NCBI GenBank assembly: GCA_937903325.1
Contig: CALCZR010000058.1
Span: 1,034-65,033, forward strand
Reading direction: 5' to 3'
Source of the DNA: an uncultured Candidatus Saccharibacteria bacterium
GTDB lineage: Bacteria > Patescibacteriota > Saccharimonadia > Saccharimonadales > AWTP1-31
DNA: 64,000 nucleotides
Part shown: in pieces, positions 1 to 64,000 of the stretch
Layout of the letters: each line of letters begins with the position of its first letter
Position numbering within the stretch: position 1 is the first letter of the stretch
The notes under the pieces: generated by a model
The model's input: the letters and a program-made list of their open reading frames with translations, nothing else
Database searches by the model: none
What the model was told of the DNA's origin: nothing
Made by a program: the position numbers and the translations under genes

Positions 1-1
1 A

Positions 2-1513
2 TACCGGAAATACCGGCCAAAATCTTTGGCTGAAGTTGTTGGGCAAGAACACATTACCAACACGCTTACTAATGCTATTGGTAGTGGTAAGATTAGCCAC
101 GCCTATCTCCTAACTGGTCCACGGGGAGTAGGGAAGACCAGTATCGCCCGTATCCTGGCACACGAACTCAACGGCCTGGAGTACGACGAGAAGCAAGCCC
201 ACATGGATATCATCGAGATTGACGCTGCTAGTAACCGACGTATCGACGAAATTCGTGATCTCCGAGATAAAGTACATATCCTGCCAGCCGGGTCTAAATA
301 CAAGGTCTATATTATCGATGAGGTTCACATGCTGACTCGTGAAGCCTTTAATGCACTGCTCAAAACGCTTGAGGAGCCGCCAGAGCATGTTATCTTTGTG
401 TTAGCTACTACCGAAGCCCACAAACTACCAGAGACTATTATTAGCCGTACGCAGCATTTCTCCTTTAAGCCCATCGAATTAGCTACTCTTGTATCTCACC
501 TACAGAGCATTATAGAGTCCGAGAAAATGAAGATTGACGACGACGCTGTAGAGCTTATCGCCGTGCACGGCGACGGGAGTTTCCGTGACAGTATTAGTCT
601 ACTTGACCAGGCCAGAGGCTTAAGTGACCACATAACTAAGACTGACGTGCAGCAGCTACTCGGCATTGCTCAAGCTGAAGCACTTGAACAGCTCATAACG
701 ATCCTCAACGGCGGTACAGCCGCCCAGTTGTTTGAATTACTGATCGACCTCCGCGGTCAGGGCCTACAAGCCGCATCGGTGGCCAGCCAACTCAGTGAAC
801 GCCTGCGAAGCCTTGTCATGACCGACCCCGCTTACCAGAACATGCAAACTACCAAGTTACTCCACGCATTACTTGGTGTGAGCGGCAGTTCACAACCAGA
901 CCGAACACTTGAACTGGTACTACTTGATTACATATTTGCCAACAATGCCGGTAATACAGTTCAGCCGACGGCCAGCACCGTGCGTAGCCAGCCTGTGGTC
1001 GCACACAAACCTGCTGTGTCCGTAGAGAAGAAAGTTGAGAAATCAGAGTCAACAAAATCGACTGAAGTAAAGCCCCAAACCACAGCACCCGCCAAGGACC
1101 CTGAAAGTAAAAAGCCCGCACTAAAGACCGAGACTAGTGACGCAAAGACTGCAGCCGAGACTGAAGATATTCCCGTAGAAATGGGCGACTTCGACATTGC
1201 CGCCTGGCCAGTTGTCTTGGCAGCCATTAAGAAGAAGTACAACACGCTTTATGGAATCTTGCGTATGGCGGTACCGACCGTAGAGGATGGAGTGCTGACA
1301 CTTGCCTGTAAGTTTGCCTTTCACCAGAAGCAAATCAATGAGAGTAAGAACCGTAAGATTATTAGTGACATTATTATTGAGCAGACCGGTCACCCTGTCG
1401 AGATAGTCTGTGTCGTGGCTGAAAAGAATGCTGAAGCGAGTCAAAATACCACAAAAGATGCCGTAACAAACGTAAGCGATATTTTTGGCAGCGCTGAAGT
1501 GCTAGAATCCTGA
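2..1513 (+). CDS. dnaX: DNA polymerase III subunit gamma/tau, 5' end truncated by the window edge
   Basis: The frame stays open upstream of the tracked TTG (2.. reads YRKYRPKSLAEVVGQEH). Walker A GPRGVGKTS, DEVHML box, SRTQ sensor motif. Ala/Lys/Thr-rich linker, then a C-terminal domain. Confidence 0.93.
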   Translation, partial: YRKYRPKSLAEVVGQEHITNTLTNAIGSGKISHAYLLTGPRGVGKTSIARILAHELNGLEYDEKQAHMDIIEIDAASNRRIDEIRDLRDKVHILPAGSKYKVYIIDEVHMLTREAFNALLKTLEEPPEHVIFVLATTEAHKLPETIISRTQHFSFKPIELATLVSHLQSIIESEKMKIDDDAVELIAVHGDGSFRDSISLLDQARGLSDHITKTDVQQLLGIAQAEALEQLITILNGGTAAQLFELLIDLRGQGLQAASVASQLSERLRSLVMTDPAYQNMQTTKLLHALLGVSGSSQPDRTLELVLLDYIFANNAGNTVQPTASTVRSQPVVAHKPAVSVEKKVEKSESTKSTEVKPQTTAPAKDPESKKPALKTETSDAKTAAETEDIPVEMGDFDIAAWPVVLAAIKKKYNTLYGILRMAVPTVEDGVLTLACKFAFHQKQINESKNRKIISDIIIEQTGHPVEIVCVVAEKNAEASQNTTKDAVTNVSDIFGSAEVLES

Positions 1514-1521
1514 TAAGACTT

Positions 1522-2889
1522 ATGGAAAACGGCAACAACAATGGGAAAGCAGTTATTCCTCCGCAGAATACGGAGGCTGAAGCGAGTTTGCTTGGCGCCA
1601 TCCTAATCGACAGCGATGCCATTGTAAAGATTGCAGATATTGTTCGCTCAGAAGACTTTTACGACCCCCGCCACCAGCGTATCTATGATGCTATCACCCA
1701 ACTCTACGAAAAGCACAGCCCGATAGATATCCTCACGCTGTCTGACCAATTAAAGAGCACCGGCTTTATTGATTTTGTTGGTGGAGCGTCATATCTTACT
1801 GAACTTACTAACTTTGTACCGACCGCCGCCCATGCCGAACAATATGCATCTATTATCGCTGAGAAGGCCATGCGCCGTCGGCTTATCAAGGTTTCGCAGG
1901 ACACTGTGGAGCTTGGCTATAACGAAGAGAACGGCCTCCAGGAATTAATCGAAGAGGCTGAATCAAAGTTGTTTGAAGTTAGTCAGCAGCACGTCAAACA
2001 AGATATTGCCAGTATTGAAACAATTCTTGGCGAGAGCTTTGACCGGCTTGACGAACTACATAAAGATAAGGGTACACTCCGTGGGATTCCAACTGGCTTT
2101 AAAGATCTGGATAATATTCTGGCTGGTCTGCAGCGTTCTGACTTGTTTATTCTTGCGGCGAGACCGTCAATGGGTAAGACTGCTTTTAGCCTCGGGCTGG
2201 CACATAGTATTGCTCTAAAGGCACAAGAACCAGTACTCATTTTTAGTCTCGAAATGAGCAAGGAACAGCTGGTCGACCGTATGCTGGCTACCGAATCCGG
2301 CGTCGATGCCTGGGCGTTGCGAACCGGTAACCTTAACGACGCCGACTTCGAGAAGATCGGTCATGCCATGGGCGCGCTATCTGAAGCTCAGATCTTTATC
2401 GACGACTCACCGGGTATTACCGTGAGCGACCTCCGGACTAAAGCGCGCCGTGAATCACATATCCGCCCATTGGGACTAATTATCGTGGACTACCTGCAGC
2501 TCATGAGTGGTGGCTCGCGCTTCGCCGGGCAGAGCAACCGTGTCCAGGAAATTAGTGAAATCTCACGTGGTCTTAAGGGTATTGCCCGTGAACTTAACGT
2601 GCCCCTCATTGCACTCAGTCAGCTCAGTCGCTCTGTCGAAAGCCGCACGCCACAGATTCCCCAGTTGCAGGACCTTCGTGAATCTGGTTCGATCGAGCAG
2701 GATGCTGACGTAGTAGCCTTCTTGTACCGTGAAGATTACTACAACCCCGATAGTGAACGAAAAAACATTATGGACGTCTTTATCCGAAAACACCGTAATG
2801 GACCAACTGGTGCCGTGGAACTTTACTTTGACCGCGAGAAGCAACGCTTCCGCAGTGTTGATACTAAGCACAGCGATCCATTCTCGTAG
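1522..2889 (+). CDS. dnaB: replicative DNA helicase DnaB
   Basis: N-terminal PPQNTEAEASLLGAIL motif, Walker A ARPSMGKTAF, Walker B IIVDYLQLM, SQLSR and EQDADVV motifs. Confidence 0.95.
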   Translation: MENGNNNGKAVIPPQNTEAEASLLGAILIDSDAIVKIADIVRSEDFYDPRHQRIYDAITQLYEKHSPIDILTLSDQLKSTGFIDFVGGASYLTELTNFVPTAAHAEQYASIIAEKAMRRRLIKVSQDTVELGYNEENGLQELIEEAESKLFEVSQQHVKQDIASIETILGESFDRLDELHKDKGTLRGIPTGFKDLDNILAGLQRSDLFILAARPSMGKTAFSLGLAHSIALKAQEPVLIFSLEMSKEQLVDRMLATESGVDAWALRTGNLNDADFEKIGHAMGALSEAQIFIDDSPGITVSDLRTKARRESHIRPLGLIIVDYLQLMSGGSRFAGQSNRVQEISEISRGLKGIARELNVPLIALSQLSRSVESRTPQIPQLQDLRESGSIEQDADVVAFLYREDYYNPDSERKNIMDVFIRKHRNGPTGAVELYFDREKQRFRSVDTKHSDPFS

Positions 2890-2891
2890 TC

Positions 2892-3389
2892 ATGATCTTT
2901 AGGGAATATGCTAATCATGGAGAGGATAGAAATCTTCAGGTTCAGTTAGATCTTCATGAAGTAGATGGAATTGCTCGAGTCGAGTTTACGTTTGCACCAA
3001 CGGCACTTGCCACTGTATTACAGCGAGAGAAGGCAGATCAGGTGCATGACCTGAATGAAGATGTACTTCGGGGTTGGTGTCTCGGCCCTGCAGAGGCAGA
3101 TGCAAGAACTGCCGAGCTAGATCAACGCTGGCCTGGATGTATCGAGATTATTCACTTCAGTGGTGCTACTGACCTCGGATCAATAGCTCTTGGTTATCCG
3201 GAGGCTCGTCTGCATGTGCCGCAAGATGCCGAAACCTCACGGTTTTATAATCCCATGATCTCACGTGTGGCCTTCGGGGTGCGAGTCCTTCCGTATGCTT
3301 GCTACGACACTGGTCCGGCGGTTGTAGAGCTTATCAGCACAACCCTTATTGAAACTATTCTGGAACCACCAGCATTAGTTGGGGCATAA
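2892..3389 (+). CDS. hypothetical protein, coupled to dnaB
   Basis: 165-codon ORF starting 2 nt after the dnaB stop. No recognisable motif. Confidence 0.5.
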   Translation: MIFREYANHGEDRNLQVQLDLHEVDGIARVEFTFAPTALATVLQREKADQVHDLNEDVLRGWCLGPAEADARTAELDQRWPGCIEIIHFSGATDLGSIALGYPEARLHVPQDAETSRFYNPMISRVAFGVRVLPYACYDTGPAVVELISTTLIETILEPPALVGA

Positions 3390-3424
3390 CCCCAACCGGC
3401 CATGCTATACTGGACGTAAGCATT

Positions 3425-4627
3425 ATGGAGATCAAAGAGATCAAGAATCCTCTTCAACGTATCAACCTGCACCTGGTGCGTTGGGTTTCTGAGTATATAG
3501 CCGCCTTGGCCGTATGCGCAGCTTTATTCTCATTTCGTTTGCATACCTTAGTCCCTGGCTTTAGTTTGGCAGAGAAGACAGCTATTGCTGCTGCCTCCAG
3601 CCTGAAAGTTATTGCTAACGATCCGTCGTATCTTCCGCACAAATTCTTACAGTACCTCGGTCTCAAGCTCGACCACAGTGGCTTCTTTGCCATGCGCTTG
3701 CCATCTGTCTTTGCTGGACTCGTTGCAGCAGGACTGTTCTTCTACTTACTTAACAAGTGGTTTAACTTACGTATTGCCGCCATTACGACATTCTTACTTG
3801 TTACCTCTAGTTGGTTCCTACATCTCGCACGGGCAGGAGTGCCTGAGGTTATGTACCTCAGCATCTTGGCACCGCTGGCATATGCCGTCTGGCTCCCTAA
3901 ATACAAGCGGCCACTCATTGCTCTTGGGCTAGGAGCCATTGTACTCATTAATACCTTATATGTACCTGGGCTCATCTGGTTTACACTTATCGGGCTGTTC
4001 TGGCAGCGTAAAACAGTTACCAAGCTATTTAGTGAACTGAGGATACCAGCTTTGTTTGTTCTATCTGGGTGCGTCATTCTGCTAGTACCGCTAGCACTGG
4101 CGTTTGTGCGATCTCCTGAGCTCATAAACACCTATCTCGGACTACCAGAACATGCCCTAACAGCCTTGAAACATGCTCCTCGTAATCTTCTAGATATCCC
4201 TATCCACTTAGTGTGGCGCGGTCCGGTGGACCCGACCTCTAATCTGGGCAATGTGCCGCTACTCGATTTCTTTACGGTCATCATGGCCGTTCTTGGAGCC
4301 TACAGCTATGCCACGTACTTTGGGCTTCGTCGTAGTCGGATGCTCCTTGGTAGTCTTGTAGTATGTTGTCTGCTGGTTAGCCTCCGTGGCGACGTATCGC
4401 TTGCTGTACTGTTGCCATTTGTGTACTTACTAGTGGCAGGTGGCCTCAACTTTATGATCGAACAGTGGTTTAAGGTCTTCCCCTACAACCCACTTGCTAA
4501 GAGCATGGCTACCGTACTCATTGGAGTTGCTGTCGTTGTAGTCACGTTCTTCCACCTAAACAGCTACTTTATCGCCTGGCCACAAGCCCCAGAGACCAAA
4601 GCCGTTTTTAACCAACAGCCCCGCTAG
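3425..4627 (+). CDS. polytopic membrane protein, GT-C (ArnT/PMT, family 39-like) glycosyltransferase candidate
   Basis: About 10 hydrophobic segments. Overall layout resembles the 4-amino-4-deoxy-L-arabinose / dolichyl-phosphate-mannose transferase family. No catalytic motif verified. Confidence 0.5.
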   Translation: MEIKEIKNPLQRINLHLVRWVSEYIAALAVCAALFSFRLHTLVPGFSLAEKTAIAAASSLKVIANDPSYLPHKFLQYLGLKLDHSGFFAMRLPSVFAGLVAAGLFFYLLNKWFNLRIAAITTFLLVTSSWFLHLARAGVPEVMYLSILAPLAYAVWLPKYKRPLIALGLGAIVLINTLYVPGLIWFTLIGLFWQRKTVTKLFSELRIPALFVLSGCVILLVPLALAFVRSPELINTYLGLPEHALTALKHAPRNLLDIPIHLVWRGPVDPTSNLGNVPLLDFFTVIMAVLGAYSYATYFGLRRSRMLLGSLVVCCLLVSLRGDVSLAVLLPFVYLLVAGGLNFMIEQWFKVFPYNPLAKSMATVLIGVAVVVVTFFHLNSYFIAWPQAPETKAVFNQQPR

Positions 4628-4678
4628 TATCTAACTTCTTAAGTTGGTATACTTAAGCAAGCAAAAGAGGAGACAGAT

Positions 4679-4972
4679 ATGAGTCGTTTTGACCAAGCTA
4701 AAATGCTATTACAAGTTAAGAAACTACAAAAAGAATTACAGAAACAAGTTATTACCGTTGAGCAAGGCGACGGCGCTGTACGCGTAGAGATCACAGGCGA
4801 ACAGAAGATCAAGAAAGTTCACATTGACCCAGAGCAAGTTGACCTGGATGACATTCGCGAACTAGAGCGTTGGATCGAAGACGCCGTTAAGGACGCTATC
4901 GCTCAAAGTCAGAAACTTGCCGCAGAGAAGATGCAGCCATTCATGGGAGCCCTTGGCGACCTCGGTCTGTAG
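4679..4972 (+). CDS. ybaB: YbaB/EbfC family nucleoid-associated protein
   Basis: 97 aa with KLQKELQK...VEITGEQKIKKVHIDPE typical of YbaB. GGAG RBS upstream. Conserved dnaX-ybaB-recR neighbourhood. Confidence 0.88.
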   Translation: MSRFDQAKMLLQVKKLQKELQKQVITVEQGDGAVRVEITGEQKIKKVHIDPEQVDLDDIRELERWIEDAVKDAIAQSQKLAAEKMQPFMGALGDLGL

Positions 4973-4978
4973 GCAAGC

Positions 4979-5584
4979 ATGCAAGTTCTGCCGCCTGCAC
5001 TAACCGACCTTATTGATGCCTTTGGTAGTTTGCCGGGTGTTGGTCCACGGACCGCAGAACGCTATGCCTATTTTGTACTACGCGGTGACCGAACCCTGAC
5101 CCACAAGCTCAGTCGTGCATTGGAGCAATTACACGGGTCTATAGACTACTGTAAAAAAACCTTTGCCCTCATTGAGAAAGGCAAAGAATATTCCGACCTA
5201 TATACCGACCCATCTCGAGACAAAACACTGGTCGCTGTTGTAGCTGAACCTTTTGACCTCGTAGCATTGGAAAAGACCAATGAGTTTAAGGGCACCTACC
5301 ATGTCCTCGGCGGGCTTATTTCCCCCATTGATGGCGTAGGCCCAGAGCAGCTGCATATTGCAGAGCTCATTAAGCGCGTCAAAGAAGATAATGTACGCGA
5401 GATTATCCTGGCTACCAACGCCGGAGTAGAAGGTGAATCTACCGCTTTATATATTCAGCAACAGCTGGAGGGTACTGACGTGACTATTACACGTTTAGCT
5501 CGAGGCTTGCCCGTGGGCGTAGACCTAGAATATGCTGACCAGATAACACTTAGTCGTGCCCTGGAAGGCCGACAAGCACTCTAA
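4979..5584 (+). CDS. recR: recombination protein RecR (zinc-finger cysteines missing)
   Basis: HhH LPGVGPRTAER, Toprim VVAEPFDL...EIILATNAGVEGESTA, C-terminal GLPVGVDLEYAD. There is only one Cys where the C4 finger normally sits. Confidence 0.9.
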   Translation: MQVLPPALTDLIDAFGSLPGVGPRTAERYAYFVLRGDRTLTHKLSRALEQLHGSIDYCKKTFALIEKGKEYSDLYTDPSRDKTLVAVVAEPFDLVALEKTNEFKGTYHVLGGLISPIDGVGPEQLHIAELIKRVKEDNVREIILATNAGVEGESTALYIQQQLEGTDVTITRLARGLPVGVDLEYADQITLSRALEGRQAL

Positions 5585-5799
5585 CCCCAGTGGTGAGTTG
5601 TAATAGCTGGGTCCCAGCCGGAGCCAGATGTTGCACCATCTATATTATGGGCTCGGCTACGAATCTGACCATCTTCAAGAGGGTCAGTGGCAAGGGCGCC
5701 AATAACAACATGCCCGATGGGCCGACCGATGTCTGCTAATTCATGAAGAGGCCGTGTTGGATCTTGATTTAGGCTAGCTATATCTATTGTTTCTGTCAT
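5581..5799 (-). CDS. hypothetical small protein (72 aa)
   Basis: ATG preceded by GGGAGG at about 8 nt. Convergent with recR, overlapping its stop by 4 nt. No family recognised. Confidence 0.45.
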   Translation of the reverse strand: MTETIDIASLNQDPTRPLHELADIGRPIGHVVIGALATDPLEDGQIRSRAHNIDGATSGSGWDPAITTHHWG

Positions 5800-5866
5800 T
5801 TTAGTGAACCTCCCACTACTTAAGTTTTAATGCTTAAATAATTGTTAAAATTATAGCACTAGCGTA

Positions 5867-6910
5867 TTGATTTGTCAATACTACGGTATACTGTTAGTAA
5901 TGAATTTACAGAGTGAAACATACCCTATTGCGACACAAATCCAAGATGTTATTGCCGATGCCAAGCACATCGTTATTATTCAGGCCGACAACCCCGATGC
6001 CGACAGCCTTGCTAGTGCTTTAGCCCTCGAGCAGATTCTGGGCGAAATGGGCAAGCAGGTAACGCTATATTGCGGCATAGACATCACTGACTATCTTCGC
6101 TACATACCAGGGTATGACCGAGTTGTTAAAGACCTACCAGGCAACTTTGATGCTGCCATTCTGGTAGACTGCTCGAGTATTACACTCCTGGAGCAACTCC
6201 AGAAGACAAATCAGTTGGGTGCACTTCGTACTCGACCGTTTGTGATTCTCGACCACCATGACGTAGAAAACGACGTTACTATTAACAATATTAGTCTCGT
6301 AGATAGCAAGGCTGTAGCTACCGGTGAAGTTATTTACCTGCTTGCGCAGCAGCTTGGTTGGAAGATAGACAAAAGTAGCGCCAGTCTGCTGGCAACTTCC
6401 ATTATGGCTGACTCTCTTGGTCTAACAGTAGAGTCAGTCTCGTCCCGGAGTATCCGCGTTCTTGCAGATCTTGTAGAGCAGGACGTGAGCCTGGCGGAGC
6501 TAGAAGCTAAGCGCCGATCGTACATGGCAAAGCCCCTGGATATTATTGAATACAAGGGAAGATTACTGCAGCGGATTGAATACTTCTGCAACAATCAGTT
6601 GGCCCTAGTGACTATTCCGTGGGATGAGATCCAACAGTACAGTCCGTTCTACAACCCCGCCGTGCTTGCCTTAGAAGAACTTCGACTGGCAGAAGGCATT
6701 AAACTGGCTGTCGTTTTAAAGCTGTATCCAGACGGCAAGATAACCGGTAAGCTTCGTTGTAACTACGGCGCCCAAGTTGCCGGCCCACTCGCTGAGCACT
6801 TTGGAGGAGGTGGACACCCCAGCGCCGCAGGCTTTAAGACCAAAGAGTGGCAATACGAACCTTTAAAGAAAGAACTCATTAGTAAGTCCTCTGAACTACT
6901 AAACAAATAG
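5867..6910 (+). CDS. DHH/DHHA1 family phosphoesterase (NrnA-like oligoribonuclease/pAp phosphatase)
   Basis: Motifs DNPDADSLAS, ILDHHD and GGGGHPSAAGF. The first ATG is at 5900; the tracked start at 5867 is TTG, so the start is uncertain. Confidence 0.85.
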   Translation: MICQYYGILLVMNLQSETYPIATQIQDVIADAKHIVIIQADNPDADSLASALALEQILGEMGKQVTLYCGIDITDYLRYIPGYDRVVKDLPGNFDAAILVDCSSITLLEQLQKTNQLGALRTRPFVILDHHDVENDVTINNISLVDSKAVATGEVIYLLAQQLGWKIDKSSASLLATSIMADSLGLTVESVSSRSIRVLADLVEQDVSLAELEAKRRSYMAKPLDIIEYKGRLLQRIEYFCNNQLALVTIPWDEIQQYSPFYNPAVLALEELRLAEGIKLAVVLKLYPDGKITGKLRCNYGAQVAGPLAEHFGGGGHPSAAGFKTKEWQYEPLKKELISKSSELLNK

Positions 6911-6912
6911 TT

Positions 6913-8334
6913 ATGAAACTCTATAATACACTCACCCGCACAACTGAAGACTTCACACCCCTACAAGGCAAAAAGGTAAAAATGTACGCCTGTGGCCTTA
7001 CGGTATATAGCCAACCACACATCGGTAACTGGGTCGCCTATATCTACTGGGATATGTTGGTGCGGACCCTCCGTGCCAGCGGCTATGAGGTGGATCACGT
7101 GCAGAACATTACCGACGTAGGACATCTCACTTCCGACGAAGATGCCGGTGAAGATAAGATGCTCAAAGGCGCACTGCGCGAGGGCCTGACAGCTTGGCAA
7201 GTTGCCGAGAAATATATTAAGATCGCTGACAATGAAGCCTACGAACAACTTGGACTGACTCGACCGACATACATGCCCCGAGCGACTGAATATATACCAC
7301 AGCAAATTGCCTTTGTGGAAGAACTCGAAAAGCGAGGCTATACCTATACTATCGCTGACGGCGTGTACTTCGACACCAGCAAGCTAGATAACTACGGCCA
7401 ATTGGCCCGACTCGACATAGACGGACTGCAGTTTGGTGCGCGTGTAGCCGACACGGGCAAAAAGAATCCTACTGACTTTGCTGTATGGAAATTTAGTAAT
7501 CCGGACGAGAAACGAGACATGGAATGGGAAAGCCCGTGGGGCATTGGTTTTCCGGGATGGCACCTCGAATGTTCCGTCATGGCCCGAGAACTGCTCGGCG
7601 ACCAAATAGATATCCATACCGGTGGTATTGACCACATACCGGTACACCACACCAACGAGATAGCCCAAACAGAGGCCGTAACCGGTAAGCCGTTCTCACA
7701 ATTTTGGGTACATGCTAACCACCTAAAGGTAAACGGCACCAAGATTAGTAAGTCACTTGGTAATGGCTATACACTACAAGATATTCTGGATAAAGGATAT
7801 GATCTTACAGCGTTTAGGTTACTTGTACTCAGCAAGCATTACCAAACAGAAGGTAACTTTACGTGGGAAAACCTAGAAGCCGCACAGAATCGCCTCAACG
7901 AACTGCGTGCCTGGGCAGACCTACGACACCAAATAACTACCGACAGTATGCCAACTGAACTCGACGAGCTATTCCGCGACACCAAAGCGTCTGTACTTGA
8001 AGCACTGCAAGACAACCTCAACACTCCTGTCGCACTTGCGAACTTAGGTAAGCTCGTTTCCTACATGCAGAACATCCCGATACCCGGAGTGGAAGGAAAG
8101 TATACTGACGGCAGCTTACAGTTCTTGGATGACCTGTTGGGCCTAGGACTAGCTAATCGCCCGGACATAACCAACGAACAGAAACAAGTACTGTCGCAAC
8201 GACAGGAAGCACGAGACAACAAAGATTGGACTCGGTCCGACAAACTTCGAGATGATCTAGCTAAGCAAGGCATTGTCGTACGCGACAGTGCCAACGGGCA
8301 AGTCTGGAATCGAATTAGTATAGAGAATACATAA
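6913..8334 (+). CDS. cysS: cysteine--tRNA ligase
   Basis: HIGN (HIGH) motif, KISKS (KMSKS) motif, GWHLECS zinc site, typical length. Confidence 0.95.
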   Translation: MKLYNTLTRTTEDFTPLQGKKVKMYACGLTVYSQPHIGNWVAYIYWDMLVRTLRASGYEVDHVQNITDVGHLTSDEDAGEDKMLKGALREGLTAWQVAEKYIKIADNEAYEQLGLTRPTYMPRATEYIPQQIAFVEELEKRGYTYTIADGVYFDTSKLDNYGQLARLDIDGLQFGARVADTGKKNPTDFAVWKFSNPDEKRDMEWESPWGIGFPGWHLECSVMARELLGDQIDIHTGGIDHIPVHHTNEIAQTEAVTGKPFSQFWVHANHLKVNGTKISKSLGNGYTLQDILDKGYDLTAFRLLVLSKHYQTEGNFTWENLEAAQNRLNELRAWADLRHQITTDSMPTELDELFRDTKASVLEALQDNLNTPVALANLGKLVSYMQNIPIPGVEGKYTDGSLQFLDDLLGLGLANRPDITNEQKQVLSQRQEARDNKDWTRSDKLRDDLAKQGIVVRDSANGQVWNRISIENT

Positions 8335-8401
8335 CGTATAAGCATCATGTCCAGCTTTGTAGTTGCTTTTTATAGATTTGATTGTATGATATAATTTACC
8401 T

Positions 8402-9031
8402 ATGATTAATACGTTGCGGCCTGGTATCGTTGATCGAATTAATAGCCTCGTAGCTCCTGAGGATGCTCTTAAGCTAGGCGCTGCTGCTCTGCGTGAACAC
8501 AAGAAGTTTATAGCAAGAGCAAGTTATTATGCTACCGGCGGGGTGGTCTACCGTCTGTCCTCCTCGGAGCTCGAACAAACCACTCTTGCCCCGGATAGGA
8601 GCCTGCTATTTGTTGGCAAGGATGATCAACGTATCCTAGACACAGCTACAGCCGCCTTCAGAAGCCATCTACCCAAGCCACTGGATCCTAGTACAGTCAT
8701 CACACCTGAAATTCTTGTTGGATTTGCAGCAGGAGGCGAGTGGCATACAGATGTATTACAAGAATATAGGGCGCTTGCTAACCTGTCGAGTGAAGCTCAG
8801 GCACTACACATAGCTGCACAGTGGACTAGTCAAGATGCTAACAGTCGACAAAATTGGAGTAGTGAAGAAGGACCTCCTGTCGTTGACCAACTGGGTGTGT
8901 TCTACTACACCGGTGATGCTGTAACGATCGATAATACTTGTGATCTGGATCAGCAACTACCTCACGCTGGCGTATTGAAGCCCGGTAAAGTCCTACTACG
9001 TCTTGACGCACACATGCCAGATAATTACTAG
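8402..9031 (+). CDS. hypothetical protein
   Basis: 209-codon ORF with no competing frame and no recognisable motif. Confidence 0.5.
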   Translation: MINTLRPGIVDRINSLVAPEDALKLGAAALREHKKFIARASYYATGGVVYRLSSSELEQTTLAPDRSLLFVGKDDQRILDTATAAFRSHLPKPLDPSTVITPEILVGFAAGGEWHTDVLQEYRALANLSSEAQALHIAAQWTSQDANSRQNWSSEEGPPVVDQLGVFYYTGDAVTIDNTCDLDQQLPHAGVLKPGKVLLRLDAHMPDNY

Positions 9032-9037
9032 AAATAG

Positions 9038-10114
9038 CTACTCAGTCTTTTGGTTCTGACTGCGGTGTTCGTAGTAGTCTTTGAGGAGAATACGTAAACA
9101 TGCTGCGAGTGGAATGGCTACAAAACCGCCGAGCAGGCCTCCAAGCCCAATACCACAGAGTGCTGCAATGAAGACCAGCAGTGGAGATAGTTCGTTCTTA
9201 CGTGATTGAATGTAGGGCTGTATGGTAACGTTTTCTATCTGCTGGTAAACCAGGAAGAAGATGGCCATGGTAATAGCTAGTGGGATTGAACTAAGTGCAC
9301 AGACTAGTACGATAATACCGGCACCAATAGTGTTTCCGATCATAGGGACTAGTCCGGCCAGGGCCACGATACCAGCAAAACCAAGGGCGTTGATAGACAC
9401 GTTAAAGACATTACTTGCAATAACCATAGCCACAAATGCGAAGGTCGCAGCAATAGAGGCAATGAGTAGTTGGCCATTTACGTAACCGGTGATTACTCGG
9501 TACATTTGAAATGCGAGGTCTTTACGGTGGGCCCGTTTCTTAGCGTTCTGTAGCGATAAGATTCGATCGAACCACATTGGCCCCTCAACCAGCATCATAA
9601 AGGTCATGAACAGTACAGCAATAAGTGAAACGAGCGCGTTACCGATACGACCAGCAGTAGAGAGTACCGGCTGAGGTAGATTTTTGACACGACCTCTCAT
9701 ATCGTTAGCAATACCGTCAACGCTATCTTCAAGATTATACTTCTTGATCAGCTTGCCAATGCTTGAGTTATCATCCTGTACGTTCTGAATAGTATTTGGT
9801 AGGTCTGATATAAAGTCAGAGGTCTGTCGAACTAAAGGCGGTACCACTGCCGCCATAAAGGCAACAAGAATAGTTATAACGCTTAAATAGGCAATACCTG
9901 TTGCTGCAGCACGGCTTTTTAGGCGGAGCTTCCGTGTAATCCAACTTACTGCCGGATTTAAGGCAAGCGCCAAGAAGAATGACGCAAAGATTAACGTCAG
10001 AGCATGACTAATATTGATAAGGAATCGAATACCCAAGAAGGTAGCCACTACAATGACAATTACTCTAATAATGGTGCGGTTGGAAACAGTGACTTCTACT
10101 TTATTCTTGTTCAT
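9038..10114 (-). CDS. AI-2E family transporter (PerM/UPF0118-like permease)
   Basis: About 8 TM segments with a Gly-rich C-terminal TM (GIGLGGLLGGFVAIPLAA). The start is moved to the internal ATG (MNKNKVEV), which overlaps the upstream GT4 stop by 14 nt. Confidence 0.65.
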   Translation of the reverse strand: MNKNKVEVTVSNRTIIRVIVIVVATFLGIRFLINISHALTLIFASFFLALALNPAVSWITRKLRLKSRAAATGIAYLSVITILVAFMAAVVPPLVRQTSDFISDLPNTIQNVQDDNSSIGKLIKKYNLEDSVDGIANDMRGRVKNLPQPVLSTAGRIGNALVSLIAVLFMTFMMLVEGPMWFDRILSLQNAKKRAHRKDLAFQMYRVITGYVNGQLLIASIAATFAFVAMVIASNVFNVSINALGFAGIVALAGLVPMIGNTIGAGIIVLVCALSSIPLAITMAIFFLVYQQIENVTIQPYIQSRKNELSPLLVFIAALCGIGLGGLLGGFVAIPLAACLRILLKDYYEHRSQNQKTE

Positions 10115-11261
10115 GGTTAGTATTATCACTGGTTGGCTTGTTATTTGCAATTTCTCGCGTATATAGTTTTTCCAGTTGCTTGCCAACAACGTTGACATCA
10201 AAGTCTTTTATGCGCTCTAGCTGAGACGTACGAATCTTGCTTCGCAGCTTTGTATCTCTGAGTAAATGCGCCAGCCTGTCAGCAAAGGCAGCAGTGTCAT
10301 TGGGGTCGATAAGCGCCAGCGGCTCATTCTCCAGCACATATCGGTAGCCTGGGTTATCTCCACCGAGCACCACACCAGCTCCCGCCGCGATGGCCTCAAC
10401 CAGTACAATGCCAAAGCTCTCGCCAGCGATACTAGGCATCACCGCAATATCTGCGGAGCGTAGGTAGTCTGGCTTCTCGGCTTCAGTGAGCCAGCCAGCT
10501 AGTACAACGTGGTCCTGTAGGTAATACTTCTGGATATACTCTTCAATTTTAGGTAGTTCTGGGCCATGGCCCGCAACAATAACCCGGACGTCTTTGAGTT
10601 TGTCTTGGTCATGCAAACGCTGGACGGCCTTAAGTAGCTGCATGCAACCTTTACGTTCTACGAGGCGACCGAGGAACACGATGTTTTGTTTACCGTCATC
10701 GAATTTCTTGAGTTTTTTGCCAGCCGTGAAGCCTGCTAGGTTTACAGCGTTCGGAATAACGACCGAATCAATACCCATGACTCTACTGGCAAACTCTTGG
10801 GCGGCTTCAGAGACTGCCGCAATGGCACTGAATTTCTTGAGAGTAGGGGACAATACTTTAGAAAGGAGCTTTGAGCCAGTTGTTTGCAGCTTACCATATG
10901 GCAAAATATGGAAGGTACCAATAATAGCCGTGGTTGGTTCGGCAAGGCTGATAACTTTGCCGGCAAGCTGGGGACTGTACGGCAGTTGGACATGCAGGAC
11001 ATCGAACTGTTGGGCGCGGAGTAGTTCGGTTATTCCTGAGCGTGACCCAGAAAAGGGAATAGATAATCTATTGTGGTTAAAGCTTACTGAGACATTCTTG
11101 CTCAGACTATGAATATTCGGGATGTCATCTCGAACTGTTTGACCAACAAGGTAATGTACTTCGTGACCACGACTGACAAACCATTTGCCAAGCGTCAGGA
11201 CGTACTGCTGGACCCCATCCGGAGCATCGAGGCCGTCATCGAGTACAAACCCTATCTTCAT
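10101..11261 (-). CDS. glycosyltransferase family 4
   Basis: GT-B layout with ESFGIVLVEAIAAG (the EX7E region) and an N-terminal GGVQQYV motif. Confidence 0.85.
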   Translation of the reverse strand: MKIGFVLDDGLDAPDGVQQYVLTLGKWFVSRGHEVHYLVGQTVRDDIPNIHSLSKNVSVSFNHNRLSIPFSGSRSGITELLRAQQFDVLHVQLPYSPQLAGKVISLAEPTTAIIGTFHILPYGKLQTTGSKLLSKVLSPTLKKFSAIAAVSEAAQEFASRVMGIDSVVIPNAVNLAGFTAGKKLKKFDDGKQNIVFLGRLVERKGCMQLLKAVQRLHDQDKLKDVRVIVAGHGPELPKIEEYIQKYYLQDHVVLAGWLTEAEKPDYLRSADIAVMPSIAGESFGIVLVEAIAAGAGVVLGGDNPGYRYVLENEPLALIDPNDTAAFADRLAHLLRDTKLRSKIRTSQLERIKDFDVNVVGKQLEKLYTREIANNKPTSDNTNHEQE

Positions 11262-12397
11262 GACAACTGCTTGTATTTCTTAATCGCACGCTTGTAAGTT
11301 TTTTCGTAGAGATCGACGACATTACTGTAATCAAACTGTTTTACATATTCAGTGGCCCATTTGAGCCATAGCTCACGTACTTCTTGGTCATACAGCATAA
11401 GTTCAAGGCGCTGGGCAAAGTCAGTTGTGTTTTCAGAAGAGACTAAGCTTAGCCGGCCACGGCCGGTCATGACACTGGCGTAACCAGGGTTGTTACCAGC
11501 TACCACTACGCAACCAGCAGCCATGGCCTCAAGTAGAACAATGCCAAAACTTTCGCCGTACATAGCCGGGCTACAGTAGAGATCTGCCGTTTGCATGAGT
11601 CGGACTTTTTCTTCCTCGGATACAAAGCCGACAAAAGATACATCCGGAATGTCGTATTTCTTAACTCGTGCAACAAGGTTGCTGCGCAGGTCTCCGTCTC
11701 CAGCGATAATTAACTCAACGTTGTCGTGGCTTTCCCGCAACTCTGCATATGCATCAAGTAGGTACTTCACACCCTTCCGACGTTCTAGCCGACCGACATA
11801 CACAATCTTCTTTACTTTGTTATGAGGCTTTTTAAATGACTTTGTCGGTTGATACTGGCTCAAGCGAATACCGTTCGGAACAATCTCCAGCTCAGCTTGT
11901 GGCGAATAGACTAGTGCTGCATCTCGGGCTACTGCCGACACAGCGGTGTGTACTTGGGCGTGTGACTCAATGTACTTAGCAACCGGCGACATGATCTTTT
12001 CAAAGGACTTGCTGACCATGCCGTCCGGCAGGGTGGCATGCATAGTTGCCACGTTAGCTACCCGGGAGCGGCTCATGAGCTGCAAGCCAAAGACTGGCAG
12101 ACCCGGTTCATGAAAATGCATGACGTCAAAACTCTCCGCAGCCAGCAGTGCATCTACTTTTTCATTAGATGAACTCATTCCTACATCTGCTTTGGTAGAG
12201 AAAGGAGTGTTAAGCTCAGCAGAGCCCCCAAGCAAAATTACATCAGGGTCAGTTTCAGCTGGTAAGCGCCGAGGTTTTGGAGCGATAACACGGACATAGT
12301 GACCGCGACTTTTGAGTTCGTTAGCAATTTCTCGTACACAAACTTGCACACCGCCAGGACGGTAGTAGTTATACGGGCAAACAAGTCCGATACGCAT
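11258..12397 (-). CDS. glycosyltransferase family 4
   Basis: PGGVQVCV N-terminal motif and ESFGIVLLEAMAAG EX7E region. 4-nt overlap with the downstream GT4 gene. Confidence 0.85.
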   Translation of the reverse strand: MRIGLVCPYNYYRPGGVQVCVREIANELKSRGHYVRVIAPKPRRLPAETDPDVILLGGSAELNTPFSTKADVGMSSSNEKVDALLAAESFDVMHFHEPGLPVFGLQLMSRSRVANVATMHATLPDGMVSKSFEKIMSPVAKYIESHAQVHTAVSAVARDAALVYSPQAELEIVPNGIRLSQYQPTKSFKKPHNKVKKIVYVGRLERRKGVKYLLDAYAELRESHDNVELIIAGDGDLRSNLVARVKKYDIPDVSFVGFVSEEEKVRLMQTADLYCSPAMYGESFGIVLLEAMAAGCVVVAGNNPGYASVMTGRGRLSLVSSENTTDFAQRLELMLYDQEVRELWLKWATEYVKQFDYSNVVDLYEKTYKRAIKKYKQLS

Positions 12398-12442
12398 TAC
12401 TACTAGTATACCACTCTGTTATAGGTTTGTTAGGATGGATGA

Positions 12443-13501
12443 TTGCCTAGAGTTACAATGAGCTATATGGCAAAACGCATTCGTATCTACAAAGCAGGTG
12501 GCTTTGACCAACTAAAAATTGAAGACTTCGACAGTCCTGGACCGAGAGACGAAGACGTAAAGATTAGCGTAAAGTCTGCTGGCATTAATTTCGCCGACAC
12601 TATCGTGCGACAAGGGCATTATGCCTCAGCCAAAAAATACATTTGGTGGCCTATCACACCAGGATTCGAAGTAGCTGGTACGGTAATGTCTGTTGGTAAG
12701 AAGGTAGACAGCTTCAAAGTTGGTGACAGGGTCATGGCTATTACATTGTTTAATGGCTACAGCAGTGAAATAGTCGTTAGGGCGGCTAACGCTCGGAAAA
12801 TTCCCAAGGTACTAAGCTTTGATGAAGCAGCCGGGATACTAGCGGTTTTTGGAACAAGTTACTATGCCAACTATTGGCTCAACCAACCACGTCGTGGATC
12901 GGTTTGCTTAGTACATTCTGCCGCAGGTGGTGTTGGTCTTGCACTCGTTCAGATGTTAAAAGAGTTGGGCTGTACTGTTATTGGTGTCGTTGGGAATAGC
13001 TCAAAAGTTGCAATAACTAAGACGTACGGCGCAGATGAAGTAATCGATAAATCAAGTCAGGACCTATGGAAAACGGTCGAGAAGATCGCACCCGAAGGAC
13101 TTGATATAGTGTTTGACCCAAATGGCGCAAGCACGTTTAAGCAGAGCTATAAACACCTCAAGATGACAGGAAAGCTCATCATATATGGTCACCAATCAAT
13201 GCTCTCTAAGACAAAAGGTAAACAAAACCCACTCTTACTGGTAATGAAGTACCTGCAGACCCCACGTTTTAATGCCTTCAACATGGTTACGGATAGTAAA
13301 AGCGTACTGGGATTCAATGTAAGCTTCTTCTTTGACCAACAAGATATGCTCACCGAGTTCCTCAACTACATTGTGGCAAAAATAGAAAACAAAAAGTTGC
13401 GGCCGCTACCGGTAAAAACATATTCTTACACGAACATAGCCCAAGCACATCAAGACCTGCAGTCAGGCAAGACAACAGGGAAGCTGGTTATAAATTTCTA
13501 G
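12443..13501 (+). CDS. zinc-type alcohol dehydrogenase / quinone oxidoreductase family (MDR) protein
   Basis: GINFAD, GDRV, and the nucleotide-binding VLVHSAAGGVG motif. TTG start with AGGA upstream; alternative ATGs at 12458 and 12467. Confidence 0.8.
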   Translation: MPRVTMSYMAKRIRIYKAGGFDQLKIEDFDSPGPRDEDVKISVKSAGINFADTIVRQGHYASAKKYIWWPITPGFEVAGTVMSVGKKVDSFKVGDRVMAITLFNGYSSEIVVRAANARKIPKVLSFDEAAGILAVFGTSYYANYWLNQPRRGSVCLVHSAAGGVGLALVQMLKELGCTVIGVVGNSSKVAITKTYGADEVIDKSSQDLWKTVEKIAPEGLDIVFDPNGASTFKQSYKHLKMTGKLIIYGHQSMLSKTKGKQNPLLLVMKYLQTPRFNAFNMVTDSKSVLGFNVSFFFDQQDMLTEFLNYIVAKIENKKLRPLPVKTYSYTNIAQAHQDLQSGKTTGKLVINF

Positions 13502-13504
13502 CGC

Positions 13505-14452
13505 CTAGCGAGGTTGCTGAGCAAGTAGACGTTTCAGTCGTGGTGGAATAAAGACGCTGGCTGCAGCGGCATCGGCAATAACGGTTGGACCGTGGTTCTT
13601 GAAGCTGGTCTTGATTATATTCACTTTGTCGTAGATGACTGCCAGGTGCTGTTCGACGACATGGTTATCAAAATAACGGTCATCGTCTACACCAATATGG
13701 TAAACGGGCAGGTTAACTCTTTCATTGACGAGGTTCAGTTTAAACATACTGACAGACGTATCCATATAGGTTCGTATGTCATTTACTTGCCATAGATGGA
13801 CTTCAAAATCTATACGTTTCTTGCGCTCGGCTTCATCCGCGTCTTTGAGTTTGACGTTCTTGTCGGCAACGAGTGCGTAGGTCGCTCTAATAAGGCTTGG
13901 ACGGAGAGCAAGGTTTTTACCAATGTAGGCCGGAATACGGTTAGAAAAGAAACTGGCACCGTAGCGCATAAGGTAGAAGTTCCGCTTAGAGAAGACGAAC
14001 TCGTCGTGATGTGTAAAGCCCACGACACTGACCAGCAGCTCTACCTTTTTTGTAAGCTCTGGGCAGCGTTGCAGCATGCGGGTTGTAATGGCAAAGCCTA
14101 GTGACATAGCAATAATGGTCACTTTTTTCCGCTTGTAACGCATCTTTACGAAGGCCGCTAAGTAATCTGCTAGGTTATCTATGCTTGGCTTAAGTCCAAT
14201 TTTGTACAGCGGCTCCATGCCCCCGAAACCAGGAAGATCTGGCATGGTGACGCTACCATAACGGTTGAGCACCTGCATAACTCCAAACTGTCGCTCGAGG
14301 CTTGCGTGGTGGCCATATACAAACAGCATCTCACGACTTTTACCCTTCGGAGCAGGCATGTGTAACATGCGACCTTCTAGACCATTCATGAGCAGGGGCT
14401 GAATGTAATCTTCCGGGTTCTGTGTTTTAGGATCTGTTTTTGTGCGAGCCAT
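13505..14452 (-). CDS. alpha/beta hydrolase
   Basis: Nucleophile elbow AMSLG and a PDLPGFGG motif. The start is moved to the internal ATG (MARTK), because the longer ORF would overlap the divergent VanY-like gene. Confidence 0.7.
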   Translation of the reverse strand: MARTKTDPKTQNPEDYIQPLLMNGLEGRMLHMPAPKGKSREMLFVYGHHASLERQFGVMQVLNRYGSVTMPDLPGFGGMEPLYKIGLKPSIDNLADYLAAFVKMRYKRKKVTIIAMSLGFAITTRMLQRCPELTKKVELLVSVVGFTHHDEFVFSKRNFYLMRYGASFFSNRIPAYIGKNLALRPSLIRATYALVADKNVKLKDADEAERKKRIDFEVHLWQVNDIRTYMDTSVSMFKLNLVNERVNLPVYHIGVDDDRYFDNHVVEQHLAVIYDKVNIIKTSFKNHGPTVIADAAAASVFIPPRLKRLLAQQPR

Positions 14453-14532
14453 TACATCAAAATGTACGGGAAAAGTGCTTACTTGCCAAGCATAAGCAAC
14501 AGGATATACAACACTTGGTATACTAAAAGGAC

Positions 14533-15264
14533 ATGCGACGTACAAAAATACTCCTGCCTATGCTACTCATTGCTATCGTAGTGGGCGTCTTTTTTGTCAC
14601 CAACCAGAAGTCAGCAGCACCCAGTAATTCGACAGAGCAGAAGAGTAGCAAACAAGGTACCGGAAGTTTTAATAAGACCCAGTACTCAATCAATCAACCA
14701 GGTAGTATTTGGTGGATCGTGAATAAGAAGCGAGCACTTCCACGTGGCTACGCCCCCAGCAACCTAACCAACCCCAAGGTTGCCTTGCGTCTGTCATCCA
14801 GTACGCCAGAAATGAACATCCGTGGTGACGTGGCGCCTGCAGTAGAGCAGTTGTTTGCTGGAGCAGCCAACGCGGGGCACAACCTACTATTTGCCAGTGG
14901 CTACCGCTCTGAGGCCCTGCAAAAACAGCTCTATGATGGATATGTACGTACCGATGGCCAGGAAGCAGCCGATCGCTCCAGCGCCAAGCCCGGAACCAGC
15001 GAACACCAGACCGGACTGGCTTTTGATATTTGTCTCGCTAATAGCGGCTGCAGTCTTGAGCAATCGTTCGGCACTACACCAGCAGGGCAATGGATTGCCG
15101 ACCATGCCCATGAATACGGCTTTGTTGTTCGCTACCAGCCGGGCAAAGAACAAATCACCGGATATGAATACGAGCCGTGGCATTTACGCTACGTCGGCAC
15201 CGAACTTGCTACAGAACTACATAGCAAAAGAGTCACTATGGAAGAGTTCTTTGGTCTGCAATAA
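14533..15264 (+). CDS. M15 family D-alanyl-D-alanine carboxypeptidase (VanY-like)
   Basis: N-terminal TM anchor, SEHQTGLAFD (HxxxxxxD zinc motif) and EPWHLRYVG. Confidence 0.88.
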   Translation: MRRTKILLPMLLIAIVVGVFFVTNQKSAAPSNSTEQKSSKQGTGSFNKTQYSINQPGSIWWIVNKKRALPRGYAPSNLTNPKVALRLSSSTPEMNIRGDVAPAVEQLFAGAANAGHNLLFASGYRSEALQKQLYDGYVRTDGQEAADRSSAKPGTSEHQTGLAFDICLANSGCSLEQSFGTTPAGQWIADHAHEYGFVVRYQPGKEQITGYEYEPWHLRYVGTELATELHSKRVTMEEFFGLQ

Positions 15265-15294
15265 ATAATAGATATGGGTAACTAGCTGTTTTTG

Positions 15295-16539
15295 TTAGCG
15301 CCTAAACAAGCGCCACTGCGCAGTAGGTGGGGCCAGGCCGTCGTTCTGCACCAATTCAACACTAGCCTTTGCCGTGCCAAAGGTAATCTCTGCCTCGCCT
15401 AACCGTGCACCTTTTGCAAATGCCTTTGATTCAAGCTTAGAGGATACCATTGGAGCACCATCTTTCCAGCCAAACAGCGACACGTCTTTCTTGACCACCA
15501 CAGCCGCCTGAGACCCCCACGCTGTCTTGACACTACCAAACTGTTGCCCAGCGGTTGCCACAACCGTATCTCCAAAACCATCTCGGGTCTGGGCGAGCAA
15601 GGGCTTGGACTGGTTCATGGCGTCTGTGAGGGTAGGCGTACCCATAATGGCAGCAACGGTTGTTACAGACTGACCATTGTCATAGTGCTGGACTGCTGAC
15701 ACTAGATAACAGCCACCGGCTTCGTTGGTATTACCGGTCTTTATGCCGTTAATACCGCTCTGTCCAAGTAGTCTGTTGGTGTTATATATTGTCCCGGCCA
15801 GCGGAACATCTGCCTGTTCTTGCTGGACTATTTGGGCGATAACGGGGTTCTGGAGTGCGGCAATACCAATAAAAACTAGGTCGTGGGGTGTACTCACCGT
15901 CTGAGCAGAAAAGCCGCTCGAGTCTGCGACAGTTGTCTGAGTTAGTCCCAGCTTTTTTACGTAATCGTTGGCATACCGTATGTAGTCAGTCTGTGAGCCA
16001 AAGGCCCAGTTAGTCAATGTCTCTGCCATGTTGTTAGAGGAGGGGAGTAGTAGTGCTTGCAAGGCCTGGTACTGCGTCAGAGCCTCGCCAGCCGTCACCG
16101 CACTCACCGACCCATCTTCGGCAAGATACCGGTGGTAGATCTCCTCGTCCTCTATGGTAAGGGTAATAGTTTCGCCTTGTTCATCGAGTTGCAAAGGCTT
16201 TTTGTCTAGGATTACAAGTGCCGTAATGATTTTCGCAAGACTGGCGGTGGGCATTGGCTTAGTATCTTGACTACTGACGCCAAGTACCCCAAAACCAACA
16301 GCCCCGACAGCTGACTGACCTTGCTCTGGCCATGTAAAGGAATGTTCTTTTTGTGAATAATGCTGCTCAGTTTCAGTAAATGTAAACGCAGGAAGTGGCT
16401 GGTGGTAGCGCCAAGAGCCTAGGGCTAGCGCAGAGAGCAGAATAGCAACGAGAAGCACCGGCACAACGAGACGTTTAAACCTCTGTTTTACAGATCGGCG
16501 AGGGGTTCTCCGTAATTGGTGGGGTTCAATGACTCTCAT
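15295..16539 (-). CDS. serine-type D-Ala-D-Ala carboxypeptidase (S11, PBP5/6-like)
   Basis: SxxK (ASLAKI), SxN (SSNN) and KTG (KTGNT) motifs, with an N-terminal membrane anchor. Confidence 0.9.
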   Translation of the reverse strand: MRVIEPHQLRRTPRRSVKQRFKRLVVPVLLVAILLSALALGSWRYHQPLPAFTFTETEQHYSQKEHSFTWPEQGQSAVGAVGFGVLGVSSQDTKPMPTASLAKIITALVILDKKPLQLDEQGETITLTIEDEEIYHRYLAEDGSVSAVTAGEALTQYQALQALLLPSSNNMAETLTNWAFGSQTDYIRYANDYVKKLGLTQTTVADSSGFSAQTVSTPHDLVFIGIAALQNPVIAQIVQQEQADVPLAGTIYNTNRLLGQSGINGIKTGNTNEAGGCYLVSAVQHYDNGQSVTTVAAIMGTPTLTDAMNQSKPLLAQTRDGFGDTVVATAGQQFGSVKTAWGSQAAVVVKKDVSLFGWKDGAPMVSSKLESKAFAKGARLGEAEITFGTAKASVELVQNDGLAPPTAQWRLFRR

Positions 16540-16613
16540 ACAGGTTATGCTTGTATGTATTATACCAAAGACCCCTGAAGTGAACGGAGCTAGCCCTAGT
16601 CATTTGACTGTTT

Positions 16614-18392
16614 TTACGCTATAATCACCCCTTGTAATTCCACGTTAGTAGGGCGTCGCCAAGTGGTAAGGCACCAGTTTTTGGTACTGGCATTCGGGGG
16701 TTCGAATCCCTCCGCCCTAGCCATATGACCTTCGGGTCGAAATTGAGCTAAAAAAACGTCAGACACCTCTGTCGTTTTTTTATTTTCAGGTGTTCGAACT
16801 TTCAAATCTGCGTAGTTAGGTGTTTTGGTGAAAATTAGGCTGAAAAAGTTAGCTTTTGCAACCGGATTACTCTGTTGGAGTATCAAAATATCAAGGTGTT
16901 CGAAAAAATATCTGGCATAACGCATAACATCCTTCATTCCGAGTGGTTTCTCGATCTTTATTTGTGATTTCTCGTACTGCAAGTTTTCTATCTCCTTTTC
17001 GATACGGACGATCTCGTCCTCAATGAACTTAATGGCTGTTTCGTTATTTAGAAACTTAATCTTATCCATGCTTTGTCGAGCCTCAAGCGAAAGGGCTTTT
17101 ATATGCTCGTCTATAGCATCTGCTTCGTTTATATTGACCGCATTGCGTTTCTCCCATACTTGCATTACTTTTTCCTCAAACGCGTCCATATAGGCCTCAT
17201 TGACCCTCAGACTCTTCACAAACTGTTCTACGGTCTCTTCGAACTCAGCGAGCGGTATACGCACATTGTGGTTGTCTCTACGGCAGTGATAGGCTGGATA
17301 GTACTTGCCGAGCTTGCCACGCGACGCACTGCCGTATAGCGACCTATCGCATTCTGGACACAGTACAGCCTTCTTAAAGGGGAAGTCATTTGTCTTGGTT
17401 CCTACTTTATTGGCATGGTTCGGGTCTTTGTTAACAATTATCTTTGGTTCGCCGCCATTGTCATGGATAATAAACTTTCCACGATTAGCTCGATTGAATA
17501 GATCAACGTCAATAATGCCCTTGAATTTAAGCCTAATAGCTTTGTAGTTCGTCCATTTGCCGTAGGTTATTCCGGCGTACACTGGATTATTAATCATCCG
17601 CAGGAAAGACTTTGGAGCAAGCGGCTCACCTCCTCGTTGGCCGGTAATACGAGTTGGGTCTGACTTATCTCTCGTGTATTGAATATGCGTTTTAAAACCA
17701 CGTTTATTCATGAGATCAATAATCTCTTGATCGGACATTTTGCCTTCGGCTCGTAGCATAAACATGCTTTTCACGGTTGCTGCTTCCGTAGGGTGCGGAA
17801 CAAGGATAGTGCGCTTACCATGAGGTGTTATCTTCTTCTGACACTGCATACCGTAGATATCGCCACGTACCCAGTAGCCCATACGGCAATAGCGGATCTG
17901 TGCACCGATCATACGGCTCATAATGTCACGAATTTCATCTCTAGACTGCTCAGCCGCCAATAGCTCGCTCTTAAGCGTAGGCGAGTAGACACTCCAATCG
18001 TATTCGATACCGAGGTATGCTAGGGTGTTTACTTTTTCCGTACCGATAACGCCATAGGTATCAATGAGGCCAATGTTTAGCTCATCTAGCTGTTCTTTGA
18101 GGTGTCCATACGGCTTAAAGCCACCACGGGTGAAGCGATCGATTGATTTAACTATAAACAACTCAACACGTGAGTCGTTTTTTATCTGGTCGATGGCACG
18201 CTGCATCGGTTGTTCTTTTTTCGAACCAGACTCATAGAACTTAATGTAATCTATGATGACGATATTATTATGCTCAGCATAGCGGTCTATCTGCTCCTGC
18301 TGTGCTTTTGGTGAGTCCTTAAGACCCTGTTCCTTAGACGAAACACGTATGCCGCCGTAAGCATAGCGTACTCTATTCTGTGGTATCGCCAT
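16614..18392 (-). CDS. large serine recombinase (integrase); the 3' end reads antisense through tRNA-Gln
   Basis: Resolvase domain YGGIRVSSKEQ and DRFTRG, recombinase domain, Cys-rich zinc ribbon (CPECDRS...YHCRR), coiled-coil region. ATG at 18392 with a GGAGGGAGAGGAG RBS. The last ~36 codons are the reverse complement of the tRNA. Confidence 0.85.
   Translation of the reverse strand: MAIPQNRVRYAYGGIRVSSKEQGLKDSPKAQQEQIDRYAEHNNIVIIDYIKFYESGSKKEQPMQRAIDQIKNDSRVELFIVKSIDRFTRGGFKPYGHLKEQLDELNIGLIDTYGVIGTEKVNTLAYLGIEYDWSVYSPTLKSELLAAEQSRDEIRDIMSRMIGAQIRYCRMGYWVRGDIYGMQCQKKITPHGKRTILVPHPTEAATVKSMFMLRAEGKMSDQEIIDLMNKRGFKTHIQYTRDKSDPTRITGQRGGEPLAPKSFLRMINNPVYAGITYGKWTNYKAIRLKFKGIIDVDLFNRANRGKFIIHDNGGEPKIIVNKDPNHANKVGTKTNDFPFKKAVLCPECDRSLYGSASRGKLGKYYPAYHCRRDNHNVRIPLAEFEETVEQFVKSLRVNEAYMDAFEEKVMQVWEKRNAVNINEADAIDEHIKALSLEARQSMDKIKFLNNETAIKFIEDEIVRIEKEIENLQYEKSQIKIEKPLGMKDVMRYARYFFEHLDILILQQSNPVAKANFFSLIFTKTPNYADLKVRTPENKKTTEVSDVFLAQFRPEGHMARAEGFEPPNASTKNWCLTTWRRPTNVELQGVIIA
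16649..16723 (+). tRNA. tRNA-Gln (anticodon UUG), CCA encoded
   Basis: Hand-folded cloverleaf. Acceptor TAGGGCG/CGCCCTA, anticodon stem CCAGT/ACTGG with loop TTTTGGT, T arm GGGGG-TTCGAAT-CCCTC. U1:A72 and G73 are as in bacterial tRNA-Gln. A perfect TATAAT sits at 16620-16625. Confidence 0.9.
16750..16786. terminator. bidirectional intrinsic terminator after tRNA-Gln
   Basis: A7 run, stem ACGTCAGA/TCTGTCGT (7 of 8 pairs), 4-nt loop, T7 run. It lies inside the 3' part of the recombinase ORF. Confidence 0.7.
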
Positions 18393-18570
18393 GCTCCTCT
18401 CCCTCCTGTAGCTCCTTGAGCAACAATCTGTCATTGTCCAAATCTATTAGAATGCGATCAACCACCATAGTGGCGATCATCTCGATACGCGTCTCAGTCG
18501 GAAGCGACGTAAAGTACTGCTCTGAAGTGGTAGCTTTTTGGACTAATTCTTCTGCATTAAGTTGAGCCAT
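18373..18570 (-). CDS. hypothetical small acidic protein upstream of the recombinase (65 aa from MAQLN)
   Basis: ATG at 18570 preceded by GGAGGG. Overlaps the recombinase start by 20 nt. Candidate accessory or directionality factor by position only. Confidence 0.5.
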   Translation of the reverse strand: MAQLNAEELVQKATTSEQYFTSLPTETRIEMIATMVVDRILIDLDNDRLLLKELQEGEEHGDTTE

Positions 18571-18585
18571 ACTGTGTCCCTCCAA

Positions 18586-18758
18586 CAGTGATAACTATCG
18601 TTATATCTATAGTTTACTATAACTATACCGATAGTTTCAAGTACTTTGTGTGCAATATAATGAAGTCATCGGTGTCTTCACTCTGATTCCTTAAATGCAT
18701 CTGTTATTATTGGTATTTTTATTCTTCTTTATTACTATATACATATAGGAACAGAAAG
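18586..18758. promoter_or_regulatory. AT-rich divergent intergenic region with four alternating AACTAT/ATAGTT hexamers
   Basis: AACTAT at 18593 and 18621, ATAGTT at 18609 and 18631. ATAACTAT is repeated 28 nt apart, and AACTATCG (18593-18600) is inverted as CGATAGTT (18629-18636). Confidence 0.35.
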
Positions 18759-19592
18759 ATGGTGCGGTGGGGGAAGCTACAATGCTCTATGAAATCAACA
18801 GTATTCATCAATCAATCACAACTAAAGCTATTGCAATTCATTACTAAGTATCGGTTTGTAACAGCTCGACAGGTACAACAAAACTTTGGCTTCAAAAGTA
18901 GGACATCGGTAAACAACAAGTTAAAACGACTAGTGGCTACCGGCCTCATCGGTATGCAGTATGACAAGTCAAAAAAGCTATCAGGCGTTCCAGCTATTTA
19001 CTATGCAACACCGCAAGGTCTCCGCGAAGTTACCTCGCACCTTCCATATATCACTGAAGCAATTATTCGAGCTGCCTATAGTGATGCCGATGCTTCTGGC
19101 ACCTTGATAGAGAAAAGTGCTGAGATATTCAATATCGCCCAGCCCCTTCGTAACCAGTACCCGGATATGACAGTGCTTACGGCACGGCAAATAGGCGACC
19201 TAAGCTATTTTCCGCGGCCATTGCCTGATCTCTACCTTGCACACAAGCGTAGCGACACTACGCATAGGTACTTTGTGTATAACCTGCGAGACACAAAACG
19301 CTACGACATTGCTGTTCGTAGCACCATCACCAAACTCATGTCCTACCGTGAGTCCGAGACCTATGCAGAGTCGGGCAATGAGTTCCCAGCGATCCTGCTG
19401 GTCTGTCATTCAGCAGCCATCGAACGATTAGCCCAACGGGTCATGCAAAGTGCCTTAAACAAGTCGTATGAGTCTATACCGGTATATACGACGAGCTACC
19501 AAGCACTCGTTCAGCTTGAAGATACGAATCAACCCATATGGTCGAGCCTCAACGATCCCGACACTCTCATAACCCTTACAGAAACTGAGTAG
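18759..19592 (+). CDS. replication-relaxation (Replic_Relax, PF13814-like) family protein
   Basis: N-terminal wHTH pattern LKLLQFITKYRFVTARQVQQNFGF...KLKRLVATGLI...YYATPQGL, typical of this family. Alternative ATG at 18789. Confidence 0.65.
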   Translation: MVRWGKLQCSMKSTVFINQSQLKLLQFITKYRFVTARQVQQNFGFKSRTSVNNKLKRLVATGLIGMQYDKSKKLSGVPAIYYATPQGLREVTSHLPYITEAIIRAAYSDADASGTLIEKSAEIFNIAQPLRNQYPDMTVLTARQIGDLSYFPRPLPDLYLAHKRSDTTHRYFVYNLRDTKRYDIAVRSTITKLMSYRESETYAESGNEFPAILLVCHSAAIERLAQRVMQSALNKSYESIPVYTTSYQALVQLEDTNQPIWSSLNDPDTLITLTETE

Positions 19593-19619
19593 TTTTCTGT
19601 CGTACTCAGGACATGGCGC

Positions 19620-20096
19620 CTAGTTATGGCAGTCTACCTGCACAACCCAAAGGCCATCCCAATTTTCCAAGTACTGCGCAAGGCTCACCTGATTCGTTAT
19701 GGGGCTGCCATGGGTATCAAACAGATAGCACGCATTAGCATGATAGCCACTAGCTACACTAAACTGGTAGCGAGACAGATAATGCCCCTCAACCTGCTCA
19801 AACTTTTCATTAAAGATATCTTCGTCACTGTACACCTTACACATAAACAGAATGGTATCCATAGCCAAGCTAAACTCAGCTAATTGACCTCGCATAGCGT
19901 CCTCAACCAACGCTTGACCTTTCTTGGACTGGAGCTGTACCGGCTTCCAGCACTCCTCCCAACGACTATCATCTGCTTCGCTGCTGTACCAATCAAACTC
20001 GTGCTGTTCGATTAGCTGGTTCATCACGCATTCTGCGTGACTATTAGCTTCTTTGGCATCCTGTGCCTCAACAATAAATCGGATTAAGTAATGCAT
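19620..20096 (-). CDS. hypothetical acidic protein
   Basis: 158-codon ORF with an AGGAGAAA-type RBS. No family recognised. Confidence 0.5.
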   Translation of the reverse strand: MHYLIRFIVEAQDAKEANSHAECVMNQLIEQHEFDWYSSEADDSRWEECWKPVQLQSKKGQALVEDAMRGQLAEFSLAMDTILFMCKVYSDEDIFNEKFEQVEGHYLSRYQFSVASGYHANACYLFDTHGSPITNQVSLAQYLENWDGLWVVQVDCHN

Positions 20097-20162
20097 TTCG
20101 TTTCTCCTTATTAGTTAGGTTGTGGGTAGTTTTGCGTCATACCCAGGACTGATGAGCTAGGG

Positions 20163-20489
20163 CTAATACTCCTCAGCCAACATAACGGTTAAAACCTTGC
20201 GGCACTCATCACTAAGTGGGTCACAGTAGCCAGCAAAATCAAGACCGTAGTAATCTATCTTCCAAAACAGTTTGCGACCGTCTAGCTCAAAAGAACCGAA
20301 GTCATGCTCTCCGTACGGATCGTTGTCTTCAGTAAAAGCAGCAAACTCACGAACCTTGCTGATAACCTCGCTAATATTGCAGTTCTCCCACACGCCAGCC
20401 GTAATCGTAAACTCGGCTGGATTGTCAGTGCGGAACATGTCATTGTCCTCGGCAATGATTGCTGCCCGTTCTATTGTTGTAATGTCCAT
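20163..20489 (-). CDS. DUF3768 domain protein (plasmid/ICE-associated family)
   Basis: DNDPYGEHDFGSF and FWKIDYY motifs. ATG at 20489 preceded by AAGGAGGGG. Confidence 0.7.
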   Translation of the reverse strand: MDITTIERAAIIAEDNDMFRTDNPAEFTITAGVWENCNISEVISKVREFAAFTEDNDPYGEHDFGSFELDGRKLFWKIDYYGLDFAGYCDPLSDECRKVLTVMLAEEY

Positions 20490-20728
20490 TGGACCCCTCC
20501 TTGTTATATTCCTGAGAGGGCTATTCCTGCCTCTCTGGCAAGGAGAAACGGGGGGCACACCAAAAGAGTCAAGGTGGAGACTTGTACTACCTTGAGGCTT
20601 TTGGTTTACCCGTATACTAAAAAGACAGAGGAAGGAATCACCCTGTCATATCAAAAACAAAAGATAACGGTATACTAAAGCTAGAGAGGTTTGTGCCTTA
20701 CGCTTTTGCGAGAGGGCATAAGCCTCTT

Positions 20729-20944
20729 TTATTTTGAGTTTCGTTTGTATTCTCTGCGAGCCACATACACAACAACTCCAAGACCCACCAGAGCTAGTAC
20801 AAGAAGAAAGAGGTAGCCAAATTTTGGTATGCCATACGCAAAGTAGTGAAGACCAACTATTAAATGCGCCACTAGTAGTACTGTTATTACGAACGCTAGT
20901 GTATACGGAAGTGTTCTAAGCGCTGCTTTTGTGTTTTTCTTCAT
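20729..20944 (-). CDS. small membrane protein (two TM segments)
   Basis: 71 aa with two hydrophobic helices. 4-nt overlap with the upstream gene. Confidence 0.5.
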   Translation of the reverse strand: MKKNTKAALRTLPYTLAFVITVLLVAHLIVGLHYFAYGIPKFGYLFLLVLALVGLGVVVYVARREYKRNSK

Positions 20945-21420
20945 AAAAACCTTATGGTCTGCAAGACCCTACGTTTGTGTATATCGCTATCTGGAAACAT
21001 ATCTACAATAGTAATCTCATCAATGGCTACCGAGTCGCCAGTATGTAATCGAGCCTTCTTTTGTACGGTTGCATGAGCACGATATCCGTCCTTCATATAT
21101 TTCGGTTCATCGAAAGCTGCGCCTTCAGTCTCCAGTATGCCAACAAGCTTCTTGTGAAGTTCAAGCATATCTGGAGTCATAACCATGGCTGTAACCTGTA
21201 TATCCCGATTTGCTCCGAAGTATTCATCCGCACCGGCGACTAGTTCAAGGGCTTTTTGATCTCTCAGTTTATCGCCAATTACATCAGCTAACTCCTGCGC
21301 ATCATAGGGAACAGTAAAGTTAGCAACTAGTGTTATGTGCAATGGCCAATAGTTGTCGGCGATAAATTCGTCTCCCTCGTGCACGGGCTCTAGGAATTTA
21401 ACGAGTACGTATTTTTGCAT
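20941..21420 (-). CDS. 2H phosphoesterase superfamily protein (LigT / 2'-5' RNA ligase-like)
   Basis: Two HxT/S motifs (PLHITLV and RAHATVQ) at the spacing typical of 2H enzymes. Confidence 0.6.
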   Translation of the reverse strand: MQKYVLVKFLEPVHEGDEFIADNYWPLHITLVANFTVPYDAQELADVIGDKLRDQKALELVAGADEYFGANRDIQVTAMVMTPDMLELHKKLVGILETEGAAFDEPKYMKDGYRAHATVQKKARLHTGDSVAIDEITIVDMFPDSDIHKRRVLQTIRFL

Positions 21421-21429
21421 GTGTTAGCC

Positions 21430-22890
21430 TTATGATTTAGCTCCTGCTAACCGAAGTGCGGTAATCCCAGAAAGTAGCTGTAGGTCTCGCAAGCTTTCGT
21501 CACCACCCTCCCATATAGGGGTTGCCGCAGCATTAAGCCAGAACCCAGCCATCCAGTGAAATGCATCAGGATCTACTCTTTCAATAAGCTCAGCAGGAAC
21601 ATCAAAACCGGACTTTTGGATGTGCGTTAGCGTGGCAGCCAAATCAATATCTCTATCCCCGTATTGTGCCCAATTCCAGTCGACTAATCGAACTTGGCCG
21701 GTCTCTGGATTCCAGGCACAGTTGTCGGCTCTGAGATCGTAATGTACGAGTGTATCGTCAGCAAATTTATATTTGCTGGCTTTATCTGTATCGGCAGTAA
21801 AATCAATACCTTGTGCGATATCGTCCGCACCTACTCCATGGAGTTTATGTCTTAATACTTCTTGCATCTCGGGAGACTCTAAGAGAGGTCGCCAACCGTC
21901 CTCATCCTGGCTGATGCTACTTTTAATAAATATGGTACGTTCAGCATCACTGAGCTTTAATGCAGCCAAGTCGTCCATAGCCTTAAGCGTGGCTGCTAAT
22001 CGTTCCGCAGTCCAGTTATCTTGCCAATCCCAACCATTTTCGGGGCTAAAGGCTTCAAGGGCAAAGGCTGAGTTGTCGGCATTTGTAGCAACAAGGTGCG
22101 GACTGTGTTCGAATCCATGAGCCTCTAAAGCCTTATACACGGCGACTTCTTTTCGTGCCCACATGCGAGTATTCTCCGCCGTGCCAACTTTTACAAACAC
22201 TTCTTTGCCGTCCGGTAGGGCTACGAGGCCACGCTGCGCCTGGCTAAAACCGCCCTCAACATCCTTGAGATGTGGCAACTGTTGTTCGACAGCTTGCCAG
22301 TCGTCACTAGAATCACCGTCTGCTTTCAACACCATCTCAATCTCCGGAATCTCCACAACACCACGCTCACGAGCATCTAAGTCCTCAATAGCTTTTCCGG
22401 TTTTCTCGAAACCATTCTTTTCGTAGAAGCCGATGGCGTTGTCGTTGTAGCTGGCTACATGTAAGTAGATATCCTCATCTCGGCCATGCCAATCAATAGC
22501 TTTATCTAACAGCTTGCGGCCTAGACCTTTGCCCTGAGCTTCCGGTAGTACGTAAATAGCACCAATTCTGCGTTGTCCGTCCATAATGCCTGGAGCAACA
22601 AAGCCCATTACTTTGCCCTCGTCTTTGGCAACAAAGATTGCACGATTTTCGCCACTGGTCTCAATGCCCTTACGCCACCATGCTATTTTGTCGGCAACTA
22701 ACTCACCGTGTTCGCCCTCTACACGATTGCGTACATCCTGTTCGGTAATGCCAGCTTCTTCGTTTGGGTAGGTATCAATCCAGGTTTGACGTTGTACCTC
22801 AAATACACCTGCTGCATCTTCTGGTGTAGCTGGTTGAACTTCGAGTGTTGGAGTGGGTTGCTCTGGCTTGGGGAGGGGTTGTTCGCTCAT
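21430..22890 (-). CDS. fusion protein: N-terminal GNAT acetyltransferase plus C-terminal aminoglycoside-phosphotransferase-like kinase
   Basis: GNAT motif A RRIGAIYVLPEAQGKGLGRKLL. Kinase catalytic loop VHYDLRADN and VDWNWAQYGDRDIDLA. Confidence 0.75.
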   Translation of the reverse strand: MSEQPLPKPEQPTPTLEVQPATPEDAAGVFEVQRQTWIDTYPNEEAGITEQDVRNRVEGEHGELVADKIAWWRKGIETSGENRAIFVAKDEGKVMGFVAPGIMDGQRRIGAIYVLPEAQGKGLGRKLLDKAIDWHGRDEDIYLHVASYNDNAIGFYEKNGFEKTGKAIEDLDARERGVVEIPEIEMVLKADGDSSDDWQAVEQQLPHLKDVEGGFSQAQRGLVALPDGKEVFVKVGTAENTRMWARKEVAVYKALEAHGFEHSPHLVATNADNSAFALEAFSPENGWDWQDNWTAERLAATLKAMDDLAALKLSDAERTIFIKSSISQDEDGWRPLLESPEMQEVLRHKLHGVGADDIAQGIDFTADTDKASKYKFADDTLVHYDLRADNCAWNPETGQVRLVDWNWAQYGDRDIDLAATLTHIQKSGFDVPAELIERVDPDAFHWMAGFWLNAAATPIWEGGDESLRDLQLLSGITALRLAGAKS

Positions 22891-22962
22891 AGGGTTATTT
22901 TATCAGTAAGTTTTGTTTTGTGGGTCAGTTTCGACGTAGGATCAACTAAGAGGGTAATCGCT

Positions 22963-23529
22963 TTACCTAGATTTAAAGGCGGAAAACTGTGGGCTAATTG
23001 GAGTGGTGCCCGAGAAATCTACCGAGCCATGCCACACATCGGCAGTTTCATTATCCAGTTCGTACAGAATGCCATCTGCCAGATCTAAGGCAACGCCTCT
23101 GATCTCACGACCTTCTGTGTTGCGGTCTATGGCAATACTGGCAGGTGCGTACCTAGATAGTTCTTCGGCAATGGTATCTGAAGATGGCCACTTGACTTCG
23201 TCCTGACTTTGCTGTGTTTGGACGATCTGGACAGTGGCGGCCTCAAAGCCGTCACCAAATTGTCTGACTAGTCGTTCGATATCAAAGTCTAGCATGCGTG
23301 TATGTGACAGGTGCGCTAGTAAACCCCTCCCAGACTCACGAGAATGCACAGCAATAGCCTTACAGGTGAATAGCCCCATGGTTGCCACATACGGTAGTTC
23401 CGGCGAATAATCTGCCACTACAAAGTCACCTTCACGCACAGCATGAAAGTTGATTTTTCTATCCATCGGTCGGGTAGAAAAGGTATTAAATTCACCAGAT
23501 GACATGAGAGCTATTATAACACTATACAA
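22963..23529 (-). CDS. hypothetical protein (start uncertain)
   Basis: 188-codon ORF with a TTG start; internal ATG at 23505. The GLFTCKAIAV...GLLAHL segment weakly recalls Cys/His amidohydrolases such as CheD. Not verified. Confidence 0.4.
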   Translation of the reverse strand: MYSVIIALMSSGEFNTFSTRPMDRKINFHAVREGDFVVADYSPELPYVATMGLFTCKAIAVHSRESGRGLLAHLSHTRMLDFDIERLVRQFGDGFEAATVQIVQTQQSQDEVKWPSSDTIAEELSRYAPASIAIDRNTEGREIRGVALDLADGILYELDNETADVWHGSVDFSGTTPISPQFSAFKSR

Positions 23530-23624
23530 CGCTTATGTAAATCACTATATTTGACAATCTGGTATTGTATATGTCCTAATAATCTGGTACTATGTGTGTG
23601 GATTGGGGTGTCCCCAATCGGCAT

Positions 23625-23655
23625 AAGGTCTCCTTTTCGGAGGCTTTTTGTTTTT
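23625..23655 (+). terminator. orphan plus-strand intrinsic terminator
   Basis: 9-bp stem (AAGGTCTCC / GGAGGCTTT, two G:U pairs), 5-nt loop, then TTTTTGTTTTT. There is no plus-strand gene upstream. Confidence 0.5.
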
Positions 23656-23682
23656 ATATACGCCGCCTTAATCCTATTTCTG

Positions 23683-24403
23683 CTACTTAGGAAAGATCTT
23701 AATTCCGTAGCCTATGAAACCTCGTGGGCCACTACGTATTTTGCTACGGATAACATCAAAAGCGATGTTGGGTTCATTGTTATTAATAACATGCCGAGCA
23801 ATCGGGTAAGCACAAAGATCTGCGATCTGTAGGCCACAGTCATTATCTCGCTTAAGCTTAACTTCTAATTCCTGGTCGTAGATATGGATGAGTCGTGCCG
23901 TGTCTATCTGGCTGGTGCCACGATAGAGGAGTTCGTTATAGCGTTTGGCAAGTTGGGCATCTTCACGCTTACCACGTCCTTCAATAATGACATGAATATT
24001 GTCAGCATCTCGTTTGTCATCAGCTTCAAAGACAGTGCGTTCGAGGACGAAGGTCAGAGCAATCTCGTACGGATCATCGGCAAGTTTACCGTAGGTTTGG
24101 ATATGCTTTTCTTTATCTATGGCTGAGGCAATAATGGTGTAGTCCATGTCGGACAAAATGCTATTCAGCTCTTGGTAGAACCGTTTCTTAACTTCGGCAT
24201 CAAAGAAGATCTCAAAGCCACGTTCGTACTTGCGCATGTCTCGACGATGCAAGATGACATCTTGAGTTGTGAAGTACTTGTGCTTGAGAGCAGCTATCTT
24301 CTGAAAACAGCACACCGGTTAGCACAAACACCGGAAAGTTAGGGTCAATCTTCCGAAGCCCATGGTTACCAGATTCATCCAAGAATAATAGGTAGTTGCT
24401 CAC
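23683..24403 (-). pseudogene. DUF3800 family gene split by a frameshift
   Basis: The N-terminal fragment (24212..24403, MSNYLLFLDESGNHG) and the C-terminal fragment (23683..24315) overlap in different frames. The switch lies near the T4 run at about 24300. Confidence 0.6.
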
Positions 24404-24492
24404 AGATCAATTGTAATACCTTACCAGTGGGTTTCAAAAGACGAACGCCGAGTAAGATAATCTAGGCAAACAGAGGTGCTATACTTAGTATC

Positions 24493-25179
24493 ATGAAATT
24501 AGTCCTTGCTTCTCAAGGTTTTACTACTCCTGAGATAGCTAATGCTGTTGCTCGTCTCGCAGGAAAACCGTTTGATAAGCTTCGTGTAGCTGTTATCAAC
24601 GAAGCCTACGTGGGTATTACGGCAGGTCGGCATGAAGGCTGGCTGATCAACGAACTTTCTCAAATTACCCAGTATGCTAATACCGTATCTTTTGTAAATC
24701 TCAGAGCATACGAGCTTGATGAGGTTAAAAAACGGCTTGAATTTGCTGACCTTATTTACATTGTTGGCGGTGCACAACTTGTACTGCCACAGTTATTCCG
24801 TGCAACTGGCTTTGACAAACTACTGACAGAACTCGCCGAAACTAAAGTGATTATGGGTACATCAGCCGGGGCTAACATTCTTGGCAAGCAAATTGAAGAT
24901 GCAGATTACTGGCAAGACCAGTATGGTTCTTCGGAAGAATATCTAGCCAATCCATTCCTTGGCCTTGCTCCTTTTAATATTTTGCCGCATTTTGAACGCG
25001 AAGATCACCCAGACAGAACAACCGTAAAACTCACACCACTGCTTAAAGATCATCCTTTCAAACTGTACGGTGTCACCGATACTCAAGCCGTTATATTGAA
25101 CGAAGACGCGGTTGAATTTGTTGGCGGCGAACCAGCCGAGTTTGGAGTCTCGCCAAAGGCCAGTGAAGTTAAGGGCTAA
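24493..25179 (+). CDS. peptidase S51 / type 1 glutamine amidotransferase-like protein (peptidase E family)
   Basis: IYIVGGAQLVL and MGTSAGANIL (nucleophile Ser) motifs. Confidence 0.7.
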   Translation: MKLVLASQGFTTPEIANAVARLAGKPFDKLRVAVINEAYVGITAGRHEGWLINELSQITQYANTVSFVNLRAYELDEVKKRLEFADLIYIVGGAQLVLPQLFRATGFDKLLTELAETKVIMGTSAGANILGKQIEDADYWQDQYGSSEEYLANPFLGLAPFNILPHFEREDHPDRTTVKLTPLLKDHPFKLYGVTDTQAVILNEDAVEFVGGEPAEFGVSPKASEVKG

Positions 25180-25187
25180 TCACGAAC

Positions 25188-26051
25188 ATGGAATCAGAAA
25201 ATATAGCACCAGAAACAGAAGCATCCTTCCTAGGACGACCTCTCGTCGTTGATAACCAGCAATTCCTTACTGACTTACCAGACGATGTTGAGCCATTTAC
25301 ACCCGATACTTTGGATGCTACAACAGACCCTCTTAACCCTAAAGACCTCGATAAACTTCAGCCTGGAGCCTACACCATCTACTTTGCTGGGGATGATCAA
25401 GTTGAGCCGTACGTGCCTGCTCGATCGATCATTATGCGCAATGGGCCAAAAGGTTTAGTGGTAGATAGCGAATCTTTTGCACCTACTTTTGATGGTAACC
25501 CAGCAGGATGGGTGTTTCCTACCGGCAGCGAGGGGTTATTGCAGGCTCTCGGCTATGAGTTTGCCGACGATGAGTCCGGTCTGTATATTTCTGGTGCACC
25601 AACGCCCGAAACACTTCGCAAGGCTGCTGCAGAATATGGTGTTGAGGTCGTGTTCTTTGATGAAAAAGAGATTCGCTCACCAGAGTATCTGACTGCAATC
25701 AGTGAAGGTAAATATCCTGTGTCATATGACTACTACGACCATGACATTGGCGACGATCATATCACAGCTTTTCTACTCGGAGGTAAGCTATTGAAGGACA
25801 GCCTAAGCCGTGTGGCTCAGGATGCCCTGAAACTGGAGCGAACAGAACAAGATCGAATCACGGCAGAAATAGATACCTTTACAGGATTGTTCCGTCTTAC
25901 TATTGCTACAGGTGTTGATGCTCCTATGTCATCGGGCGGCAAATCTGGTCGTCAATGGACGCATGAATCAGGACGGCGGCTTGGTCTTACTGAAACTGAA
26001 ATCGAAGACATGCTGCACGCTGGCGTTACAAATGCGGAGCAATTCAAATAA
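25188..26051 (+). CDS. hypothetical acidic protein
   Basis: 287-codon ORF, 8 nt after the previous stop. No family recognised. Confidence 0.5.
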   Translation: MESENIAPETEASFLGRPLVVDNQQFLTDLPDDVEPFTPDTLDATTDPLNPKDLDKLQPGAYTIYFAGDDQVEPYVPARSIIMRNGPKGLVVDSESFAPTFDGNPAGWVFPTGSEGLLQALGYEFADDESGLYISGAPTPETLRKAAAEYGVEVVFFDEKEIRSPEYLTAISEGKYPVSYDYYDHDIGDDHITAFLLGGKLLKDSLSRVAQDALKLERTEQDRITAEIDTFTGLFRLTIATGVDAPMSSGGKSGRQWTHESGRRLGLTETEIEDMLHAGVTNAEQFK

Positions 26052-26133
26052 TCTTATCCAATTTAGCTTTGTAACGGAATTAATTGATCTGCGAACATAA
26101 GAGACGTTCTTGTATTCAAAAGAAGCTACTGGC

Positions 26134-27018
26134 TTACTTCTTCGCAAATGCGAGTAGTAATATGCCGAGGATGGCTAGCAAGAAACCGCCTACGATTCGT
26201 ATCCAGTGTCTCTTGGCATCAATTTCTTTAAACAAGAAGATCCCGATTGCCACTGTCCAGACGGCGTTGAGTTGGATAATCGTAAAGCCAATTGAAGCAG
26301 GCACGTAGCGGTAAGCTTGAAGCATAAAGAAACTTGCACCAAGATACAATACGCCAGCGCCAAGTCCTAGAGCGAGGTTGCGAGTATCAATGGTTTTTAG
26401 CTTTTTAAGCATTCCTTTTTGACTCGCAATATACATCAGCAAACTAAGAGCAATTGCCGCACTCCACACTACTTGCTGGGAATATACGCCGACTTCTGTT
26501 GTGACATGCTTGTTAATGACCGTAACCAGACCAAATGCTACACCCGAAAGAGTCGCTAAGTAGATGCCGCCCAAATTTGCTTTTGCTTCTTCCTTTGACC
26601 CAGAAATAGTAAAGGCTATAGCCGACAAGAACACGGCAATACCAGCGAGCAATGCAAACACTGGTCTTGTCTTGGCATACTCACCTAAGATAATGAAACT
26701 TAAAACTACCGCTACTGGACCTTGCAAGTTCTTCCACTGGTTTGACCGCGCCAAGCCAACCTTGTCGATAGACTTAACAAAAGCAACAAAGCCAGTTGCC
26801 CAGATGGCACCCGCCAGCACTGACCAGAGTAACTGAATATTTACTGGTTCATGAAAACCGAGGAGTGGTTTAAACAGATATAAAATAACTGAACTGATGA
26901 AAAAACCTGTCCCCATAAGTAGGCTAAAGAATACCGCTGGCTGGTTAGAAAGCTTGCGAGGAATGACGTACAGACTAAAGAAGATGGAGCTGACAAATGC
27001 TAGTAGGTAGCCGGTCAT
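26134..27018 (-). CDS. DMT-superfamily sugar transporter (GRP/GlcU-like)
   Basis: About 10 TM segments in two homologous halves. Length and pattern resemble glucose/ribose uptake proteins. Confidence 0.55.
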   Translation of the reverse strand: MTGYLLAFVSSIFFSLYVIPRKLSNQPAVFFSLLMGTGFFISSVILYLFKPLLGFHEPVNIQLLWSVLAGAIWATGFVAFVKSIDKVGLARSNQWKNLQGPVAVVLSFIILGEYAKTRPVFALLAGIAVFLSAIAFTISGSKEEAKANLGGIYLATLSGVAFGLVTVINKHVTTEVGVYSQQVVWSAAIALSLLMYIASQKGMLKKLKTIDTRNLALGLGAGVLYLGASFFMLQAYRYVPASIGFTIIQLNAVWTVAIGIFLFKEIDAKRHWIRIVGGFLLAILGILLLAFAKK

Positions 27019-27536
27019 TTAGCTTCTCCCGAAAAATTAAGCGACTCACCCTTAAGTAATGCAAACCCTTTATAGATTGCTTTTACTTCATCATCTTCGA
27101 GGTCTTTTTCACTTACAAAAGTTTGTGGCAGTTCTTTCTCGGTAAACCAACCACATAAACTGTGATCTTCGGGATTCATAACCGGTTCTGAATCTGCATC
27201 TGCTAGCTGGGCAAAATAGATAACTTCAATAGAGTGCGAGCCTTTAATCTCATTCTGGTAGGTAAACACTGCGAAAGGGTCACCAAGACGTACTTGTACG
27301 CTAAACTCTTCTTGAATCTCACGGATTAGCCCATCAGTTACTTGTTCACCAAAGTCTATATGGCCACCAGGTAACTCGTATACACCGGGCAAAAACTTCT
27401 TGGTATCGGCACGCTTGGCCATGAAGACCTTGTGCACCCCATCTATCTTGCGATGAATAAATGCACAGGCCGTTATAACTTGTTGGCCTGGCGTTGGGGC
27501 AGCACTGTCTTGAGTTGCGTTAGGATGACTGGTCAT
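27015..27536 (-). CDS. NUDIX hydrolase
   Basis: Nudix box GGHIDFGEQVTDGLIREIQEEFSV. Confidence 0.85.
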   Translation of the reverse strand: MTSHPNATQDSAAPTPGQQVITACAFIHRKIDGVHKVFMAKRADTKKFLPGVYELPGGHIDFGEQVTDGLIREIQEEFSVQVRLGDPFAVFTYQNEIKGSHSIEVIYFAQLADADSEPVMNPEDHSLCGWFTEKELPQTFVSEKDLEDDEVKAIYKGFALLKGESLNFSGEAK

Positions 27537-28267
27537 AATTGGATTTCCACTAATACCGGTAAGTGATCTGATACATCTGTAGATAGCGTCTGTGCAGATA
27601 CAACTTCTATATCTTGTGACCCAAATACATAGTCTAGACGATAATCGAGTTCGTTGACCTCAAAGCCGTTGTACGAGAATGGCTTAGTCGTCCAAGTATT
27701 TTGGTCGTAGTCTGGACCGAGATTTACAACACACTCTTGAATACGACGAATAACTTCGGAATTAGGCTGGGCGTTAAAATCTCCGGTCAAGATAAAATTG
27801 CTCTTGTTGTTACTGATCGCTTTCACTAAAGCATCGGTTTCTTGCAGCTTTCGCTCAGATGGTTCAAACGCATGAGTGTATGACATATGTACCGTACCAA
27901 CTGTCAGCTTAACGTTGGCTACATCTATCACTGCCTCTACATACGCTCTATTTTCATCATCGTAATTGCCCGAACCCTGCTCCTGATTCACCCAGACTGT
28001 TCGAGTACTGGTAATTGGATGTTTGCTAAATATTGCATTAGCCAACTTGAGCTCCTTGCCTGCAAATGCTATTTCCTGAAAGTGAACGTGGTAGCCAAGT
28101 TGCTCGGCAATAAAGTTTGGCGTATGAATGTGCTGCTGTGTGTCAAAGTTGATAGTCAGCTCTTGCAAGCAGATAATATCGGCCTTGTGGGCCTTCAGGA
28201 ATACGGCAATTTTGTTAATATCCTCAAGATACCAACTGTTCCACTGGAGTATTGAGACTTTAGACAC
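27533..28267 (-). CDS. endonuclease/exonuclease/phosphatase (EEP) family protein
   Basis: ICLQE near the N terminus, GDFN, and a C-terminal SDHLPV motif. Confidence 0.8.
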   Translation of the reverse strand: MSKVSILQWNSWYLEDINKIAVFLKAHKADIICLQELTINFDTQQHIHTPNFIAEQLGYHVHFQEIAFAGKELKLANAIFSKHPITSTRTVWVNQEQGSGNYDDENRAYVEAVIDVANVKLTVGTVHMSYTHAFEPSERKLQETDALVKAISNNKSNFILTGDFNAQPNSEVIRRIQECVVNLGPDYDQNTWTTKPFSYNGFEVNELDYRLDYVFGSQDIEVVSAQTLSTDVSDHLPVLVEIQL

Positions 28268-28637
28268 CGGATAGCTCCTGTGCTAATTGAAAATCCATAA
28301 ATTTCCCTGTTGTTGAGTCCTTCTTTGGTACGAGAGTATCAACGACTGCATCTGTGCTTAGAGAGCCATATATGTGTGGGTATGTTCCGCCCTTGCCGCT
28401 AAGTGGTGCCTCGAACTTTACTTCTGGCTTAACTTTATCGAGATCTACCATCAACAGTAGTATGTCATTCCTGTCAGTGAAATGACGATTGAGCATTGCA
28501 ACTGTTTGATCTGGACTCGTTGCATGAATAAAACCGACTTCGTCGAGTGTTGAATCAATGGTCGATTGTATGTATTCGCCAGTTTCTTGTGCTTTGCTCC
28601 AAATATCTGGCGTTGAGGTAATAATGATGGTTTTCAT
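28260..28637 (-). CDS. DUF952 family protein
   Basis: GFIHAT and YPHIYGSL motifs characteristic of DUF952. Confidence 0.65.
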   Translation of the reverse strand: MKTIIITSTPDIWSKAQETGEYIQSTIDSTLDEVGFIHATSPDQTVAMLNRHFTDRNDILLLMVDLDKVKPEVKFEAPLSGKGGTYPHIYGSLSTDAVVDTLVPKKDSTTGKFMDFQLAQELSGV

Positions 28638-29197
28638 TTAACTATCTCATCTAATAACTCAGGGAGCTTAATAGTCTTAAAATGTCCTCTGTCTGTGTAT
28701 TCCTGGTATTCGATACCTTCTACTCTTTCTTTCAGTATTTCGACCGTCTTCACTACACTTGGCTCATCATCGCTTGAAATGAATACAGTTGTTTTAGCTG
28801 TGCGCGCCGGAAAACCAGTATCGATTTCGAAATCAAAGAAATCTGCGGTGTCAGAAACTTCGTAATTAAGTGGGTTTGTCCATGGGGCAACCAGCACAAC
28901 TTTACCAACTTTTTTATCTTTATTCTCACTCAACCATCGTACCAAAAAACCGCCACCGCAACTGTGACCTACAAGTATTGTCTCTGGCGTAATGTCAAAA
29001 CGCTCAAATTCTTGCTTCCATTCTTCATAGCGAGGGCGGAATGGAAACGGCGGTTCGATTGATACGGCATGAATATCTTTGAGAATTAACTGGCGTTGCA
29101 ACCATGCAAACCAATAGTTCTGGTTATTACTCGGTAAGCTTGGGTCATAATGCTCATCTTTGTCTGGTCTACCTGGTACTAATATCGCATTCTTCAT
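28634..29197 (-). CDS. YdeN/RBBP9-type serine hydrolase (alpha/beta fold)
   Basis: LVGHSCGGGF nucleophile elbow, about 185 aa as in the Ser_hydrolase family. Confidence 0.65.
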   Translation of the reverse strand: MKNAILVPGRPDKDEHYDPSLPSNNQNYWFAWLQRQLILKDIHAVSIEPPFPFRPRYEEWKQEFERFDITPETILVGHSCGGGFLVRWLSENKDKKVGKVVLVAPWTNPLNYEVSDTADFFDFEIDTGFPARTAKTTVFISSDDEPSVVKTVEILKERVEGIEYQEYTDRGHFKTIKLPELLDEIVK

Positions 29198-29640
29198 AGA
29201 GAAACTCTCTTATCTACATAGAAACCGTCCTTAGTTTCTCCATCATTCGTCCAGCCTTCTTTTGTAACAGCTTTGTAGATTCTGGTTGGAGCATCGCCAG
29301 TGCAGTTTTCTCGGTCAAGCTTAAATACAGTTGTAGATTTGTTATAGCGTTCAATTGCAGAATCGAGCTCTTCATCAGGAATTTCACTAGCCTGTGCGCG
29401 AAGATACAGGCCAACACCCTCACCTTCAGGTAGCGTAGAGTCGAAGATCGTTACATATATGTTGGGGTTTTGGCTGATATTTTTTGAATGCTGAGTATCA
29501 GCTGGCGACCACCAGTAGATATCGTGGTTGTCATCAAAAACATACCATACTGGCGCAGCCCATGGTGCTCCGTCTGCATCTATAGTCGATATAGTGGCGT
29601 ATCGTATCTTTTCGAGTATCTTTTTGCCAGTCTCCGTCAT
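29194..29640 (-). CDS. pyridoxamine 5'-phosphate oxidase family protein
   Basis: ATISTIDADGAPWAAPVWYVFD...HSKNISQNP pattern typical of PNPOx-like FMN-binding split-barrel proteins. Confidence 0.65.
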   Translation of the reverse strand: MTETGKKILEKIRYATISTIDADGAPWAAPVWYVFDDNHDIYWWSPADTQHSKNISQNPNIYVTIFDSTLPEGEGVGLYLRAQASEIPDEELDSAIERYNKSTTVFKLDRENCTGDAPTRIYKAVTKEGWTNDGETKDGFYVDKRVSL

Positions 29641-29641
29641 A

Positions 29642-30232
29642 TTATGCAGCTGCCTTTATAAATTTACGTTCAACCCAACCGTTGTTCTGTTCTTCATATG
29701 TCAGATCAGTTGGCTCAAAACCCAGTTTTGTTAACACAGCAACACTACCTGGATTATTATCTTCACAGTAGGCTATAAAATTCTCGACGTGTAATACGTC
29801 TTGGGCCGTCTCCATGACTCGTTGTACTGCATCAGGAATAAGACCATTACCTCGCTCAACTGGATCAAGGAAATAACCAAATCCATAATCATTCGGGCTG
29901 TCTGGTGCATCAAAGGGGTTATCTATGTCTCGCCAAAATGAGACAAGGCCTACCGGCCTATCTGCTGCAAGAAGCGTATAGCGCACAGTGTGGGGATCAT
30001 CTTGATATGTTTCAACTTCTGCTGCAACATCTTCCGGTGAATGCATGCGTGATGCCACTGAGACTCGATCACGGATTGATGGATCGGCTTCTAGTATTTC
30101 TAGCATTCTCTGTGCATCTTCAGCTTCCATGGGCCGCAGTGTTACACCATCCCGAACTTGGATTTCTTTGAGCTCACTAATGCCGTGAAGATTCCTGGGG
30201 CTTGGCTGCAAAGTGTCTATATTTCTATCCAT
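29642..30232 (-). CDS. GNAT family N-acetyltransferase (RimJ/RimL-like)
   Basis: GYFLDPVERGNGLIPDAV motif A region and size. Confidence 0.7.
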   Translation of the reverse strand: MDRNIDTLQPSPRNLHGISELKEIQVRDGVTLRPMEAEDAQRMLEILEADPSIRDRVSVASRMHSPEDVAAEVETYQDDPHTVRYTLLAADRPVGLVSFWRDIDNPFDAPDSPNDYGFGYFLDPVERGNGLIPDAVQRVMETAQDVLHVENFIAYCEDNNPGSVAVLTKLGFEPTDLTYEEQNNGWVERKFIKAAA

Positions 30233-30235
30233 ACT

Positions 30236-30565
30236 TTAAGCCCTCTCTTCAAACCAGGACTTATCCCGATTAAACTGCCACGGGTCACGTGTATTCGATT
30301 TGTGAACGGTAATATCACGCCAAACATCACCGACAACGTAAGGCTCCTTATCGAGCCAGTTTTGAAGTTCTTTTTCTGACGGGAAATCAACCAAAATCAT
30401 GGAGCCTTTCATCGAACCATCGTCATGAAGCAAGGCTGCTCCGTACCACATATTGCCAGACTTCAGTAGATCGTCACCCATGTCTATATGTTGCTGACGA
30501 ACTTTTTGACGACGTGCTGGAGCATCGGCATCTGTCCCATCTAGCCCAATTACAACGAACTGCAT
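30236..30565 (-). CDS. YciI family protein
   Basis: Starts at the internal ATG (MQFVVIGLDG), 1 nt after the upstream stop. HID...GAALLHDDGSMKGSMILVDF pattern of YciI-like proteins. Confidence 0.6.
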   Translation of the reverse strand: MQFVVIGLDGTDADAPARRQKVRQQHIDMGDDLLKSGNMWYGAALLHDDGSMKGSMILVDFPSEKELQNWLDKEPYVVGDVWRDITVHKSNTRDPWQFNRDKSWFEERA

Positions 30566-30566
30566 G

Positions 30567-31448
30567 TTATTTTTCCTCTCCAAAGCCCAAGTAGTTACCC
30601 GCATACCTCGTACCATTTAGCTCATGCCATAGCGCACAAACACCAGCGGTGTAGCTAATCGCTAATCCAAAGCTGTCTTTCTCTTCTTGTGTAAGTGGCT
30701 TGGTTGCCACTTCGTCATATCCTGAAAATAACATGTCGATAATTTCTTCTCTGGTGTAATCAGTTTCTAGGCGCATAGATAGGAAGGTGCGTGCTAAGTC
30801 AATAATGCGATAGTTATGTTCGGCTGTCTCCATATCGAACACCGCAGTTACCTCATCGCCTTCAGCAAATACATTACCGAGCCACAAGTCTCCGTGAATA
30901 AGTGTTTGTGGAAGATCGGTTTGGAACAGCTGCTCACCATCTGCGATGAGCTTTGTGATAGCTGGCTTTAGCCCACCTTCATATTTTTCAAGATCTTCAT
31001 GGACGTTCTTGGGCTGAAACCATTGCATCTTACTGAAAGGGACGTCAGTGTCCTCAAGCGCGTCGTGAAACTGTGCCAAGGTTGACCCGAAACTACGAAT
31101 AAGACCGAATGAAGCAATTTTTGGAACTTCACCTGCGATACGTTCACTTAAAGTAAAGGCCAGGCCATTGTGTTCACCGACATGCTTACCATTATCAAAC
31201 GTCAGGTAGTGAGGGGTACCAATGCCAACCTCGGCTAGTCGGTGCTGCATTTCGACTTCGCGTTCAACCGTCTCAGGAAGTTGGAGTTTAAGAATTCGCA
31301 TGACAAATTCTGTACCATTGGCAGCTCTCAAGTTATAGGCATCGTTGGCAAAAGCATCACCGTTCTTTTCACTGGCAGCCAGCTCATCGGGTGCATAGTG
31401 ATGAAACAGTTCACTGAGGTCAGGAGTGGTAAGCGGCGCCTTAGTCAT
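30567..31448 (-). CDS. aminoglycoside phosphotransferase (APH) family kinase
   Basis: Catalytic loop LIHGDLWLGN and VFDMETA (DxD-type) motifs. Confidence 0.75.
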   Translation of the reverse strand: MTKAPLTTPDLSELFHHYAPDELAASEKNGDAFANDAYNLRAANGTEFVMRILKLQLPETVEREVEMQHRLAEVGIGTPHYLTFDNGKHVGEHNGLAFTLSERIAGEVPKIASFGLIRSFGSTLAQFHDALEDTDVPFSKMQWFQPKNVHEDLEKYEGGLKPAITKLIADGEQLFQTDLPQTLIHGDLWLGNVFAEGDEVTAVFDMETAEHNYRIIDLARTFLSMRLETDYTREEIIDMLFSGYDEVATKPLTQEEKDSFGLAISYTAGVCALWHELNGTRYAGNYLGFGEEK

Positions 31449-32473
31449 TACTTGCTTACCAATCCGTTTAACCTATCAGCAGTAGCGTCATCGACTTCGA
31501 TTTCTTGTACATTCTCAGCAAAACGACGATTGTTCTCTTCGCCAGGAAGTCGTATTTCTGTACCTTCTTTAGGCTTCTGTGACTTCAATTCAGTGTTTAG
31601 TGAGTCTACGGACTTTGCAAAGTCATCGCTCGTACCCATTGCTTTGGGATTAAATACGATAAGAACAGCACCATGTTCTTCCGGCACGAAGTTATCACTC
31701 ATTTCTGGGCTAGATGGCTGGCCTATGAGGCCACTGGTCAATAGCTCAAGGAGGTAGACCAGATAGTAGCCTTTGTAGCTACCACCCATGGGGACAATGT
31801 TACTCACGGGATCATTCGGATCGCTCTCTGGATCAACTGCTTCTTTGGCGTCCGTGGTAAAGTTGCCGCTACGATCAACGGCGGCGTTTTCTTGCAAGGG
31901 CTTACCACTCTTTAAGCTATCCATGAATTCAAAGAAAGGAATTTGCGAGGTTGCCATATCCACGCAGTGAATGTCTCCGTCTTTACCAGGGAAGCCATAG
32001 GCCATAGGGTTGGTACCAAACACACCGCGTGTTCCGTTGTGGGGCACAACCGCGCTGGGGCCGCCATTGCATACGGCAATTGCCACCAGCCCGCGCTTAG
32101 CAAGCCCCTGTACCCAAGCATGAAGGGTATGCATACTCTGCGAGTTAACGAACGAAGCCATGGCTATACCGTTTTTTACAGAACGTTCCTCAAGTTCATC
32201 GTGAATCCTCTTGATATACACCAACGGGCCCTGGCTACGGAAGTCTATCGACAAATACGATGGCAGATCGACTTTGTAGGCGATTGCATGGTCTTTATTC
32301 TTGATACTTGCTTCAAGATCACCAACAGTAGACTTTAATGGGTTAGAGCGAGGCGACTTCCGTATATGTGTCTCGATTGATTCATCGGCAAAATATTCAG
32401 CTTCCTTCAGTGAAACTACTTGCGATGCGGCAGCAATGAGTTTTTTCCGCAAGTCCTCTGTACTAATTTTCAT
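31448..32473 (-). CDS. Ldh_2 family (malate/L-lactate/ureidoglycolate-type) dehydrogenase
   Basis: VFGTNPMAYGFP motif and overall length. Starts at the internal ATG (MKISTEDL). Confidence 0.75.
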   Translation of the reverse strand: MKISTEDLRKKLIAAASQVVSLKEAEYFADESIETHIRKSPRSNPLKSTVGDLEASIKNKDHAIAYKVDLPSYLSIDFRSQGPLVYIKRIHDELEERSVKNGIAMASFVNSQSMHTLHAWVQGLAKRGLVAIAVCNGGPSAVVPHNGTRGVFGTNPMAYGFPGKDGDIHCVDMATSQIPFFEFMDSLKSGKPLQENAAVDRSGNFTTDAKEAVDPESDPNDPVSNIVPMGGSYKGYYLVYLLELLTSGLIGQPSSPEMSDNFVPEEHGAVLIVFNPKAMGTSDDFAKSVDSLNTELKSQKPKEGTEIRLPGEENNRRFAENVQEIEVDDATADRLNGLVSK

Positions 32474-32954
32474 CAGGAATCTCCTTGTTTGAGTAGTAAA
32501 CATTCGTAATCGACAAGTCACTGAGCCACTTTTGCAGAGCTTTATAAAGCTTCTCGTAGTAGCCTTGTTTGTATGCCTCTGTGGTTACCCACCAACTAGC
32601 ATCTACATCGTAGCCCAGCAGTTCCCCTGTAAGTGGTGTGCGTAGACCCATTGGGTATAGATAAAAACAGCCGATGTATGTACCAGGCATATCATAAACT
32701 GCATAAGCAAATGAGTCTCCGTCTCGAAACTCGCGTTCGTGCCAAGCAAGGTCTAGTACATCAAATTCCTCCGATACGGGTTCGGATGGCCATGTGCCGC
32801 CGCGTGTTTTTCGTATAATCTCTAGGCTGGAGTTGACCGCCTCCATGTCGGCTTTTAGGTCTGTCCGAGTTAGAGTTTTTGCCCGAAGATCTTCATACTC
32901 AAGCTCTCTCGGAGCCTGAAAGTTTAATTTTTTTGTAAGTTCTGCGTAGTTCAT
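32463..32954 (-). CDS. GNAT-like acetyltransferase family protein
   Basis: The DLAWHEREF...FAYAVY...IGCFYLYP pattern recalls a GNAT subfamily. Moderate confidence only. Confidence 0.5.
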   Translation of the reverse strand: MNYAELTKKLNFQAPRELEYEDLRAKTLTRTDLKADMEAVNSSLEIIRKTRGGTWPSEPVSEEFDVLDLAWHEREFRDGDSFAYAVYDMPGTYIGCFYLYPMGLRTPLTGELLGYDVDASWWVTTEAYKQGYYEKLYKALQKWLSDLSITNVYYSNKEIPDEN

Positions 32955-33340
32955 TACTCTAAGTTCTCGTCCAAGAACTGCTTAAGTGCTTCCATGTCTT
33001 CTTTTGTGTGGTCATAAAAATACGTTGCGATGCCTACTGATTCTGCGGTCTTGGCAGCTTCCGCACTGTGTTCAAAATAGACTACATCTTCTGGCTTGAG
33101 GCCGTATTTATCTAATAGAATCTGAAAGTATTGTGGGTCAGTCTTTTCGAGGTCATGCTTGAGGGTAAACACATCATAAGGCACTTGGTCTAGCTTGAAA
33201 TGCTTAAACTGCTCATCATTTGCACCTGTTAATACGATCTTATTGTTAGGGTAGGTTTCTAGGAGCTGGTGCATTGACTGTAAGATACTGCCATCTTCTA
33301 GAACTAAACCATTGATTGCGTCTACCAGTATTGTTTTCAT
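32954..33340 (-). CDS. HAD-like hydrolase (short form)
   Basis: N-terminal MKTILVDAINGLV (degenerate DxD motif I) and a C-terminal VYFEHS...A region. Starts at an internal ATG. Confidence 0.5.
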   Translation of the reverse strand: MKTILVDAINGLVLEDGSILQSMHQLLETYPNNKIVLTGANDEQFKHFKLDQVPYDVFTLKHDLEKTDPQYFQILLDKYGLKPEDVVYFEHSAEAAKTAESVGIATYFYDHTKEDMEALKQFLDENLE

Positions 33341-33508
33341 ACCTATAAGTATACCGTAAGATAACCACATCTATACCATTACTCTCCCATAATGCAAAAA
33401 TCGAGAGAAATCACTAACGATCTCTCCCGAAAGGCTGGAACATTTTGACTGTACCACGCTCAATTAATACAACCATGAGAGTAAAATAGTGTTAAAATCC
33501 ATTCCATT

Positions 33509-33820
33509 ATGAGTAAATCCAAAACATTCGTATTCGACGGGGGAGCCGGGACATATTGGCTCAATAGTTTTCTAGCATTCTTAATTACCATCCTTACACT
33601 AGGGATCTGCTATCCGTATGCTTTAGTCCTTAAACAACGTTGGATTGCCAATCACACGATTGTGGAGGGTAGAAGGCTAAAGTTTACGGGTACCGGAATT
33701 GGTCTTTTTGGAAACTGGATTAAGTGGCTGGTACTTATTGTCATCACTGTAGGTATTTATAGTATCTGGGTTACTCCTCGCGTTCACAGGTGGGTGGTAG
33801 AGCATACTGATTTCGCCTAA
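33509..33820 (+). CDS. DUF898 (YjgN)-like small membrane protein
   Basis: F.FDGGAGTYW...TLGICYPYA...RRLKFTGTG pattern, two TM segments. Confidence 0.5.
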   Translation: MSKSKTFVFDGGAGTYWLNSFLAFLITILTLGICYPYALVLKQRWIANHTIVEGRRLKFTGTGIGLFGNWIKWLVLIVITVGIYSIWVTPRVHRWVVEHTDFA

Positions 33821-33932
33821 AGATTTAAGAAATATTTAAGATTTAGATACATGCATACTGCTTATGTATATAATAATGTTTGTATTTGTTCAAGTTTGTG
33901 TGTTAGATTATTTACATACACGGAGGAGTACC

Positions 33933-34271
33933 ATGCGGGGTAGAAGCAAACTTAGACTAGCAGCATTTACAGTCAGCGTTTTCCAATTGGTTTATGCTCA
34001 CCCCGTCTTCGCTGCCACTGGCGGCGTAAGCAATGTAGAGAACTTTATTAAGTCCATCATTGCCGTCCTCTCTGCTATCGCCGGCCTTGTCGCAACACTA
34101 TTCCTGGTTGTTGGCGGTATCGGCTATATAACAAGCTCTGGCAATCCAGACAACCTTGACCGCGCCAAGCGAACTATTATGCACTCGCTCTACGGCTTAG
34201 CTATTGTCATCGGTGCATTCGTGGTTAGTAATATCGTTACCGAACTTGCAACAAAGGCGTTTGGGAGTTAG
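33933..34271 (+). CDS. type IV secretion pilin-like protein (VirB2 analogue, T4SS_pilin-like)
   Basis: ATG with GGAGGAG 5 nt upstream, signal peptide ending AHPVFAA, two TM helices flanking GYITSSGNPDNLDRAKR. Confidence 0.7.
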   Translation: MRGRSKLRLAAFTVSVFQLVYAHPVFAATGGVSNVENFIKSIIAVLSAIAGLVATLFLVVGGIGYITSSGNPDNLDRAKRTIMHSLYGLAIVIGAFVVSNIVTELATKAFGS

Positions 34272-34279
34272 GAACCAAG

Positions 34280-35728
34280 ATGTTGGGAATATCCGCCATG
34301 CCGCTCAGCATCATGGCCGATTCAGCGTCGGCTGCTTCCGTCATGCAAGCCTATGTTGCACCTGCCATTAGAACGCTCTGTGCCGTCGCATCAGTAGCTT
34401 GTATATTCTTCGTCATTTACGGTGGCTATAACTATATGACCAGTGCCGGTAACCCGGAGAGTCTTGCTCATGCCAAGAGAGTTATTAGGAATGCACTGCT
34501 TGGGCTTATCATTGTCATTGCTGCTGCAACACTTACCACAATCCTCACTAATGCTTACGGCGGCACTCACGTATCACAAGGCTCAAATCTACCGCAACTG
34601 CAAGCTATTGAACCAGATAAACCAAGTAATATCGTGGTGGCCGTCATTATTCGCGCCATCACTGGTGTACTTAACAATATCATCCAATCAGTCGCACAGC
34701 CCTTCTTAAGTGCCTTGTCGTATTTCACTACATCTACGGAACTTCTTGCCAAGAACTCGGCTGTCTTTAACTTGTGGCTAAGCATGGTCGGCATTACTGA
34801 TGCTTTATTTGTACTGGTAGTCGCCCTGGTTGGTTTTCATGTCATGAGTGCAACGACATTTGGTTTTGAAGAGATTGAATTCAAGCACCTATTACCTCGA
34901 CTGGCTCTTATCTTCCTGGCCATGAACACGTCAATTTTCCTCATTGACGGCATCATACAGGTCAGCAACGTCATGATTCGTGCCATTTCAGCAGCTGCCG
35001 GTGAAACTTCCATATGGAATGTATTAACGTTAGTCGTGAAACAATCTGGCAGTCAAAGCATAGCAGCACTGCTCATCATGATCGTGTTCCTCGTGTTCTC
35101 GGTCATTCTACTGGTTTACTATGTTGGACGACTGATTACCCTCTATATTGGGGCAGTCCTGTCTCCACTCGTTCTCTTAGCGTGGCTCATCCCAGGTTTT
35201 CGTGACTTTTCGGAGACTGCCGCCAAAACCTACCTAACCACCATCTTTGTACTGTTCGTACACGTCGTCATCTTGCAGCTATCCGCTTCGCTATTTATTG
35301 GTCTTGGGACGAGCGATCAGGTGCCTAACGTCTTGATGTCTATGGTAACTGGCCTTGCAACCCTAATTGCACTACTTAAAACCCAAAGTGTCATGATGCA
35401 GTTTAGCTACGTCAGCGGCGGTGCCCGCAACGCTCGTAAGCTAGGTGGCCAATTTGTAAACGGCGTTAGCCACATTACAACTCGTGGCGCAAAAGCCGCA
35501 GCCACCGTCACCGGTATTAAGAAAGTGATGTCTCGAAGCGAAGCTGGTAGCTCAAAGTCACCTACCAACAAACATTCAGATCCAAATCATACTCAACCGT
35601 TTTCAAATCGACCAAACACCAGTACCACACCTGCAAAACAAACCAACCGACCCAAGACCGGCACCACTACCAAAGCACCGAAACAATTATCTGAAGCAAA
35701 GGTTTCCAAGCCTATGGAGAAGAAATGA
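34280..35728 (+). CDS. fusion of a second pilin-like module with a polytopic VirB6/TrbL-like membrane domain
   Basis: The N terminus repeats the pilin motif (NYMTSAGNPESLAHAKR). At least 6 further TM segments follow, then a basic Thr/Pro/Lys-rich tail. Confidence 0.65.
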   Translation: MLGISAMPLSIMADSASAASVMQAYVAPAIRTLCAVASVACIFFVIYGGYNYMTSAGNPESLAHAKRVIRNALLGLIIVIAAATLTTILTNAYGGTHVSQGSNLPQLQAIEPDKPSNIVVAVIIRAITGVLNNIIQSVAQPFLSALSYFTTSTELLAKNSAVFNLWLSMVGITDALFVLVVALVGFHVMSATTFGFEEIEFKHLLPRLALIFLAMNTSIFLIDGIIQVSNVMIRAISAAAGETSIWNVLTLVVKQSGSQSIAALLIMIVFLVFSVILLVYYVGRLITLYIGAVLSPLVLLAWLIPGFRDFSETAAKTYLTTIFVLFVHVVILQLSASLFIGLGTSDQVPNVLMSMVTGLATLIALLKTQSVMMQFSYVSGGARNARKLGGQFVNGVSHITTRGAKAAATVTGIKKVMSRSEAGSSKSPTNKHSDPNHTQPFSNRPNTSTTPAKQTNRPKTGTTTKAPKQLSEAKVSKPMEKK

Positions 35729-36240
35729 AAGCAACCGTCGTCCCAGCTCAAATCACCACCATCGAAGACCGCATAGTCGGCAGCCTTGGAATGTCGCAGC
35801 TTGTGCTACTCATATTGCCAGTCATCCTTGGCGGTGGACTATTCATTGTCTTGCCGCCCACCATGCACTTAGCTCCTTACAAAATATCACTCATCGCCCT
35901 ACTAGCAGTCTTTTGTGCGACCATGTCGATCCGAATTAAAGGTCGGATCATACTACTATGGCTCGTTACGATTCTCCGCTATAACATCCGGCCTCGGTAC
36001 TACGTGTTCAACAAACGAAGTCAGCGTGGACGCGAGCAATATCTGCATGCTGTAGAACAAGAGCCGCCCAAAGAGAAAGAAACAAAGACAGTTACCAAGC
36101 TTAAAGAGTTACGCCTGAGCACCGCTGAGATTATCCAAGTCGAACGACTATTGGCCGATCCAGCAGCAAATGTTTTTTATGCAACTGACAAGAAAGGAAG
36201 ACTCAATGTCCGTATTACAGAAGTCAAACCGGAAAGCTAG
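35725..36240 (+). CDS. PrgI family (VirB3-like) T4SS membrane protein
   Basis: VPAQITTIEDRIVGSLGMSQLV followed by two TM helices. 4-nt overlap with the upstream gene. Confidence 0.65.
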   Translation: MKATVVPAQITTIEDRIVGSLGMSQLVLLILPVILGGGLFIVLPPTMHLAPYKISLIALLAVFCATMSIRIKGRIILLWLVTILRYNIRPRYYVFNKRSQRGREQYLHAVEQEPPKEKETKTVTKLKELRLSTAEIIQVERLLADPAANVFYATDKKGRLNVRITEVKPES

Positions 36241-36835
36241 CGCCCGCGACCAAATTGACATCCAAAGTGTCAAAAATGGAGTACTGATTCTGCCTGGCAA
36301 TAAATATCGAAAAGTCCTGAACGTTTCGCCAGTCAACTTTGAACTGCGCAGCGAAGACGAGCAGGATGCCATCATCGACACCTACGAAAGTTTCCTAAAC
36401 TCACTCGGTCATCCCTTACAGATTCTTATCCGCACCAGAGAACTCGATATGGATAAGTACTTAAGCGAACTCACGGACAAGCTGGCTGGTGAGGAAGTCC
36501 CTATCTACAAGCAACAACTGAAAAACTACGACGAGTTCATTAGGTCGCTCATCACCACCAACAAGATCTTATCTCGTTATTTCTACGTGATTGTGCCCTA
36601 TGACTTCACCGGTAAACTCGACTTCGACAGTATCCTAGAGCAACTTAACCTACGAGTCGATATTGTACAGAAAGGGCTGGCACGACTAGGTATGCAGTCA
36701 TCTGAACTTGGCAATCTCGAAGTGCTTGATCTGTTCTATAGCTTCTACAATCCGGAACAATCCAAGATCCAGCCGCTCACCAGTCAGGCGCTTGAATTGC
36801 TCCATACATCATTTATTAAAAAGGAGGCAGTATGA
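36206..36835 (+). CDS. VirB4-like protein, N-terminal domain encoded as a separate ORF
   Basis: The IDIQSVKNGVLIL..YRKVLNVSPVNFELRSEDEQDAIIDTYESFLNSL pattern is as at the N terminus of Gram-positive VirB4 homologues (Tn916 Orf16 / TrsE type). Confidence 0.65.
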   Translation: MSVLQKSNRKASARDQIDIQSVKNGVLILPGNKYRKVLNVSPVNFELRSEDEQDAIIDTYESFLNSLGHPLQILIRTRELDMDKYLSELTDKLAGEEVPIYKQQLKNYDEFIRSLITTNKILSRYFYVIVPYDFTGKLDFDSILEQLNLRVDIVQKGLARLGMQSSELGNLEVLDLFYSFYNPEQSKIQPLTSQALELLHTSFIKKEAV

Positions 36836-38571
36836 CCAATCCTATGACACTAGTCCGCGACTGGAAGAAACAGCGCGACGAACGACCCAAAGAATTAAGC
36901 CTGCTGTTTGGCGAGCAAGATACGACTGATTTGTTCTCCTACGCTGGACTAGAAGAACAGGCAGATTACTTATGCATTGACGGAACCTATGTCCGTACGC
37001 TATTCATTTCGGGCTATCCGTTCGTGGCAAATAGTGGCTGGCTCGATTCATTGGTCAACTTCAACCATGATGTCGATATCACGCATCACATCCACGAAGT
37101 AAATGCCCTGCAAGCATTGCCTAAGTTGCATCGTAAGATTACTGAGCTAGAAAGCACTAAACGCCAAATGATTCGGTCGGGTAAGATCGTAGGGTCTGAG
37201 ATTACCGATCCGCTTGATTCAGCCATGGAGCTACGCGACAAGATTCAGCGCGGCCAAGAAAAGTTGTTTCAAGTTTCAATCTCGGTAGCACTCCGAGCCA
37301 AAACACTACTGGAGCTCGACAAGATCACTAAGATGCTCGAAACAACGCTATCTGCACGGTTGTTCTATACCAAAGTAGCTCGCTACCAACAGCTCGAAGC
37401 CCTACAAACGGTACTTCCTAGAGGTGAAGATCAACTCAGCCAGAAACGAAACCTCGATAGTAGTTCGGCGGCCTTAACCTTTCCGTTCATGTCTTCAGAG
37501 TTAGTGCACGAATCAGGCATTCTGTATGGAGTAAACAATTCCAATAACTCACTAGTGATTCTTGATCGTTTCAGCTTACATAATGCCAACTCCATCACTT
37601 TTGCACAATCTGGTTCAGGTAAAAGCTACACGACTAAAGTTGAGATCCTGCGTCAGCTTATGCACGGCACTAAAGTAATCGTGATTGACCCCGAACGCGA
37701 ATATAAAAACCTCACGGAGTCAGTCGGCGGTACATACATCAAGCTATCTACCAGAAGCAAAGAAAAGATTAACCCCTTTGATCTTGCCTCGACATTTCAT
37801 ACCAAGAAAGACCTCTCCGAACACATCCAAGATTTGACGGAAGTAATTAGTCTGATGGCCGAGGGGCTCGACAAGCGCGAAAAGGCAGCCGTAGACAAGG
37901 CCATTCTGAAAATATATGAGGAAAGCGACCAAGGTGAGCAGCCACTGCTACAGGATCTGTACGCCGAACTGCGAGAACTTGGTCAACTTCAACTTAGTGA
38001 AAGACTAGAGAAATATATCAGCGGCTCATTGGCCGGTGTATTCAACACTGCAACCAACATTAGACTCACCAACCGGCTGATTGTTTTCGACATTAAGGAT
38101 ATGCCAAATAATCTGCGTCCAATCATGATGCTTATTATCTCTAACTTTGTGCAAAACCAAGTTAAAGCTAAGCCGGAGAAACGGCTGCTGGTCATTGACG
38201 AGGGCTGGCTACTGCTTGAGCATGAAGAAAGTGCGCGGTTTGTCGCTGGCCTCGTTCGTCGTGCTCGAAAGTACTACTTAGGCGTTGCCATCATATCTCA
38301 GCAAGCCAATGACTTCTTGCACAGCGACTATGGCCGAGCCATTGCTTCGCAAAGTGCCCTGCGTATTCTGATGCGACAAGACACCACCACTATTAAGAAT
38401 GTGGTAAGCGAGTTTAGTCTGAGTGGTTTTGAGGAAAATTACTTATTAACCTGCGGTAGAGGCGAGGCACTGATTATTGCTGACCAAAATCATGTAGCAG
38501 TCACCGTCAAAGCTAGTAACAAAGAGCATCCACTCATTACGACCGATCCGGCAGAAGTCTTTAGCCCATGA
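36832..38571 (+). CDS. VirB4-like T4SS ATPase (C-terminal ATPase part)
   Basis: Walker A QSGSGKSYTTK, Walker B LLVIDEGW, IISQQ motif. ATGA overlap with the previous ORF and its own AAGGAGG RBS. Confidence 0.88.
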   Translation: MTNPMTLVRDWKKQRDERPKELSLLFGEQDTTDLFSYAGLEEQADYLCIDGTYVRTLFISGYPFVANSGWLDSLVNFNHDVDITHHIHEVNALQALPKLHRKITELESTKRQMIRSGKIVGSEITDPLDSAMELRDKIQRGQEKLFQVSISVALRAKTLLELDKITKMLETTLSARLFYTKVARYQQLEALQTVLPRGEDQLSQKRNLDSSSAALTFPFMSSELVHESGILYGVNNSNNSLVILDRFSLHNANSITFAQSGSGKSYTTKVEILRQLMHGTKVIVIDPEREYKNLTESVGGTYIKLSTRSKEKINPFDLASTFHTKKDLSEHIQDLTEVISLMAEGLDKREKAAVDKAILKIYEESDQGEQPLLQDLYAELRELGQLQLSERLEKYISGSLAGVFNTATNIRLTNRLIVFDIKDMPNNLRPIMMLIISNFVQNQVKAKPEKRLLVIDEGWLLLEHEESARFVAGLVRRARKYYLGVAIISQQANDFLHSDYGRAIASQSALRILMRQDTTTIKNVVSEFSLSGFEENYLLTCGRGEALIIADQNHVAVTVKASNKEHPLITTDPAEVFSP

Positions 38572-39155
38572 GCCCTGTACTTCTCCTAACGTTTTCAGGA
38601 AGCATCAAAAAGCACTTCTGGGTCGCTATGGCGACACTGGTGGTTCTAGTATCCATGCCTATGATCGTTGTCATTTCGTTTGGGCAGAACGTACTGCAAT
38701 ATTTATCTGGTAGTGGCGCGGAAACTACTTACGCCATATCAACCGAAGTACAAGGGTTCTACGAAGGCCCAGAAGTTGCTGGCGATACCTACGAGTGGGG
38801 TAACTGCACGTATTGGGCTTACGCGCTACGCCTTAAAGATGGCCATCCCATTCCGACCACATGGGGCAATGCTAACACTTGGGATGACGGCGCACTGCGA
38901 GATGGATACGAAGTAAATAGCACGCCAGAAGTAGGAGCAATTTTCCAGACAGACGAAGGCAAATGGGGGCACGTAGCCTACGTCAGCGAAGTTAATGACA
39001 GTACTGGCGAGTGGAAGATATCTGAGATGAACGTAAAAGGTCGCAATGTTGTCAGTAGCCGTACGTTTGCCGCTAGCTCAGCTAAGTATTTCAACTTTAT
39101 TCATTACAAAATAGGAGACATAGCATGGAACTTCCAGCCTACGTTGCTATTGTAA
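38568..39155 (+). CDS. CHAP-domain peptidoglycan hydrolase (VirB1 functional analogue)
   Basis: N-terminal TM anchor, catalytic GNCTYWAY (Cys) and WGHVAYV (His). Confidence 0.8.
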   Translation: MSPVLLLTFSGSIKKHFWVAMATLVVLVSMPMIVVISFGQNVLQYLSGSGAETTYAISTEVQGFYEGPEVAGDTYEWGNCTYWAYALRLKDGHPIPTTWGNANTWDDGALRDGYEVNSTPEVGAIFQTDEGKWGHVAYVSEVNDSTGEWKISEMNVKGRNVVSSRTFAASSAKYFNFIHYKIGDIAWNFQPTLLL

Positions 39156-41707
39156 TGCACTACTGTTTGGTAGTGGTAATAACTTTTGGGGTACTGCTGG
39201 CAGTATATGGACTCTTCGTCGCAGTACGTCTATATCTCAACCGCAAATACCTTAAGAACCGTGAGCTTATCTGGCTAGAACTTACACCGCCAGCCACGCT
39301 TGAGAAAACACCAGAATCAACAACGCAACTTTTTTCGGTTATACATGGTTTGCGCACTGCCCGCTCTTTCAAAGATCATGTACTTAACCGTGCACCGGTA
39401 CTTGATTTTGAGATTGTATCCTCCAAGCAGGAGGGTATTCGTTATCTGGTTTGTATAGAACGGTCATGGTCAGACGTTCTCCAAAAAGCTGTAGCTGCCT
39501 ATATCCCCGATGCTAAAGTACGACCTACAGAATACACACCGTCACCGACTCAAGCCCTTATCGAGTTTAAGCAGCAACAGCATTACGTTCTGCCACTTAC
39601 CACGCCACGTAACTTCGAACAACACGACCCCTTGTCGTATGTGACGGCGGCAATGACAAAATTGAGTGATGATGAACAATTAACCATGCAACTTGTCATC
39701 ACGCCCGTAAAGCTCAGTGAAGCTACTCGGCTCTCCAAACGCATTAGGAGTAATGAAGATATCCTCCAGAAAGTTTCGCACGGGGGTATTTCCCGAATTA
39801 GTAAAGTCAGCGGCATGGTTGGTAGTGGCCTGCTGAATATGACGGATGCTATTGGCGAAACCTACCATGGGTCAACCTCCGCATATAAGCACAACGCATC
39901 GAGTCGAGATGCCGCTTTTCAGACCCAAGTACAGAAGCGCCAACGACCGGCTCGAACGCTGAGCGCCTTTGAGTTGGAGCTCATGGAGTCTATGAACCAA
40001 AAGGTCTCACAGCAACTGTTCCAGGTAAGCCTACGGATTATGACCAATGGCCAGCAAGCACACAGACAGCTTGCCGCTCTCAGGTCAGCACTGGATGGCT
40101 ACTCCATGCCACCGTACCAAGCACTAAAAGCAAAGCTACGTCTTCCACTGTTTGATGAATATCACAAAAGGTTGGCCAACAAACGACTACCAAATCTATC
40201 TCGGAAACGATCCCTAATCCTATCTGCAACCGAAGTTGCCAGCCTATATCACTTTCCGTCAACTCGAATCAGTAAAACAGATAATCTCGTCACCTCACTG
40301 AGCCGTACGCTCCCAGCTCCCATATCCCTGAAGAATAATCCTCAGCTCGATGTTATCTTGGGCGAGAATACTCACCGTGATGTTCATACACCGATTGGTT
40401 TGACTGCCGCTGAACGAGAGCGCCACATCTACATTATTGGTGGCACGGGTAACGGCAAGACCACCATGCTTCAATATGGCATCGTACAAGACATGCAGAA
40501 CGGTAAGGGACTGGCTGTTGTTGATCCCCATGGAGATATGGCCGAAACATTATTACGGCACGTGCCGGAGCACCGAATTAAAGATGTCGTGTACTTCAAC
40601 CCTGACGACATCGAACGACCAATAGGCATGAATCTCCTTGAGATCCCAGATGGTTTAAATGAGGATCAGAAAAACAAGGAAAAGGATCTTGTTACCGAAT
40701 CTCTTGTCTCCGTTTTCCGCAAAATCTTCTCCGAAGAAGATACCGGTGGTCACCGTATCGAATATGTCCTACGTAGTACGATTCAGACAGCCTTAACTGT
40801 TAAAGATGCAACAATCTTTACGATCTTTGAACTCCTCAATGATCCCGTGTATAGAACAAAGGTGGTCGCCAAACTCGATAATAAGCACCTCATCAACTTC
40901 TGGAAACACGAGCTTGGCAAAGCCGGAGACATGCAAAAGGTAAAAATGGCAGCCGGTATCACTGCTAAGATCGGCCGCTTCCTGTTCTCGGATAGTGCTA
41001 AGCGTGTTCTAGAGCAACCGAAATCAACTATAAACTTCGAGGAGATCATAGATGAAGGTAAGATCCTTATCTGCAACTTCTCGAAAGGGCTCATCGGTGA
41101 AGATACATCCGAGCTGTTCGGTATTACCGTTTTAGCCAAGCTCCAACTAGCCAGCTTACGACGTGCCCGCGTACGTCAGGGCACTCGTAAACCATTCTAT
41201 TTGTATGTTGACGAGTTCCAGAACTTTGCTACTCAATCATTCGTCCAAATGCTGAGCGAGTCACGTAAATATAAGTTATTCCTGACCATGGCCGAGCAGT
41301 CTACCTCCCAACAGAAAGATCAACGCATGGTGCAAATTGTACTTGCCAATGTGGGGACAATCCTGTGCTTCAGAACTGGTAATCCAGCGGACGAGAAGCT
41401 TCTGCTACCACTCTTTAGCCCATACATTAATGAGGGTGAAATATCCAACCAGCCGCCATTCAACTTCTATGCACGCTTTGCCTCAACAATCTCCCAGGAA
41501 CCGCTGTCTGGCAATACCATTGTTCTAGAGAGCGATGGTGATGAAACGATAGCCGAAAAAGTACGCAAAGCATCCCGAGCCACCTACGGTAACGACCCCT
41601 TGCCACAAGAAAAGCCTAGGAAAACAGCCAGCTCTGGAGACAAAGCAAAGTCGAATAACCAACGCAAAAAGACAGCGCAAGGCGACCCAGAAGATACACG
41701 CAACTAA
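39125..41707 (+). CDS. type IV coupling protein (VirD4/TraD-like ATPase) with a long N-terminal extension
   Basis: N-terminal TM, Walker A IIGGTGNGKTT, VVDPHGD, Walker B YLYVDEFQNF. An alternative ATG at 39155 overlaps the CHAP stop (TAATG). Confidence 0.8.
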   Translation: MELPAYVAIVMHYCLVVVITFGVLLAVYGLFVAVRLYLNRKYLKNRELIWLELTPPATLEKTPESTTQLFSVIHGLRTARSFKDHVLNRAPVLDFEIVSSKQEGIRYLVCIERSWSDVLQKAVAAYIPDAKVRPTEYTPSPTQALIEFKQQQHYVLPLTTPRNFEQHDPLSYVTAAMTKLSDDEQLTMQLVITPVKLSEATRLSKRIRSNEDILQKVSHGGISRISKVSGMVGSGLLNMTDAIGETYHGSTSAYKHNASSRDAAFQTQVQKRQRPARTLSAFELELMESMNQKVSQQLFQVSLRIMTNGQQAHRQLAALRSALDGYSMPPYQALKAKLRLPLFDEYHKRLANKRLPNLSRKRSLILSATEVASLYHFPSTRISKTDNLVTSLSRTLPAPISLKNNPQLDVILGENTHRDVHTPIGLTAAERERHIYIIGGTGNGKTTMLQYGIVQDMQNGKGLAVVDPHGDMAETLLRHVPEHRIKDVVYFNPDDIERPIGMNLLEIPDGLNEDQKNKEKDLVTESLVSVFRKIFSEEDTGGHRIEYVLRSTIQTALTVKDATIFTIFELLNDPVYRTKVVAKLDNKHLINFWKHELGKAGDMQKVKMAAGITAKIGRFLFSDSAKRVLEQPKSTINFEEIIDEGKILICNFSKGLIGEDTSELFGITVLAKLQLASLRRARVRQGTRKPFYLYVDEFQNFATQSFVQMLSESRKYKLFLTMAEQSTSQQKDQRMVQIVLANVGTILCFRTGNPADEKLLLPLFSPYINEGEISNQPPFNFYARFASTISQEPLSGNTIVLESDGDETIAEKVRKASRATYGNDPLPQEKPRKTASSGDKAKSNNQRKKTAQGDPEDTRN

Positions 41708-41727
41708 GAGATGGTACAATAAACTTA

Positions 41728-41940
41728 ATGAGCGACAGAGAACTAAAACAACTTGGCAATAGGATACGCGAAGTCCGTAAGAAGCGAGGGTTAACGCAAC
41801 TTGAAGTTGCTAACTTAGCAGATACCAGCTCCAACTACTTTGCTGAGATTGAGCGAGGCCAAGCCAACCCGTCCTACTCTATGCTGACAGCAATCGCAAA
41901 AGCACTCAAAGTTAAGCTGAGTGATCTAATCCCTTCTTAG
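41728..41940 (+). CDS. XRE family helix-turn-helix transcriptional regulator
   Basis: IREVRKKRGLTQLEVANLADTSSNYFAEIERG is a classic Cro/C1 HTH. Confidence 0.85.
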   Translation: MSDRELKQLGNRIREVRKKRGLTQLEVANLADTSSNYFAEIERGQANPSYSMLTAIAKALKVKLSDLIPS

Positions 41941-41996
41941 AAGCACCTCAATAAGCTTAATTAACAGAGTAGCCGTATTTTTGCTATACTTTATTC

Positions 41997-42686
41997 ATGA
42001 AATCTGTTGGAGTAATTGGCGGACTTGGTCCTGAAACAACTGCTGAGTTTTACTTGGAAGTCATTTTTCAGTGTCAAAAACGAGATGATAAGCAGCGCCC
42101 TTTAATCGTTATATCTAGCGTACCACTTCTTTTTGAAATCGAAAGAGATCTCATTGAGTCCAATACGGGCAAAGAGCGCTACATTCCGTTTCTAATAGAA
42201 GAGGCGAAGCGACTCGAAAAAAGCGGGGTCGATTTTTTGGTCATGCCCTGCAACTCGCTCCATGTTTTCATAAACGAAATCAGGAGTGCAGTTAGTATTC
42301 CTGTACTAAGCATAGTTGAAGAGACGGCCAAATATCTTAAAAAGCAGGGCTTCGGCAAAGTCGGGCTTATATCAACCTCGGCTACTGTTGCAAACAACGT
42401 CTACGAGAGCAAATTACGGGATGAAGGCATCGAGTACGTTACGCCAGATGACCTGCAACGAGCCAAAATGGATAAAATCATCCAGAGGCTCATAAATGGT
42501 CAGCACCTCAACCAAGATAGGGAGCTGATACTCGAGGTCGTCAAAGGTCTATCAACACAAGACGTAGATAGTGTCGCCTTAGCATGTACCGATCTACAGC
42601 TTCTACTTCCAAGTAGTAGCGAAGTACCGATTTTTGACACGATGAAAGTCTTAGCAGAAAGTACCGTTGACACCATTCTCTCGTAG
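41997..42686 (+). CDS. aspartate/glutamate racemase family protein (aspartate racemase-like)
   Basis: GGLGPETT, and catalytic Cys motifs MPCNSLH and LACTDL. Confidence 0.8.
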   Translation: MKSVGVIGGLGPETTAEFYLEVIFQCQKRDDKQRPLIVISSVPLLFEIERDLIESNTGKERYIPFLIEEAKRLEKSGVDFLVMPCNSLHVFINEIRSAVSIPVLSIVEETAKYLKKQGFGKVGLISTSATVANNVYESKLRDEGIEYVTPDDLQRAKMDKIIQRLINGQHLNQDRELILEVVKGLSTQDVDSVALACTDLQLLLPSSSEVPIFDTMKVLAESTVDTILS

Positions 42687-42712
42687 AGCAATGGAATTGG
42701 TATAGATACATT

Positions 42713-43357
42713 ATGAAACTCTATCTATCGTCTTACCGCATGGGCAATCACACTGAGGAACTTAAGAAGCTTGTCGGCAAAGCTAATGCTAAAGTTGCGG
42801 TGTGTGTTAACGCCAGTGATGGTTCGGATGACGTTGAACGCAAAGCAGAGGGGCTTGCCCGGGAGCTTGAGGACATGAGAAGTCTCGGCTTTGAGGCCGA
42901 GCAACTAGACTTGCGTGAGTACTTTGGCAAAAGTGGACTTGCCGAAAAGATGAAATCCTACGATCTGATCTGGGTTAGGGGTGGCAATACATTCCTGCTT
43001 GCCAAAGCATTTCGGCAGAGTGGTTTTGATAAAGTCTTTGCCGACCAAGTTGTATCTGGTGGGCTCGTATATGCTGGATACAGTGCTGCATTCTGCGTAC
43101 TTAATACTTCCTTGCGTGGCGTAGAACTTGTTGATGACAAAGACGCTCAAGCCGAAGGCTACGAGCCTGGTGAGATCTGGGAAGGGTTAGGTGTCATAGA
43201 CTTTTATCCGATAGTGCACTTTAGGTCAGATCACCATGAGTCTGAGCTTGTTGAGAAAGAATACGAGTTTGTAGTCAAAAACAATATCCCCCACAAGACG
43301 TTCAAAGATGGAGATGTATACCTAGTTAATGGTTCCAAGCAGAGAACACTTTCTTAG
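42713..43357 (+). CDS. peptidase S51 / peptidase E-like protein (second paralogue)
   Basis: IWVRGGNTFLL and AGYSAA (nucleophile Ser) motifs. Confidence 0.7.
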   Translation: MKLYLSSYRMGNHTEELKKLVGKANAKVAVCVNASDGSDDVERKAEGLARELEDMRSLGFEAEQLDLREYFGKSGLAEKMKSYDLIWVRGGNTFLLAKAFRQSGFDKVFADQVVSGGLVYAGYSAAFCVLNTSLRGVELVDDKDAQAEGYEPGEIWEGLGVIDFYPIVHFRSDHHESELVEKEYEFVVKNNIPHKTFKDGDVYLVNGSKQRTLS

Positions 43358-43391
43358 TTGCGATAGGCTGCCTACTAGTTCGTCATAGGGG

Positions 43392-43595
43392 TTAAGACTT
43401 TGTTTCCCTGTACCACTTCTCAAGTAAATCGGGATTGGTATGAGATAGCTCGTGGAAGTTGGCATACATTTCTTCTAGCTTCTTAATAGCCATTTCGGGC
43501 GTGACGGTATCTTCTGGATATACAAGCTTTAGATGTCGAATCATCTTTTCGATATCGGCTTCGTTTAGTTCGTAGTCGTCTGGTAAATCGTTCAT
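43392..43595 (-). CDS. hypothetical small acidic protein
   Basis: 67 aa. Its start lies 1 nt after the upstream PLD-like stop. Confidence 0.5.
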   Translation of the reverse strand: MNDLPDDYELNEADIEKMIRHLKLVYPEDTVTPEMAIKKLEEMYANFHELSHTNPDLLEKWYRETKS

Positions 43596-43596
43596 A

Positions 43597-44076
43597 TTAT
43601 CTCCTAGTATATCTTTTTACATTTATAAACCCTAGTAACTTATCCGCTAACTCAGCGGAGTCCGTGCGCCACATGATCTCACAGCTATCTATTTGTGACA
43701 GGATGTTAAGGCTCCCATTCCATACGATCTCTTTATCAATTACGGCAAGTTTGCGATGATGCCGAGCCGTGTAGAATACCTCCACCCCGATAGACTGTAG
43801 AGCTGCTATCGCATTGAGCGCCTGAACTTCGTATTCCTCATTATGCTCAATAGGATCACGAGTATTGACGATGATCGACACACCTCTGCTACGCAAACGT
43901 GAGAGCAATGGGAATAATGCATTAATTCGGTTCGTTGTGATGAAGGGACACTCAATAACCACTTCGTTTTGAGCAAATCGTAAGTCCTCTTCAAAAGCTC
44001 TGTAGAATGACTCCTGATCGTACATTTGGACATGACCACTAGGTACACTCCTGATGCGTCGAAATATGTTTAGCAT
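43597..44076 (-). CDS. phospholipase D-like (HKD) domain protein, Nuc-type candidate nuclease
   Basis: A single HxK(x)4D motif (HHRKLAVID) followed by NGSLN. About 160 aa, as in single-HKD nucleases. Confidence 0.75.
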   Translation of the reverse strand: MLNIFRRIRSVPSGHVQMYDQESFYRAFEEDLRFAQNEVVIECPFITTNRINALFPLLSRLRSRGVSIIVNTRDPIEHNEEYEVQALNAIAALQSIGVEVFYTARHHRKLAVIDKEIVWNGSLNILSQIDSCEIMWRTDSAELADKLLGFINVKRYTRR

Positions 44077-44231
44077 ACATCGCCCTCCTCGTAGATAAGC
44101 TTGCCATCTATATCGTGTACACCAAGTCTTCTGAGGTTGTGCGCTAAGTCAATAAGTGATTGAATAAGGGTATCTGTTATTTCTAGGTGCTGTGGATAAG
44201 TGTTCGCAACTGCACCCTCCCACCTAGCCAA
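44070..44231 (-). other. 53-codon open frame entering repeat A; candidate displaced native 3' end of the recombinase gene or a small CDS
   Basis: Open from TTG GCT AGG TGG GAG... to a TAA that overlaps the PLD-like ATG (GTATGCTAA). It has the same codon register across GCT AGG as the recombinase ORF across the tRNA. Confidence 0.35.
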
Positions 44232-44233
44232 AC
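44131..44233. repeat. direct repeat copy A, ending in a tRNA-Gln 3'-end-like core (candidate attR)
   Basis: CCCTCCCACCTAGCCA (44215-44230) versus the tRNA CCCTCCGCCCTAGCCA (16708-16723), 14/16 by hand. Roughly three-quarters identical to copy B over about 103 nt, ungapped. Confidence 0.6.
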
Positions 44234-44237
44234 TGAG

Positions 44238-44264
44238 AACCCATCGAAAGATGGGTTTTTTGTT
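44238..44264 (+). terminator. orphan plus-strand intrinsic terminator directly after repeat A
   Basis: AACCCATC-GAAA-GATGGGTT followed by TTTTTTGTTT. No plus-strand gene upstream. Confidence 0.7.
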
Positions 44265-44286
44265 TAGGACAGATCATTCTTATAAT

Positions 44287-44802
44287 CTACTGTGTAGCTT
44301 GTCGAATTCGATCAATTAGACTCAGAACGTCTACAGGTCCGTAGCCATAGCCAGCATCAGAGCTCATACCATCCTGCTTGAATGATGCAGTACCCCAGCC
44401 TCCACTCGGTAGTTGACTGACTATATCTACAGAGCATCTACCATGATCTGCAAATACTGACTGGTTCATTGTGCCACCCAAAGATACCCTAACAATTGTA
44501 GGAGTTTGGGATCCATAAATTGCTGCAGATGCTACTGAAAATATTGGATATTCTAAGCCACTAGCTTCTACTAAACGTTCGGCATCGCCCTCTGGCAACC
44601 ACGGGAAAGGCGCGGTCAGTACGGTAGTTGGATGTTCCGCATTATCGCTGAATCCGCCCATAGGTCCTTGGCGCCAATTACCTAATACGGCTTCATCATA
44701 ACCTTCTCGTCCTATTAGCTCATTACCTAACTCTTGTAGCCCTACTGCTTCTGGGCAAAGACCAATATCTAGCTTTGAAATCACTGTACAGCTCCTAAAC
44801 AA
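44287..44802 (-). CDS. hypothetical protein
   Basis: 171-codon ORF (TTG start, GTG alternative 6 codons in) between the two repeats. No family recognised. Confidence 0.45.
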   Translation of the reverse strand: MFRSCTVISKLDIGLCPEAVGLQELGNELIGREGYDEAVLGNWRQGPMGGFSDNAEHPTTVLTAPFPWLPEGDAERLVEASGLEYPIFSVASAAIYGSQTPTIVRVSLGGTMNQSVFADHGRCSVDIVSQLPSGGWGTASFKQDGMSSDAGYGYGPVDVLSLIDRIRQATQ

Positions 44803-44895
44803 CTTCTTAATATATAGTATTATTCAATAAACAAAATAAAATGTAAAGTCATATCTCTGAATAGTCATGTACTCTCATTGAGTATACTGAAACTC

Positions 44896-44998
44896 CTGAG
44901 CTCGTATGCCAACTTTATAAGTGATTGAACCAGCCTATCTGACACTTCAAAATCTTGTGGAAAAGTGTTCGAATTTACACCCTACCACCTAGCCAAAG
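44896..44998. repeat. direct repeat copy B (more degenerate tRNA 3'-end-like core)
   Basis: GTTCGAAT + TTACA + CCCTACCACCTAGCCA (core 44980-44995, 13/16 to the tRNA end). The frame homologous to copy A is interrupted by TAG. Confidence 0.6.
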
Positions 44999-45004
44999 TA
45001 AAAC

Positions 45005-45031
45005 GATCACCGTTTGGTGGTCATTTTATTT
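45005..45031. terminator. intrinsic terminator after repeat B, usable from both strands
   Basis: GATCACC-GTTT-GGTGGTC followed by ATTTTATTT. The reverse strand has GTTTTACTTT after the hairpin. It lies just downstream of the 45053..45949 gene. Confidence 0.6.
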
Positions 45032-45052
45032 AGCAACTGTTCCCTAGACCCC

Positions 45053-45949
45053 TTATTGCAAACTAGGGTTCAGCACAAACAATGAATGCCACCACCAACC
45101 GGTGTACTCAATGCGTACGTGTTGTCCCGGACTGACCGGAACTGAGTAGTGCGACGTGCTGTATGTATTTGTTGACTGGGCTTGCACTAGCTCATCTACA
45201 TAAACCTTTAGGCTACCTCGCGCCGTCAGTTCTAATACTGGCGGAGACGTAGAGCCTGCCGTATATTCAACAGTAGCCGCCACACAGTGATCTGCCTGGG
45301 GCATGACGGAGTTCAAGTAGGCCCTGTTAACTACGACCTGCAAACTACTTGGTAGTGTTAGCTGGTACTGCGGCACAGGGCTCAGTTCAACGAGGTTTGT
45401 TCCTATGCAACCATGCCCGAAGTCGTCACACTCAGCGTCTTCTGGACCGTTGCCGTTATCATCACATTCATGTCCATGCTCGTGGGTTGTGCTCCATATT
45501 TTAAGTATCGCTGGACGAGCACTAGGCCCATTGTCCTGTTGCACTGGAGTAACTGGAGGTACCCCCTGTGCTATGACGCCTGGCAAAGTAGGTGACCCGA
45601 GCTGATTCTTCACCGGTTTGGTAGTATCGTTTGGTGTGGCAGCATCTGCTGTCTTAGTTTCCTGTGGGGCAGCGTTTGCAGATTTAGTAGCAGCCGGAGG
45701 AGAATTGACTACATTGGGTGGGGCAGACGGACGAAAAACCACAGCTGCTGTAGTTCCTAGAACTGCAGTCCCAACAATCACACTCGCCATGAATGCAGGC
45801 GGATTCTTTGGTTTAGGTATTCGGGGCACCTTGGCTACCGGCATACCCAGAGCAGTTGCAGAGAACTGCTTGTACAGCTTCTTTTTAAACCGAGCATCTG
45901 GCTGAATAGCTGCATCGTCAAACCGGGACATGATTTTCTTTGCGTTCAT
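45053..45949 (-). CDS. anti-sigma factor-like membrane protein
   Basis: 4-nt overlap with the upstream sigma gene. Short cytoplasmic N terminus, one TM (FMASVIVGTAVLGTTAAVVF), Pro/Ala/Thr-rich linker and an extracytoplasmic domain. Confidence 0.55.
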   Translation of the reverse strand: MNAKKIMSRFDDAAIQPDARFKKKLYKQFSATALGMPVAKVPRIPKPKNPPAFMASVIVGTAVLGTTAAVVFRPSAPPNVVNSPPAATKSANAAPQETKTADAATPNDTTKPVKNQLGSPTLPGVIAQGVPPVTPVQQDNGPSARPAILKIWSTTHEHGHECDDNGNGPEDAECDDFGHGCIGTNLVELSPVPQYQLTLPSSLQVVVNRAYLNSVMPQADHCVAATVEYTAGSTSPPVLELTARGSLKVYVDELVQAQSTNTYSTSHYSVPVSPGQHVRIEYTGWWWHSLFVLNPSLQ

Positions 45950-46479
45950 CGCTTCACCTCGTTGTCACTATTTTCAATGATACGCTCAAGACTTCGTAGG
46001 GACCTTCGGAAGGTCACTTTGACATAGTTAGTGTCCGTCCCCAGAGCTGCAGCAATCTCTTTATTGGTGTGCTTAAGTATAAGTCTCTGGTATGCAATCT
46101 CACGCTGTTTTTTTGGCAGCTTCTCAATGTACTTTAGTACGCGTTGTTCTAGCGACTGTCCGGACCATTCACGGGCATCTTCTTCAACAGCAAGTGCAAT
46201 ATTCTCAATTGAGTCGGTATACACCACCTTCAAGTTATACTTTTCACGCAGATACGAGTTCCAACGATTCCGCATAATGCCATATAGATATTTAGTCTTG
46301 TCCTCCATGGCGGTTTCCTTGTCCATTTGCTCTGCGAGCGCGATAAAGCATTCGCTGGTGAGATCTTCTGCGACACTCTTATTCAGACATCTCATATAGA
46401 AATATCGATACACTTTATCAATATGTGCCTCATAGAACTGTTCTAGAGACTTTTTGTTACTCTTCATATATTTTGACAT
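45946..46479 (-). CDS. RNA polymerase sigma-70 family (ECF-type) sigma factor
   Basis: Region 2 (VYRYFYMRC..AEDLTSECF) and region 4 HTH (QREIAYQRLILKHTNKEIAAALG). Confidence 0.8.
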   Translation of the reverse strand: MSKYMKSNKKSLEQFYEAHIDKVYRYFYMRCLNKSVAEDLTSECFIALAEQMDKETAMEDKTKYLYGIMRNRWNSYLREKYNLKVVYTDSIENIALAVEEDAREWSGQSLEQRVLKYIEKLPKKQREIAYQRLILKHTNKEIAAALGTDTNYVKVTFRRSLRSLERIIENSDNEVKR

Positions 46480-46605
46480 GCCTGCTCACCGTACAAATAG
46501 AAACGAGTGAACCACCCCTACAACACAGTAAGTTGTAGTCGGGGTACATTCATTTACCACGCTTTGTAGACAGCAACAATACCATATATTCTAAACTACC
46601 GCCAA

Positions 46606-46875
46606 CTAACGGCGTATCTTCTGGGCGCAGGTCCAGGCTACGTATAGTTCCCTGGGCGAAACCGCGTTCAGGCGCCGTACAAGCTCCGTCTTGTTCTTCT
46701 CTTCGTCACCTATAAGCGACAAGCCCGTGAAGTCTAACATCATGAGCAGGTGCCACCGGTCAAGATTGTCGACCAAGTACCGTTGGGTCATGAACCAAGT
46801 TGTCTCATCCCATACGTCAGTTTCGTGCAGTAGTTGTTGTAATCGCCAGTGTTTATTTCGTAAAAACATATTCAT
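46606..46875 (-). CDS. hypothetical protein
   Basis: 89-codon ORF, no family recognised. Confidence 0.4.
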   Translation of the reverse strand: MNMFLRNKHWRLQQLLHETDVWDETTWFMTQRYLVDNLDRWHLLMMLDFTGLSLIGDEEKNKTELVRRLNAVSPRELYVAWTCAQKIRR

Positions 46876-47005
46876 AATATATGTAGGTAGCGGGGTACAT
46901 TACGACGAAGCAGTTCGTAGGTATTGCATTGACTATTCTTTATATGTAATCCTGTATCTAACAGGCTGCAACGATTCTAGTTGTAGCCAATATCCAGGAG
47001 AGTGA

Positions 47006-48130
47006 GTGAGCGTGTCAGCAATAGAGCAAGGAAGTGAGTTTTCGATTGGTCCGGAAGATCTTTGGGCCGACGTTCTGAATTACCCATTTCCAGAAGTCAG
47101 GACTCTACTAAATAGCCTCCGACTTCCTCAAGAATTCTTCATGCATCTGACACCGGATGAAGTGGCTCGAATGCTTCAGGACAACAAGTTTGATTTTGAC
47201 CCAGTCATACAGTTCGAGACCAAGAAGGGGTACGTTGATCGCGACCGTATGCACGTACCCGTCCTAGATCGTATACATGACCTACATCATAAAGACCAAT
47301 TACCCGGGCTATCTACGTATAAGCACCGCTATGCAACCCAGGGATCCACTCAAGCCATTCGCGTCCTAATGCCTGAATGGAAAGCTAAAGGCGAGATGGC
47401 TGAACTCGCCGTCATCGGTGAGAATGGCCGTGAGATTGGCGATGAATATATGGGGTACCAGGCTGTGGCTGACAGCTTCAATATTCCTGTTCATCGAGTT
47501 CCCACACTCGCAGAGGCAGGCAAGCCCGTAAAGGGCAGGGTATGGTTTATCTCTAACCCAAGTGCTATCGACGGTAACTGGCTCAATGACGAAGCCCTGC
47601 AAGCTTTTATTGCAGCAGGGCATGAGGTTGTTCTTGACTTCGCCTATGGCGGCCTCGCGATCGATCCGCACGACTTAGACGTATCCGCACCAAACATTAG
47701 AGCCGTACTAACATCCCCGTCTAAGATTTTTGGAGTCTTCTGGCAACGCTATATGGGCGTGGCCTACACCCGTGAAAAAGTGAGTTCTCTGGAATGGGAT
47801 GCCGTTATGTTTAAAGAAATACCGACTCTTTTAGCAACCCTCATGCTCTACAAAACCTTTAAACCGAATGAGATACCACGCTTGTATCAGCAACGTCAGA
47901 TTGAAGCCTGCGTAGCAATTGCCGCATTACTCAGAAAAGACGTACAGGATATCCAGCCGAGCGATACCCTACTAATGGCCACAATGGCTGAGCCGTTACC
48001 GGATGAATACTCTGGGCATCTTCAATTCACACTACCGTCTGGCGTATCCCGGTTCAGAATACCTGGGATATTAGAGAAACAAGAACTGCATAAACTTGGT
48101 AGACAACTATGGTACCCACGAATTGATTAA
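47006..48130 (+). CDS. PLP-dependent aminotransferase class I/II-like protein
   Basis: ISNPSAIDGN (the NPxNPTG-like position), VVLDFAYGG, and TSPSKIFG (SxSK lysine motif). GTG start with a GGAGAG RBS. Confidence 0.6.
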   Translation: MSVSAIEQGSEFSIGPEDLWADVLNYPFPEVRTLLNSLRLPQEFFMHLTPDEVARMLQDNKFDFDPVIQFETKKGYVDRDRMHVPVLDRIHDLHHKDQLPGLSTYKHRYATQGSTQAIRVLMPEWKAKGEMAELAVIGENGREIGDEYMGYQAVADSFNIPVHRVPTLAEAGKPVKGRVWFISNPSAIDGNWLNDEALQAFIAAGHEVVLDFAYGGLAIDPHDLDVSAPNIRAVLTSPSKIFGVFWQRYMGVAYTREKVSSLEWDAVMFKEIPTLLATLMLYKTFKPNEIPRLYQQRQIEACVAIAALLRKDVQDIQPSDTLLMATMAEPLPDEYSGHLQFTLPSGVSRFRIPGILEKQELHKLGRQLWYPRID

Positions 48131-48133
48131 TAT

Positions 48134-48793
48134 CTATACCACTTTCAACTGCGTTTCATTTGGTGCATAAATCCGAGCACAGTTTGGATCTTCATGAAAG
48201 AAAACTCTAAAACCTTGTTCAGTGATACGTTTGTAATGTCGTGCTTTTCTCATGGTATGCTCAGGATATTTAGGACTGCTGATAATAGCATCAAAGCCAT
48301 GAGCAAACAGTTTGCCTTCAGGCCGGCTAAACCCTTGACCGCCCGGCTTTAACAAACGAGCCATTTCAGTAATATATGAATGATCTGGATCAGTAGACCC
48401 GAAGTCGTATTTTGCTGGTCCCCAGGTGGTTACGATAAGGTCAAAGGATTGGTCAGGTAGATCTAGTGCACTGTCACAGTCACCCTGGAGAAAAGTCACA
48501 TTTGGTGGGTCGTTCGAAGCATCGTACCCACGCTCCTTGTCAGTGTAAAGATCTGCGCGAGTTAGTAGGGCATCCGGATGCTGCCGACCAATCTCAGCTG
48601 CGAACGTAGAATTACCACATGCCATATCTAACAGCGCACAGGCACCGAAGCGAGCCAAGCGATCACCAACCAGACCCATAAAGTCGATTTCGTGTTCTTG
48701 TACGACAGCAGCATAGGAGCGGCTAGAATCTCTTTCATTAAAAGGCAAATCGGTATAGGGGATTCTACCTGGCGCTCCATCAAAGTCTGGCAT
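48134..48793 (-). CDS. class I SAM-dependent methyltransferase
   Basis: Motif I LLDMACGNSTFA and an acidic post-I residue pattern. Confidence 0.75.
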   Translation of the reverse strand: MPDFDGAPGRIPYTDLPFNERDSSRSYAAVVQEHEIDFMGLVGDRLARFGACALLDMACGNSTFAAEIGRQHPDALLTRADLYTDKERGYDASNDPPNVTFLQGDCDSALDLPDQSFDLIVTTWGPAKYDFGSTDPDHSYITEMARLLKPGGQGFSRPEGKLFAHGFDAIISSPKYPEHTMRKARHYKRITEQGFRVFFHEDPNCARIYAPNETQLKVV

Positions 48794-48877
48794 ATTAGCA
48801 GTATTATCACATCATATACTATTTACAGCAATATCAAGCCTATGGAGTTGCACAATAAACGCGTTCGTCATCTTGGT

Positions 48878-50545
48878 CTATTCGTTCGGATAGCTGTTGA
48901 TTATAGTTTGTAGCCGACTAGCTTTGTCTTGGTTCCAGCCCTCCGGCGGAACAACGGCAGACCAAGCCGCCACGATACTATCTGCATAATTGTGACCATG
49001 TCCGTTCGGGGCACTCGTGCCCAGGAATTGATCGAGAGCGACTTGCGTAAAGGTGATGAATGGATACCACTGCATGGAAGGCGAAACATCGTACCCACGT
49101 TTTTCGCTCAGCCAGTCCGGCTTGTTTAGGATGAGGTCAAAGTCAAACCAAACTACCGGGTCAGATGGATGCTGCAAATACAGCGTTCTTGGCTTCTTCC
49201 AATCGGACTGATTCTCGTTAAAGTCACTAGGGTTGGCCACAAACCGGATAGACGTACCGTCCTTATACTCTGGATCTATCTGCGGCGAACCAGGATCACG
49301 ACCCTTAGTTATGGTATTCCAGAGTTCGGTATCGCTCGGCGTTCCAAGGAACAGGGCACCATCCGTCGTATATTTTAGGTCATTCGCACCGCTAAAGGCA
49401 GCCTGCCCGGCATACGACCCCAGGCTTAAGCCATACGTAATGAGCTTAGGTCGGTTATCTACAGGCAGCGTTGCCCACTTACCATACACGGCATTAAACA
49501 GCTGCTGACCAGCATCCTTAGCGTTCTGTTTGTCTACCAGGAAGGAGAGCCAACTTGGCAGATATGAATACTGAATGCTGGCAATGGCCGTATCACCGCC
49601 ATACATATATTCAATACTGTCCATGGACTGTGGCTCGAGCCAGCCAGTACCCGTAGCATTGCCAATAATAAGCACCTTACGTTCAAAGGCTTTAGTACGC
49701 TCTAATTCTTTTACAGCTAGCGCGGCACGCTCTGCAGTAGACCGCGCGCTTTGGAGCCCCGCGTATACTCGAATGGGTTCTTTTGTGGCAACTCCACTGT
49801 TGCTAAAAGTAGCTAGTTGCTGTTGGCTTGGGCCACGGGCCACGAAGCTCCGACCTTGATACCCAAGCGTTTGCCAGGGGGCCAGTGATGCCGGACTACC
49901 AGAACGTTCAGCTGCTATGGGCTGAATTATTCCGGCGGCCGTGCTGTTATTGCGTTTGCTGTAGCTTTTATTGGCAAACCGTACAAAGCTACTAAAGAAT
50001 AGTCCGTTAAATATGGTGATAAGAACGTAGGTAATAATGACCAGCCCTGCAGCAATACTAACTTTTCGAGGCAGCAGTTTGTCGATAAAGTTAATAAGAA
50101 TACGGGTAAGGTAGCGAACCAGTCGCGACCCGTACAGTAGCGCCGAACCGGTTATCAGTGCAATGACGAGGATACGAAAGATATACCGGTGACTTTGTGG
50201 TGTCTCGCCAATAAGTTCACTGACCTGGGTCTGCCAGGTAGCGGCAAAATATAGATATATAACACTAATTAGTGGCCCAACGATACCCAGCGCCCACCAA
50301 GCAATATGCTTGGCTTTGCGTGGTGGCTCCCATTCGATTAGCCAACGAGTAACCCAGCTAACAGTACAGCCCACACCGTACCCAATAGCTAAACTAAAGC
50401 CAGTAGCTACGCCCTGGAACAACCATGGCCGCGGCAGTAGAGAAGGCAGGAATGACAGACAGAACCCAATAGCAGCGCCAAACAGCCCGAGGTAGTTATA
50501 CTTCTTAAATATTGCCGTAGATAACCGAAGTTTTGGTCTGTTCAT
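48878..50545 (-). CDS. membrane-anchored alpha/beta hydrolase (Abhydrolase_9-like)
   Basis: N-terminal half with about 6 TM segments. C-terminal hydrolase domain with the GLSLGSYG nucleophile elbow. Confidence 0.7.
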   Translation of the reverse strand: MNRPKLRLSTAIFKKYNYLGLFGAAIGFCLSFLPSLLPRPWLFQGVATGFSLAIGYGVGCTVSWVTRWLIEWEPPRKAKHIAWWALGIVGPLISVIYLYFAATWQTQVSELIGETPQSHRYIFRILVIALITGSALLYGSRLVRYLTRILINFIDKLLPRKVSIAAGLVIITYVLITIFNGLFFSSFVRFANKSYSKRNNSTAAGIIQPIAAERSGSPASLAPWQTLGYQGRSFVARGPSQQQLATFSNSGVATKEPIRVYAGLQSARSTAERAALAVKELERTKAFERKVLIIGNATGTGWLEPQSMDSIEYMYGGDTAIASIQYSYLPSWLSFLVDKQNAKDAGQQLFNAVYGKWATLPVDNRPKLITYGLSLGSYAGQAAFSGANDLKYTTDGALFLGTPSDTELWNTITKGRDPGSPQIDPEYKDGTSIRFVANPSDFNENQSDWKKPRTLYLQHPSDPVVWFDFDLILNKPDWLSEKRGYDVSPSMQWYPFITFTQVALDQFLGTSAPNGHGHNYADSIVAAWSAVVPPEGWNQDKASRLQTIINSYPNE

Positions 50546-50587
50546 GATACGTATACGCTTATTGTTATACGTATCAGTATACGCTAG

Positions 50588-50851
50588 CTAGCGGCTGGTT
50601 TCGAGATACCACTCAAGATCTACCAGCTGGCTACGGATAGCAGCCCGATCTTTTAAGGTCGTGAGTTTTTTGGCTGCATCGGCAATATCTGAAATAAGGA
50701 ATCCTTGTTCGGGATACTCGCCTATAAGGGAATTGGCGTAGTTTTGTACTGACTTGGCTGTATTAGGGTTGGCCAGAATAGCCGTCCGGAATGCCAAGTT
50801 TGGCAACGGGCGTGCAGTAGAAGAACGCTGATTCAACAGTAATGAAACCAT
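50588..50851 (-). CDS. hypothetical protein
   Basis: 87-codon ORF with GGGAGG upstream. Confidence 0.45.
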   Translation of the reverse strand: MVSLLLNQRSSTARPLPNLAFRTAILANPNTAKSVQNYANSLIGEYPEQGFLISDIADAAKKLTTLKDRAAIRSQLVDLEWYLETSR

Positions 50852-51004
50852 ACCAACCTCCCGTACTTAATGACCCTCGCACAGCCATCAAGATTACTTA
50901 ACGACAATATTATATCATACTTAAGCTTATAATGCAATATTTACAGGAGTTATAAAGAATTTCAGAATTAGTTAAGAAAGATTTAATATAACCAGGTAAT
51001 ACTT

Positions 51005-51727
51005 ATGGGTAGGATGAAACTGCTAATAATAGAGGATGACTCTAGTATCGTACTCGGACTCTACCACGCACTCAGTGGAACTTACGAAGTAGAGAGCGCC
51101 CAAACAGGGCAGGCGGGACTGCGAAAAATTGCTAAAGGTGCTTACGACGCCATTCTACTTGACTTACAATTACCAGATCTATCGGGATTAGAAGTTTGCG
51201 AGCGCATTCGCAGCAGCGGTGTAACCACGCCTATCTTAGTGATTACCGGAGTGAGTAACACGCACAGCAAGGTAACACTGCTCGATAGCGGTGCTAATGA
51301 CTACCTGACCAAGCCATTCAAGCGTGAAGAGCTCGAAGCGCGCCTCCGTGTGCTTACAAGGCAACACCACTCCAAGAACCGTGCCCACACTCGACTTGTT
51401 GTTGGCGACCTCGTACTTGACACCGCTAAGCACCAAGTATTTCGTGGGGGTGTCCCCATTGAGCTACGCCGTAAAGAATTCACCTTATTAGAATGTCTTA
51501 TGCAGAATGCTGGTAAGGTGGTAACCCGAGAGATTCTGGCAGCCCACGCATGGGATGATGATTTTGATGCTATTAACAATACCGTCCACGTGCATATAAA
51601 TCATTTGCGTAAGAAAATAGATCACCCTTTTAATTTACCGCTCATTCGAACGGTCCATGGATTCGGCTACAAAATTGATGCATCTAAATTGGTAGCAAAC
51701 ACTAAATTAAAGGAGGGGGAAGCATGA
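51005..51727 (+). CDS. OmpR-family response regulator
   Basis: Receiver domain (IIEDD, LLDLQLPDLSG, KPF) and winged helix (RTVHGFGYK). An alternative ATG at 51017 gives MKLLIIEDD. Confidence 0.9.
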   Translation: MGRMKLLIIEDDSSIVLGLYHALSGTYEVESAQTGQAGLRKIAKGAYDAILLDLQLPDLSGLEVCERIRSSGVTTPILVITGVSNTHSKVTLLDSGANDYLTKPFKREELEARLRVLTRQHHSKNRAHTRLVVGDLVLDTAKHQVFRGGVPIELRRKEFTLLECLMQNAGKVVTREILAAHAWDDDFDAINNTVHVHINHLRKKIDHPFNLPLIRTVHGFGYKIDASKLVANTKLKEGEA

Positions 51728-51843
51728 AAGAACTACTAGAAAAAGTTCTAACTGACGCGTCAGCGCGCGATTCAGCTACCATGCCGGCAGCCGCAAGCAA
51801 CATGGCGGAGCAATACGTACCATGGAGTGGTGACGAGCTCTAG
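51724..51843 (+). CDS. candidate 39-aa small ORF between the response regulator and the kinase
   Basis: ATG overlaps the regulator stop (ATGA). Translates to MKELLEKVLTDASARDSATMPAAASNMAEQYVPWSGDEL. Below the ORF-track length cutoff. Confidence 0.3.
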   Translation: MKELLEKVLTDASARDSATMPAAASNMAEQYVPWSGDEL

Positions 51844-51906
51844 GCAAAAGAAAGGGGGCGCTGCAGTAGTAGCGCCCCTGTTAAAAACAAGTTACTATAC
51901 TGCTCA

Positions 51907-53349
51907 GTGTTAAAACGTTTACTGCGACAATTCTACACTCGTTTTATTCTGCCGAAATCGACAGATCCTGATTCAAAACGTCATGAGTTCATACTCAATG
52001 TCATTTTGAACGGTATTGGGCTTGCAAGCATCATAGGCCTCGTTGCCACCATTGCTAACGTCTATACCAAGCACGACAGTTTGAAGATTGAACTGATCCT
52101 ACCCATAGCGATTTTCACCGCTATTGTGGGTTTGCTTATTTGGCAGTCTCGAAAAGGTCGTTACTTCCCAGTGGCAATTGCATTGGTATCAGTTACACTC
52201 CTGGTTGCTACATACTTACTCATACTTTGGAGTTTCTTACTCCCGAGCGTATCAGTTACATTTGTCATTGCCATCGTCTTTGCTGGAGTACTGTTCCAAG
52301 CGCGTGCTGCGTTAATTACCAGCAGCCTCGCTATCATAATCATGCTCGGCATTGGGCTAGCTCAAAGTGAGAGCATTATTCGTCCGTATACTGGTTGGCT
52401 CAATCACAGCCTGGACGCTTCTGATGTGGTAGGCAATGCCATTGTGTTTGGGATGATTGGCTTAGTAACCTGGCTGGCTAACCGCGAGATTGATCGGGCG
52501 CTTAGTAGAGCGCGTGACTCTGAACAAGCATTAGCCGTAGAGCGGGACAGTCTAGAGGTTAAGGTCGTAGAACGCACTCGTGAGCTAAAAGCCGCTCAGA
52601 TGATCCGCGTGATGGAGCTACAAAGACTGTCTGAGTATGGACGCATGGGGATGAGCTTGCTGCACGATGTGGCCAACCCACTTACCTCCGCCTCGCTCAA
52701 TATTGAACAATTGCAACTCCAGCACAAACCTGAACTTGTGGAGCAAATAAGTAATAGTGTGCATCACATAGAACGCTATGTGCAGGCAGCTCGTAAGCAA
52801 CTTAAAACCGAAGGTGAAGTGATCAGCTTCAGCGTCTACGACGAGTTAGCTCAAGTAGTGAGCATCATTCGACACCGAGCCAAGGAGTCCAAGGTAACCA
52901 TTAAGATTGATAAAAAACCACATGTCATCCTATATGGTGATGCGGTTAAGTTCAATCAACTCATTGCCAATCTGCTCATTAACGCTATCGAAGCCTACGA
53001 TGATATTCACCACACAAAGCGCTTAGTCCATATATCCTATGGCAAACGTAAAGGAACCGTGGAACTCACTGTCCAAGACTGGGGGAAGGGTATCCCGAGC
53101 GATAAGACCACTGAGGTATTCGATCCATTCTTCACCACCAAAGGTCACACAAAGCACAACATGGGCATTGGACTTTCCATGGTAAAACGGTATGTCGAGC
53201 AAGAATTTGCAGGCACCATCTCCGTCTCAAGCAACTCACGCCGTGGCACACGCTTCGTCGTCAAACTCAACAACAAGGACATTCATGCATCAGATAATCA
53301 TACAAAACGCCCTGGCGTTCCTCAGCCAGAACCAACTCCCCGACGGTAG
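51907..53349 (+). CDS. sensor histidine kinase
   Basis: About 6 N-terminal TM segments, H box SLLHDVANPL, N box NLLINAIEA, G1 DWGKGI, G2 GIGLSMV. GTG start. Confidence 0.88.
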   Translation: MLKRLLRQFYTRFILPKSTDPDSKRHEFILNVILNGIGLASIIGLVATIANVYTKHDSLKIELILPIAIFTAIVGLLIWQSRKGRYFPVAIALVSVTLLVATYLLILWSFLLPSVSVTFVIAIVFAGVLFQARAALITSSLAIIIMLGIGLAQSESIIRPYTGWLNHSLDASDVVGNAIVFGMIGLVTWLANREIDRALSRARDSEQALAVERDSLEVKVVERTRELKAAQMIRVMELQRLSEYGRMGMSLLHDVANPLTSASLNIEQLQLQHKPELVEQISNSVHHIERYVQAARKQLKTEGEVISFSVYDELAQVVSIIRHRAKESKVTIKIDKKPHVILYGDAVKFNQLIANLLINAIEAYDDIHHTKRLVHISYGKRKGTVELTVQDWGKGIPSDKTTEVFDPFFTTKGHTKHNMGIGLSMVKRYVEQEFAGTISVSSNSRRGTRFVVKLNNKDIHASDNHTKRPGVPQPEPTPRR

Positions 53350-55183
53350 TTTTAGCGGCTGGTCCGGAACCAGTGTTAACTCTTTCGATCCAACTTCGCA
53401 ACAACCAACAATCTTTGCCACAGCTCTTGTCGCACGCTGTTTGAGCAGCTTGCCAGAAGCGAAACGCCTTACTCATAAAGCGGCAGACTTTTTACTGTCA
53501 CAACGAAGCTCTGAGTGGTCGTGGAATTACTGGCGACGTACGCCGCCAAAAGGAAAAGTACCAAGTTACCCCGACGACCTTGATGATACCGCCAACACAC
53601 TCGCTGCGCTCAGTCTTATTAAACCCAAGGTTATAGACGGTGCAGCGCTGGGGAGCATTGCCCAGCTTCTCATTGCAACAGAGCACAAAACAGGCGGACC
53701 ATACCGTACATGGATACACGCCCCCACCGCAAAATCCTGGCAAGATGTAGATGTTGTAGTGAATGCCAACATTGGCTACTTTTTATCTCTCCAGGGGGTA
53801 TCCGTGCCAGGGCTCAATGCCTTTCTGGCTCGATGCCTTACACAAAACAAACTCAACTCTCCATATTACATTGGTAATATTCCATGCTTATATTTCCTGG
53901 CAGGTTGGTACTCTGACGAAACCGGCATGCTCGATAGTAAACTCAAAAAACTGCTTACAAGGCCTGAGGAATTAAACAGCCTAATGCTCGGTCTTGTTAT
54001 TACAGCCAGCTGCAAACGAGACTTACCCCACGGTCAAATAGCTCCTGCCGTAAGCCAACTTATTTCACTGCAGCAGGAAGACCACTGGCCAGCTGAAGCT
54101 CTATATCTCGATCCGGCCAGTAAAGGGGTGCAGCACTATGCGGGATCTGAAGTCCTAACTACTGCATACGCCATTGAGGCGCTACAGACTTATGACACAC
54201 TTAGTCTGTCCAGAACCAAACCCGTAACGAAGGTAACTCGACGTAACTCTACACTTAATGCCGCACATAACTTTGGGCGTTCACTACCGCCAATAACGCG
54301 AGCTACGTACCGAGCAGGACTTACAATGATTGAACAGGCCGACAGTGCCTCGCAGATTACATTGGTAGCTAACTTGGCCGCAAAAGCATATGGTAAGCCA
54401 GTAGCTGCGTCCGTGTGCGAGCACCTTAACCTAGCCAGCCTGAATGGTTGGTTGGCCTACACCATATACGACGACTTTCTCGATGATGAAGGGCAGTCGC
54501 TGCAACTTGGAGCTGCCAACATTGCCCAGCGCCAGATGCTGTGGCACTTTGACAATGCACTACCCAAAAACACCGACTACCACAACTTAGTGCGTGATGT
54601 ACTGACCGTCGTGGACACTGCCAATACCTGGGAGATAGCCCACGCGCGGGCCACGAAAAGTGGTTCTAAATTACAGTACACACTACCAAACTACGGCAGC
54701 TACCGGCAGTTAGCCGAGAAGTCCCAAGGTCACATGCTAGCTGTCTGCGGGGTAGCCATAGCATCCGGACTGGATATACAAAGTAGCGAGCTATATAACG
54801 TGCGTAGATTCTTCCACCATTTTCTTATTGCCAAACAGCTCAATGACGATGCTCATGACTGGCGAGAAGACTTACAGCGTGGGCATCTCAGTAGCGTGGT
54901 CTGTATGATCCTGCGGGACAAAGCTCCACGAACATGTTACTTGAGTCAGTTACCCAAGCTACGTTTGTATTTCTGGGAGACAACCATCCATGAAGTTTCT
55001 GGTCTTGTTCTGCATCACATTAAACAAGCTAGGCGCCACCTAGCCCTAAGTGGTATGCAGAACCCAGAAATCCTTGAAGCGTTGTTGAGCCCCTTAGAGA
55101 AGGGTGCACTGGATGCTACCGCTCAACAAGCTCAGGCTCAGGACTTTATTAGCTCTTACTCCAAAAGTACGGTGCAATCGTGA
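53285..55183 (+). CDS. fusion protein: class II terpene cyclase-like repeat domain (DLDDTA) plus a class I isoprenoid synthase-like domain (two DDxxD motifs)
   Basis: QW-like repeats (FLSQNQLPDGSF, DFLLSQ..W, QLISLQQEDHW). DDLDDTA at 53573-53593. DDFLD at 54470-54484 and DDAHD at 54845-54859, 125 aa apart. The first ATG is at 53285; the upstream part of the ORF overlaps the kinase. Confidence 0.7.
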   Translation: MHQIIIQNALAFLSQNQLPDGSFSGWSGTSVNSFDPTSQQPTIFATALVARCLSSLPEAKRLTHKAADFLLSQRSSEWSWNYWRRTPPKGKVPSYPDDLDDTANTLAALSLIKPKVIDGAALGSIAQLLIATEHKTGGPYRTWIHAPTAKSWQDVDVVVNANIGYFLSLQGVSVPGLNAFLARCLTQNKLNSPYYIGNIPCLYFLAGWYSDETGMLDSKLKKLLTRPEELNSLMLGLVITASCKRDLPHGQIAPAVSQLISLQQEDHWPAEALYLDPASKGVQHYAGSEVLTTAYAIEALQTYDTLSLSRTKPVTKVTRRNSTLNAAHNFGRSLPPITRATYRAGLTMIEQADSASQITLVANLAAKAYGKPVAASVCEHLNLASLNGWLAYTIYDDFLDDEGQSLQLGAANIAQRQMLWHFDNALPKNTDYHNLVRDVLTVVDTANTWEIAHARATKSGSKLQYTLPNYGSYRQLAEKSQGHMLAVCGVAIASGLDIQSSELYNVRRFFHHFLIAKQLNDDAHDWREDLQRGHLSSVVCMILRDKAPRTCYLSQLPKLRLYFWETTIHEVSGLVLHHIKQARRHLALSGMQNPEILEALLSPLEKGALDATAQQAQAQDFISSYSKSTVQS

Positions 55184-56265
55184 GCAACCTACCATTGTCA
55201 CTCAAAGCATGGGATCGCCGCCTCATTGAGAAGGAGCTGTCTGCAGTCCTCAAGCAGCAAAAAGCAGCAGCTCTAACTATTGATCCAGCCTACGCCGACT
55301 TGCTACTCCATGTTCAGGAACTCGTGTCCCGGGGAGGTAAACGCGTCCGACCCTATTTAGTAGAGCTGGCCTACAAAGGCTATGGTGGCAGGCAGCTTTC
55401 AAAGATTAGAAAAGTAGCTGCCTCTCAAGAGTTATTCCATGCCTTTATCTTAATGCACGACGACATTATTGACCGTGACTATGTGCGGTGGGGTGGCCCT
55501 AATATTACGGGTCACTACCAACAGTATTTCGAGAAGTTTGTGAACCCGACGGAAGCTGCCCACTATGCCTCAAGCTGGGGTTTGCTCGCCGGGGATGCTT
55601 GTCTCGGTATATCCAACAAACTACTCTCGGAGAGCGGTTTTGCTGCCACCAAGAATTTGGCGGCATTGTCGATGGTACAGCAAACACTGTTTGCCATGAT
55701 CGGGGGTGAACTGGTAGATACGGTACTGCCCATTGTGACAAAACCGGGGCAGACAGTAGACCAGGAACGCATACTGGCCGTATGCCAGTATAAGACATCG
55801 ACATATAGTTTTTGTACTCCTTTGCAGCTTGGAGCCTTGTTTGCAGGTGCGGACAGCAAAGAGATCACACTACTCGAAGAATTTGGACACGCTCTGGGGA
55901 TTGCCTACCAGCTCCGCGACGACGTACTAGACGTTTACTGTGATGAGCAAACACTCGGTAAGCCCACTGCATCCGATCTTGTTGAAGGTAAGCAAACTAT
56001 TCTACTGCAATATGGGCTAGCCCTGTGCAGTCCTGCCGACCGAAAAACATTAGTACGGTCACTGAAGTCAGCCAAGCTAACAAGCGTACAGCTAGCCACA
56101 GTTCAAGACATCTTGGTTCGCAGTGGAGCACGGGCTAAAACTGAAGCACTCATGAACCACTTCTGCCAGAAAGCTCTGCTCATACTAGACCGGACGAACC
56201 TCAGCACAGACAGCAAGGTAGCACTACAAGAACTCGTTACATACTGCGCCGAGCGTCCTTGTTAG
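55180..56265 (+). CDS. trans-polyprenyl diphosphate synthase
   Basis: GGKRVRP, FARM MHDDIIDRD, SARM YQLRDDVLD, GKPTASDLVEGKQT. GTG start overlapping the upstream stop (GTGA). Confidence 0.88.
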   Translation: MSNLPLSLKAWDRRLIEKELSAVLKQQKAAALTIDPAYADLLLHVQELVSRGGKRVRPYLVELAYKGYGGRQLSKIRKVAASQELFHAFILMHDDIIDRDYVRWGGPNITGHYQQYFEKFVNPTEAAHYASSWGLLAGDACLGISNKLLSESGFAATKNLAALSMVQQTLFAMIGGELVDTVLPIVTKPGQTVDQERILAVCQYKTSTYSFCTPLQLGALFAGADSKEITLLEEFGHALGIAYQLRDDVLDVYCDEQTLGKPTASDLVEGKQTILLQYGLALCSPADRKTLVRSLKSAKLTSVQLATVQDILVRSGARAKTEALMNHFCQKALLILDRTNLSTDSKVALQELVTYCAERPC

Positions 56266-56283
56266 CTCTCTGTAATTGAGATT

Positions 56284-56754
56284 TTGTCTCAATTTATATA
56301 TACTAAGTTAGTGAACGAACAAGACATTGAACTCCTCAGAAAAGTCCTCAAAGAGCACGGCCAAAGCCTAACGACGGCACGTCGTACCATCTGTGAAGCT
56401 CTGTGGGATCATGAACCGCAGACCATGCGCCAGCTTATCGACCGCACGCAGGGCAAGGTTAACAGAGCCAGTCTGTACCGCACCATAGAGCTATTCGAGA
56501 AACTCGGGCTAGTGAACCGTATCTATATTGGCTGGAAATACAAAATTGAACTCAGTGATACACTGACACATCACCACCACCATGTAAGTTGCGTTCAATG
56601 CGGTAAGGTAACCGCTATTCGAGAAGAACAGGCTGTTGAGAAACTTATACATGCCTTGGCCCAGAAATACGGGGTGACCCCACAGCAGCACCAGTTAGAA
56701 ATACAAGGCGTGTGCACGGATTGCCAGACTAAAGCACCAACAAAACTCTCCTAA
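56284..56754 (+). CDS. Fur family transcriptional regulator
   Basis: wHTH (RASLYRTIELFEKLGLV), an HHHHH cluster, and CVQCGK...CTDCQ zinc motifs. TTG start; a GTG alternative lies 9 codons in. Confidence 0.85.
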   Translation: MSQFIYTKLVNEQDIELLRKVLKEHGQSLTTARRTICEALWDHEPQTMRQLIDRTQGKVNRASLYRTIELFEKLGLVNRIYIGWKYKIELSDTLTHHHHHVSCVQCGKVTAIREEQAVEKLIHALAQKYGVTPQQHQLEIQGVCTDCQTKAPTKLS

Positions 56755-56792
56755 CTTTATCCTTTAGGCATTGTCCTTTATACTTACTGGTA

Positions 56793-58019
56793 ATGGCTAA
56801 CTCTACAACAAAGATTCTTGTTATTGGTGGTGGCTTTGCGGGTGTCAAAACCGTCCGTAAACTCTACAAGAATCCCAATCTCGACATCACCCTTATTACT
56901 AACGAACCAACATTTCGCTACGGTGCGACTATCTGGCGGGCAACGACCGGGTATCTGAAGAACACTTCGTACATGCCGGTCGTGGATCTTATCCCCAAAT
57001 CCCCCAACGTCCACCTCGCGTTTGACACAGCTACCAAGATTAACCGCGAGAAGCGTGAAGTAACCTTTAGCTCAGGTGAAACTTTGTCGTATGACTACTG
57101 CGTCATTGGGCTCGGTGTGGTTACGAGCTACTTTGGCATTAAAGGCCTGGAAGAATTCTCCTATAGTATTAAGTCCAGCGAGGGCTTCGATAAGTTCCGT
57201 GAACACCTCCACCAGGAACTCATTGATGAGAACGCACTCGATAAGAACTACGTGATCGTTGGTGCCGGACCAACAGGCGTAGAACTCGCTGCAGCACTGC
57301 GCAGCTATCTGAAGCAAGTAGCCAAAAAACATCACTTGCGTTCTAGCAAGGTAAATATGGAACTAGTCGAAGCTGCGCCACGCGTACTACCCATGCTTTC
57401 CGAAAAAGCATCACGCTTGACGCATAAGCGCCTCCAGAAACTTGGTGTCCATATACAAACTAATACCGCCGTAAAAGGCGAGACCAAGAACACTATTAAT
57501 GTAGGTGGAGTATCAGTACCAAGTCATACCGTTATATGGACCGCTGGGGTAACGTGTAATCCGTTCTTTACGGATAATGCTGACCAGTTCACCTTAAACG
57601 AACGTAAGCGCGTGGAAGTGGACGACCACTTACGTGTAGATGAGCATACCTTTGTGATCGGTGACAGTGCGGCCACCAAGTACAGTGGGTTAGCACTTAC
57701 GGCACTGCATAACGCTAGCTATGTAGCTAAAGTCATTGAACTCGCAACGCACAAGAAAGCCATGCCCGCCTACAAACCGCTAAAGCCAATTACCATCATT
57801 CCCGTCGGGGAAGGCTGGTCAATTCTGGAATGGCGCAAGCTTACCATGAGTGGTCGAGTTACGTCTTGGCTGCGAACCTTGTATGACTTCTTTGGTTACG
57901 GAGAAGTAATGGGGCTGCGAGGGGCTTTTGGTGTCTGGCTCAGACGCAACAAACGGCACGAGGATTGTGAGCACTGTACGAGTGCTAAAATTACTCAAAC
58001 TCCCAAAACGACCGCGTAA
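56793..58019 (+). CDS. NAD(P)/FAD-dependent oxidoreductase, type II NADH dehydrogenase-like
   Basis: Two dinucleotide-binding motifs, ILVIGGGFAGV and VIVGAGPTGVELA, plus a C-terminal GD(S/C)A motif (IGDSAA). Confidence 0.8.
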   Translation: MANSTTKILVIGGGFAGVKTVRKLYKNPNLDITLITNEPTFRYGATIWRATTGYLKNTSYMPVVDLIPKSPNVHLAFDTATKINREKREVTFSSGETLSYDYCVIGLGVVTSYFGIKGLEEFSYSIKSSEGFDKFREHLHQELIDENALDKNYVIVGAGPTGVELAAALRSYLKQVAKKHHLRSSKVNMELVEAAPRVLPMLSEKASRLTHKRLQKLGVHIQTNTAVKGETKNTINVGGVSVPSHTVIWTAGVTCNPFFTDNADQFTLNERKRVEVDDHLRVDEHTFVIGDSAATKYSGLALTALHNASYVAKVIELATHKKAMPAYKPLKPITIIPVGEGWSILEWRKLTMSGRVTSWLRTLYDFFGYGEVMGLRGAFGVWLRRNKRHEDCEHCTSAKITQTPKTTA

Positions 58020-58036
58020 CCGCTACAATATAAGAG

Positions 58037-61000
58037 ATGAGTACATCTGGGGTTTTTGAAGATTCATACGCACGGCTCAATGCTGCACAGAAAAGTGCAG
58101 TAGATGCTATAGACGGCCCTGTTTTGGTGGTAGCAGGACCGGGCACCGGCAAGACGCAGCTTCTCAGCATGCGGGTAGCCAACATCCTGCGCCAAACTGA
58201 TACCGACCCAGGCAACATTTTGTGTCTGACGTTTACTAATAAAGCAGCCGTTAACATGCGCGAGCGCCTTATCGAACTCACTGGCGGAGAAGCAAGCGGC
58301 GTCATGGTCAAGACCTTTCACAGCTTTGCCGCCGAACTCATGAATATATATCCAGACTATTTCTGGAATGGTGCAAAACTTAGCACCGCGCCGGACGCTA
58401 CGCAGATTGAGATCATCCAAGATATCCTTGGAAGGTTGCCGCTCAGCAACCCACTAGCACTGCGTTTTGCCGGCAATTTCACCGCCGGACGAGATGTAAA
58501 GAATGCTCTGCGTAATGTTAAGGAAGCTGGGCTAACTCCAGATAAGCTCAAAGCCTTGGTTGAGGCTAACCTGGCCTATCTGGATGAAATAGAACCAAAG
58601 CTCATAGACATATTGAGTGCACCGCTCAGTGCTAAAAATCTACCAGCACTCAAAGAAAAGATAGACAGTCTGCCAGATCAAGGAATCGGCACCTCGCTAT
58701 TACCGCTCCAAGATCTTGGTCATACCATTAAGGAAAGCCTGGGCTTTGCTCTGCAACAGGACGAAGGCACTAACAAAACCAAGCATACTGGCAAATGGAA
58801 ACAGCGCTGGATCCAAAGTGTAGAAGGCACGAAGGGCATGTTCAAGGAACGGGAACGTAATGTCTGGTGGCTTAACCTGGCAGACGTATACGCATCCTAT
58901 CGCAACAGTCTGCACCTCCGTGGCTATTACGACTACTCCGACATGATCGTGGAGGTCATCACGCAGTTACAGACTCACGCGAGCATGCGTGCAGATGCCC
59001 AGGAGCGATTCCTTTACGTACTGATCGATGAGTTTCAGGATACCAATGCCGCACAGTTGCAGCTTGCGCATCTCATTGCCAACCACCCACTAAGTGGCGA
59101 TAAACCCAACCTTATGGCCGTTGGTGACGACGACCAGTCTATCTACAAGTTTAATGGTGCAGAGCTCAACAATATGCTTTCGTTCCAAGCCAGCTACCCA
59201 AGTACCAAACTTATTGTCCTAACTGAGAACTACCGCTCCAGTCAGAAGATTTTAGACATGTCCGCCACCATTATTAACCAAATAGAAGACCGCTTGGTAA
59301 CTCGTATGCCAGACCTAAAAAAAGATCTAGTTGCCCGCAACGAACCCAAAGAACCTGGCTTGCTTACACACCAAAGCTACGCCACAGAAGAACACGAACT
59401 CAGCAGTCTCGCCGATGACATTGCCGAGAAGCATGAAACAAACAAGGAGAGTATCGCCGTACTCGCTCGTGACCATGCCAGCCTCAGACGTATTGCTGCA
59501 CTCTTAGATAGCCGACATGTTCCGGTACGTTACGAACAGCAGAGTAACATCCTTGACCACCAAGCCGTATTACATATTCACCACATCGCATCATTACTGC
59601 TGGCTATCCAGGAAGGTGACAAAGTTAATGTTGACGTGTTACTCGCTAAAGTTCTACGTGCACCCATGTGGCAATTATCTCCCGAACAGCTTTGGTCATT
59701 GGCTATAAGTGCGCGACAGGGGAAAAGCTGGTTGGACCTACTGAGTAGTAGCTCAGATCCAAAGTTATCTGATATAGCTCAGTGGCTCCTTTGGCTGTCT
59801 GTCCAAGCCAGCCAGGAGCCTTTGGCCGTCACGCTCGAATATATTATTGGTCTGCGACCTGGCGAAGCACTAACCAGCCCTTTACGCGAACATTACCTAG
59901 CGCACACCCAAATAGATACCGATTACCTCGAAGCTCTGTCGGCCATACGTTTGCTCAAGTCATTAGCTAACGACTTTGCTCGAAATACCAGTGCTGAGTT
60001 TGCGGACTTTGTACGCTTCGTACAACTGGCCATAGATAGCGGAGAGATAATCGCCGATGAATCCGTGTTCGTAACCGGCGACAATGCCGTAGAGCTTCTG
60101 ACTGTGCACAAAGCCAAAGGCCTGGAATACGATACGGTATACGTAATAAATGCCGTGGACGGGTCCTGGAAGCCAAGCGCCGCCGGGCGCAAGTGCCCAG
60201 CAAACCTACCCCTGCAACCTGCCGGAGATGACATAGATGACTACGCCCGTCTTATGTATGTAGCTACCACTCGAGCTAAACGTTCGCTCATTGCCGCCAG
60301 CTACCGTGAAGACCTTGCAGGCAAGGAAGTCTTGGCCACACCACTTATACACGAAGCCTTGGAAGTCACTGAAATTGCCGCCAATGAAACGACTAACCCT
60401 GTGGCACTATTAGAAGAACATTTGAAGTGGCCACACTTAAACGTCGCTGACGAAAAACGCAATCTGTCTAGCCAGCTCGATTCATTCGCTTTGAGTGCGT
60501 CGTCACTCCTAGATTTTCTGGACGTCAGTAAAGGCGGGCCTGAGTATTTCTTCGAACGACACTTGCTGCATTTGCCCGAGGCTCAGTCGACTAGCATGGC
60601 ATTTGGTACCGCCATACATGCTGCGCTAGAGTACGCACAAGTAGCCGTAAATAGTGGCAACCTAGATACCAAGAAAGTACTCGCCCATTACGAAACAACA
60701 CTTACCAACCAGTTCCTTCCAACGCACGAATACCAACGTTTCTTGGAACACGGGAAAGAACTACTAACCAAGTTACTCGCCAGTGATACCTTCTGGATCG
60801 GGAAGGGCGGGCTGGCCGAACAGAGCATGGGAGACATCCGAATTGGAGAGGCAAGCCTGAAAGGTACACTCGACCGTATCGATGTCAAAAACGACGAACT
60901 GACAATTATTGACTACAAAACAGGCAAGCCACTCGGAAGCTTTATTACCCGTGACCAGACCAAGGCACTTAAAGCCTGGCGTCACCGAATGCAATTAACA

Positions 61001-61264
61001 TTCTACGCACTACTCGTGCAGAACAGCAGTCGTTTCCGGCCCAAGACAATTACCGGACAAATGTGGTACGTAGAAGCCTCGAGCCCCAAGGAACTTATCC
61101 GAGAGTACATTCCAAGTGTCGAGGAATTAGATCGGCTAGAGAAGCTTATCCAAGCTGTCTGGCCTAAAATTAAGGGACTAAACCTACCGGACATTACGAA
61201 CTACTCACCGGACTACACAGGCATCCAGGCATTTGAACAAGATCTTTTAGACGGAAAAATATAG
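58037..61264 (+). CDS. UvrD/Rep-type helicase with a C-terminal PD-(D/E)xK (RecB-like) nuclease domain
   Basis: Walker A AGPGTGKTQ, DEFQDTN, ENYRSS, TVHKAKGLEYD, VATTRAK. C-terminal GTLDRIDV...IIDYKTGK nuclease motif. Confidence 0.88.
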   Translation: MSTSGVFEDSYARLNAAQKSAVDAIDGPVLVVAGPGTGKTQLLSMRVANILRQTDTDPGNILCLTFTNKAAVNMRERLIELTGGEASGVMVKTFHSFAAELMNIYPDYFWNGAKLSTAPDATQIEIIQDILGRLPLSNPLALRFAGNFTAGRDVKNALRNVKEAGLTPDKLKALVEANLAYLDEIEPKLIDILSAPLSAKNLPALKEKIDSLPDQGIGTSLLPLQDLGHTIKESLGFALQQDEGTNKTKHTGKWKQRWIQSVEGTKGMFKERERNVWWLNLADVYASYRNSLHLRGYYDYSDMIVEVITQLQTHASMRADAQERFLYVLIDEFQDTNAAQLQLAHLIANHPLSGDKPNLMAVGDDDQSIYKFNGAELNNMLSFQASYPSTKLIVLTENYRSSQKILDMSATIINQIEDRLVTRMPDLKKDLVARNEPKEPGLLTHQSYATEEHELSSLADDIAEKHETNKESIAVLARDHASLRRIAALLDSRHVPVRYEQQSNILDHQAVLHIHHIASLLLAIQEGDKVNVDVLLAKVLRAPMWQLSPEQLWSLAISARQGKSWLDLLSSSSDPKLSDIAQWLLWLSVQASQEPLAVTLEYIIGLRPGEALTSPLREHYLAHTQIDTDYLEALSAIRLLKSLANDFARNTSAEFADFVRFVQLAIDSGEIIADESVFVTGDNAVELLTVHKAKGLEYDTVYVINAVDGSWKPSAAGRKCPANLPLQPAGDDIDDYARLMYVATTRAKRSLIAASYREDLAGKEVLATPLIHEALEVTEIAANETTNPVALLEEHLKWPHLNVADEKRNLSSQLDSFALSASSLLDFLDVSKGGPEYFFERHLLHLPEAQSTSMAFGTAIHAALEYAQVAVNSGNLDTKKVLAHYETTLTNQFLPTHEYQRFLEHGKELLTKLLASDTFWIGKGGLAEQSMGDIRIGEASLKGTLDRIDVKNDELTIIDYKTGKPLGSFITRDQTKALKAWRHRMQLTFYALLVQNSSRFRPKTITGQMWYVEASSPKELIREYIPSVEELDRLEKLIQAVWPKIKGLNLPDITNYSPDYTGIQAFEQDLLDGKI

Positions 61265-61333
61265 CAAATAATAAGACCCCGTGGTAACGAGGCCTTATCT
61301 ATTAGCTAGTACAGTTAACTATTTGCCAGTAAA

Positions 61334-62071
61334 CTAGCGGCGCTTTTTAGCGGCTGGCTTCTTAGCAGTTTTGCTGGCAGGCTTTTTCTTAGCAGCGGCC
61401 ACTTTGGTTGTAGTGGTCTTGCGTGCAGCTACAACAGCAGGTCGCTTAATAACGACTTCATCACTAAATACTAGTGCGTACAAGTTCATACCGACAATTG
61501 AGCCAATGATTGGACCAACGGCGTATTCAACGCTGAACGAACGGATAGACCACGCAACAGCTGGGTTAAGTACCGCGTTTGATCCGAGAGATGCAACCAG
61601 GATACCGATAAACAGTGAACCACCAACCGTAAAGGCGAGCTTAGTTCCTTCGTATTTCTGGTAGACAGCACTGGCAACACCAAAACCGAATACTAATGCA
61701 CCGGCCGCCTCCGCAATGAGGAACTTCCAGTCAAACTCTTCAGCCGTGAGGTTGTTGAGCGTGTGACCGAGGAAGTAGCGGATGACGCCAAGAGCAGCAA
61801 AGGCACCGACAACTTGGGCAGCAATGTAGAGCAATGCTTGTGTAGTCTTAATCTTACGAACACTCCACAGACCAAGCGTAATAGCTGGGTTAACATGTGC
61901 TCCGGATGCAGAACCGATTGTATGCACCAACAAACCAAGTGTTGTACCTGCAACAAGTCCTACAAAGAGCGAAGATGCTCCTTGACCAGCAATAGCATAG
62001 ACTGCTGTTGCCAGAACCGTAACTCCCATTAATTCAGCCACCACCATGGCGACCTTTTGACGACTTACCAT
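61334..62071 (-). CDS. MIP/aquaporin family channel with a Lys/Ala-rich C-terminal tail
   Basis: Two NPA boxes (HVNPAITL, VLNPAVAW) and six TM segments. Tail AARKTTTTKVAAAKKKPASKTAKKPAAKKRR. Confidence 0.88.
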   Translation of the reverse strand: MVSRQKVAMVVAELMGVTVLATAVYAIAGQGASSLFVGLVAGTTLGLLVHTIGSASGAHVNPAITLGLWSVRKIKTTQALLYIAAQVVGAFAALGVIRYFLGHTLNNLTAEEFDWKFLIAEAAGALVFGFGVASAVYQKYEGTKLAFTVGGSLFIGILVASLGSNAVLNPAVAWSIRSFSVEYAVGPIIGSIVGMNLYALVFSDEVVIKRPAVVAARKTTTTKVAAAKKKPASKTAKKPAAKKRR

Positions 62072-62155
62072 TTTACCCTCCTTAGAATAACTAATGCTTA
62101 AACAATAGTACGAAGGGGCGAGAAAAGCAAATAGCTGACGCCGTAGTTTTTACTA

Positions 62156-63196
62156 CTATGCTGCTTTTTCTTGGGCTACTGGTTGCTCAACAGCTCCAGA
62201 AACGACATATACAGGGAGATCACCCTTCGTTAATGTTCCGGCTGTACCGAGTGTGTAGACCAACATACTGAGGAATGCTGTGCGTTGCTTCTGTTCATCC
62301 TTAGGGTGCTTCTTCTGTGCAAGAGTAATAAGTCGAGGAACGTCAACTGCAAACACCTGTGTCTTACCGTCAGTAGCCTCAACAACATAACCCTGATCAA
62401 CGGTATAGCCACTTACAAGATTGAGCACGATAGCAGCCTCGAGGTGTGCATCTTGTAGCTCTTTTACGACAGCGCCTTCGCCTTCAGTGTCGTCCATGAT
62501 CTCATCCATAACTTCACTTCCAGCATAGGCTTGATCCTTAATCTCGTCAGCATAGGCGACGAAGTTATCGAGGATTGTCCCAAGCCCTTCAGTATCGTCC
62601 GTAAGTAGAGGCACGGTAGCTTCAATTTGCTTTCGGTATTTAACTACGTTTTGCACAATAGCTGGTGCTTTATCGATAGCACCACAGCCACAGTTTTCAC
62701 CATGCGCATGGTTATCAGTGTGTGCACCAAACGGCACTTTTCGTTTACGTAGAATACCGATACCCTTGGACATGGCCTGACCTACGGTTAGACCATCTGC
62801 ATCACCCTCACCAATTACCGTAGCGGTCATCATAACAGCGCCACCGCCAAAGATCTTAGAGCGGTGAAGTGAACGCTTCATAGTCTCAACAGCATCACCA
62901 ACCTTTCGCTTAATCTTGCCCCACAAACGACCGTCGCCGCAGCCGTCATCATCGGCTTCAATTGGGACCAACAAACGCGGTGAGTGGATAGCCTCTTCAA
63001 GCTTCTCTAACGTTTCCGCTTCTAGTGGGTGAGCGTGTTCTGGATTATCAAGGCGGTCCTGTACGGAAATAGATCCGTCACCGAATCCTAAACCATCTGC
63101 ACTGAGTTTTTCTACTGCTGTATTTAACTGTGGTTGCATAGCTTCCTTTCTTTCTGGCACATCAAATCTAATCTCACCACTCGGTCCTCGTTCCAT
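62156..63196 (-). CDS. hypothetical protein with Cys/His-rich motifs
   Basis: 346-codon ORF with a GGGAGA RBS. Motifs DDDGCGDGR, GGGAVMM and HTDNHAHGENCGCGAIDK. Family not recognised. Confidence 0.55.
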   Translation of the reverse strand: MERGPSGEIRFDVPERKEAMQPQLNTAVEKLSADGLGFGDGSISVQDRLDNPEHAHPLEAETLEKLEEAIHSPRLLVPIEADDDGCGDGRLWGKIKRKVGDAVETMKRSLHRSKIFGGGAVMMTATVIGEGDADGLTVGQAMSKGIGILRKRKVPFGAHTDNHAHGENCGCGAIDKAPAIVQNVVKYRKQIEATVPLLTDDTEGLGTILDNFVAYADEIKDQAYAGSEVMDEIMDDTEGEGAVVKELQDAHLEAAIVLNLVSGYTVDQGYVVEATDGKTQVFAVDVPRLITLAQKKHPKDEQKQRTAFLSMLVYTLGTAGTLTKGDLPVYVVSGAVEQPVAQEKAA

Positions 63197-63288
63197 GTAT
63201 CTCCCTTTTTAGTGTCTGTATTTAGGCAACCAAAACATAGTACTATGCAGCCTTGAGATATTCAAGACCAAGATAGTTACTTCTGTTA

Positions 63289-63714
63289 TTAGCGCCGCTT
63301 TTGTCGGCGTAGACCTGCTACTTGCAGCCGAACCGCTTGGCGATCTACTAGGTTCTGGGCATGTTGCAAAGAAATAGTGTCCTTAGCTTCACGACGGAGA
63401 TTCTGGGCATGTTCAAAGGCCTTCTGAGCTTCTGCTTCGTTGATCTCGTCTTCTCGGTCAGCTTCATCTACCAGTACTCGCACTTTGTTATCGGCAATTT
63501 CAATAACACCACCATTAGTGGCGAAGTATTCTAGCTTAGTGTCTGGGTCGCCTTGCTTGCGACGGACACTAATAATACCAGGACTAGCGATACTGACGAG
63601 CGGCATGTGGTTAGGGAATACAGCAATGTAGCCATCTGCTGTTGGCAGCACTACTTCATAGACTTCTTCACCAAACTTAGCACCATCTAGAGTTACGAGT
63701 TCGAAGGTAATCAT
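63289..63714 (-). CDS. atpC: F0F1 ATP synthase subunit epsilon
   Basis: N-terminal beta-sandwich pattern (VLPTADGYIAVFPNHMPL), a helical C terminus, and a position directly downstream of atpD. Confidence 0.88.
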   Translation of the reverse strand: MITFELVTLDGAKFGEEVYEVVLPTADGYIAVFPNHMPLVSIASPGIISVRRKQGDPDTKLEYFATNGGVIEIADNKVRVLVDEADREDEINEAEAQKAFEHAQNLRREAKDTISLQHAQNLVDRQAVRLQVAGLRRQKRR

Positions 63715-63716
63715 AT

Positions 63717-64000
<284 letters not shown>

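Follow-up and report, generated by a model that had tools for sequence, protein, structure and literature searches.

A candidate integrative conjugative element at a tRNA-Gln gene of Saccharibacteria, with a serine recombinase gene split by the insertion

The window analysed (64,000 nucleotides of a contig from an uncultured Candidatus Saccharibacteria bacterium) contained a tRNA-Gln(UUG) gene (anticodon ttg, 16649-16723, + strand, ARAGORN) and, on the opposite strand, a gene for a large serine recombinase (LSR; 16614-18392, 592 aa as called in its integrated form; 16614-18434 as a mechanical ORF) with Pfam matches to Resolvase, Recombinase and Zn_ribbon_recom. The first-pass annotation had placed this gene directly after the tRNA: the recombinase was correctly recognized, but the ORF overlaps the tRNA. 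A 65-aa ORF overlapping the recombinase start (18373-18570, - strand) is a candidate regulator or directionality factor. It had no match in a Pfam search and was called in four loci (L001, L180, L181 and L182); tblastn gave matches with the same placement and orientation in about 27 (E<0.01) to 50 of the 80 family loci. No recombination directionality factor was identified. A 21-nt inverted repeat (18593-18636, 86% complementary, 2-nt spacer, from a repeat search) separated the recombinase module from the divergently oriented next gene; it might be an operator or an oriT, by inference only, and no oriT was identified for the element.

This next gene (18759-19592, + strand) encoded a Replic_Relax-family (MOBC-type) HTH protein (PF13814, listed as MOBC in PMC5357655). 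The match was marginal (26.2 bits vs. a cutoff of 25.3) and restricted to the N-terminal (HTH) part, and the putative PD-(D/E)XK catalytic positions were not clearly conserved in the clade of the window protein, which is a candidate relaxase or replication initiator with no relaxase activity shown. Accessory DUF7995 and DUF3768 genes followed (19620-20558, - strand; DUF3768 at 20163-20558), DUF3768 recurring near the recombinase in 8 loci and near the T4SS in 7. About 13 kb of cargo (20941-33820) encoded small enzymes and other proteins: 2'-5' RNA ligase-like, GNAT-APH fusion, DUF3800, Peptidase_S51, EamA transporter, NUDIX, Exo_endo_phos, DUF952, Ser_hydrolase, PNPOx, GNATs, YCII, APH, Ldh_2, HAD-like and DUF898. 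The left-end genes and accessory enzymes described in the first-pass annotation were borne out by Pfam.

The T4SS operon (33864-41707, + strand; Pfam and precomputed families) comprised genes for a VirB2-like pilin (33864-34271), a TrbL/VirB6-like protein with a pilin N-terminus (34280-35728), PrgI (VirB3-like, 35725-36240), a TraC-like protein (36170-36835), VirB4 (36832-38571), a CHAP hydrolase (38568-39155) and a coupling protein (T4CP, 39125-41707), all on the + strand. Pfam also supported the earlier description of a full T4SS with a coupling ATPase at 33.9-41.7 kb and an XRE regulator behind it: XRE (41728-41940), Asp/Glu racemase and Peptidase_S51 genes (41728-43357, + strand) lay next, within a segment (39597-44225) 100% identical in L175, L177 and L178. 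The right-end module (43392-44076, - strand) consisted of a PLDc_2 (Nuc-like) gene (43597-44076) and a 67-aa ORF (43392-43595), both on the - strand.

Sequence comparison placed the limits of the element at 16724-44230 (27,507 bp), the breakpoint being set from the window, L180 and L175. The two ends had AGCCA as a common core, which forms the final 5 nt of tRNA-Gln. At the left, the host half of attL was the 3' part of the tRNA (T arm, acceptor strand and CCA; core at 16719-16723). At the right, attR (44186-44261, + strand) contained an element arm with GTGTTC at 44200-44205, the core at 44226-44230 and a host arm holding the displaced tRNA terminator hairpin. The repeat of the tRNA end reported at 44.2 kb was reproduced (44215-44230, 14 of 16 positions), with 0.01 matches expected by chance and two matches in 0 of 100 shuffles. 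So was the plus-strand terminator beyond it, as a hairpin and T-run (dG -16.8), which a simple terminator scanner did not flag. Composition, which had been suggested as a check, shifted at both limits: GC was 45.4% in the element and 48.2% on both flanks, values for 5-kb windows inside and outside did not overlap, and the tetranucleotide distance changed over at the same places. The flanks had been described as housekeeping or regulatory only; this failed for the right flank, where part of the proteins were of unknown function, together with a sigma factor.

Near-identical copies of the element were found in other samples, with unrelated flanks. The left 8,480 nt showed 1 mismatch with L180, in which the element was joined at ATGGCT to a tRNA-Gln(CTG) with different flank genes; the cargo order was identical in this copy, and its recombinase matched that of the window at 100% as far as the junction. 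The right 4,629 nt showed no mismatch with L175, L177 and L178 and complete divergence past the core. The proposal of one integrated element, bounded by the 3' end of tRNA-Gln and by the repeat at 44.2 kb, is supported by the copy at the other tRNA-Gln, and on these alignments the element has moved recently between sites. A 364-bp remnant of a recombinase 3' end in L087 (90.7% identical) lost homology at the same core. Of the signs of excision named in the first-pass annotation (empty site, circular junction and repaired attB), none turned up for the window strain, and all nine contigs of the host lineage with the right-flank gene also held the element. The tRNA-Gln locus without element was seen only in distant relatives, in which the flanking S11 peptidase was 52-59% identical; the best homologue of this peptidase outside the strain's own cluster was 63% identical.

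The element boundary fell inside the recombinase gene. Codons through ..PEGHMA were element DNA, the last ~37 codons were a translation of antisense tRNA-Gln and flank, and the stop codon was absent from element DNA. The window LSR was 100% identical to P0001, and a tRNA-antisense peptide was present at the C-terminus in most of the top 120 LSR homologues. A detached C-terminal tail of 53 codons, (L)ARWEGAVANTYPQHLEITDTLIQSLIDLAHNLRRLGVHDIDGKLIYEEGDVC and a stop, was located at the other end (44070-44231, - strand), in frame with the LSR across the core and with its stop overlapping the PLD start codon (ATGCTAA). In L034 and L083 the frame likewise continued across the core to a tail stop on the PLD ATG. 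Tail homologues in 15 distinct loci had 36% amino acid identity in frame and 15-19% out of frame, and dN was lower than dS in 39 of 39 pairs, which indicates, at the level of sequence, that the tail is under coding constraint. Unsplit LSR-tail versions existed (P0057 in L094, P0245 in L181); the unsplit recombinase-tail-PLD arrangement was found in L094, L148, L172 and L181, with PLD immediately downstream of the recombinase in L094, L148 and L172. Unsplit recombinase-PLD arrangements also lay within contigs of 0.46-1.2 Mb (L172, L139 and L140), so that a simple rule equating the unsplit gene with the excised circle does not explain them.

In our reading, attP lies in the 3'-terminal part of the recombinase gene. 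In the circular form, the recombinase ORF would continue in frame into the conserved ~50-aa tail and be translationally coupled to the PLD-nuclease gene and the small ORF; only after excision would this right-end module and the recombinase be translated together. Integration detaches the tail, stranding it with the PLD gene at the right end, and the integrated recombinase gains a new tail translated from the antisense tRNA. A regulatory role for this tail swap is inferred; neither it nor any other function of the swap has been shown.

Six element arms had a GTGTTC-type motif, and its distance from the CCA end was exactly 31-26 nt in each; in the tRNA (host arm), GGGTTC of the T-loop (GGGTTCGAA) lay at a distance of 26-21 nt. 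The element-arm mimic was thus exactly 5 bp further out. A 5-bp spacing shift distinguishes attP from attB in the serine-integrase model (PMC3783163), with which the six element arms agree. In our reading, the LSR joined attP of the circular element to the tRNA-Gln 3' end (attB) by a crossover inside the last five tRNA bases, AGCCA, which leaves the tRNA intact. The enzyme seems to recognise what all tRNAs share, an inference that would explain why relatives occupy tRNA genes for Glu, Gln, Arg, Leu, Lys, Ser, Asn and Asp. No consistent crossover centre was located in a search for dyad symmetry. The predicted attP junction of the excised circle is ..CACCTAGCCA joined to TATGACCTTCGGG.., and that of the repaired attB is ..CGCCCTAGCCA joined to AACTGAGAACCC...

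A search for LSR homologues gave 1,392 protein matches, and relatives were present in 360 GTDB species genomes; the best 80 loci were nearly all labelled Patescibacteria. In 60 of the 67 evaluable loci among these 80, a tRNA 3' end was located within the recombinase ORF, about 10 nt from where the ORF ends. The gene linkage was observed family-wide: of the best 80 loci, 53 had a Replic_Relax homologue beside the recombinase (31 of 40 recombinase-adjacent homologues matched PF13814, best E 3e-15), and 37 had a T4CP as a neighbour. Across 80 VirB4 loci, T4SS gene order was conserved, T4CP was present in 64 and PLD adjoined T4CP in 26. About 19 regions upstream of PLD were interpreted as right-end junctions, with cores matching Glu, Gln, Leu and other tRNA ends, and T4SS operons of the window type elsewhere adjoined right-end junctions on different tRNAs. 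Small elements without T4SS (e.g. L034, 10.7 kb) kept the recombinase, Replic_Relax and T4CP trio, which is a signature of mobilisable elements. No description of this large family was found in the literature searched.

We take the segment 16724-44230 to be a mobile element integrated in the genome of a Saccharibacteria (Patescibacteria/CPR) host and, judged by its gene content, likely an ICE. The integrase, Replic_Relax/MOBC protein, T4CP and Gram-positive-type T4SS make the earlier label of candidate, possibly self-transmissible ICE a fair one, with conjugation inferred and transfer itself not shown. Excised DNA would be processed by the Replic_Relax/MOBC-type protein and handed by the T4CP to the element's own T4SS (VirB4, VirB6, PrgI, CHAP and VirB2-like pilins), which would pass it into a recipient cell. 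Such a T4SS would be able to mobilise the smaller relatives that are limited to recombinase, Replic_Relax and T4CP.

A T4SS serving the interaction with a bacterial host, by export of protein or other material, on an island that the recombinase integrates and excises and that spreads by natural transformation or another route, is an unlikely reading. Epibiotic growth requires the T4SS of Southlakia ML1, the well-studied Saccharibacteria system, which has been proposed not to move DNA, so a host-interaction role for the window T4SS cannot be excluded. Saccharibacteria are naturally competent, the relaxase assignment in the window is weak, and VirB4 identity of 80-85% (across >5,000 database proteins) against 63% for the S11 peptidase is also compatible with strong functional constraint. 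However, even small elements that lack a T4SS keep the trio, a t4cp homologue has been reported as non-essential for epibiotic growth, and the ML1 locus has no recognisable coupling protein or relaxase, whereas the window locus has candidates for both adjacent.

It is very improbable that the region is an old, immobile insertion with a decaying recombinase and a T4SS retained for the host. Some relatives did keep T4SS and PLD without an intact recombinase (lost or truncated, leaving a remnant, in L139 and L140; no match beside the nearby tRNA-Gln in L114 and L171), and every host-lineage contig found contained the element. The second-site copies already contradict this reading: they differ at only 0-1 positions over 13 kb, sit at two tRNA genes with unrelated flanks and have an identical recombinase up to the junction; the residues invariant in the recombinase alignment are also present in the window protein, though by definition, since the alignment includes it. 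We give next to no credence to the reading that there is no discrete element and that chance or misassembly produced the repeat, or that the region is a prophage. Metagenomic assemblies may be chimeric, and two related contigs ended in Illumina adapter sequence, but the repeat was far above chance and the same junction architecture recurred in dozens of independent assemblies, which together with the second-site copies refute this explanation. Against a prophage, the ORFs scanned against Pfam (16.6-45.9 kb) matched no phage structural family, and no relative was found among IMG/VR viral contigs.

The putative ICE resembles ICEs and IMEs of Gram-positive bacteria that use large serine recombinases, such as streptococcal ones with serine integrases and MPF-FATA T4SS (PMC5357655, PMC4701971), in its modular build, outward-facing terminal serine integrase, relaxase candidate, T4CP, VirB4, VirB6, PrgI-type protein, cell-wall hydrolase, short att cores and tandem accretion with decayed elements at one site. 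Unlike these, it targets the extreme 3' end of tRNA genes and not protein-coding genes, its integrase ORF spans attP, its T4SS has VirB2-like pilins, its relaxase candidate is a divergent Replic_Relax/MOBC protein and its host is a Patescibacterium. SSV1-type ("suicidal") integrases of archaeal viruses and plasmids (PMC7253208, PMC8371274) also have the recombination site inside the integrase ORF, a tRNA target and the pieces of the split integrase at opposite element ends, but are archaeal tyrosine recombinases that lose an essential part; the bacterial serine recombinase of the window loses only a ~50-aa C-terminal extension and the PLD coupling, its recognised catalytic and DNA-binding domains being intact. 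With the phage integrases phiC31, Bxb1, A118/LI and SPbeta (PMC3783163, PMC5499577) it has in common the Resolvase, Recombinase and zinc-ribbon/coiled-coil architecture, very short attP/attB identity and an outer recognition motif that lies 5 bp farther from the centre in attP. Those enzymes use unique protein-coding or intergenic sites and a separate directionality factor, whereas the attB described here is made of universal tRNA features (T-loop and CCA) and the enzyme, with no known directionality factor, has a C-terminus that differs between excised and integrated forms. Described T4SS of Patescibacteria (PMC12102498; PMC10633639; PMC12857230) have the same VirB2-like pilins, VirB6, PrgI/VirB3, TrsD/TraC-like protein, VirB4 and hydrolase, in a Saccharimonadia-type order common to the window. 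They are described as chromosomal, usually without relaxase, with T4CP rarely nearby, and as essential for epibiotic growth; the window operon, in contrast, has a T4CP gene at its end and sits in an element that is recombinase-bounded and has a MOBC-type candidate. PMC12102498 does not use the words recombinase, integrase or tRNA in its main text, and PMC10633639 uses neither recombinase nor mobile.

Alignment of two right ends revealed a remnant of an earlier related element on the right flank (44232-45022): an ORF without assigned function (44287-44802, - strand), a second, decayed tail and element arm (44860-44995; GTGTTC at 44965-44970, CCA end at 44995, in-frame stop) and a second terminator (45005-45022, terminator scan). 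The decayed right end had 82% nucleotide identity with the attP region in L181, a sister element.

The segment between 16724 and 44230 (27,507 bp) is best interpreted as an ICE of this Saccharibacterium, integrated at the 3' end of tRNA-Gln by a tRNA-end-targeting large serine recombinase (LSR) whose gene spans attP. All the components listed in the first-pass annotation were present. The only tRNA of the window detected by ARAGORN was tRNA-Gln(ttg) (16649-16723, + strand), and the recombinase said to lie beside it was an ORF (16614-18434, - strand) matching Resolvase, Recombinase and, more weakly, Zn_ribbon_recom. The Replic_Relax-like and DUF3768 genes followed it in the order claimed (Pfam), as did the accessory region of about 13 kb, consisting of small enzymes and transporters (Pfam). 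The reported complete Gram-positive-type T4SS was confirmed as an operon (33864-41707) encoding a VirB2-like pilin, TrbL/VirB6, PrgI, a TraC-like protein, VirB4, a CHAP hydrolase and the coupling protein (T4CP). Between this operon and the right end, annotation with Pfam gave the expected XRE gene, a racemase, a second S51 peptidase, a 67-aa ORF and PLDc_2 (the PLD gene).

The 14/16 copy of the tRNA end was located at 44215-44230 (0.01 such matches expected by chance) and was followed by the terminator described for it, a hairpin and a T-run (dG -16.8). The suggested comparison of composition gave a GC content of 45.4% in the element and 48.2% in both flanks, and tetranucleotide usage switched at the element limits. 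The core AGCCA was observed at both junctions (16719-16723 and 44226-44230), with the recombinase at the left end, thus fulfilling the attL/attR requirement for an ICE (a recombinase and two delimiting junctions); the breakpoints were confirmed by copies of the element at a second site. Readings of the region as a prophage, and of the right-end tRNA match as a chance repeat, were rejected.

Recent movement was shown by comparing copies of the element. The exact PLD protein was present in many assemblies. Contigs from three other runs (L175, L177 and L178) were 100% identical to window positions 39597-44225, a stretch of 4,629 nt ending at the core, and past TGGCTAGG their sequence was unrelated to the window: a different terminator hairpin, a 3' fragment of tRNA-Gln(CTG), an unrelated 430-aa LSR, a racemase and an ABC transporter. 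A fourth contig (L180) differed from the window by one base in an 8,480-nt stretch covering the LSR to the first S51 gene inclusive, and was joined at ATGGCT to tRNA-Gln(CTG), with flanking genes different from those of the window. These junction comparisons therefore place the same element at two tRNA-Gln genes and confine the crossover to AGCCA: the copies at tRNA-Gln(TTG) and tRNA-Gln(CTG) showed 0-1 mismatches over 13.1 kb between unrelated flanks, as demanded of a mobile ICE. Homology was lost at the same core point in a distant relative (L087), which carries a 364-bp remnant of the LSR 3' end.

The fragment in this relative (1533-1896) was 90.7% identical to the window and lay 4 kb from tRNA-Gln, at which there was no element; a 26-aa T4CP fragment was also retained near the tRNA (5508-5585). 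Both fragments look like scars of past elements. The second insertion site, as seen in L175, contained the unrelated 430-aa serine recombinase aimed at the junction (2277-3569) and a 19-nt fragment of the tRNA-Gln(CTG) 3' end (~3640-3680); the site looks like a hotspot that elements of several generations have used.

In the window's host lineage, exact look-ups with proteins of the left flank and the right flank and with the o171 protein gave element-bearing contigs only, without an empty site or a circle. A genome-contig scan with the flanking housekeeping S11 peptidase gave no relatives; the nearest relatives of this peptidase were 52-63% identical. The two of these loci that extend as far as the tRNA (L087 and L090, 59% and 52%) shared left-flank synteny, with tRNA-Gln followed directly by a terminator and without LSR or T4SS; they were rejected as a clean empty site because the right flank was not syntenic. 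The odd tails of same-strain contigs were rejected as junctions because they were Illumina adapters, and these contigs were otherwise all colinear with the window. Two public contigs of the source study (L005, 2353-2401; L006, 941-971) end in such adapter sequence (AGATCGGAAGAGC...), which is untrimmed read contamination in the assemblies. In related genomes, contigs (L088, L089, L091, L092 and L093) repeatedly stop 130-340 bp past the S11 peptidase start, where tRNA-Gln sits in L087, L090 and the window; such recurrent breaks would be compatible with polymorphism in the population or with a repeat at the site.

The LSR gene was split by integration. Its ORF had no stop codon in the element DNA, the last ~37 codons (..HMA followed by RAEGFEPPNASTKNWCLTTWRRP..) being antisense tRNA-Gln. 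When the right end was joined to the left at the core, the frame stayed open for ~50 more codons (..HMAR followed by WEGAVANTYPQHLEITDTLIQSLIDLAHNLRRLGVHDIDGKLIYEEGDVC and a stop), and this stop overlapped the ATG of the PLD gene (ATGCTAA). Because the ORF remains in frame across the joined core, the attP of the circular element lies inside the LSR gene, and integration consequently swaps the LSR C-terminus and uncouples the PLD gene. The predicted junctions are GATAAGTGTTCGCAACTGCACCCTCCCACCTAGCCATATGACCTTCGGGTCGAAATTGAGC for the attP of the excised element and GGGGGTTCGAATCCCTCCGCCCTAGCCAAACTGAGAACCCATCGAAAGATGGGTTTTTTG for the attB of the element-free tRNA site. The arrangement predicted for the excised form was found in a related locus (L094): Replic_Relax (- strand), LSR (+ strand, 602 aa, no tRNA), PLD 3 nt past the LSR stop, a small ORF and XRE. 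The same continuous LSR-tail-PLD order was seen in L148 and L172, and an unsplit sister of the window's element in L181 (LSR homologue P0245). For L034 (a 10.7-kb element with a 12-bp core) and L083, rebuilt junctions restored an open frame ending at the PLD start.

The detached C-terminal segment, or tail (44070-44231, - strand), lies beside the PLD gene, its distal part outside the att site. Its amino acid identity was 36% in the LSR frame versus 15-19% in the other frames (15 distinct loci), and dN was lower than dS in all 39 evaluable pairs (15 distinct loci); hence it is a real coding segment, of unassigned function. No Pfam family was matched at a meaningful level by the tail, the 67-aa ORF or a 65-aa ORF at the start of the LSR gene. 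The tail could be translated independently in the integrated state, and any regulatory meaning of its swap, or of the uncoupling of PLD, is inferred. At 19 putative right-end junctions (window 44229-44231 and 18 other loci) the codon over the CCA complement was ATG, TTG or GTG, never CTG; this bias may simply be due to A/T-rich sequence after tRNA genes. In some relatives (L079, 11587-12073; the LSR homologues P0017, 747 aa, and P0106, 739 aa) the LSR ORF ran on by at least 150 codons, crossing the tRNA or entering unrelated sequence, and the length of the "integrated" C-terminus is arbitrary.

Unsplit LSR-tail-PLD genes were also found beside T4SS genes in L172 (15532-17346, in a 1.2-Mb contig) and L148, and a 154-aa LSR remnant with tail and PLD was found beside the T4SS in L139/L140 (15421-15885; contigs of 0.46 and 0.81 Mb). 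The attP configuration thus occurs in chromosome-sized assemblies (0.46-1.2 Mb). Assembly through excised copies, mosaic tandem arrays and resident non-recombined islands are all possible explanations, and the matter is undecided.

The domains of the recombinase were those of a large serine recombinase, for which a recombinase domain with a zinc ribbon/coiled-coil is required in addition to the catalytic domain. The catalytic domain (PF00239, 39.7 bits) qualified, with R16 and S18 (IRVSS) invariant in an alignment of 24 sequences, and the Recombinase domain matched PF07508 (30.9 bits). The zinc ribbon match (PF13408, 18.9 bits) was below the cutoff of 25.3, yet C345, C348, H369 and C370 were invariant; a heptad-like stretch at approximately residues 420-480 is, in our reading, a putative coiled-coil. 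The att cores were short (5-12 bp). The element arms of six loci (window, L181, L034, L148, L172 and L094) carried G(T/A)(G/A)TTC exactly 31-26 nt from the CCA end, and the T-loop GGGTTC of the tRNA sits 26-21 nt from it. An outer motif for the zinc-ribbon domain whose distance from the centre is 5 bp greater in attP than in attB is a hallmark of serine integrase sites (PMC3783163), and the sites of this element satisfied it, short att sites included. Judging from these motifs, the LSR may read the T-loop and the CCA-proximal end of the tRNA, which would explain the range of tRNA targets. A dyad-symmetry scan of the six attP sequences gave no consistent centre for the crossover dinucleotide. 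The only candidates for directionality were the 65-aa ORF (directionality factor or regulator) and the detached tail (directionality factor). The first of these, an acidic ORF (18373-18570, - strand), overlaps the LSR start, and its position and strand are kept across much of the family.

Database searches retrieved 1,392 homologues of the LSR (E<=1e-5), and most of the top 120 ended in antisense-tRNA peptides (GFEPP.., GIEPLLPG and GLEPTTPCLKGRCSN.., for example). A scan of one genome per GTDB species gave 360 relatives, of which the best 80 were nearly all labelled Patescibacteria (Saccharimonadia, Microgenomates, WWE3, Shapiro-, Roizman- and Levyibacteria). Among these 80, 13 loci stopped at a contig end; of the 67 evaluable, 60 had a tRNA on the opposite strand with its 3' end ~10 nt inside the LSR ORF end: Glu (28), Gln (21), Arg (3), Leu (2), Lys (2), Ser (2), Asn (1) and Asp (1). 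Gene linkage across the family was also observed: a divergent Replic_Relax-like gene (53 of the best 80 loci), T4CP (37 of 80) and the 65-aa ORF overlapping the LSR start as a further conserved neighbour. Searches of IMG/VR viral contigs and of PLSDB plasmids gave no relative of the LSR family. The use of tRNA genes by serine integrases had formerly only been hinted at (14 computational cases, "experimental proof required"). In this family most of the evaluable loci abut a tRNA 3' end, and the site architecture suggests how universal tRNA features are read.

Copies of the last 18 nt of each tRNA, sought in the 10 kb beside the LSR, were no more frequent than in the reverse-strand control, the search giving right ends only for L034 and L083; this low yield is due to the short cores and to the fact that most elements exceed 10 kb. 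Several family loci (L015, L045, L047, L048, L049, L077 and L078) lie in MAGs labelled Gammaproteobacteria, Pedobacter, Methylococcaceae, Methanobacterium or Chitinophagales. Mis-binning is the likely cause, given a gene content of patescibacterial appearance, but the host range could also be wider.

The mating pore was represented by Pfam matches to AAA_10, CagE_TrbE_VirB, TraG P-loop, TrbL_4, PrgI, CHAP and T4SS_pilin, sufficient for an ICE, and the coupling protein by T4SS-DNA_transf (24.0 bits, cutoff 20.1), TrwB_AAD_bind (23.5, cutoff 20.5) and TraG-D_C (23.2, cutoff 22), sufficient for a T4CP. VirB4, a TrsD/TraC-like protein, PrgI, VirB6 and VirB2-like pilins occurred in one cluster, which defines the MPF-FATA-like T4SS of the Patescibacteria clade. 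A metagenome scan with the window VirB4, whose homologues carry Saccharimonadales names, gave 392 relatives, the best 80 being 76-84% identical. The order VirB2, VirB6, PrgI, TraC-like, VirB4, CHAP, T4CP was conserved in these 80 loci, with T4CP in 64 (the others truncated by contig ends) and PLD after T4CP in 26. Approximately 19 of the regions upstream of PLD were, by our reading, putative right-end junctions, each with the tail, the element arm, a core (reverse complement of the tRNA 3' end) and a hairpin or tRNA flank. As the cores differ (Glu TGGTGACCTC; Gln TGGCTGG; Leu TGGTGCGC or TGGTGCAC; others), one T4SS module ends at junctions on different tRNAs, as expected for mobile elements. 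Of the more than 5,000 homologues scored for the element VirB4, 120 were listed, and most of these were 80-85% identical to it; the best homologue of the S11 peptidase outside the strain's own cluster was 63% identical. Judged by sequence identity, the T4SS is much better conserved than the host backbone, or was shared more recently.

The Replic_Relax-like protein is the relaxase candidate, PF13814 defining MOBC relaxases in CONJscan-based work (PMC5357655). This family is a PD-(D/E)XK fold fused to an HTH. The window protein matched it at 26.2 bits (cutoff 25.3) in the HTH part only (profile positions 1-74); 31 of the 40 Replic_Relax-like neighbours matched it, and full-length matches were found in relatives (e.g. 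L172, profile positions 1-182 of 191, E 4e-9). The PD motif was conserved in the alignment and the acidic/lysine motif was variable, the catalytic residues remaining unclear, and a profile search of solved structures returned only MarR-type HTH matches. The sole oriT candidate, inferred from sequence alone, was a 21-nt inverted repeat (18593-18636). That the element transfers by conjugation through its own T4SS, and that the Replic_Relax protein acts as its relaxase, is inferred.

The main alternative is that the T4SS of a mobile island supports epibiotic life here, with the DNA moving by transformation. In the literature, Patescibacteria T4SS are chromosomal and mostly without relaxase, with T4CP rarely near virB4, and the T4SS of Southlakia is essential for epibiotic growth and has no recognisable coupling protein or relaxase (PMC12102498; PMC10633639; PMC12857230). 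The element described here is, by comparison, a coupled, recombinase-bounded version: the kind of machine recently regarded as relaxase-less and repurposed for epibiosis is carried here by an element that moved recently and that also encodes a T4CP and a MOBC-family candidate. The conservation of the T4CP and MOBC-type pair, even in small elements without T4SS, speaks against the epibiotic island, which is nevertheless not excluded. The LSR/Replic_Relax/T4CP trio is widespread, and the question of DNA transfer or host interaction becomes testable on a defined element.

Integrase genes that split themselves are known for archaeal SSV-type tyrosine integrases (PMC7253208, PMC8371274). As in SSV1-type integrases, attP lies inside the integrase ORF and the gene is partitioned upon tRNA integration; unlike them, the LSR is a serine and not an SSV-family tyrosine recombinase, so the resemblance is limited to gene and site arrangement. 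The split gene is the bacterial parallel to the SSV1 arrangement, and may act as a built-in switch between states. ICE/IME with a large serine recombinase are known as a kind; we rate the tRNA-end-targeting, self-split version in Patescibacteria as new, and no paper linking Patescibacteria with serine recombinases or ICEs was found in the searchable literature. A broader proposal can be put forward only tentatively, and is rather doubtful as a whole: phylum-wide unrecognised conjugative or mobilisable elements with a T-loop/CCA attB, MOBC-type proteins as the "missing" relaxases, an explanation for many of the thousands of orphan T4CP genes, a state-dependent LSR protein, a PLD expression switch, and direction control in which no classical directionality factor takes part or the detached tail serves as one. 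If true, the element would sense its own excised or integrated state and thereby control the direction of recombination. Compact integrases aimed at conserved tRNA ends could also aid CPR genetics, where tools are few.

A decayed second right end was found at 44860-44995. It shares the GTGTTC motif and the core with the intact right end, carries a homologous tail containing an in-frame stop, and is followed by a terminator of its own. It was 82% identical to the attP region of the sister element L181 and is therefore a relic of an earlier insertion. The remnant (44232-45022) comprises ~760 bp between the right end of the element and the decayed one, and holds one 165/171-aa ORF of unassigned function, without a Pfam match. 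The downstream flanks of both right-end copies were alike (TTTGTTTAGGA and TTTATTTAGCA).

Follow-up and report, generated by a model that had tools for sequence, protein, structure and literature searches.

The window analysed here is a 64,000-nucleotide stretch of DNA from an uncultured Candidatus Saccharibacteria bacterium. It encodes a large serine recombinase (LSR) whose open reading frame (ORF) in the integrated form occupies 16614..18434 on the minus strand, comprises 606 aa counted from the first ATG and ends with a TAA at 16616-16614. Gene callers in the public data place the start at Met15 (18392), giving a protein of 592 aa (P0001). The N-terminus matches the Resolvase domain (PF00239, E 6.7e-10, residues 26-125, motif GIRVSSKEQ), the middle matches the Recombinase domain (PF07508, E 3.4e-7), and the zinc ribbon gives a weak match under Pfam's cut-off (PF13408, Zn_ribbon_recom, E 0.0019). 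In the AF2 model, helices 399-447 and 451-477 follow the zinc-ribbon strands, and a Foldseek search with this model returned full-length matches to the SPbeta, Bxb1 and phiC31 integrases over 500-610 columns (E 1e-17 to 1e-13). A phmmer search of PDB sequences with the LSR protein gave no match, and the sole serine-recombinase match of the family profile to PDB sequences was the TP901-1 catalytic domain (E 1.6e-5). As judged from these profiles and the predicted fold, the enzyme is a large serine recombinase with a catalytic domain, DBD1 and a zinc-ribbon DBD2 that carries a coiled-coil insertion. A syntenic ORF of 65-70 aa without a Pfam match overlaps the LSR start (18373-18585). Excision by serine integrases requires a recombination directionality factor, for which this small ORF is only a candidate.

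The only tRNA gene that ARAGORN identified in the window, tRNA-Gln(TTG) at 16649..16723 on the plus strand, is intact, has an encoded CCA and lies wholly within the 3' end of the LSR ORF on the opposite strand. The preliminary description of this locus had stated that the recombinase frame lacks a stop of its own ahead of the tRNA, and the ORF list and ARAGORN agree: the frame passes a hairpin and then the entire tRNA in antisense. It can do so only because antisense tRNA-Gln contains no stop in the LSR frame, where it translates as (M)ARAEGFEPPNASTKNWCLTTWRRP(T). The description had further proposed that the last 36-40 codons or so derive from the insertion junction. In support of this, P0001 and a second protein, P0121, are identical for 558 residues and completely different after ...GHMA. 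The strictly host-encoded tail that follows this point is somewhat shorter than proposed, with 34 codons (RAEGFEPPNASTKNWCLTTWRRPTNVELQGVIIA) and the TAA (16718-16614, minus strand); two further LSR codons (Met-Ala) overlap the 5-nt crossover core described below. Residues 552-592 of the 592-aa form have an AF2 pLDDT below 50, and the tail of the integrated form is predicted by the model to be disordered.

The crossover point could be located with a second copy of the element. A contig from another metagenome (L091) contains the same element with 99.84% identity over 8,546 nt, joined to tRNA-Gln(CTG), and the genes beyond that tRNA differ from those in the window. The element sides are identical through TGGCT and the two sequences diverge immediately past ...CATATGGCT, which places the crossover in the final five bases of the tRNA gene, AGCCA (attL core, 16719..16723; tRNA positions 72-76). 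The right end of the element, which is also present in two chromosomal contexts, is identical inward from TGGCT and diverges exactly there. The attP site had been suggested to lie within the 3' end of the integrase gene, and both junctions now fix it there, 9 codons past the last structured or conserved residue. The sequence comparison thus puts the attP core within the int ORF, whose 3' end is altered by integration. The att sites share no more than 8 nt, and the junctions limit the crossover to the 5 nt AGCCA. Placing the central dinucleotide at the symmetry centre of the TTCGA motifs yields a palindromic TA, which was not accepted because a palindrome is ill suited to that role; the dinucleotide is therefore resolved no further than AGCCA. 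The tRNA 3' half does not recur as a long direct repeat (no copy at >=32/35 matches), and a T-arm match with one mismatch at 22106 lies inside a gene and was dismissed as chance. Neither a circular junction nor an exact empty site of this particular element was found.

With the left end set by the L091 junction and the right end by its two contexts, the element spans 16724..44230 (27,507 bp). It encodes TrbL/pilin (34280-35728), PrgI (35725-36240), a VirB4-like protein (36832-38571), a CHAP hydrolase (38568-39155), a coupling protein (39125-41707), an HTH protein (41728-41940) and a PLD-like protein (43597-44076, with its ATG at 44076-44074), together with a weak Replic_Relax match (18759-19592; 26.2 bits against a cut-off of 25.3). 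A type IV secretion ATPase, a coupling protein and mating-channel genes are all present, as expected of an integrative conjugative element (ICE), and the Replic_Relax match is the only, weak indication of a relaxase.

The tRNA could in principle be cargo of the ICE or a long attP copy; the overlap would then never vary, and integration would exchange nothing. Perfect pairing of the acceptor and anticodon stems, seen in the window as well as in L001 despite lineage-specific changes, fits a tRNA with a single origin, but the same element adjoins a different tRNA with different genes beyond it in L091. In addition, the LSR family adjoins only one of 80 JGI metagenome loci retrieved with the allele of the tRNA-Gln(TTG) 3' half (87 matching stretches), and 77 metagenome loci carry the same tRNA allele without any such recombinase. 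Finally, the attP-type junctions of L088, L066 and L077 contain no tRNA. We therefore consider a cargo tRNA scarcely tenable and take the tRNA to be the host target.

One metagenome contig (L159) shows this target apparently without the ICE. The same tRNA allele is joined there straight to the 35-nt flank that follows 44230 (92% identity to window 44215-44265), so we regard it as an unoccupied site, although the L159 flank could instead be where an older island without an integrase ends, and not virgin attB. Upstream of the tRNA, L159 differs from the window genome. By the window's own junctions, the empty site would read ...CCGCCCTAGCCAAACTGAGAACCC... The target-side flank at attR (44231..44262, plus strand) forms a hairpin with a T-run terminator (AACTGAGAACCCATCGAAAGATGGGTTTTTTG; fold z -3.8). 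Whether 44231-44262 is itself a P' relic of an older element is neither confirmed nor excluded by the L159 match. A second, older copy of the P-arm mimic, repeat copy 2 of family D1, aligns at 44877..44995 with its core at 44991-44995; codon 4 of its tail frame is TAG, and together with 44231-44876 it constitutes a 765-bp relic. Directly behind it lies a second hairpin and T-run terminator (44996..45031, plus strand, AAGTAAAACGATCACCGTTTGGTGGTCATTTTATTT; fold z -3.3), which is conserved at L159 7339-7378 with CTAGCCA in front and looks like the A-rich sequence that flanks unoccupied tRNA-Gln genes. The 171-aa ORFs of the window and L159 were compared as possible relatives and are unrelated. 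A metagenome scan for an empty site with the neighbouring carboxypeptidase found nothing, and exact-protein look-ups of two flanking host genes returned occupied sites only.

The ends of the ICE also reveal how its attachment site relates to the tRNA. In serine integrases, the DBD2 motif lies 5 bp farther from the centre in attP than in attB half-sites (PMC11722253). Here, the B half-site on the host side consists of the 3' strand of the tRNA-Gln acceptor and the T-arm. The right end of the ICE (repeat copy 1, 44112..44230, defined by repeat family D1 and alignment) contains a P half-site at ~44195-44230 with the core AGCCA at 44226-44230, and this P half-site is a mimic of the tRNA 3' end with 5 extra bp ahead of T(T/G)CGAAC: the P arm of the window reads TGGCTAGGTGG(G/T)AGGG+5+(A/T)T(T/G)CGAAC, compared with TGGCTAGGGCGGAGGG+ATTCGAAC in the tRNA. 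The P arm of L088 reads TGGCTGGGACGGAGGG+TGCAA+ATTCGAAC, and its first 16 nt match the tRNA of L001, the sister lineage of L088, exactly. The same +5 spacing occurs in L066 and L084. Scanning 493 kb for P-arm mimics gave matches only at an insertion length of 5 and none at any other length; a scan of the other loci found only copy 2 of the window, the 8-kb flanks being probably shorter than the elements. The +5-bp offset on the B/P side is present in two lineages. On the prime side, both P' and the target flank have TCGAAA at +14 to +19 without a 5-bp offset, and this absence is not predicted by the canonical model. The element-side P' arm (16724..16749), with a GACC-UUCG-GGUC hairpin at 16727-16738 and TCGAAA at 16737-16742, encodes AQFRPEGH(M).

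To place the locus in its family, we surveyed 360 related loci in GTDB species genomes and more than 1,300 proteins. As far as sampled, the family is confined to CPR/Patescibacteria; viral contigs scanned with the family alignment contained no relatives. A convergent tRNA was present at 52 of the 57 assessable loci (Gln, Glu, Arg, Lys, Leu and Ser tRNAs), and an Rfam search of the loci without a tRNA gave no match. The family targets at least eight tRNA species at a fixed position: in 35 of the 52 loci, exactly 28 nt separate the tRNA 3' end from the last residue that is conserved in the protein. Past the tRNA 3' end, the integrated tails run from ~3 to ~190 codons, and all three reading frames relative to the tRNA occur. 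Many contigs break at the LSR/tRNA junction. Islands appear to pile up in tandem at one tRNA, as in L084 and in the relic of the window.

The survey also bears on whether the long ORF is merely an artefact of a lost stop, a sequencing error or a pseudogene, the true gene ending before the tRNA. Nothing specific speaks for this apart from the low confidence of the tail in the AF2 model. The LSR stop lies upstream of the tRNA in none of the 52 independent loci (within the tRNA in 28, beyond it in 24), the window sequence recurs at 99.97% in an independent contig from a different data source (L003), and the ORF is intact over the 558 identical residues in two samples. The chance that the overlap is spurious is therefore practically negligible.

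Exchange of the C terminus upon integration, as the preliminary description had inferred, is supported by clusters of at least 90% identity, in which the same body is found with tRNA-Gln(TTG), tRNA-Gln(CTG) and non-tRNA tails. A tail shared among homologues from unrelated loci had been named as the result that would refute it. Such sharing exists only superficially, since the common ...EGFEPPNA.TK..CLTTW is antisense tRNA-Gln, and relatives at Glu, Arg, Lys, Leu and Ser tRNAs have other tails in three reading frames.

We then examined the hairpin that the LSR frame crosses before it reaches the tRNA. It consists of A7 (16750-16756), a stem-loop (16757-16774) and T7 (16775-16781), with an MFE of -22 kcal/mol (z -3.3) on the plus strand and -19.5 kcal/mol (z -2.5) on the minus strand; one internal mismatch kept it out of the results of a consensus terminator scan. 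The hairpin had been described as a bidirectional terminator. The structure itself is real, but it is bidirectional only in this sublineage and family-wide points in the tRNA direction. It lies within conserved coding sequence (peptide ENKKTTEVSDVFLA) and not past the end of homology, the A7-hairpin-T7 element encoding NKKTTEVSDVF. Structure is enriched at this position across the family (median z -1.6 versus +0.1 and +0.4 in controls; Wilcoxon p 4e-7). A hairpin with a T-run in the tRNA direction was found at 13 of 61 loci compared with 9 of 610 control windows, and in the LSR direction, under strict criteria, at 0 of 61. Among unoccupied tRNA-Gln genes, 38 of 77 are followed within 70 nt by a terminator-like hairpin and T-run that would be displaced on integration. 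These patterns support the view that the embedded hairpin is mainly an element-supplied terminator for the tRNA built into coding sequence, termination itself being inferred. In this lineage, the A7-hairpin-T7 element could also act on the integrase transcript.

Joining the two ICE ends, a comparison that the preliminary description had suggested, yields a circular-form ORF of 623 aa with a 51-aa tail. The reconstructed attP junction would read ...GAAGGTCATATGGCTAGGTGGGAGGGTGCAG..., and the alternative 3' end of the gene runs through 44225..44070 on the minus strand, with 51 codons (RWEGAVANTYPQHLEITDTLIQSLIDLAHNLRRLGVHDIDGKLIYEEGDVC) and a TAA at 44072-44070. Homologous tails occur in L088/P0125, where the tail is of the attP type, and in P0151, which further supports the exchange of the C terminus. 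The L088 junction comes from an 87%-identical relative, and an origin from a tandem array is possible. Two other candidates for a circular form were rejected: P0127/L089, where a different P-type arm comes after the LSR, and then NUDIX and a gene of the tRNA-synthetase family (tRNA-synt_2d + FDX-ACB), and L084, a tandem arrangement whose second recombinase adjoins tRNA-Gln(CTG).

By analogy with Mx8 IntP/IntX, the tail exchange might be a regulatory switch, with a functional 51-aa extension when circular and a junk tail when integrated. The circular form would then make an integration-proficient enzyme that is co-translated with the PLD-like gene, while convergent tRNA transcription and perhaps stop-less transcripts would leave the integrated form with a weak or unstable enzyme that locks the element in. 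Across the P arm, copy 1 and L088 leave no frame open but that of the LSR, the circular-form stop overlaps the ATG of the PLD-like gene as ATGCTAA, and mismatches in three pairwise comparisons of the tail number 46, 27 and 61 of 108 at codon positions 1, 2 and 3, with P0151 as a fourth homologous tail. This coding-like pattern, as far as alignments can tell, argues against a pure passenger tail in this sublineage. Moreover, the hairpin is flanked by both A7 and T7 in this lineage and could thus end the integrase transcript before any stop codon. However, the coding signal comes from only four sequences, and other sublineages have short, unrelated non-tRNA tails (GIA*, ECFRKNSN*, EHTGQKPF*, PLYAEIRTYFQQNV*). 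The range of integrated tail lengths in three frames, and the absence of a T-run in the LSR direction at the 61 loci under strict criteria, also speak against a switch, and the integrated-form protein must still catalyse excision. We thus consider such a switch possible but unlikely.

Together, our results very probably identify the LSR as the integrase of a 27.5-kb ICE, with attP inside the 3' end of its own gene and crossover in the last five bases of the tRNA. The junction position, both element ends, the tail exchange and the family-wide pattern are shown by the sequence comparisons. We then propose a model for how the gene extends across the recombination site of its element at the tRNA-Gln 3' tip. 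Because the structured protein ends ~9 codons ahead of the crossover, the ORF can stop only on the other side, and in the integrated form its last 34 codons are host DNA that depends on the insertion site. The final ~25 recombinase codons would hold both the integrase-proximal P' arm and a replacement tRNA terminator. When the element is circular, the ORF would end in the P arm, with 51 extra codons in this lineage and 3-40 in others; in the integrated form, it would end in antisense tRNA and host DNA, with 34 codons here. We infer that the exchanged tail is mostly a passenger dispensable for catalysis, and that integrase expression stays low after integration owing to the embedded terminator and to convergent transcription of the tRNA.

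It is tempting to speculate that the exchange, in which a ~50-aa circular-form extension is replaced by antisense-tRNA sequence on integration, serves as a built-in sensor of the state of the element, a proposal that we regard as doubtful. In this proposal, the extension is conserved and the circular-form recombinase is coupled in translation to the PLD-like gene across attP; integration would also bring the 3' end of the gene under a convergent, strongly expressed tRNA gene and the embedded terminator, possibly giving stop-less transcripts. If it were true, the activity or directionality of the integrase would be reset by the recombination event itself. The directionality of serine integrases otherwise depends on the coiled coil and on a separate factor, and a control layer of this kind is not known for them. 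Saccharibacteria and other CPR have few genetic tools. The present analysis gives them exact att sites together with an ICE that was mobile recently, and an integrase that targets universal tRNA genes is an obvious candidate vector. With its copy of the tRNA end plus 5 bp, which varies in step with the host tRNA, the P arm offers a clean case of the half-site rule in nature and a convenient system in which to test it. There are also consequences for annotation: gene callers give chimeric LSR C termini, the seemingly conserved GFEPP motif is an antisense T-arm, and 90%-identity clusters mix proteins with insertion-site-dependent tails. Our literature search found no description of a large serine recombinase gene that spans its own attachment site and has a host-encoded tail. 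The only earlier hint is a set of 14 in silico cases among 297 from TIGER, for which experimental proof was asked for (PMC7192596), and here the arrangement extends through a large coherent clade, with hundreds of related recombinases in CPR bacteria.

Compared with known systems, the LSR resembles phiC31, Bxb1, SPbeta, A118/LI and TP901-1 in its resolvase and recombinase domains and its zinc ribbon with a long coiled coil. As in other large serine integrases, the att sites appear short with few bases in common, and on the B/P side, though not on the prime side, the P arm corresponds to the B arm with its distal motif shifted 5 bp outward, following the published rule (PMC11722253). It differs from the known members in that the Saccharibacteria LSR is highly divergent in sequence, its target is the 3' tip of a tRNA gene, its gene spans attP and the tRNA terminator lies inside its coding sequence. 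Like Islander/TIGER islands, the ICE integrates at a tRNA gene that is left intact and has its integrase gene at the island end adjoining the tRNA. Those islands, however, depend on tyrosine integrases, and the genuine tRNA fragment that they contain generates a long direct repeat, while here only 5-8 nt are common and the tRNA mimic at the far end contains 5 inserted bp. The Islander signature, a tRNA restored by an island-borne fragment, is accordingly not met, only the terminal AGCCA being exchanged. Myxophage Mx8 intP had been cited as a precedent for an attP site within an integrase gene; this holds for the architecture (PMC4383910) and not for the enzyme class. Both Mx8 IntP/IntX and the integrase of the fusellovirus SSV1 have attP in the integrase ORF, and integration changes the 3' end or splits the gene. 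Mx8 targets a tRNA-Asp locus, and integration of SSV1 splits its integrase gene in two. Both are tyrosine recombinases, so the LSR of the window, a serine recombinase, is not a member of their class, and unlike them it exchanges only a short tail beyond the folded domains.

The open reading frame of the large serine recombinase (LSR) spans 16614-18434 on the reverse strand and encodes 606 aa, with its TAA stop at 16616-16614. ARAGORN places the sole tRNA of the window, a tRNA-Gln(TTG) with an encoded CCA, at 16649-16723 on the forward strand, entirely within the 3' end of the LSR ORF on the opposite strand, and the recombinase reads it antisense as ...GHM-ARAEGFEPPNASTKNWCLTTWRRP-TNVELQGVIIA*. 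The two sets of coordinates agree with the preliminary description, in which the LSR frame stays open past a hairpin, runs antisense through the whole tRNA-Gln and stops at 16614. Resolvase and Recombinase domains were identified in the protein, together with a weak match to a zinc ribbon. Modelling with AlphaFold on 44 relatives gave a catalytic domain, DBD1, strands of the zinc ribbon and a pair of long helices, and the best structural matches of the model are the full-length SPbeta, Bxb1 and phiC31 integrases (E 1e-17 to 1e-13). Domains and predicted fold alike place the product among the large serine recombinases, as a divergent member. In the model, pLDDT falls below 50 over residues 552-592, which comprise the linker and the tRNA-encoded tail. 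A 65-70-aa ORF without a Pfam match (18373-18585, reverse strand) overlaps the LSR start and is syntenic in the related loci L001, L084, L085, L088, L089 and L091; it may encode a directionality factor or a regulator.

Clusters at 90% identity contain one recombinase body with differing tails. The window protein (P0001) and its relative P0121 share 558 identical residues and then diverge fully, ...GHMA being followed by RAEGFEPPNAST in the former and by GDEGFEPPITGP in the latter. The locus encoding P0121, L091, matches the window at 99.84% identity along 8,546 nt, from 25203 down to the junction, and has a tRNA-Gln(CTG) with other genes past it; at the junction, ...GAAGGTCATATGGCT continues as AGGGCGGAGGG in the window and as GGGGATGAGGG in L091. 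Both pairs share the element side and differ past the crossover, which bears out the earlier proposal that the final LSR codons are junction-derived.

A search for LSR relatives returned more than 1,300 proteins at E <= 1e-5; a separate scan with one genome per species gave 360 loci, of which 80 were retrieved. These are mostly assigned to CPR/Patescibacteria (Saccharimonadales, Microgenomates, Shapiro-, Roizman- and Levyibacteria, WWE3), other assignments being given in a minority of the MAG titles. The conserved LSR C-terminal end was found by profile in 66 loci, nine of which have less than 84 nt of contig left, leaving 57 assessable. A convergent tRNA directly follows the LSR gene in 52 of the 57: Gln-TTG (15), Glu-TTC (11), Gln-CTG (9), Glu-CTC (9), and also Arg, Lys, Leu and Ser, while Asp and Asn tRNAs were seen in additional loci. 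The conserved Phe lies exactly 28 nt from the tRNA 3' end in 35 of the 52. The LSR stop is never upstream of the tRNA as the LSR reads (0/52), falling within the tRNA in 28 loci and past it in 24, and each of the three possible frames with respect to the tRNA is represented (40, 10 and 2 loci). The whole tRNA is read through in the window because antisense tRNA-Gln has no stops in the LSR frame; tRNA-Glu ends the common LSR frame after 38 nt. Many contigs terminate exactly at the LSR-tRNA junction, which fits what is expected if the junction varies and populations are mixed for insertion state or site. Contig ends about 30-80 nt past the conserved LSR end were noted in L008, L012, L016, L037, L041, L042, L048, L065 and L075.

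In an alignment of the 44 relatives, the conserved part ends with an invariant Phe (F547 in the 592-aa form starting at Met15, in ...TEVSDVF), after which come about nine variable residues and a seemingly conserved (L/M)AG.EGFEPP. We rejected the latter as protein conservation, since GFEP is the antisense of the universal T-arm GGTTCGAATCC. Tail classes follow the adjoining tRNA: ...PPNA.TK..CLTTW goes with tRNA-Gln(TTG), ...PPITGPEPVALPLG with tRNA-Gln(CTG), and further classes with Glu, Arg, Lys, Leu and Ser tRNAs. The hairpin taken for a terminator in the preliminary description codes for the conserved peptide ENKKTTEVSDVFLA and thus lies within the conserved gene rather than past its end.

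A small GACC-UUCG-GGUC hairpin (16727-16738) lies between the tRNA and the gene body, and an A7-stem-loop-T7 element (16750-16781) folds on both strands (z -3.3 and -2.5); a simple terminator scan did not pick up the latter, owing to a single internal mismatch. Across 61 loci, the median fold z is -1.6 over the 75 nt after the tRNA and +0.1 and +0.4 in control windows of the same genes, a significant difference (Wilcoxon p 4e-7 and 4e-8); z is below -2 in 41%, against 2-3% of controls. A strict hairpin with a T-run in the tRNA direction occurs in 13/61 loci and 9/610 controls; in the recombinase direction it occurs after the tRNA in 0/61. Stems at this place vary by sublineage, for example CACCCCT/AGGGGTG, coding for TPLFTGV. 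Integration would cut the tRNA off from the terminator it had before, for which the element may supply a substitute inside the integrase gene. Since A and T runs on both hairpin sides are confined to the window sublineage, an integrase transcript ending before any stop is possible there, expression being inferred, and is no family trait.

The lead to the far end was a weak motif, TTCGA-N18-AGCCA (44968-44995), compared with TTCGA-N13-AGCCA in the tRNA. It lies in copy 2 (44877-44995) of a repeat whose copy 1 is at 44112-44230. The PLD-like protein adjoining copy 1 (43597-44076) was found in many samples in two contexts, identical inward from TGGCTAGGTGGGAGGG and unrelated outward; the element is therefore 16724-44230, 27,507 bp. 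The exchange took place inside AGCCA at both ends (16719-16723 and 44226-44230). In the second right-end context, the neighbour is a serine recombinase of 392-430 aa with standard Pfam domains, accompanied by an Asp/Glu racemase (L092:2277-3569, L094:1785-2963); they probably belong to a further element of the same tRNA locus.

The segment 16724-44230 is an integrative conjugative element (ICE) encoding a Gram-positive-type conjugation set: TrbL/pilin, PrgI, VirB4, a CHAP hydrolase, a coupling protein and a protein with a weak Replic_Relax match. The coupling protein is 50% identical to that after the recombinase in L085. Among the cargo genes of the ICE are one for a GNAT-APH fusion, one for a stand-alone APH-family kinase and two for GNAT acetyltransferases (21430-22890, 29642-30232, 30567-31448 and 32463-32954); the products look like aminoglycoside-modifying enzymes on a Saccharibacteria conjugative element. 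Two genes for Peptidase_S51 proteins and one for an Asp/Glu racemase (24493-25179, 42713-43357 and 41997-42686) are likewise part of the ICE, and the host genes adjoining the tRNA encode a D-Ala-D-Ala carboxypeptidase and VanY; a cell-wall peptide theme may be involved.

The att arms were compared on the recombinase strand, starting at the CCA complement. The tRNA (B arm) reads TGGCTAGGGCGGAGGG-ATTCGAAC, copy 2 TGGCTAGGTGGTAGGG-TGTAA-ATTCGAAC, copy 1 TGGCTAGGTGGGAGGG-TGCAG-TTGCGAAC, and the attP-type junction of L088, an 87%-identical relative, TGGCTGGGACGGAGGG-TGCAA-ATTCGAAC. Over its leading 16 nt, L088 is identical to the tRNA of the sister lineage L001, and the contig could alternatively derive from a tandem array. 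TCGAAC occupies the same +5 position in the L066 and L084 P arms, and a scan of 493 kb for the tRNA end, k bases (k 0-10) and the T-loop gave one match, copy 2 in the window, at k = 5. The attB half-sites of serine integrases have their DBD2 motif 5 bp nearer the centre than attP half-sites do (PMC11722253), and the 5-bp relation between B and P arms is, on these alignments, the one deduced there. The prime-side half-sites do not fit this canonical offset, the target flank and the arm next to the recombinase both having TCGAAA at +14 to +19 from the core. By motif symmetry the centre would be a palindromic TA, and the central dinucleotide can be placed no finer than AGCCA. Just past non-tRNA junctions in unrelated CPR lineages (L066:9660-9800, L077:9650-9800, L084:4800-4870, L089:11730-11790), short hairpins rich in GC and with a GCAA or TTCG loop (e.g. 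CGCTCGGCCTTCGGCCTCGCT, GCGTGCGCAAGCGCACGC) are found repeatedly; they had no Rfam match.

L084 also contains a second, sequence-unrelated LSR missed by gene calling (9300-10830, frame 1; ~500 aa, YARKSSEDEERQ...), which runs antisense into a tRNA-Gln(CTG) at 10754-10828 (...SSWLGMRDSNPRMLGPEPSALPLGESP). The window-type recombinase lies 6 kb further out, which makes two tandem elements at a single tRNA. The 5' half of this tRNA is duplicated 120 nt apart on its host side (10800-10834 and 10920-10954), possibly as a remnant of some other integration system using the anticodon-loop region.

Joining 16724 to 44230 reconstructs a 623-aa ORF with the tail RWEGAVANTYPQHLEITDTLIQSLIDLAHNLRRLGVHDIDGKLIYEEGDVC. 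Its TAA stop (44072-44070) overlaps the ATG of the PLD-like gene (44076-44074) as ATGCTAA, which suggests an operon existing only across an intact attP. Homologous tails occur in L088 (P0125, GTEGANSNTFPQDFEVTDGLLRSLVQLAYKLSMLAIRDIDG...), in copy 2, whose frame has a TAG at codon 4, and in a JGI ORF (P0151). No frame other than that of the LSR is open in this region, and mismatches by codon position (46, 27 and 61 of 108, pairwise totals) follow a coding-like pattern. In other sublineages the non-tRNA tails are short and unrelated (GIA*, ECFRKNSN*, EHTGQKPF*, PLYAEIRTYFQQNV*). We read the exchanged tail as generally a passenger, its function being inferred; given the conserved extension in the window lineage, a regulatory role is possible.

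Searching the tRNA 3' half in JGI metagenomes gave 87 matching stretches, 80 of which were retrieved. The LSR family adjoins the tRNA in only one of the 80, the others having ordinary downstream sequence, and 38 of 77 unoccupied tRNA loci have a hairpin with a T-run at most 70 nt downstream. In one locus, L159, AACTAAGGACCCATCGAAAGATGGGTTTTTTG comes straight after the tRNA and matches window 44231-44262 (92% identity over 44215-44265); compared with it, the ICE appears as a clean insertion between ...CCCTAGCCA and AACT.... Upstream of the tRNA, L159 is unlike the window genome. The target may instead be the edge of an older integrase-less island, as 6.3 kb further on L159 has CTAGCCA and the same hairpin as after window copy 2, preceded by a PLD-like gene 41% identical to that of the ICE; the window may then keep only 765 bp (44231-44995) of that island. 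The evidence fits both a virgin attB and an island relic, and the choice is not decided. The 765 bp, bounded by the ICE end and the second P-arm mimic, contain one unannotated 171-aa ORF (44287-44802) and look like such a relic; the 6.3-kb island of L159 in the corresponding position encodes GNAT, MFS, ABC-F and PLD-like proteins. Neither a circular junction nor an exact empty site was recovered for the window ICE itself.

Full-text literature searches found no description of such elements in Saccharibacteria or CPR. Serine integrases have been stated not to use tRNA genes as targets (PMC4383910); the TIGER survey gave 14/297 candidates and called for experimental proof (PMC7192596). As in the window LSR, the genes of Mx8 IntP and the SSV1 integrase span attP (PMC4383910), but these are tyrosine recombinases. 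The outcome is similar to that of tRNA-targeting islands, whereas their displaced-tRNA-fragment signature is missing from the window ICE.

Follow-up and report, generated by a model that had tools for sequence, protein, structure and literature searches.

A monoderm-type T4SS operon of Saccharimonadales with its own T4CP-like ATPase and physical linkage to a tRNA-associated serine recombinase/Replic_Relax module

ICEs that use a serine recombinase occur in Firmicutes, for example Tn5397 with TndX, and the distribution of ICEs is usually patchy. The serine-recombinase/MOBC elements of Bacillota have a large serine recombinase at one of their ends, together with a PF13814 DNA-processing candidate and cargo, and the MPF-FATA modules of the same phylum (CTn2/CD1110, pGO1 with TrsD-TrsE, pCF10 with PrgI) combine PrgI, a hydrolase and a T4CP with no outer-membrane parts. 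In Saccharibacteria, Candidatus Southlakia epibionticum ML1 cannot grow epibiotically without its T4SS (SEML1_0006-0019), for which the authors reported no relaxase (Wang 2023, PMC10633639). A survey of Patescibacteria T4SS, covering 2,474 VirB4 proteins in 2,417 assemblies, found the systems to be chromosomal with canonical relaxases mostly absent, located just 148 of 5,713 T4CP homologues and 15 relaxases near virB4, and concluded that the systems were co-opted away from conjugation (Quiñonero-Coronel 2025, PMC12102498).

The operon described in the present study occupies positions 33933-41707 (plus strand) of the window, i.e., the whole 64,000-nt stretch that was analysed, which derives from a chromosome of Saccharibacteria (Saccharimonadales). 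It is a monoderm-type T4SS of the kind already known from these ultrasmall epibiotic bacteria, and its compact 7.8 kb contains the following genes in order:

33933..34271, plus strand: VirB2/TrbC-like T4SS pilin, 112 aa (Pfam TrbC E 2.7e-10, T4SS_pilin E 4.5e-10)
34280..35728, plus strand: TrbL/VirB6-like polytopic membrane protein with a fused pilin-like N-terminus, 482 aa (Pfam)
35725..36240, plus strand: PrgI (VirB3-like) membrane protein, 171 aa (Pfam PrgI E 6.2e-6)
36206..36835, plus strand: TrsD-like protein of 209 aa, homologous to the N-terminal domain of VirB4 (NCBIfam; longest ORF from 36170)
36832..38571, plus strand: VirB4 ATPase of CD1110/MPF-FATA type, 579 aa (NCBIfam conju_CD1110)
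38568..39155, plus strand: membrane-anchored CHAP peptidoglycan hydrolase, 195 aa (Pfam CHAP E 7e-18)
39125..41707 (alternative start 39155), plus strand: T4CP-like ATPase, 860 aa (Pfam, AF2 model, Foldseek)

All seven co-directional ORFs proposed by the first-pass annotation are present, and the profile searches for VirB4, T4CP, PrgI, T4SS_pilin and CHAP bear out both the identity of the components and the MPF-FATA-like, monoderm type, with a marginal match for PrgI (27.1 bits, cut-off 27.0) and short matches for the T4CP. The overlaps of 1-4 nt that it had described throughout the block do not hold for every junction, the actual values being +8, -4, -35, -4, -4 and -1/-31 nt. The reported lack of outer-membrane parts was correct, as neither the seven block proteins nor their immediate neighbours gave a VirB7-10 homologue; a VirB8-like or adhesin component was likewise not detected.

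The seven-gene order is kept, wherever the contigs allow, in 80 loci of related Saccharimonadales species, nearly all of which come from different assemblies (one MAG gave three). The pilin is read from the ATG at 33933, the equivalent of which was picked by the gene caller in a sister contig, the longest ORF beginning at 33864; its N-terminus resembles a signal peptide, it contains two hydrophobic segments, and a family member is found at position -4/-3 in 68 loci. The 482-aa fusion matches T4SS_pilin over residues 36-89 (30 bits, cut-off 26.6) and TrbL_4 over residues 120-386 (35.8 bits, cut-off 27), contains about 8-10 hydrophobic segments and ends in a low-complexity tail rich in S/T/P/K; its family is at position -3 in 67 loci, the members displayed having about 460-507 aa. 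The PrgI protein has an N-terminal hydrophobic hairpin; of the 61 loci in which its family occurs, 60 have the homologue at position -2.

VirB4 had been read as divided between two ORFs. There are indeed two ORFs, but they do not represent a broken or split gene: the TrsD-like and VirB4 genes are apart in 78/78 loci and fused in none, with varying frame offsets, and therefore form a genuine TrsD-like plus VirB4 pair. The TrsD-like ORF aligns to positions 5-172, the N-terminal region, of the CD1110-family VirB4 model (E 1.5e-11), matches TrsD/TraD (E 3e-6) and has the precomputed annotation PF26593 TraC-like; pGO1 also has a TrsD-like protein upstream of VirB4. VirB4 itself reaches 356 bits against the conju_CD1110 equivalog (cut-off 325, E 3.6e-106), also matches Pfam P-loop_TraG, AAA_10 and CagE_TrbE_VirB, and carries Walker A AQSGSGKS and Walker B LLVIDE. 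Its close relatives are all from Saccharibacteria (70-93% aa identity in 80 loci), and the nearest non-CPR homologues are encoded by Bacillota and Actinomycetota plasmids (30-36% identity), the best plasmid match (36.5%) being to a Pontibacillus replicon, in which virB4 is annotated with a pilin-like gene on its upstream side and an M23-type peptidase on its downstream side. The survey likewise nested Patescibacteria VirB4 in MPF-FATA, with TrsD, PrgI/VirB3, VirB6 and VirB2-like pilins beside virB4 (PMC12102498). The window differs from the Bacillota MPF-FATA modules in its VirB4 identity of only 28-36%, in having no adjacent canonical MOB relaxase, in the presence of VirB2-like pilins, which are unusual in Gram-positive systems, and in being near-universal rather than patchy in the host lineage.

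The CHAP protein has one N-terminal hydrophobic segment and is the predicted functional analogue of VirB1; it is at position +1 in 57 loci, and another family (fam 10, M23 peptidase by eye) takes this position in 12. The 860-aa ATPase consists of an N-terminal TM helix, a DUF8128 domain and a TrwB-like NTPase domain with an all-alpha insertion. It matches TrwB_AAD_bind, T4SS-DNA_transf and TraG-D_C at or above the Pfam cut-offs over short stretches only, its homologues carry PF26449, PF10412, PF01935 and PF12696, and its motifs are intact (Walker A GGTGNGKT, Walker B YLYVDE). The T4CP fold was confirmed by the AF2 model, for which Foldseek returned TrwB (target-normalised TM 0.60-0.68 over about 415 columns) and also Cag-beta, DotL and VirB4. 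Such an ATPase is at position +2 in 65 loci, and its in-operon location throughout this Saccharimonadales lineage is new in comparison with the published papers.

Both ATPases show weak NCBIfam similarity to proteins of the archaeal Ced system, VirB4 to CedB (E 1e-11) and CedD (E 7.5e-8) and the 860-aa protein to CedD (E 4.4e-11). A machine like Ced or Helicobacter ComB, by which a cell unable to make nucleotides would draw in DNA or nucleotides from its host or surroundings, would accord with the general lack of de novo nucleotide synthesis in Saccharibacteria and with the speculation of a FEMS review on the uptake of molecules from the host. Such an import function is nevertheless highly improbable: the Ced matches lie far under their cut-offs and are much weaker than the conjugative VirB4/T4CP matches, Ced- or ComB-specific components were not found in the block, and natural transformation of S. 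epibionticum is ComEC-dependent and dispensable for growth, whereas its T4SS is essential.

ML1, which belongs to the same phylum and class as the window, resembles it by component set and order: VirB6-like, PrgI, TrsD-like (SEML1_0009) and VirB4 (SEML1_0008) proteins and cell-wall hydrolases are common to both, as are VirB2-like pilins in the cluster and the lack of VirB7-10 (PMC10633639). Features confined to ML1 are a divergent array of six pilin genes, a VirB6-like protein of 998 aa, hydrolases of 1113 and 643 aa, and a location beside dnaA, whereas the window has one pilin plus the pilin-VirB6 fusion, a small CHAP protein, an in-operon T4CP and a tRNA-linked island. The ML1 cluster contains no T4CP-like gene, SEML1_0142 (essential) and SEML1_0293 (non-essential) being located elsewhere; the Pfam domain set of SEML1_0293 is the same as that of the window T4CP, yet this gene is non-essential and unlinked.

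The island of the window is defined by the following features:

16649..16723, plus strand: tRNA-Gln(ttg), probable integration site and left island end (ARAGORN, Rfam)
16614..18392, minus strand: large serine recombinase, about 592 aa from M15 (Pfam Resolvase + Recombinase; NCBIfam XisF-like E 7e-9)
18759..19592, plus strand: Replic_Relax (MOBC-class) protein, candidate relaxase (Pfam PF13814)
20163..20558, minus strand: DUF3768 protein, third member of the element "head" (Pfam DUF3768 E 5.7e-22)
44112..44997, no strand: strain-variable junction with 121-nt direct repeats (44112-44232 and 44877-44997, 72% identity) around a 171-aa ORF

A Replic_Relax protein and a recombinase in one island with the T4SS had been noted from the sequence, and Pfam matches show both to be present; the island is not recombinase-bounded, however, as only this single recombinase, 15.5 kb upstream of the operon, was found in the window. 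Its ORF runs antisense through tRNA-Gln and its product is 49% identical to that of locus L044, which likewise abuts tRNA-Gln. In most related loci a tRNA gene directly adjoins the 3' end of the recombinase gene, a family-wide trait of window-type elements, and the calculated end of a 30.8-kb sister contig falls at about the tRNA-Gln position. The Replic_Relax protein of the window matches profile positions 1-74 of PF13814, the wHTH part only, barely above the cut-off (26.2 against 25.3 bits), and 7 of 8 family members match this profile (best E 8.6e-13). Its AF2 model (pLDDT 89.7) combines an N-terminal wHTH with a restriction-endonuclease-like domain, with FokI (E 1.3e-4), Bse634I and a MarR-type wHTH as Foldseek matches; PF13814 represents the MobC class (PMC5357655 Table 1). 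DUF3768 comes just 3' of Replic_Relax in the majority of the 60 metagenomic loci, and 28 of 34 loci have a divergent serine recombinase no more than 1.5 kb from Replic_Relax.

The T4SS block and this serine recombinase/Replic_Relax/DUF3768 module are significantly linked in both directions. Replic_Relax was found 0.7-6.6 kb downstream of the T4CP in 9/49 loci (18%), an orientation-biased enrichment of roughly 27-fold over an assumed background of roughly 1 per Mb, and the reciprocal test placed T4SS genes within 10 kb of Replic_Relax in 8/60 metagenome loci. T4SS blocks lie inside of the heads at tRNA-Gln (the window, L044, L113 and L119), tRNA-Trp (L092) and tRNA-Ala (L158); in L158 the T4CP adjoins the relaxase candidate in the classical layout, and in L149 the T4SS is on the outer side of the recombinase. 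This enrichment of T4SS near a family of elements with a tRNA-abutting recombinase goes beyond the published papers, and our literature search found no description of elements combining a serine recombinase with Replic_Relax in Patescibacteria. In contrast to the survey, the lineage of the window has the T4CP-like gene at +2 in 65 loci and, in 18% of loci, a divergent Replic_Relax/MOBC-like gene no more than about 7 kb away; we infer that the >50% profile-coverage rule of the survey would miss both proteins.

These data could be read as an active ICE with its ends at tRNA-Gln (16.7 kb) and about 44.3 kb, from which the recombinase would excise the element, Replic_Relax would nick oriT, the T4CP would dock the nucleoprotein and the T4SS would serve as a mating pore with no role in host interaction. 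Every nominal module is present in one island, and the tRNA-abutting recombinase, the blocks inside such elements at three tRNA types, the layout of L158 and a 21-nt inverted repeat between recombinase and Replic_Relax are consistent with this reading, as are the sharp homology edges of the T4SS block amid hypervariable flanks rich in cargo and defence genes and the GC3 of the cargo (0.416), which is below that of core genes (0.49). We nonetheless consider an active ICE unlikely. The GC3 of the T4SS (0.493) equals the core value, the VirB4 clade is near-universal and essentially single-copy in the phylum, unlike patchy ICEs, and there is no sign of recent inter-genome transfer: between related loci the T4SS nucleotide identity is just 65-75%, with VirB4 about 80% identical at the protein level, and near-identical T4SS copies were not seen in clearly unrelated genomes. 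Moreover, the homologous system of S. epibionticum is essential for growth, neither a right border nor att repeats were found in the window, nor an empty site in sister strains, and about 82-88% of T4SS loci have no relaxase or recombinase within the about 7-10 kb of fetched flanks.

The T4SS is shown to be a long-resident, strongly conserved, discrete lineage module and not a recent acquisition, and its occurrence as a sharply bounded conserved module within hypervariable DNA also extends the published papers. Universal syntenic conservation independent of mobile markers had been named beforehand as evidence against a mobile system; this applies to the block in part, since it is conserved and internally syntenic across the 80 loci, about 82-88% of which show no relaxase or recombinase nearby.

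The linkage between the T4SS block and the mobile module could come from shared residence in an integration hotspot, as would be expected if the T4SS were purely a co-opted host-interaction machine that exports proteins or exchanges molecules and moves no DNA, with recombinase/Replic_Relax elements gathering in a permissive region. Sister strains match the window by blastn at 99.9% identity from 29125 to 44265 and not beyond, and their contigs carry, immediately right of window position 44265, a second serine recombinase of 392-430 aa that is absent from the window, a different insertion that points to such a hotspot; at least 20 Replic_Relax elements have only cargo within 10 kb. Strong conservation, native composition, the essentiality of the T4SS genes in ML1 co-culture, where the authors saw no relaxase or T4CP in the cluster, and the conclusion of the survey argue in the same direction. 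Pure co-option is also rather improbable in our estimation, as it leaves unexplained the in-operon T4CP-like ATPase with intact motifs in 65 loci, the placement of the T4SS inward of the junction between tRNA and recombinase at more than one tRNA locus, and the orientation bias and strength of the Replic_Relax enrichment.

The reading that we favour, with a probability of about 45%, takes the block as the Patescibacteria-type T4SS in its Saccharimonadales form, with an origin in monoderm MPF-FATA systems; it would keep a capacity for DNA transfer and act both as a cell-contact channel of the epibiont and as a conduit for tRNA-linked islands. Judging from the component families, VirB4 and the separate TrsD-like homologue of its N-terminal domain would dock on a PrgI/VirB3 and TrbL/VirB6-like membrane platform, the membrane-anchored CHAP hydrolase would make a local opening in the peptidoglycan, the pilin-like head of the VirB6 fusion may join the VirB2-like pilin in a short surface filament touching the partner cell, and the T4CP-like ATPase would pick and feed substrates. 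The capacity for DNA transfer is suggested because the coupling protein is kept and the block is physically linked to serine recombinase/Replic_Relax/DUF3768 elements. Counting against it are the lack of near-identical T4SS copies in clearly unrelated genomes, the marginal PF13814 match of the window protein over its wHTH part, the non-essential and unlinked SEML1_0293 of S. epibionticum, and the outer position of the T4SS in L149. In the window, we infer that the tRNA-Gln element contains or adjoins the T4SS; as the system has its own coupling ATPase and lies in a tRNA-integrated island carrying a recombinase and a candidate relaxase, a conjugative role in DNA transfer is plausible. The first-pass argument that the island speaks for DNA transfer is strengthened by the two-way linkage and the recombinase at the tRNA gene, and weakened by the essential homologue that is considered co-opted, by the many loci without a nearby relaxase or recombinase, and by the missing att and empty sites; its hedge between DNA transfer and host contact was apt.

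Three genes were found in the immediate surroundings of the operon:

41728..41940, plus strand: small XRE-type HTH regulator directly 3' of the operon (Pfam HTH_31/HTH_3)
43392-43595, minus strand: 67-aa partner ORF of the PLD nuclease, likeness to a ~74-aa family (18 loci) by eye only
43597-44076, minus strand: single-HKD PLD-family (Nuc-like) nuclease (Pfam PLDc_2 E 9e-10; HxK(x)4D motif in the translation)

The XRE-type HTH family is close to the T4SS in 21 loci at variable positions, and the PLD nuclease with its small partner represents the commonest non-T4SS neighbours, the PLD family being present in 30/80 loci, the window excluded.

Seven ORFs, all on the + strand, occupy 33864-41707 of the window, and the component assignments of the first-pass annotation are each backed by profile searches, as listed here with their coordinates.

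Genes of the T4SS block
33933-34271, + strand: VirB2/TrbC-like pilin; profile matches (TrbC/VirB2, T4SS_pilin) with E about 1e-10
34280-35728, + strand: fusion of T4SS_pilin and TrbL_4 (VirB6-like), 482 aa; both parts exceed the Pfam cut-offs (TrbL_4 35.8 bits, cut-off 27)
35725-36240, + strand: PrgI/VirB3-like protein; marginal, 27.1 bits against a cut-off of 27.0
36206-36835, + strand: TrsD-like protein, about 209 aa; VirB4 models match over their N-terminal part only (E 1.5e-11), TrsD/TraD of NCBIfam with E 3e-6
36832-38571, + strand: VirB4, CD1110 equivalog; NCBIfam conju_CD1110 356.2 bits (cut-off 325)
38568-39155, + strand: CHAP hydrolase; E 7e-18
39125-41707, + strand: 860-aa ATPase; short T4CP-model matches at or above the Pfam cut-offs

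Pilin-type matches (TrbC/VirB2, T4SS_pilin) were thus obtained for two proteins of the block; the hydrophobic segments, the Walker motifs of the T4CP and the Walker B motif of VirB4 were as expected, and the VirB4 Walker A motif was seen in translation. The reported lack of VirB7-10-type outer-membrane components also held, as no such family was matched by the block proteins (Pfam, NCBIfam) or found among their immediate neighbours. The gene junctions measure +8, -4, -35, -4, -4 and -1 (or -31) nt, so that the overlaps of 1-4 nt described earlier apply to four of them (-4, -4, -4, -1) and not to the +8 spacer, the -35 overlap or the alternative -31. A promoter and terminator scan of the operon gave fewer promoter-like sites than shuffled sequences and no convincing internal terminator. 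The seven-gene observation is confirmed and the identity of the block as the Saccharimonadales form of the Patescibacteria-type T4SS is secure, while the interpretation placed on it is supported in part.

A scan with the VirB4 protein, taking one genome per species, returned 244 relatives, the best 80 of which were kept; these are 70-93% identical and come nearly all from MAGs of Saccharibacteria/Saccharimonadales (Patescibacteria). Wherever the contig permits, the gene order of the block is unchanged across the 80 loci, with the pilin at position -4 relative to virB4, the pilin-TrbL fusion at -3, PrgI at -2, the TrsD-like gene at -1 (76 loci), the CHAP gene at +1 and the 860-aa ATPase at +2. 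The hydrolase slot at +1 is the variable one: in 12 loci CHAP is replaced by a family read by eye as an M23-type peptidase (e.g., gene 12 of L040), which indicates modular replacement of the VirB1 analogue. The TrsD-like (N-terminal) and VirB4 (C-terminal) ORFs are unfused in 78/78 loci and their relative frames vary, which rules out a pseudogene or frameshift origin and makes this a true two-gene arrangement.

Nucleotide similarity between the window and other species is restricted to 33.5-41.9 kb and reaches only 65-75%, a range that includes even the closest locus, whose VirB4 is 93% identical as protein. In GC3 the T4SS genes match the core genes (0.493 and 0.49, respectively). Recent horizontal gain of the T4SS is unsupported by these two measures, and the block is long resident and under strong purifying selection. 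Note that one MAG, CAZNVG01, carries three different copies of the block on short contigs (L001, L052, and L057), with VirB4 proteins mutually 78-85% identical; either several elements are present in one genome, or the bin mixes several Saccharibacteria populations.

The T4SS itself is not new: descriptions of it in Saccharibacteria date from 2020 to 2025, and in the single strain studied for this, S. epibionticum ML1, it proved essential. There, the cluster SEML1_0006-0019 was found by Tn-seq to be essential for growth on the host; the cluster is similar to the conjugative systems of Gram-positive bacteria, includes a pilin array that is both unusual and essential, and is without a recognisable coupling protein or relaxase (Wang et al. 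2023, PMC10633639). A survey of Patescibacteria (Quiñonero-Coronel et al. 2025) found VirB4 in 2,417 of 3,035 genomes, as a monophyletic clade within MPF-FATA, with TrsD, PrgI/VirB3, VirB6 and VirB2-like genes nearby; TrsD was the commonest T4SS-associated protein beside virB4, which is the same adjacency as in the two-gene arrangement of the block (PMC12102498). In that survey relaxases were few, MOBC being the commonest, T4CP genes were seldom near virB4, and the Patescibacteria T4SS was concluded to be co-opted (PMC12102498); a 2025 review gives the same account and speculates on a pilus-mediated conduit to the host. Beyond the candidate phyla radiation (CPR), the best VirB4 match is 36.5% identical, and the nearest matches in the plasmid database are annotated as the CD1110 family. 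The closest of these (L098; 36.5%) lies at 351.8-361.4 kb of an 898-kb "plasmid" of Pontibacillus sp. ALD_SL1 (NZ_CP062975.1), where virB4 is preceded by an Mbov_0395-type pilin-like gene and hypothetical proteins of 779, 116, and 274 aa and followed by a 1050-aa M23 (DD-metalloendopeptidase) peptidase, with flagellar genes adjoining the cluster; by size and order the hypothetical proteins may correspond to VirB6, PrgI, and TrsD as arranged in S. epibionticum.

The last gene of the operon bears directly on the reading that the machine is purely host-directed, that is, a co-opted apparatus that happens to lie in an integration hotspot. About 1,700 homologues of the 860-aa ATPase were found, with precomputed PF10412 and PF12696 assignments on them. 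For the window protein the Pfam scores are 23.5 bits for TrwB_AAD_bind (cut-off 20.5), 24.0 for T4SS-DNA_transf (20.1), and 23.2 for TraG-D_C (22), each alignment spanning about 50-75 residues only. The survey's rule of >50% profile coverage would probably miss it. A profile search of the PDB gave TrwB with E 3.4e-4, and a sequence-only search nothing beyond this Walker-A-level match, which made a fold comparison necessary. The protein has an N-terminal hydrophobic helix (residues 4-44), Walker A (GGTGNGKT) and Walker B (YLYVDE) motifs, and an extra N-terminal DUF8128 domain of about 300 aa. Its AlphaFold model has a mean pLDDT of 65.9, rising to about 75-90 across the ATPase domain (residues 410-820). 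This structure prediction, which the first-pass annotation had called for, gave a TrwB-like fold: Foldseek aligned the model to TrwB at a target-normalised TM of 0.60-0.68 across about 415 columns, and the predicted helices 513-643, inserted between strands of the NTPase domain, correspond to the TrwB-like all-alpha insertion. Cag-beta, DotL, and HerA were also retrieved, as was the VirB4 TrwK, with similar E-values. The 860-aa ATPase is thus T4CP-like, with an additional N-terminal domain of about 300 aa.

Its position at +2 in 65 loci differs from the survey, where a T4CP is rarely near virB4, and a coupling-protein homologue retained in the operon throughout a whole order argues against a machine given over entirely to the host. 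The S. epibionticum protein SEML1_0293 shares the Pfam domain set of the 860-aa ATPase but is unlinked and non-essential; another T4CP-like protein of that strain, SEML1_0142, is essential.

The surroundings of the block were read by the first-pass annotation as a recombinase-bounded island, for which DNA transfer was argued. The features on its left side are as follows.

Features of the island upstream of the T4SS block
16614-18392, - strand: large serine recombinase
16649-16723: tRNA-Gln, overlapped by the 3' end of the recombinase gene
18593-18636: 21-nt inverted repeat, 86% complementary, 2-nt spacer
18759-19592: Replic_Relax, followed by DUF7995, DUF3768, and about 13 kb of accessory enzymes
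20941-33370, - strand: about 18 small accessory enzymes

The T4SS follows the accessory enzymes, and after it come an XRE gene, a racemase, an S51 peptidase, and a PLD nuclease. The accessory run includes a GNAT-APH fusion (486 aa), APH, NUDIX, an Exo_endo_phos nuclease, DUF952, PNPOx, YCII, and Ldh_2; its lower GC3 (0.416 against 0.49 in the core) suggests that it was gained later than the T4SS. Antibiotic resistance as the function of the GNAT-APH fusion and APH cargo was rejected, since every NCBIfam resistance model scored well below its cut-off. The inverted repeat lies in the divergent intergenic region between the small ORF on the recombinase side and Replic_Relax; an operator is one possible role, an oriT-like hairpin another, and the repeat was the sole feature seen in the search for an oriT, which identified none.

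This layout has much of what an active ICE would show: the integrase sits at the element end beside its target, a junction found across the element family, and the mating-pore genes and the T4CP-like ATPase are both on the island. Contigs of other samples are 99.9% identical to the window over 29125-44265 and divergent beyond, where they carry a different serine recombinase (392-430 aa; L081 15384-16562, L083 5483-6775), a racemase, and an ABC-F gene. At the same junction the window has a 171-aa ORF between 121-nt direct repeats (44112-44997, 72% identity), and the junction at 44265, beside the PLD nuclease, has the look of another insertion or cassette site driven by a recombinase. A tblastn search of the window with the sister-strain recombinase gave no match to a second recombinase, and the ORFs at 44287-48130 have no Pfam or NCBIfam match. 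Neither a direct repeat of the tRNA-Gln 3' end nor long flanking repeats were found in the window; exact look-ups of two flanking proteins, the peptidase on the left and the response regulator on the right, led to island-bearing contexts only, and a look-up of the 606-aa recombinase ORF, whose start is probably mis-set, returned nothing. With neither att repeats nor an empty site to mark it, no right border was found, and the description of a recombinase-bounded island fits only the sister strains, the window itself having a single recombinase.

All sister-strain contigs hold the island at the same site; by our own arithmetic, the longest of them would end at about tRNA-Gln. Signs of recent mobility are thus lacking among these contigs, which show no presence/absence polymorphism, and in other species, where nucleotide identity to the window is 65-75%; the occurrence at different tRNA sites described below would imply mobility of an older date only. 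The missing element ends and the lack of recent transfer count against a simple ICE, as do the near-universal, essentially single-copy distribution of the T4SS, its native composition, and the essentiality of its homologue. An active ICE is therefore considered unlikely.

The second component relevant to DNA transfer is the Replic_Relax protein, the candidate relaxase. PF13814 is assigned to the MobC relaxase class (PMC5357655); the window protein matches it with 26.2 bits (cut-off 25.3) over profile positions 1-74 only, 7/8 aligned family members match it (best E 8.6e-13), and one homologue carries the NCBI name "replication-relaxation family protein". The AlphaFold model (pLDDT 89.7) predicts an N-terminal wHTH joined to a restriction-endonuclease-like domain, and Foldseek retrieved FokI (E 1.3e-4), Bse634I, and MarR-type wHTH proteins at a low TM (0.3), a likeness at the level of fold only. 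Within the family two residues, P156 and E198, are invariant, and a third, D157, is almost so; the lysine of a (D/E)xK motif is not conserved.

Linkage of this gene to the T4SS was found in both directions. Among the 49 T4SS loci with at least 3 kb of flank, 9 have Replic_Relax downstream of the T4CP, at a distance of 0.7-6.6 kb and mostly in convergent orientation to the operon, which is about 27 times the frequency under an assumed background of one copy per Mb, and wherever the sequence permits, the serine recombinase adjoins it. The reciprocal scan with a tight Replic_Relax subfamily found 60 metagenomic loci. The recombinase lies divergent and within 1.5 kb of Replic_Relax in 28/34 loci, with DUF3768 next in most; T4SS genes occur within 10 kb in 8/60 loci, or 6/31 of those with at least 5 kb of flank, and other elements of the family have cargo only (e.g., metal resistance) within that distance. 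In most of the loci scanned for tRNA genes, the 3' end of the recombinase gene abuts or overlaps one (Trp, Gln, Leu, Glu, Ala). The T4SS lies on the inner side of this junction at tRNA-Gln (the window, L044, L113, and L119), at tRNA-Trp (L092), and at tRNA-Ala (L158, where the T4CP is immediately adjacent to Replic_Relax), L149 being the exception.

The head of these Saccharibacteria elements (a tRNA, an opposite-strand large serine recombinase, one or two small ORFs, Replic_Relax, and DUF3768) was seen at 16614-20558 of the window and in L092, L094, and L101-L158, with CsoR/P-type ATPase metal-resistance sets among the cargo. A minimal form, of about 4.6 kb, is found at 1404-6184 of L122, where the serine recombinase, Replic_Relax, and DUF3768 lie between two oppositely oriented tRNA-Glu(ctc) genes. 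Additionally, two contigs of JGI sample 3300056850 (L090 and L091) have one Replic_Relax island in common, in which the CsoR/P-type ATPase cassettes are duplicated; their gene order is common from about 6.9 kb of the locus onward and their upstream genes differ, pointing to two insertion contexts or strains.

By these counts the block has a statistical link to integrative elements headed by a recombinase beside a tRNA gene and bearing a relaxase-class nuclease. This two-way, orientation-biased linkage, and the presence of the T4SS inside such elements at different tRNA sites, count against a purely co-opted machine, which agrees with the published accounts and with the essentiality in S. epibionticum and which we likewise hold to be improbable. 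Because the evidence counts against both this and a simple ICE, we favour, with a probability of roughly 0.45, a resident contact and secretion machine that retains DNA-transfer capacity and serves the islands. Import of DNA as the function of the machine seems very improbable.

A more specific proposal, offered tentatively and with doubt, is that in environmental Saccharimonadales this T4SS, held to be co-opted and without a relaxase, has remained the apparatus by which a large family of tRNA-integrating elements is transferred. Each element would combine a large serine recombinase with DUF3768 and a divergent nuclease of MOBC type (Replic_Relax), and the in-operon DUF8128-T4CP would be their coupling protein. 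If so, the CPR would have its first native conjugative or mobilizable elements, the "missing relaxase" would be explained, and CPR bacteria would exchange DNA via conjugation; moreover, gene flow of the metal-resistance and defence cargo of the islands would be directly testable in cultivable Saccharibacteria-Actinomyces systems. The placement of the T4CP and the linkage to the elements are the parts worth pursuit.

The wider setting is ordinary chromosome on both sides. The left part of the window (1-16.5 kb) encodes DnaX, DnaB, RecR, CysS, glycosyltransferases, and peptidases of the penicillin-binding type; the right part, which starts at about 51 kb, encodes a two-component system, a polyprenyl synthase, and an AddA-like helicase. 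Across species, the conserved block is a discrete module amid fast-changing DNA. Outside the T4SS, even the most widespread family is present near it in at most 30 of the 80 loci. The families that recur lie on either side and comprise a single-HKD PLD/Nuc-like nuclease, XRE and HxlR regulators, Replic_Relax, DUF3768, a Dcm methylase, an Mrr-like nuclease, a reverse transcriptase, RadC, and Fic (named by eye, except those with Pfam support in the window). Even species pairs with VirB4 at least 98% identical have only about 37% of flank families in common. In pairwise blastn comparisons the homology stops sharply at the block edges: L048 and L050 are 84.8% identical across 7.7 kb with nothing alignable outside, and L023 and L024 are 90% identical across 9.4 kb with a single relocated 1.8-kb segment outside.

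Three of the loci (L036, L038, and L042) share a further gene set three to four genes upstream of the block, made up of a reverse transcriptase, a 128-aa protein read as a four-helix bundle (Avd-like), and a 335-482-aa protein with a type-IV-pilin-like N-terminus and a C-terminus ending in ...NFGFRVAR. This ending is one that we take to be typical of the variable regions of diversity-generating retroelements, and the gene set looks like such a retroelement.
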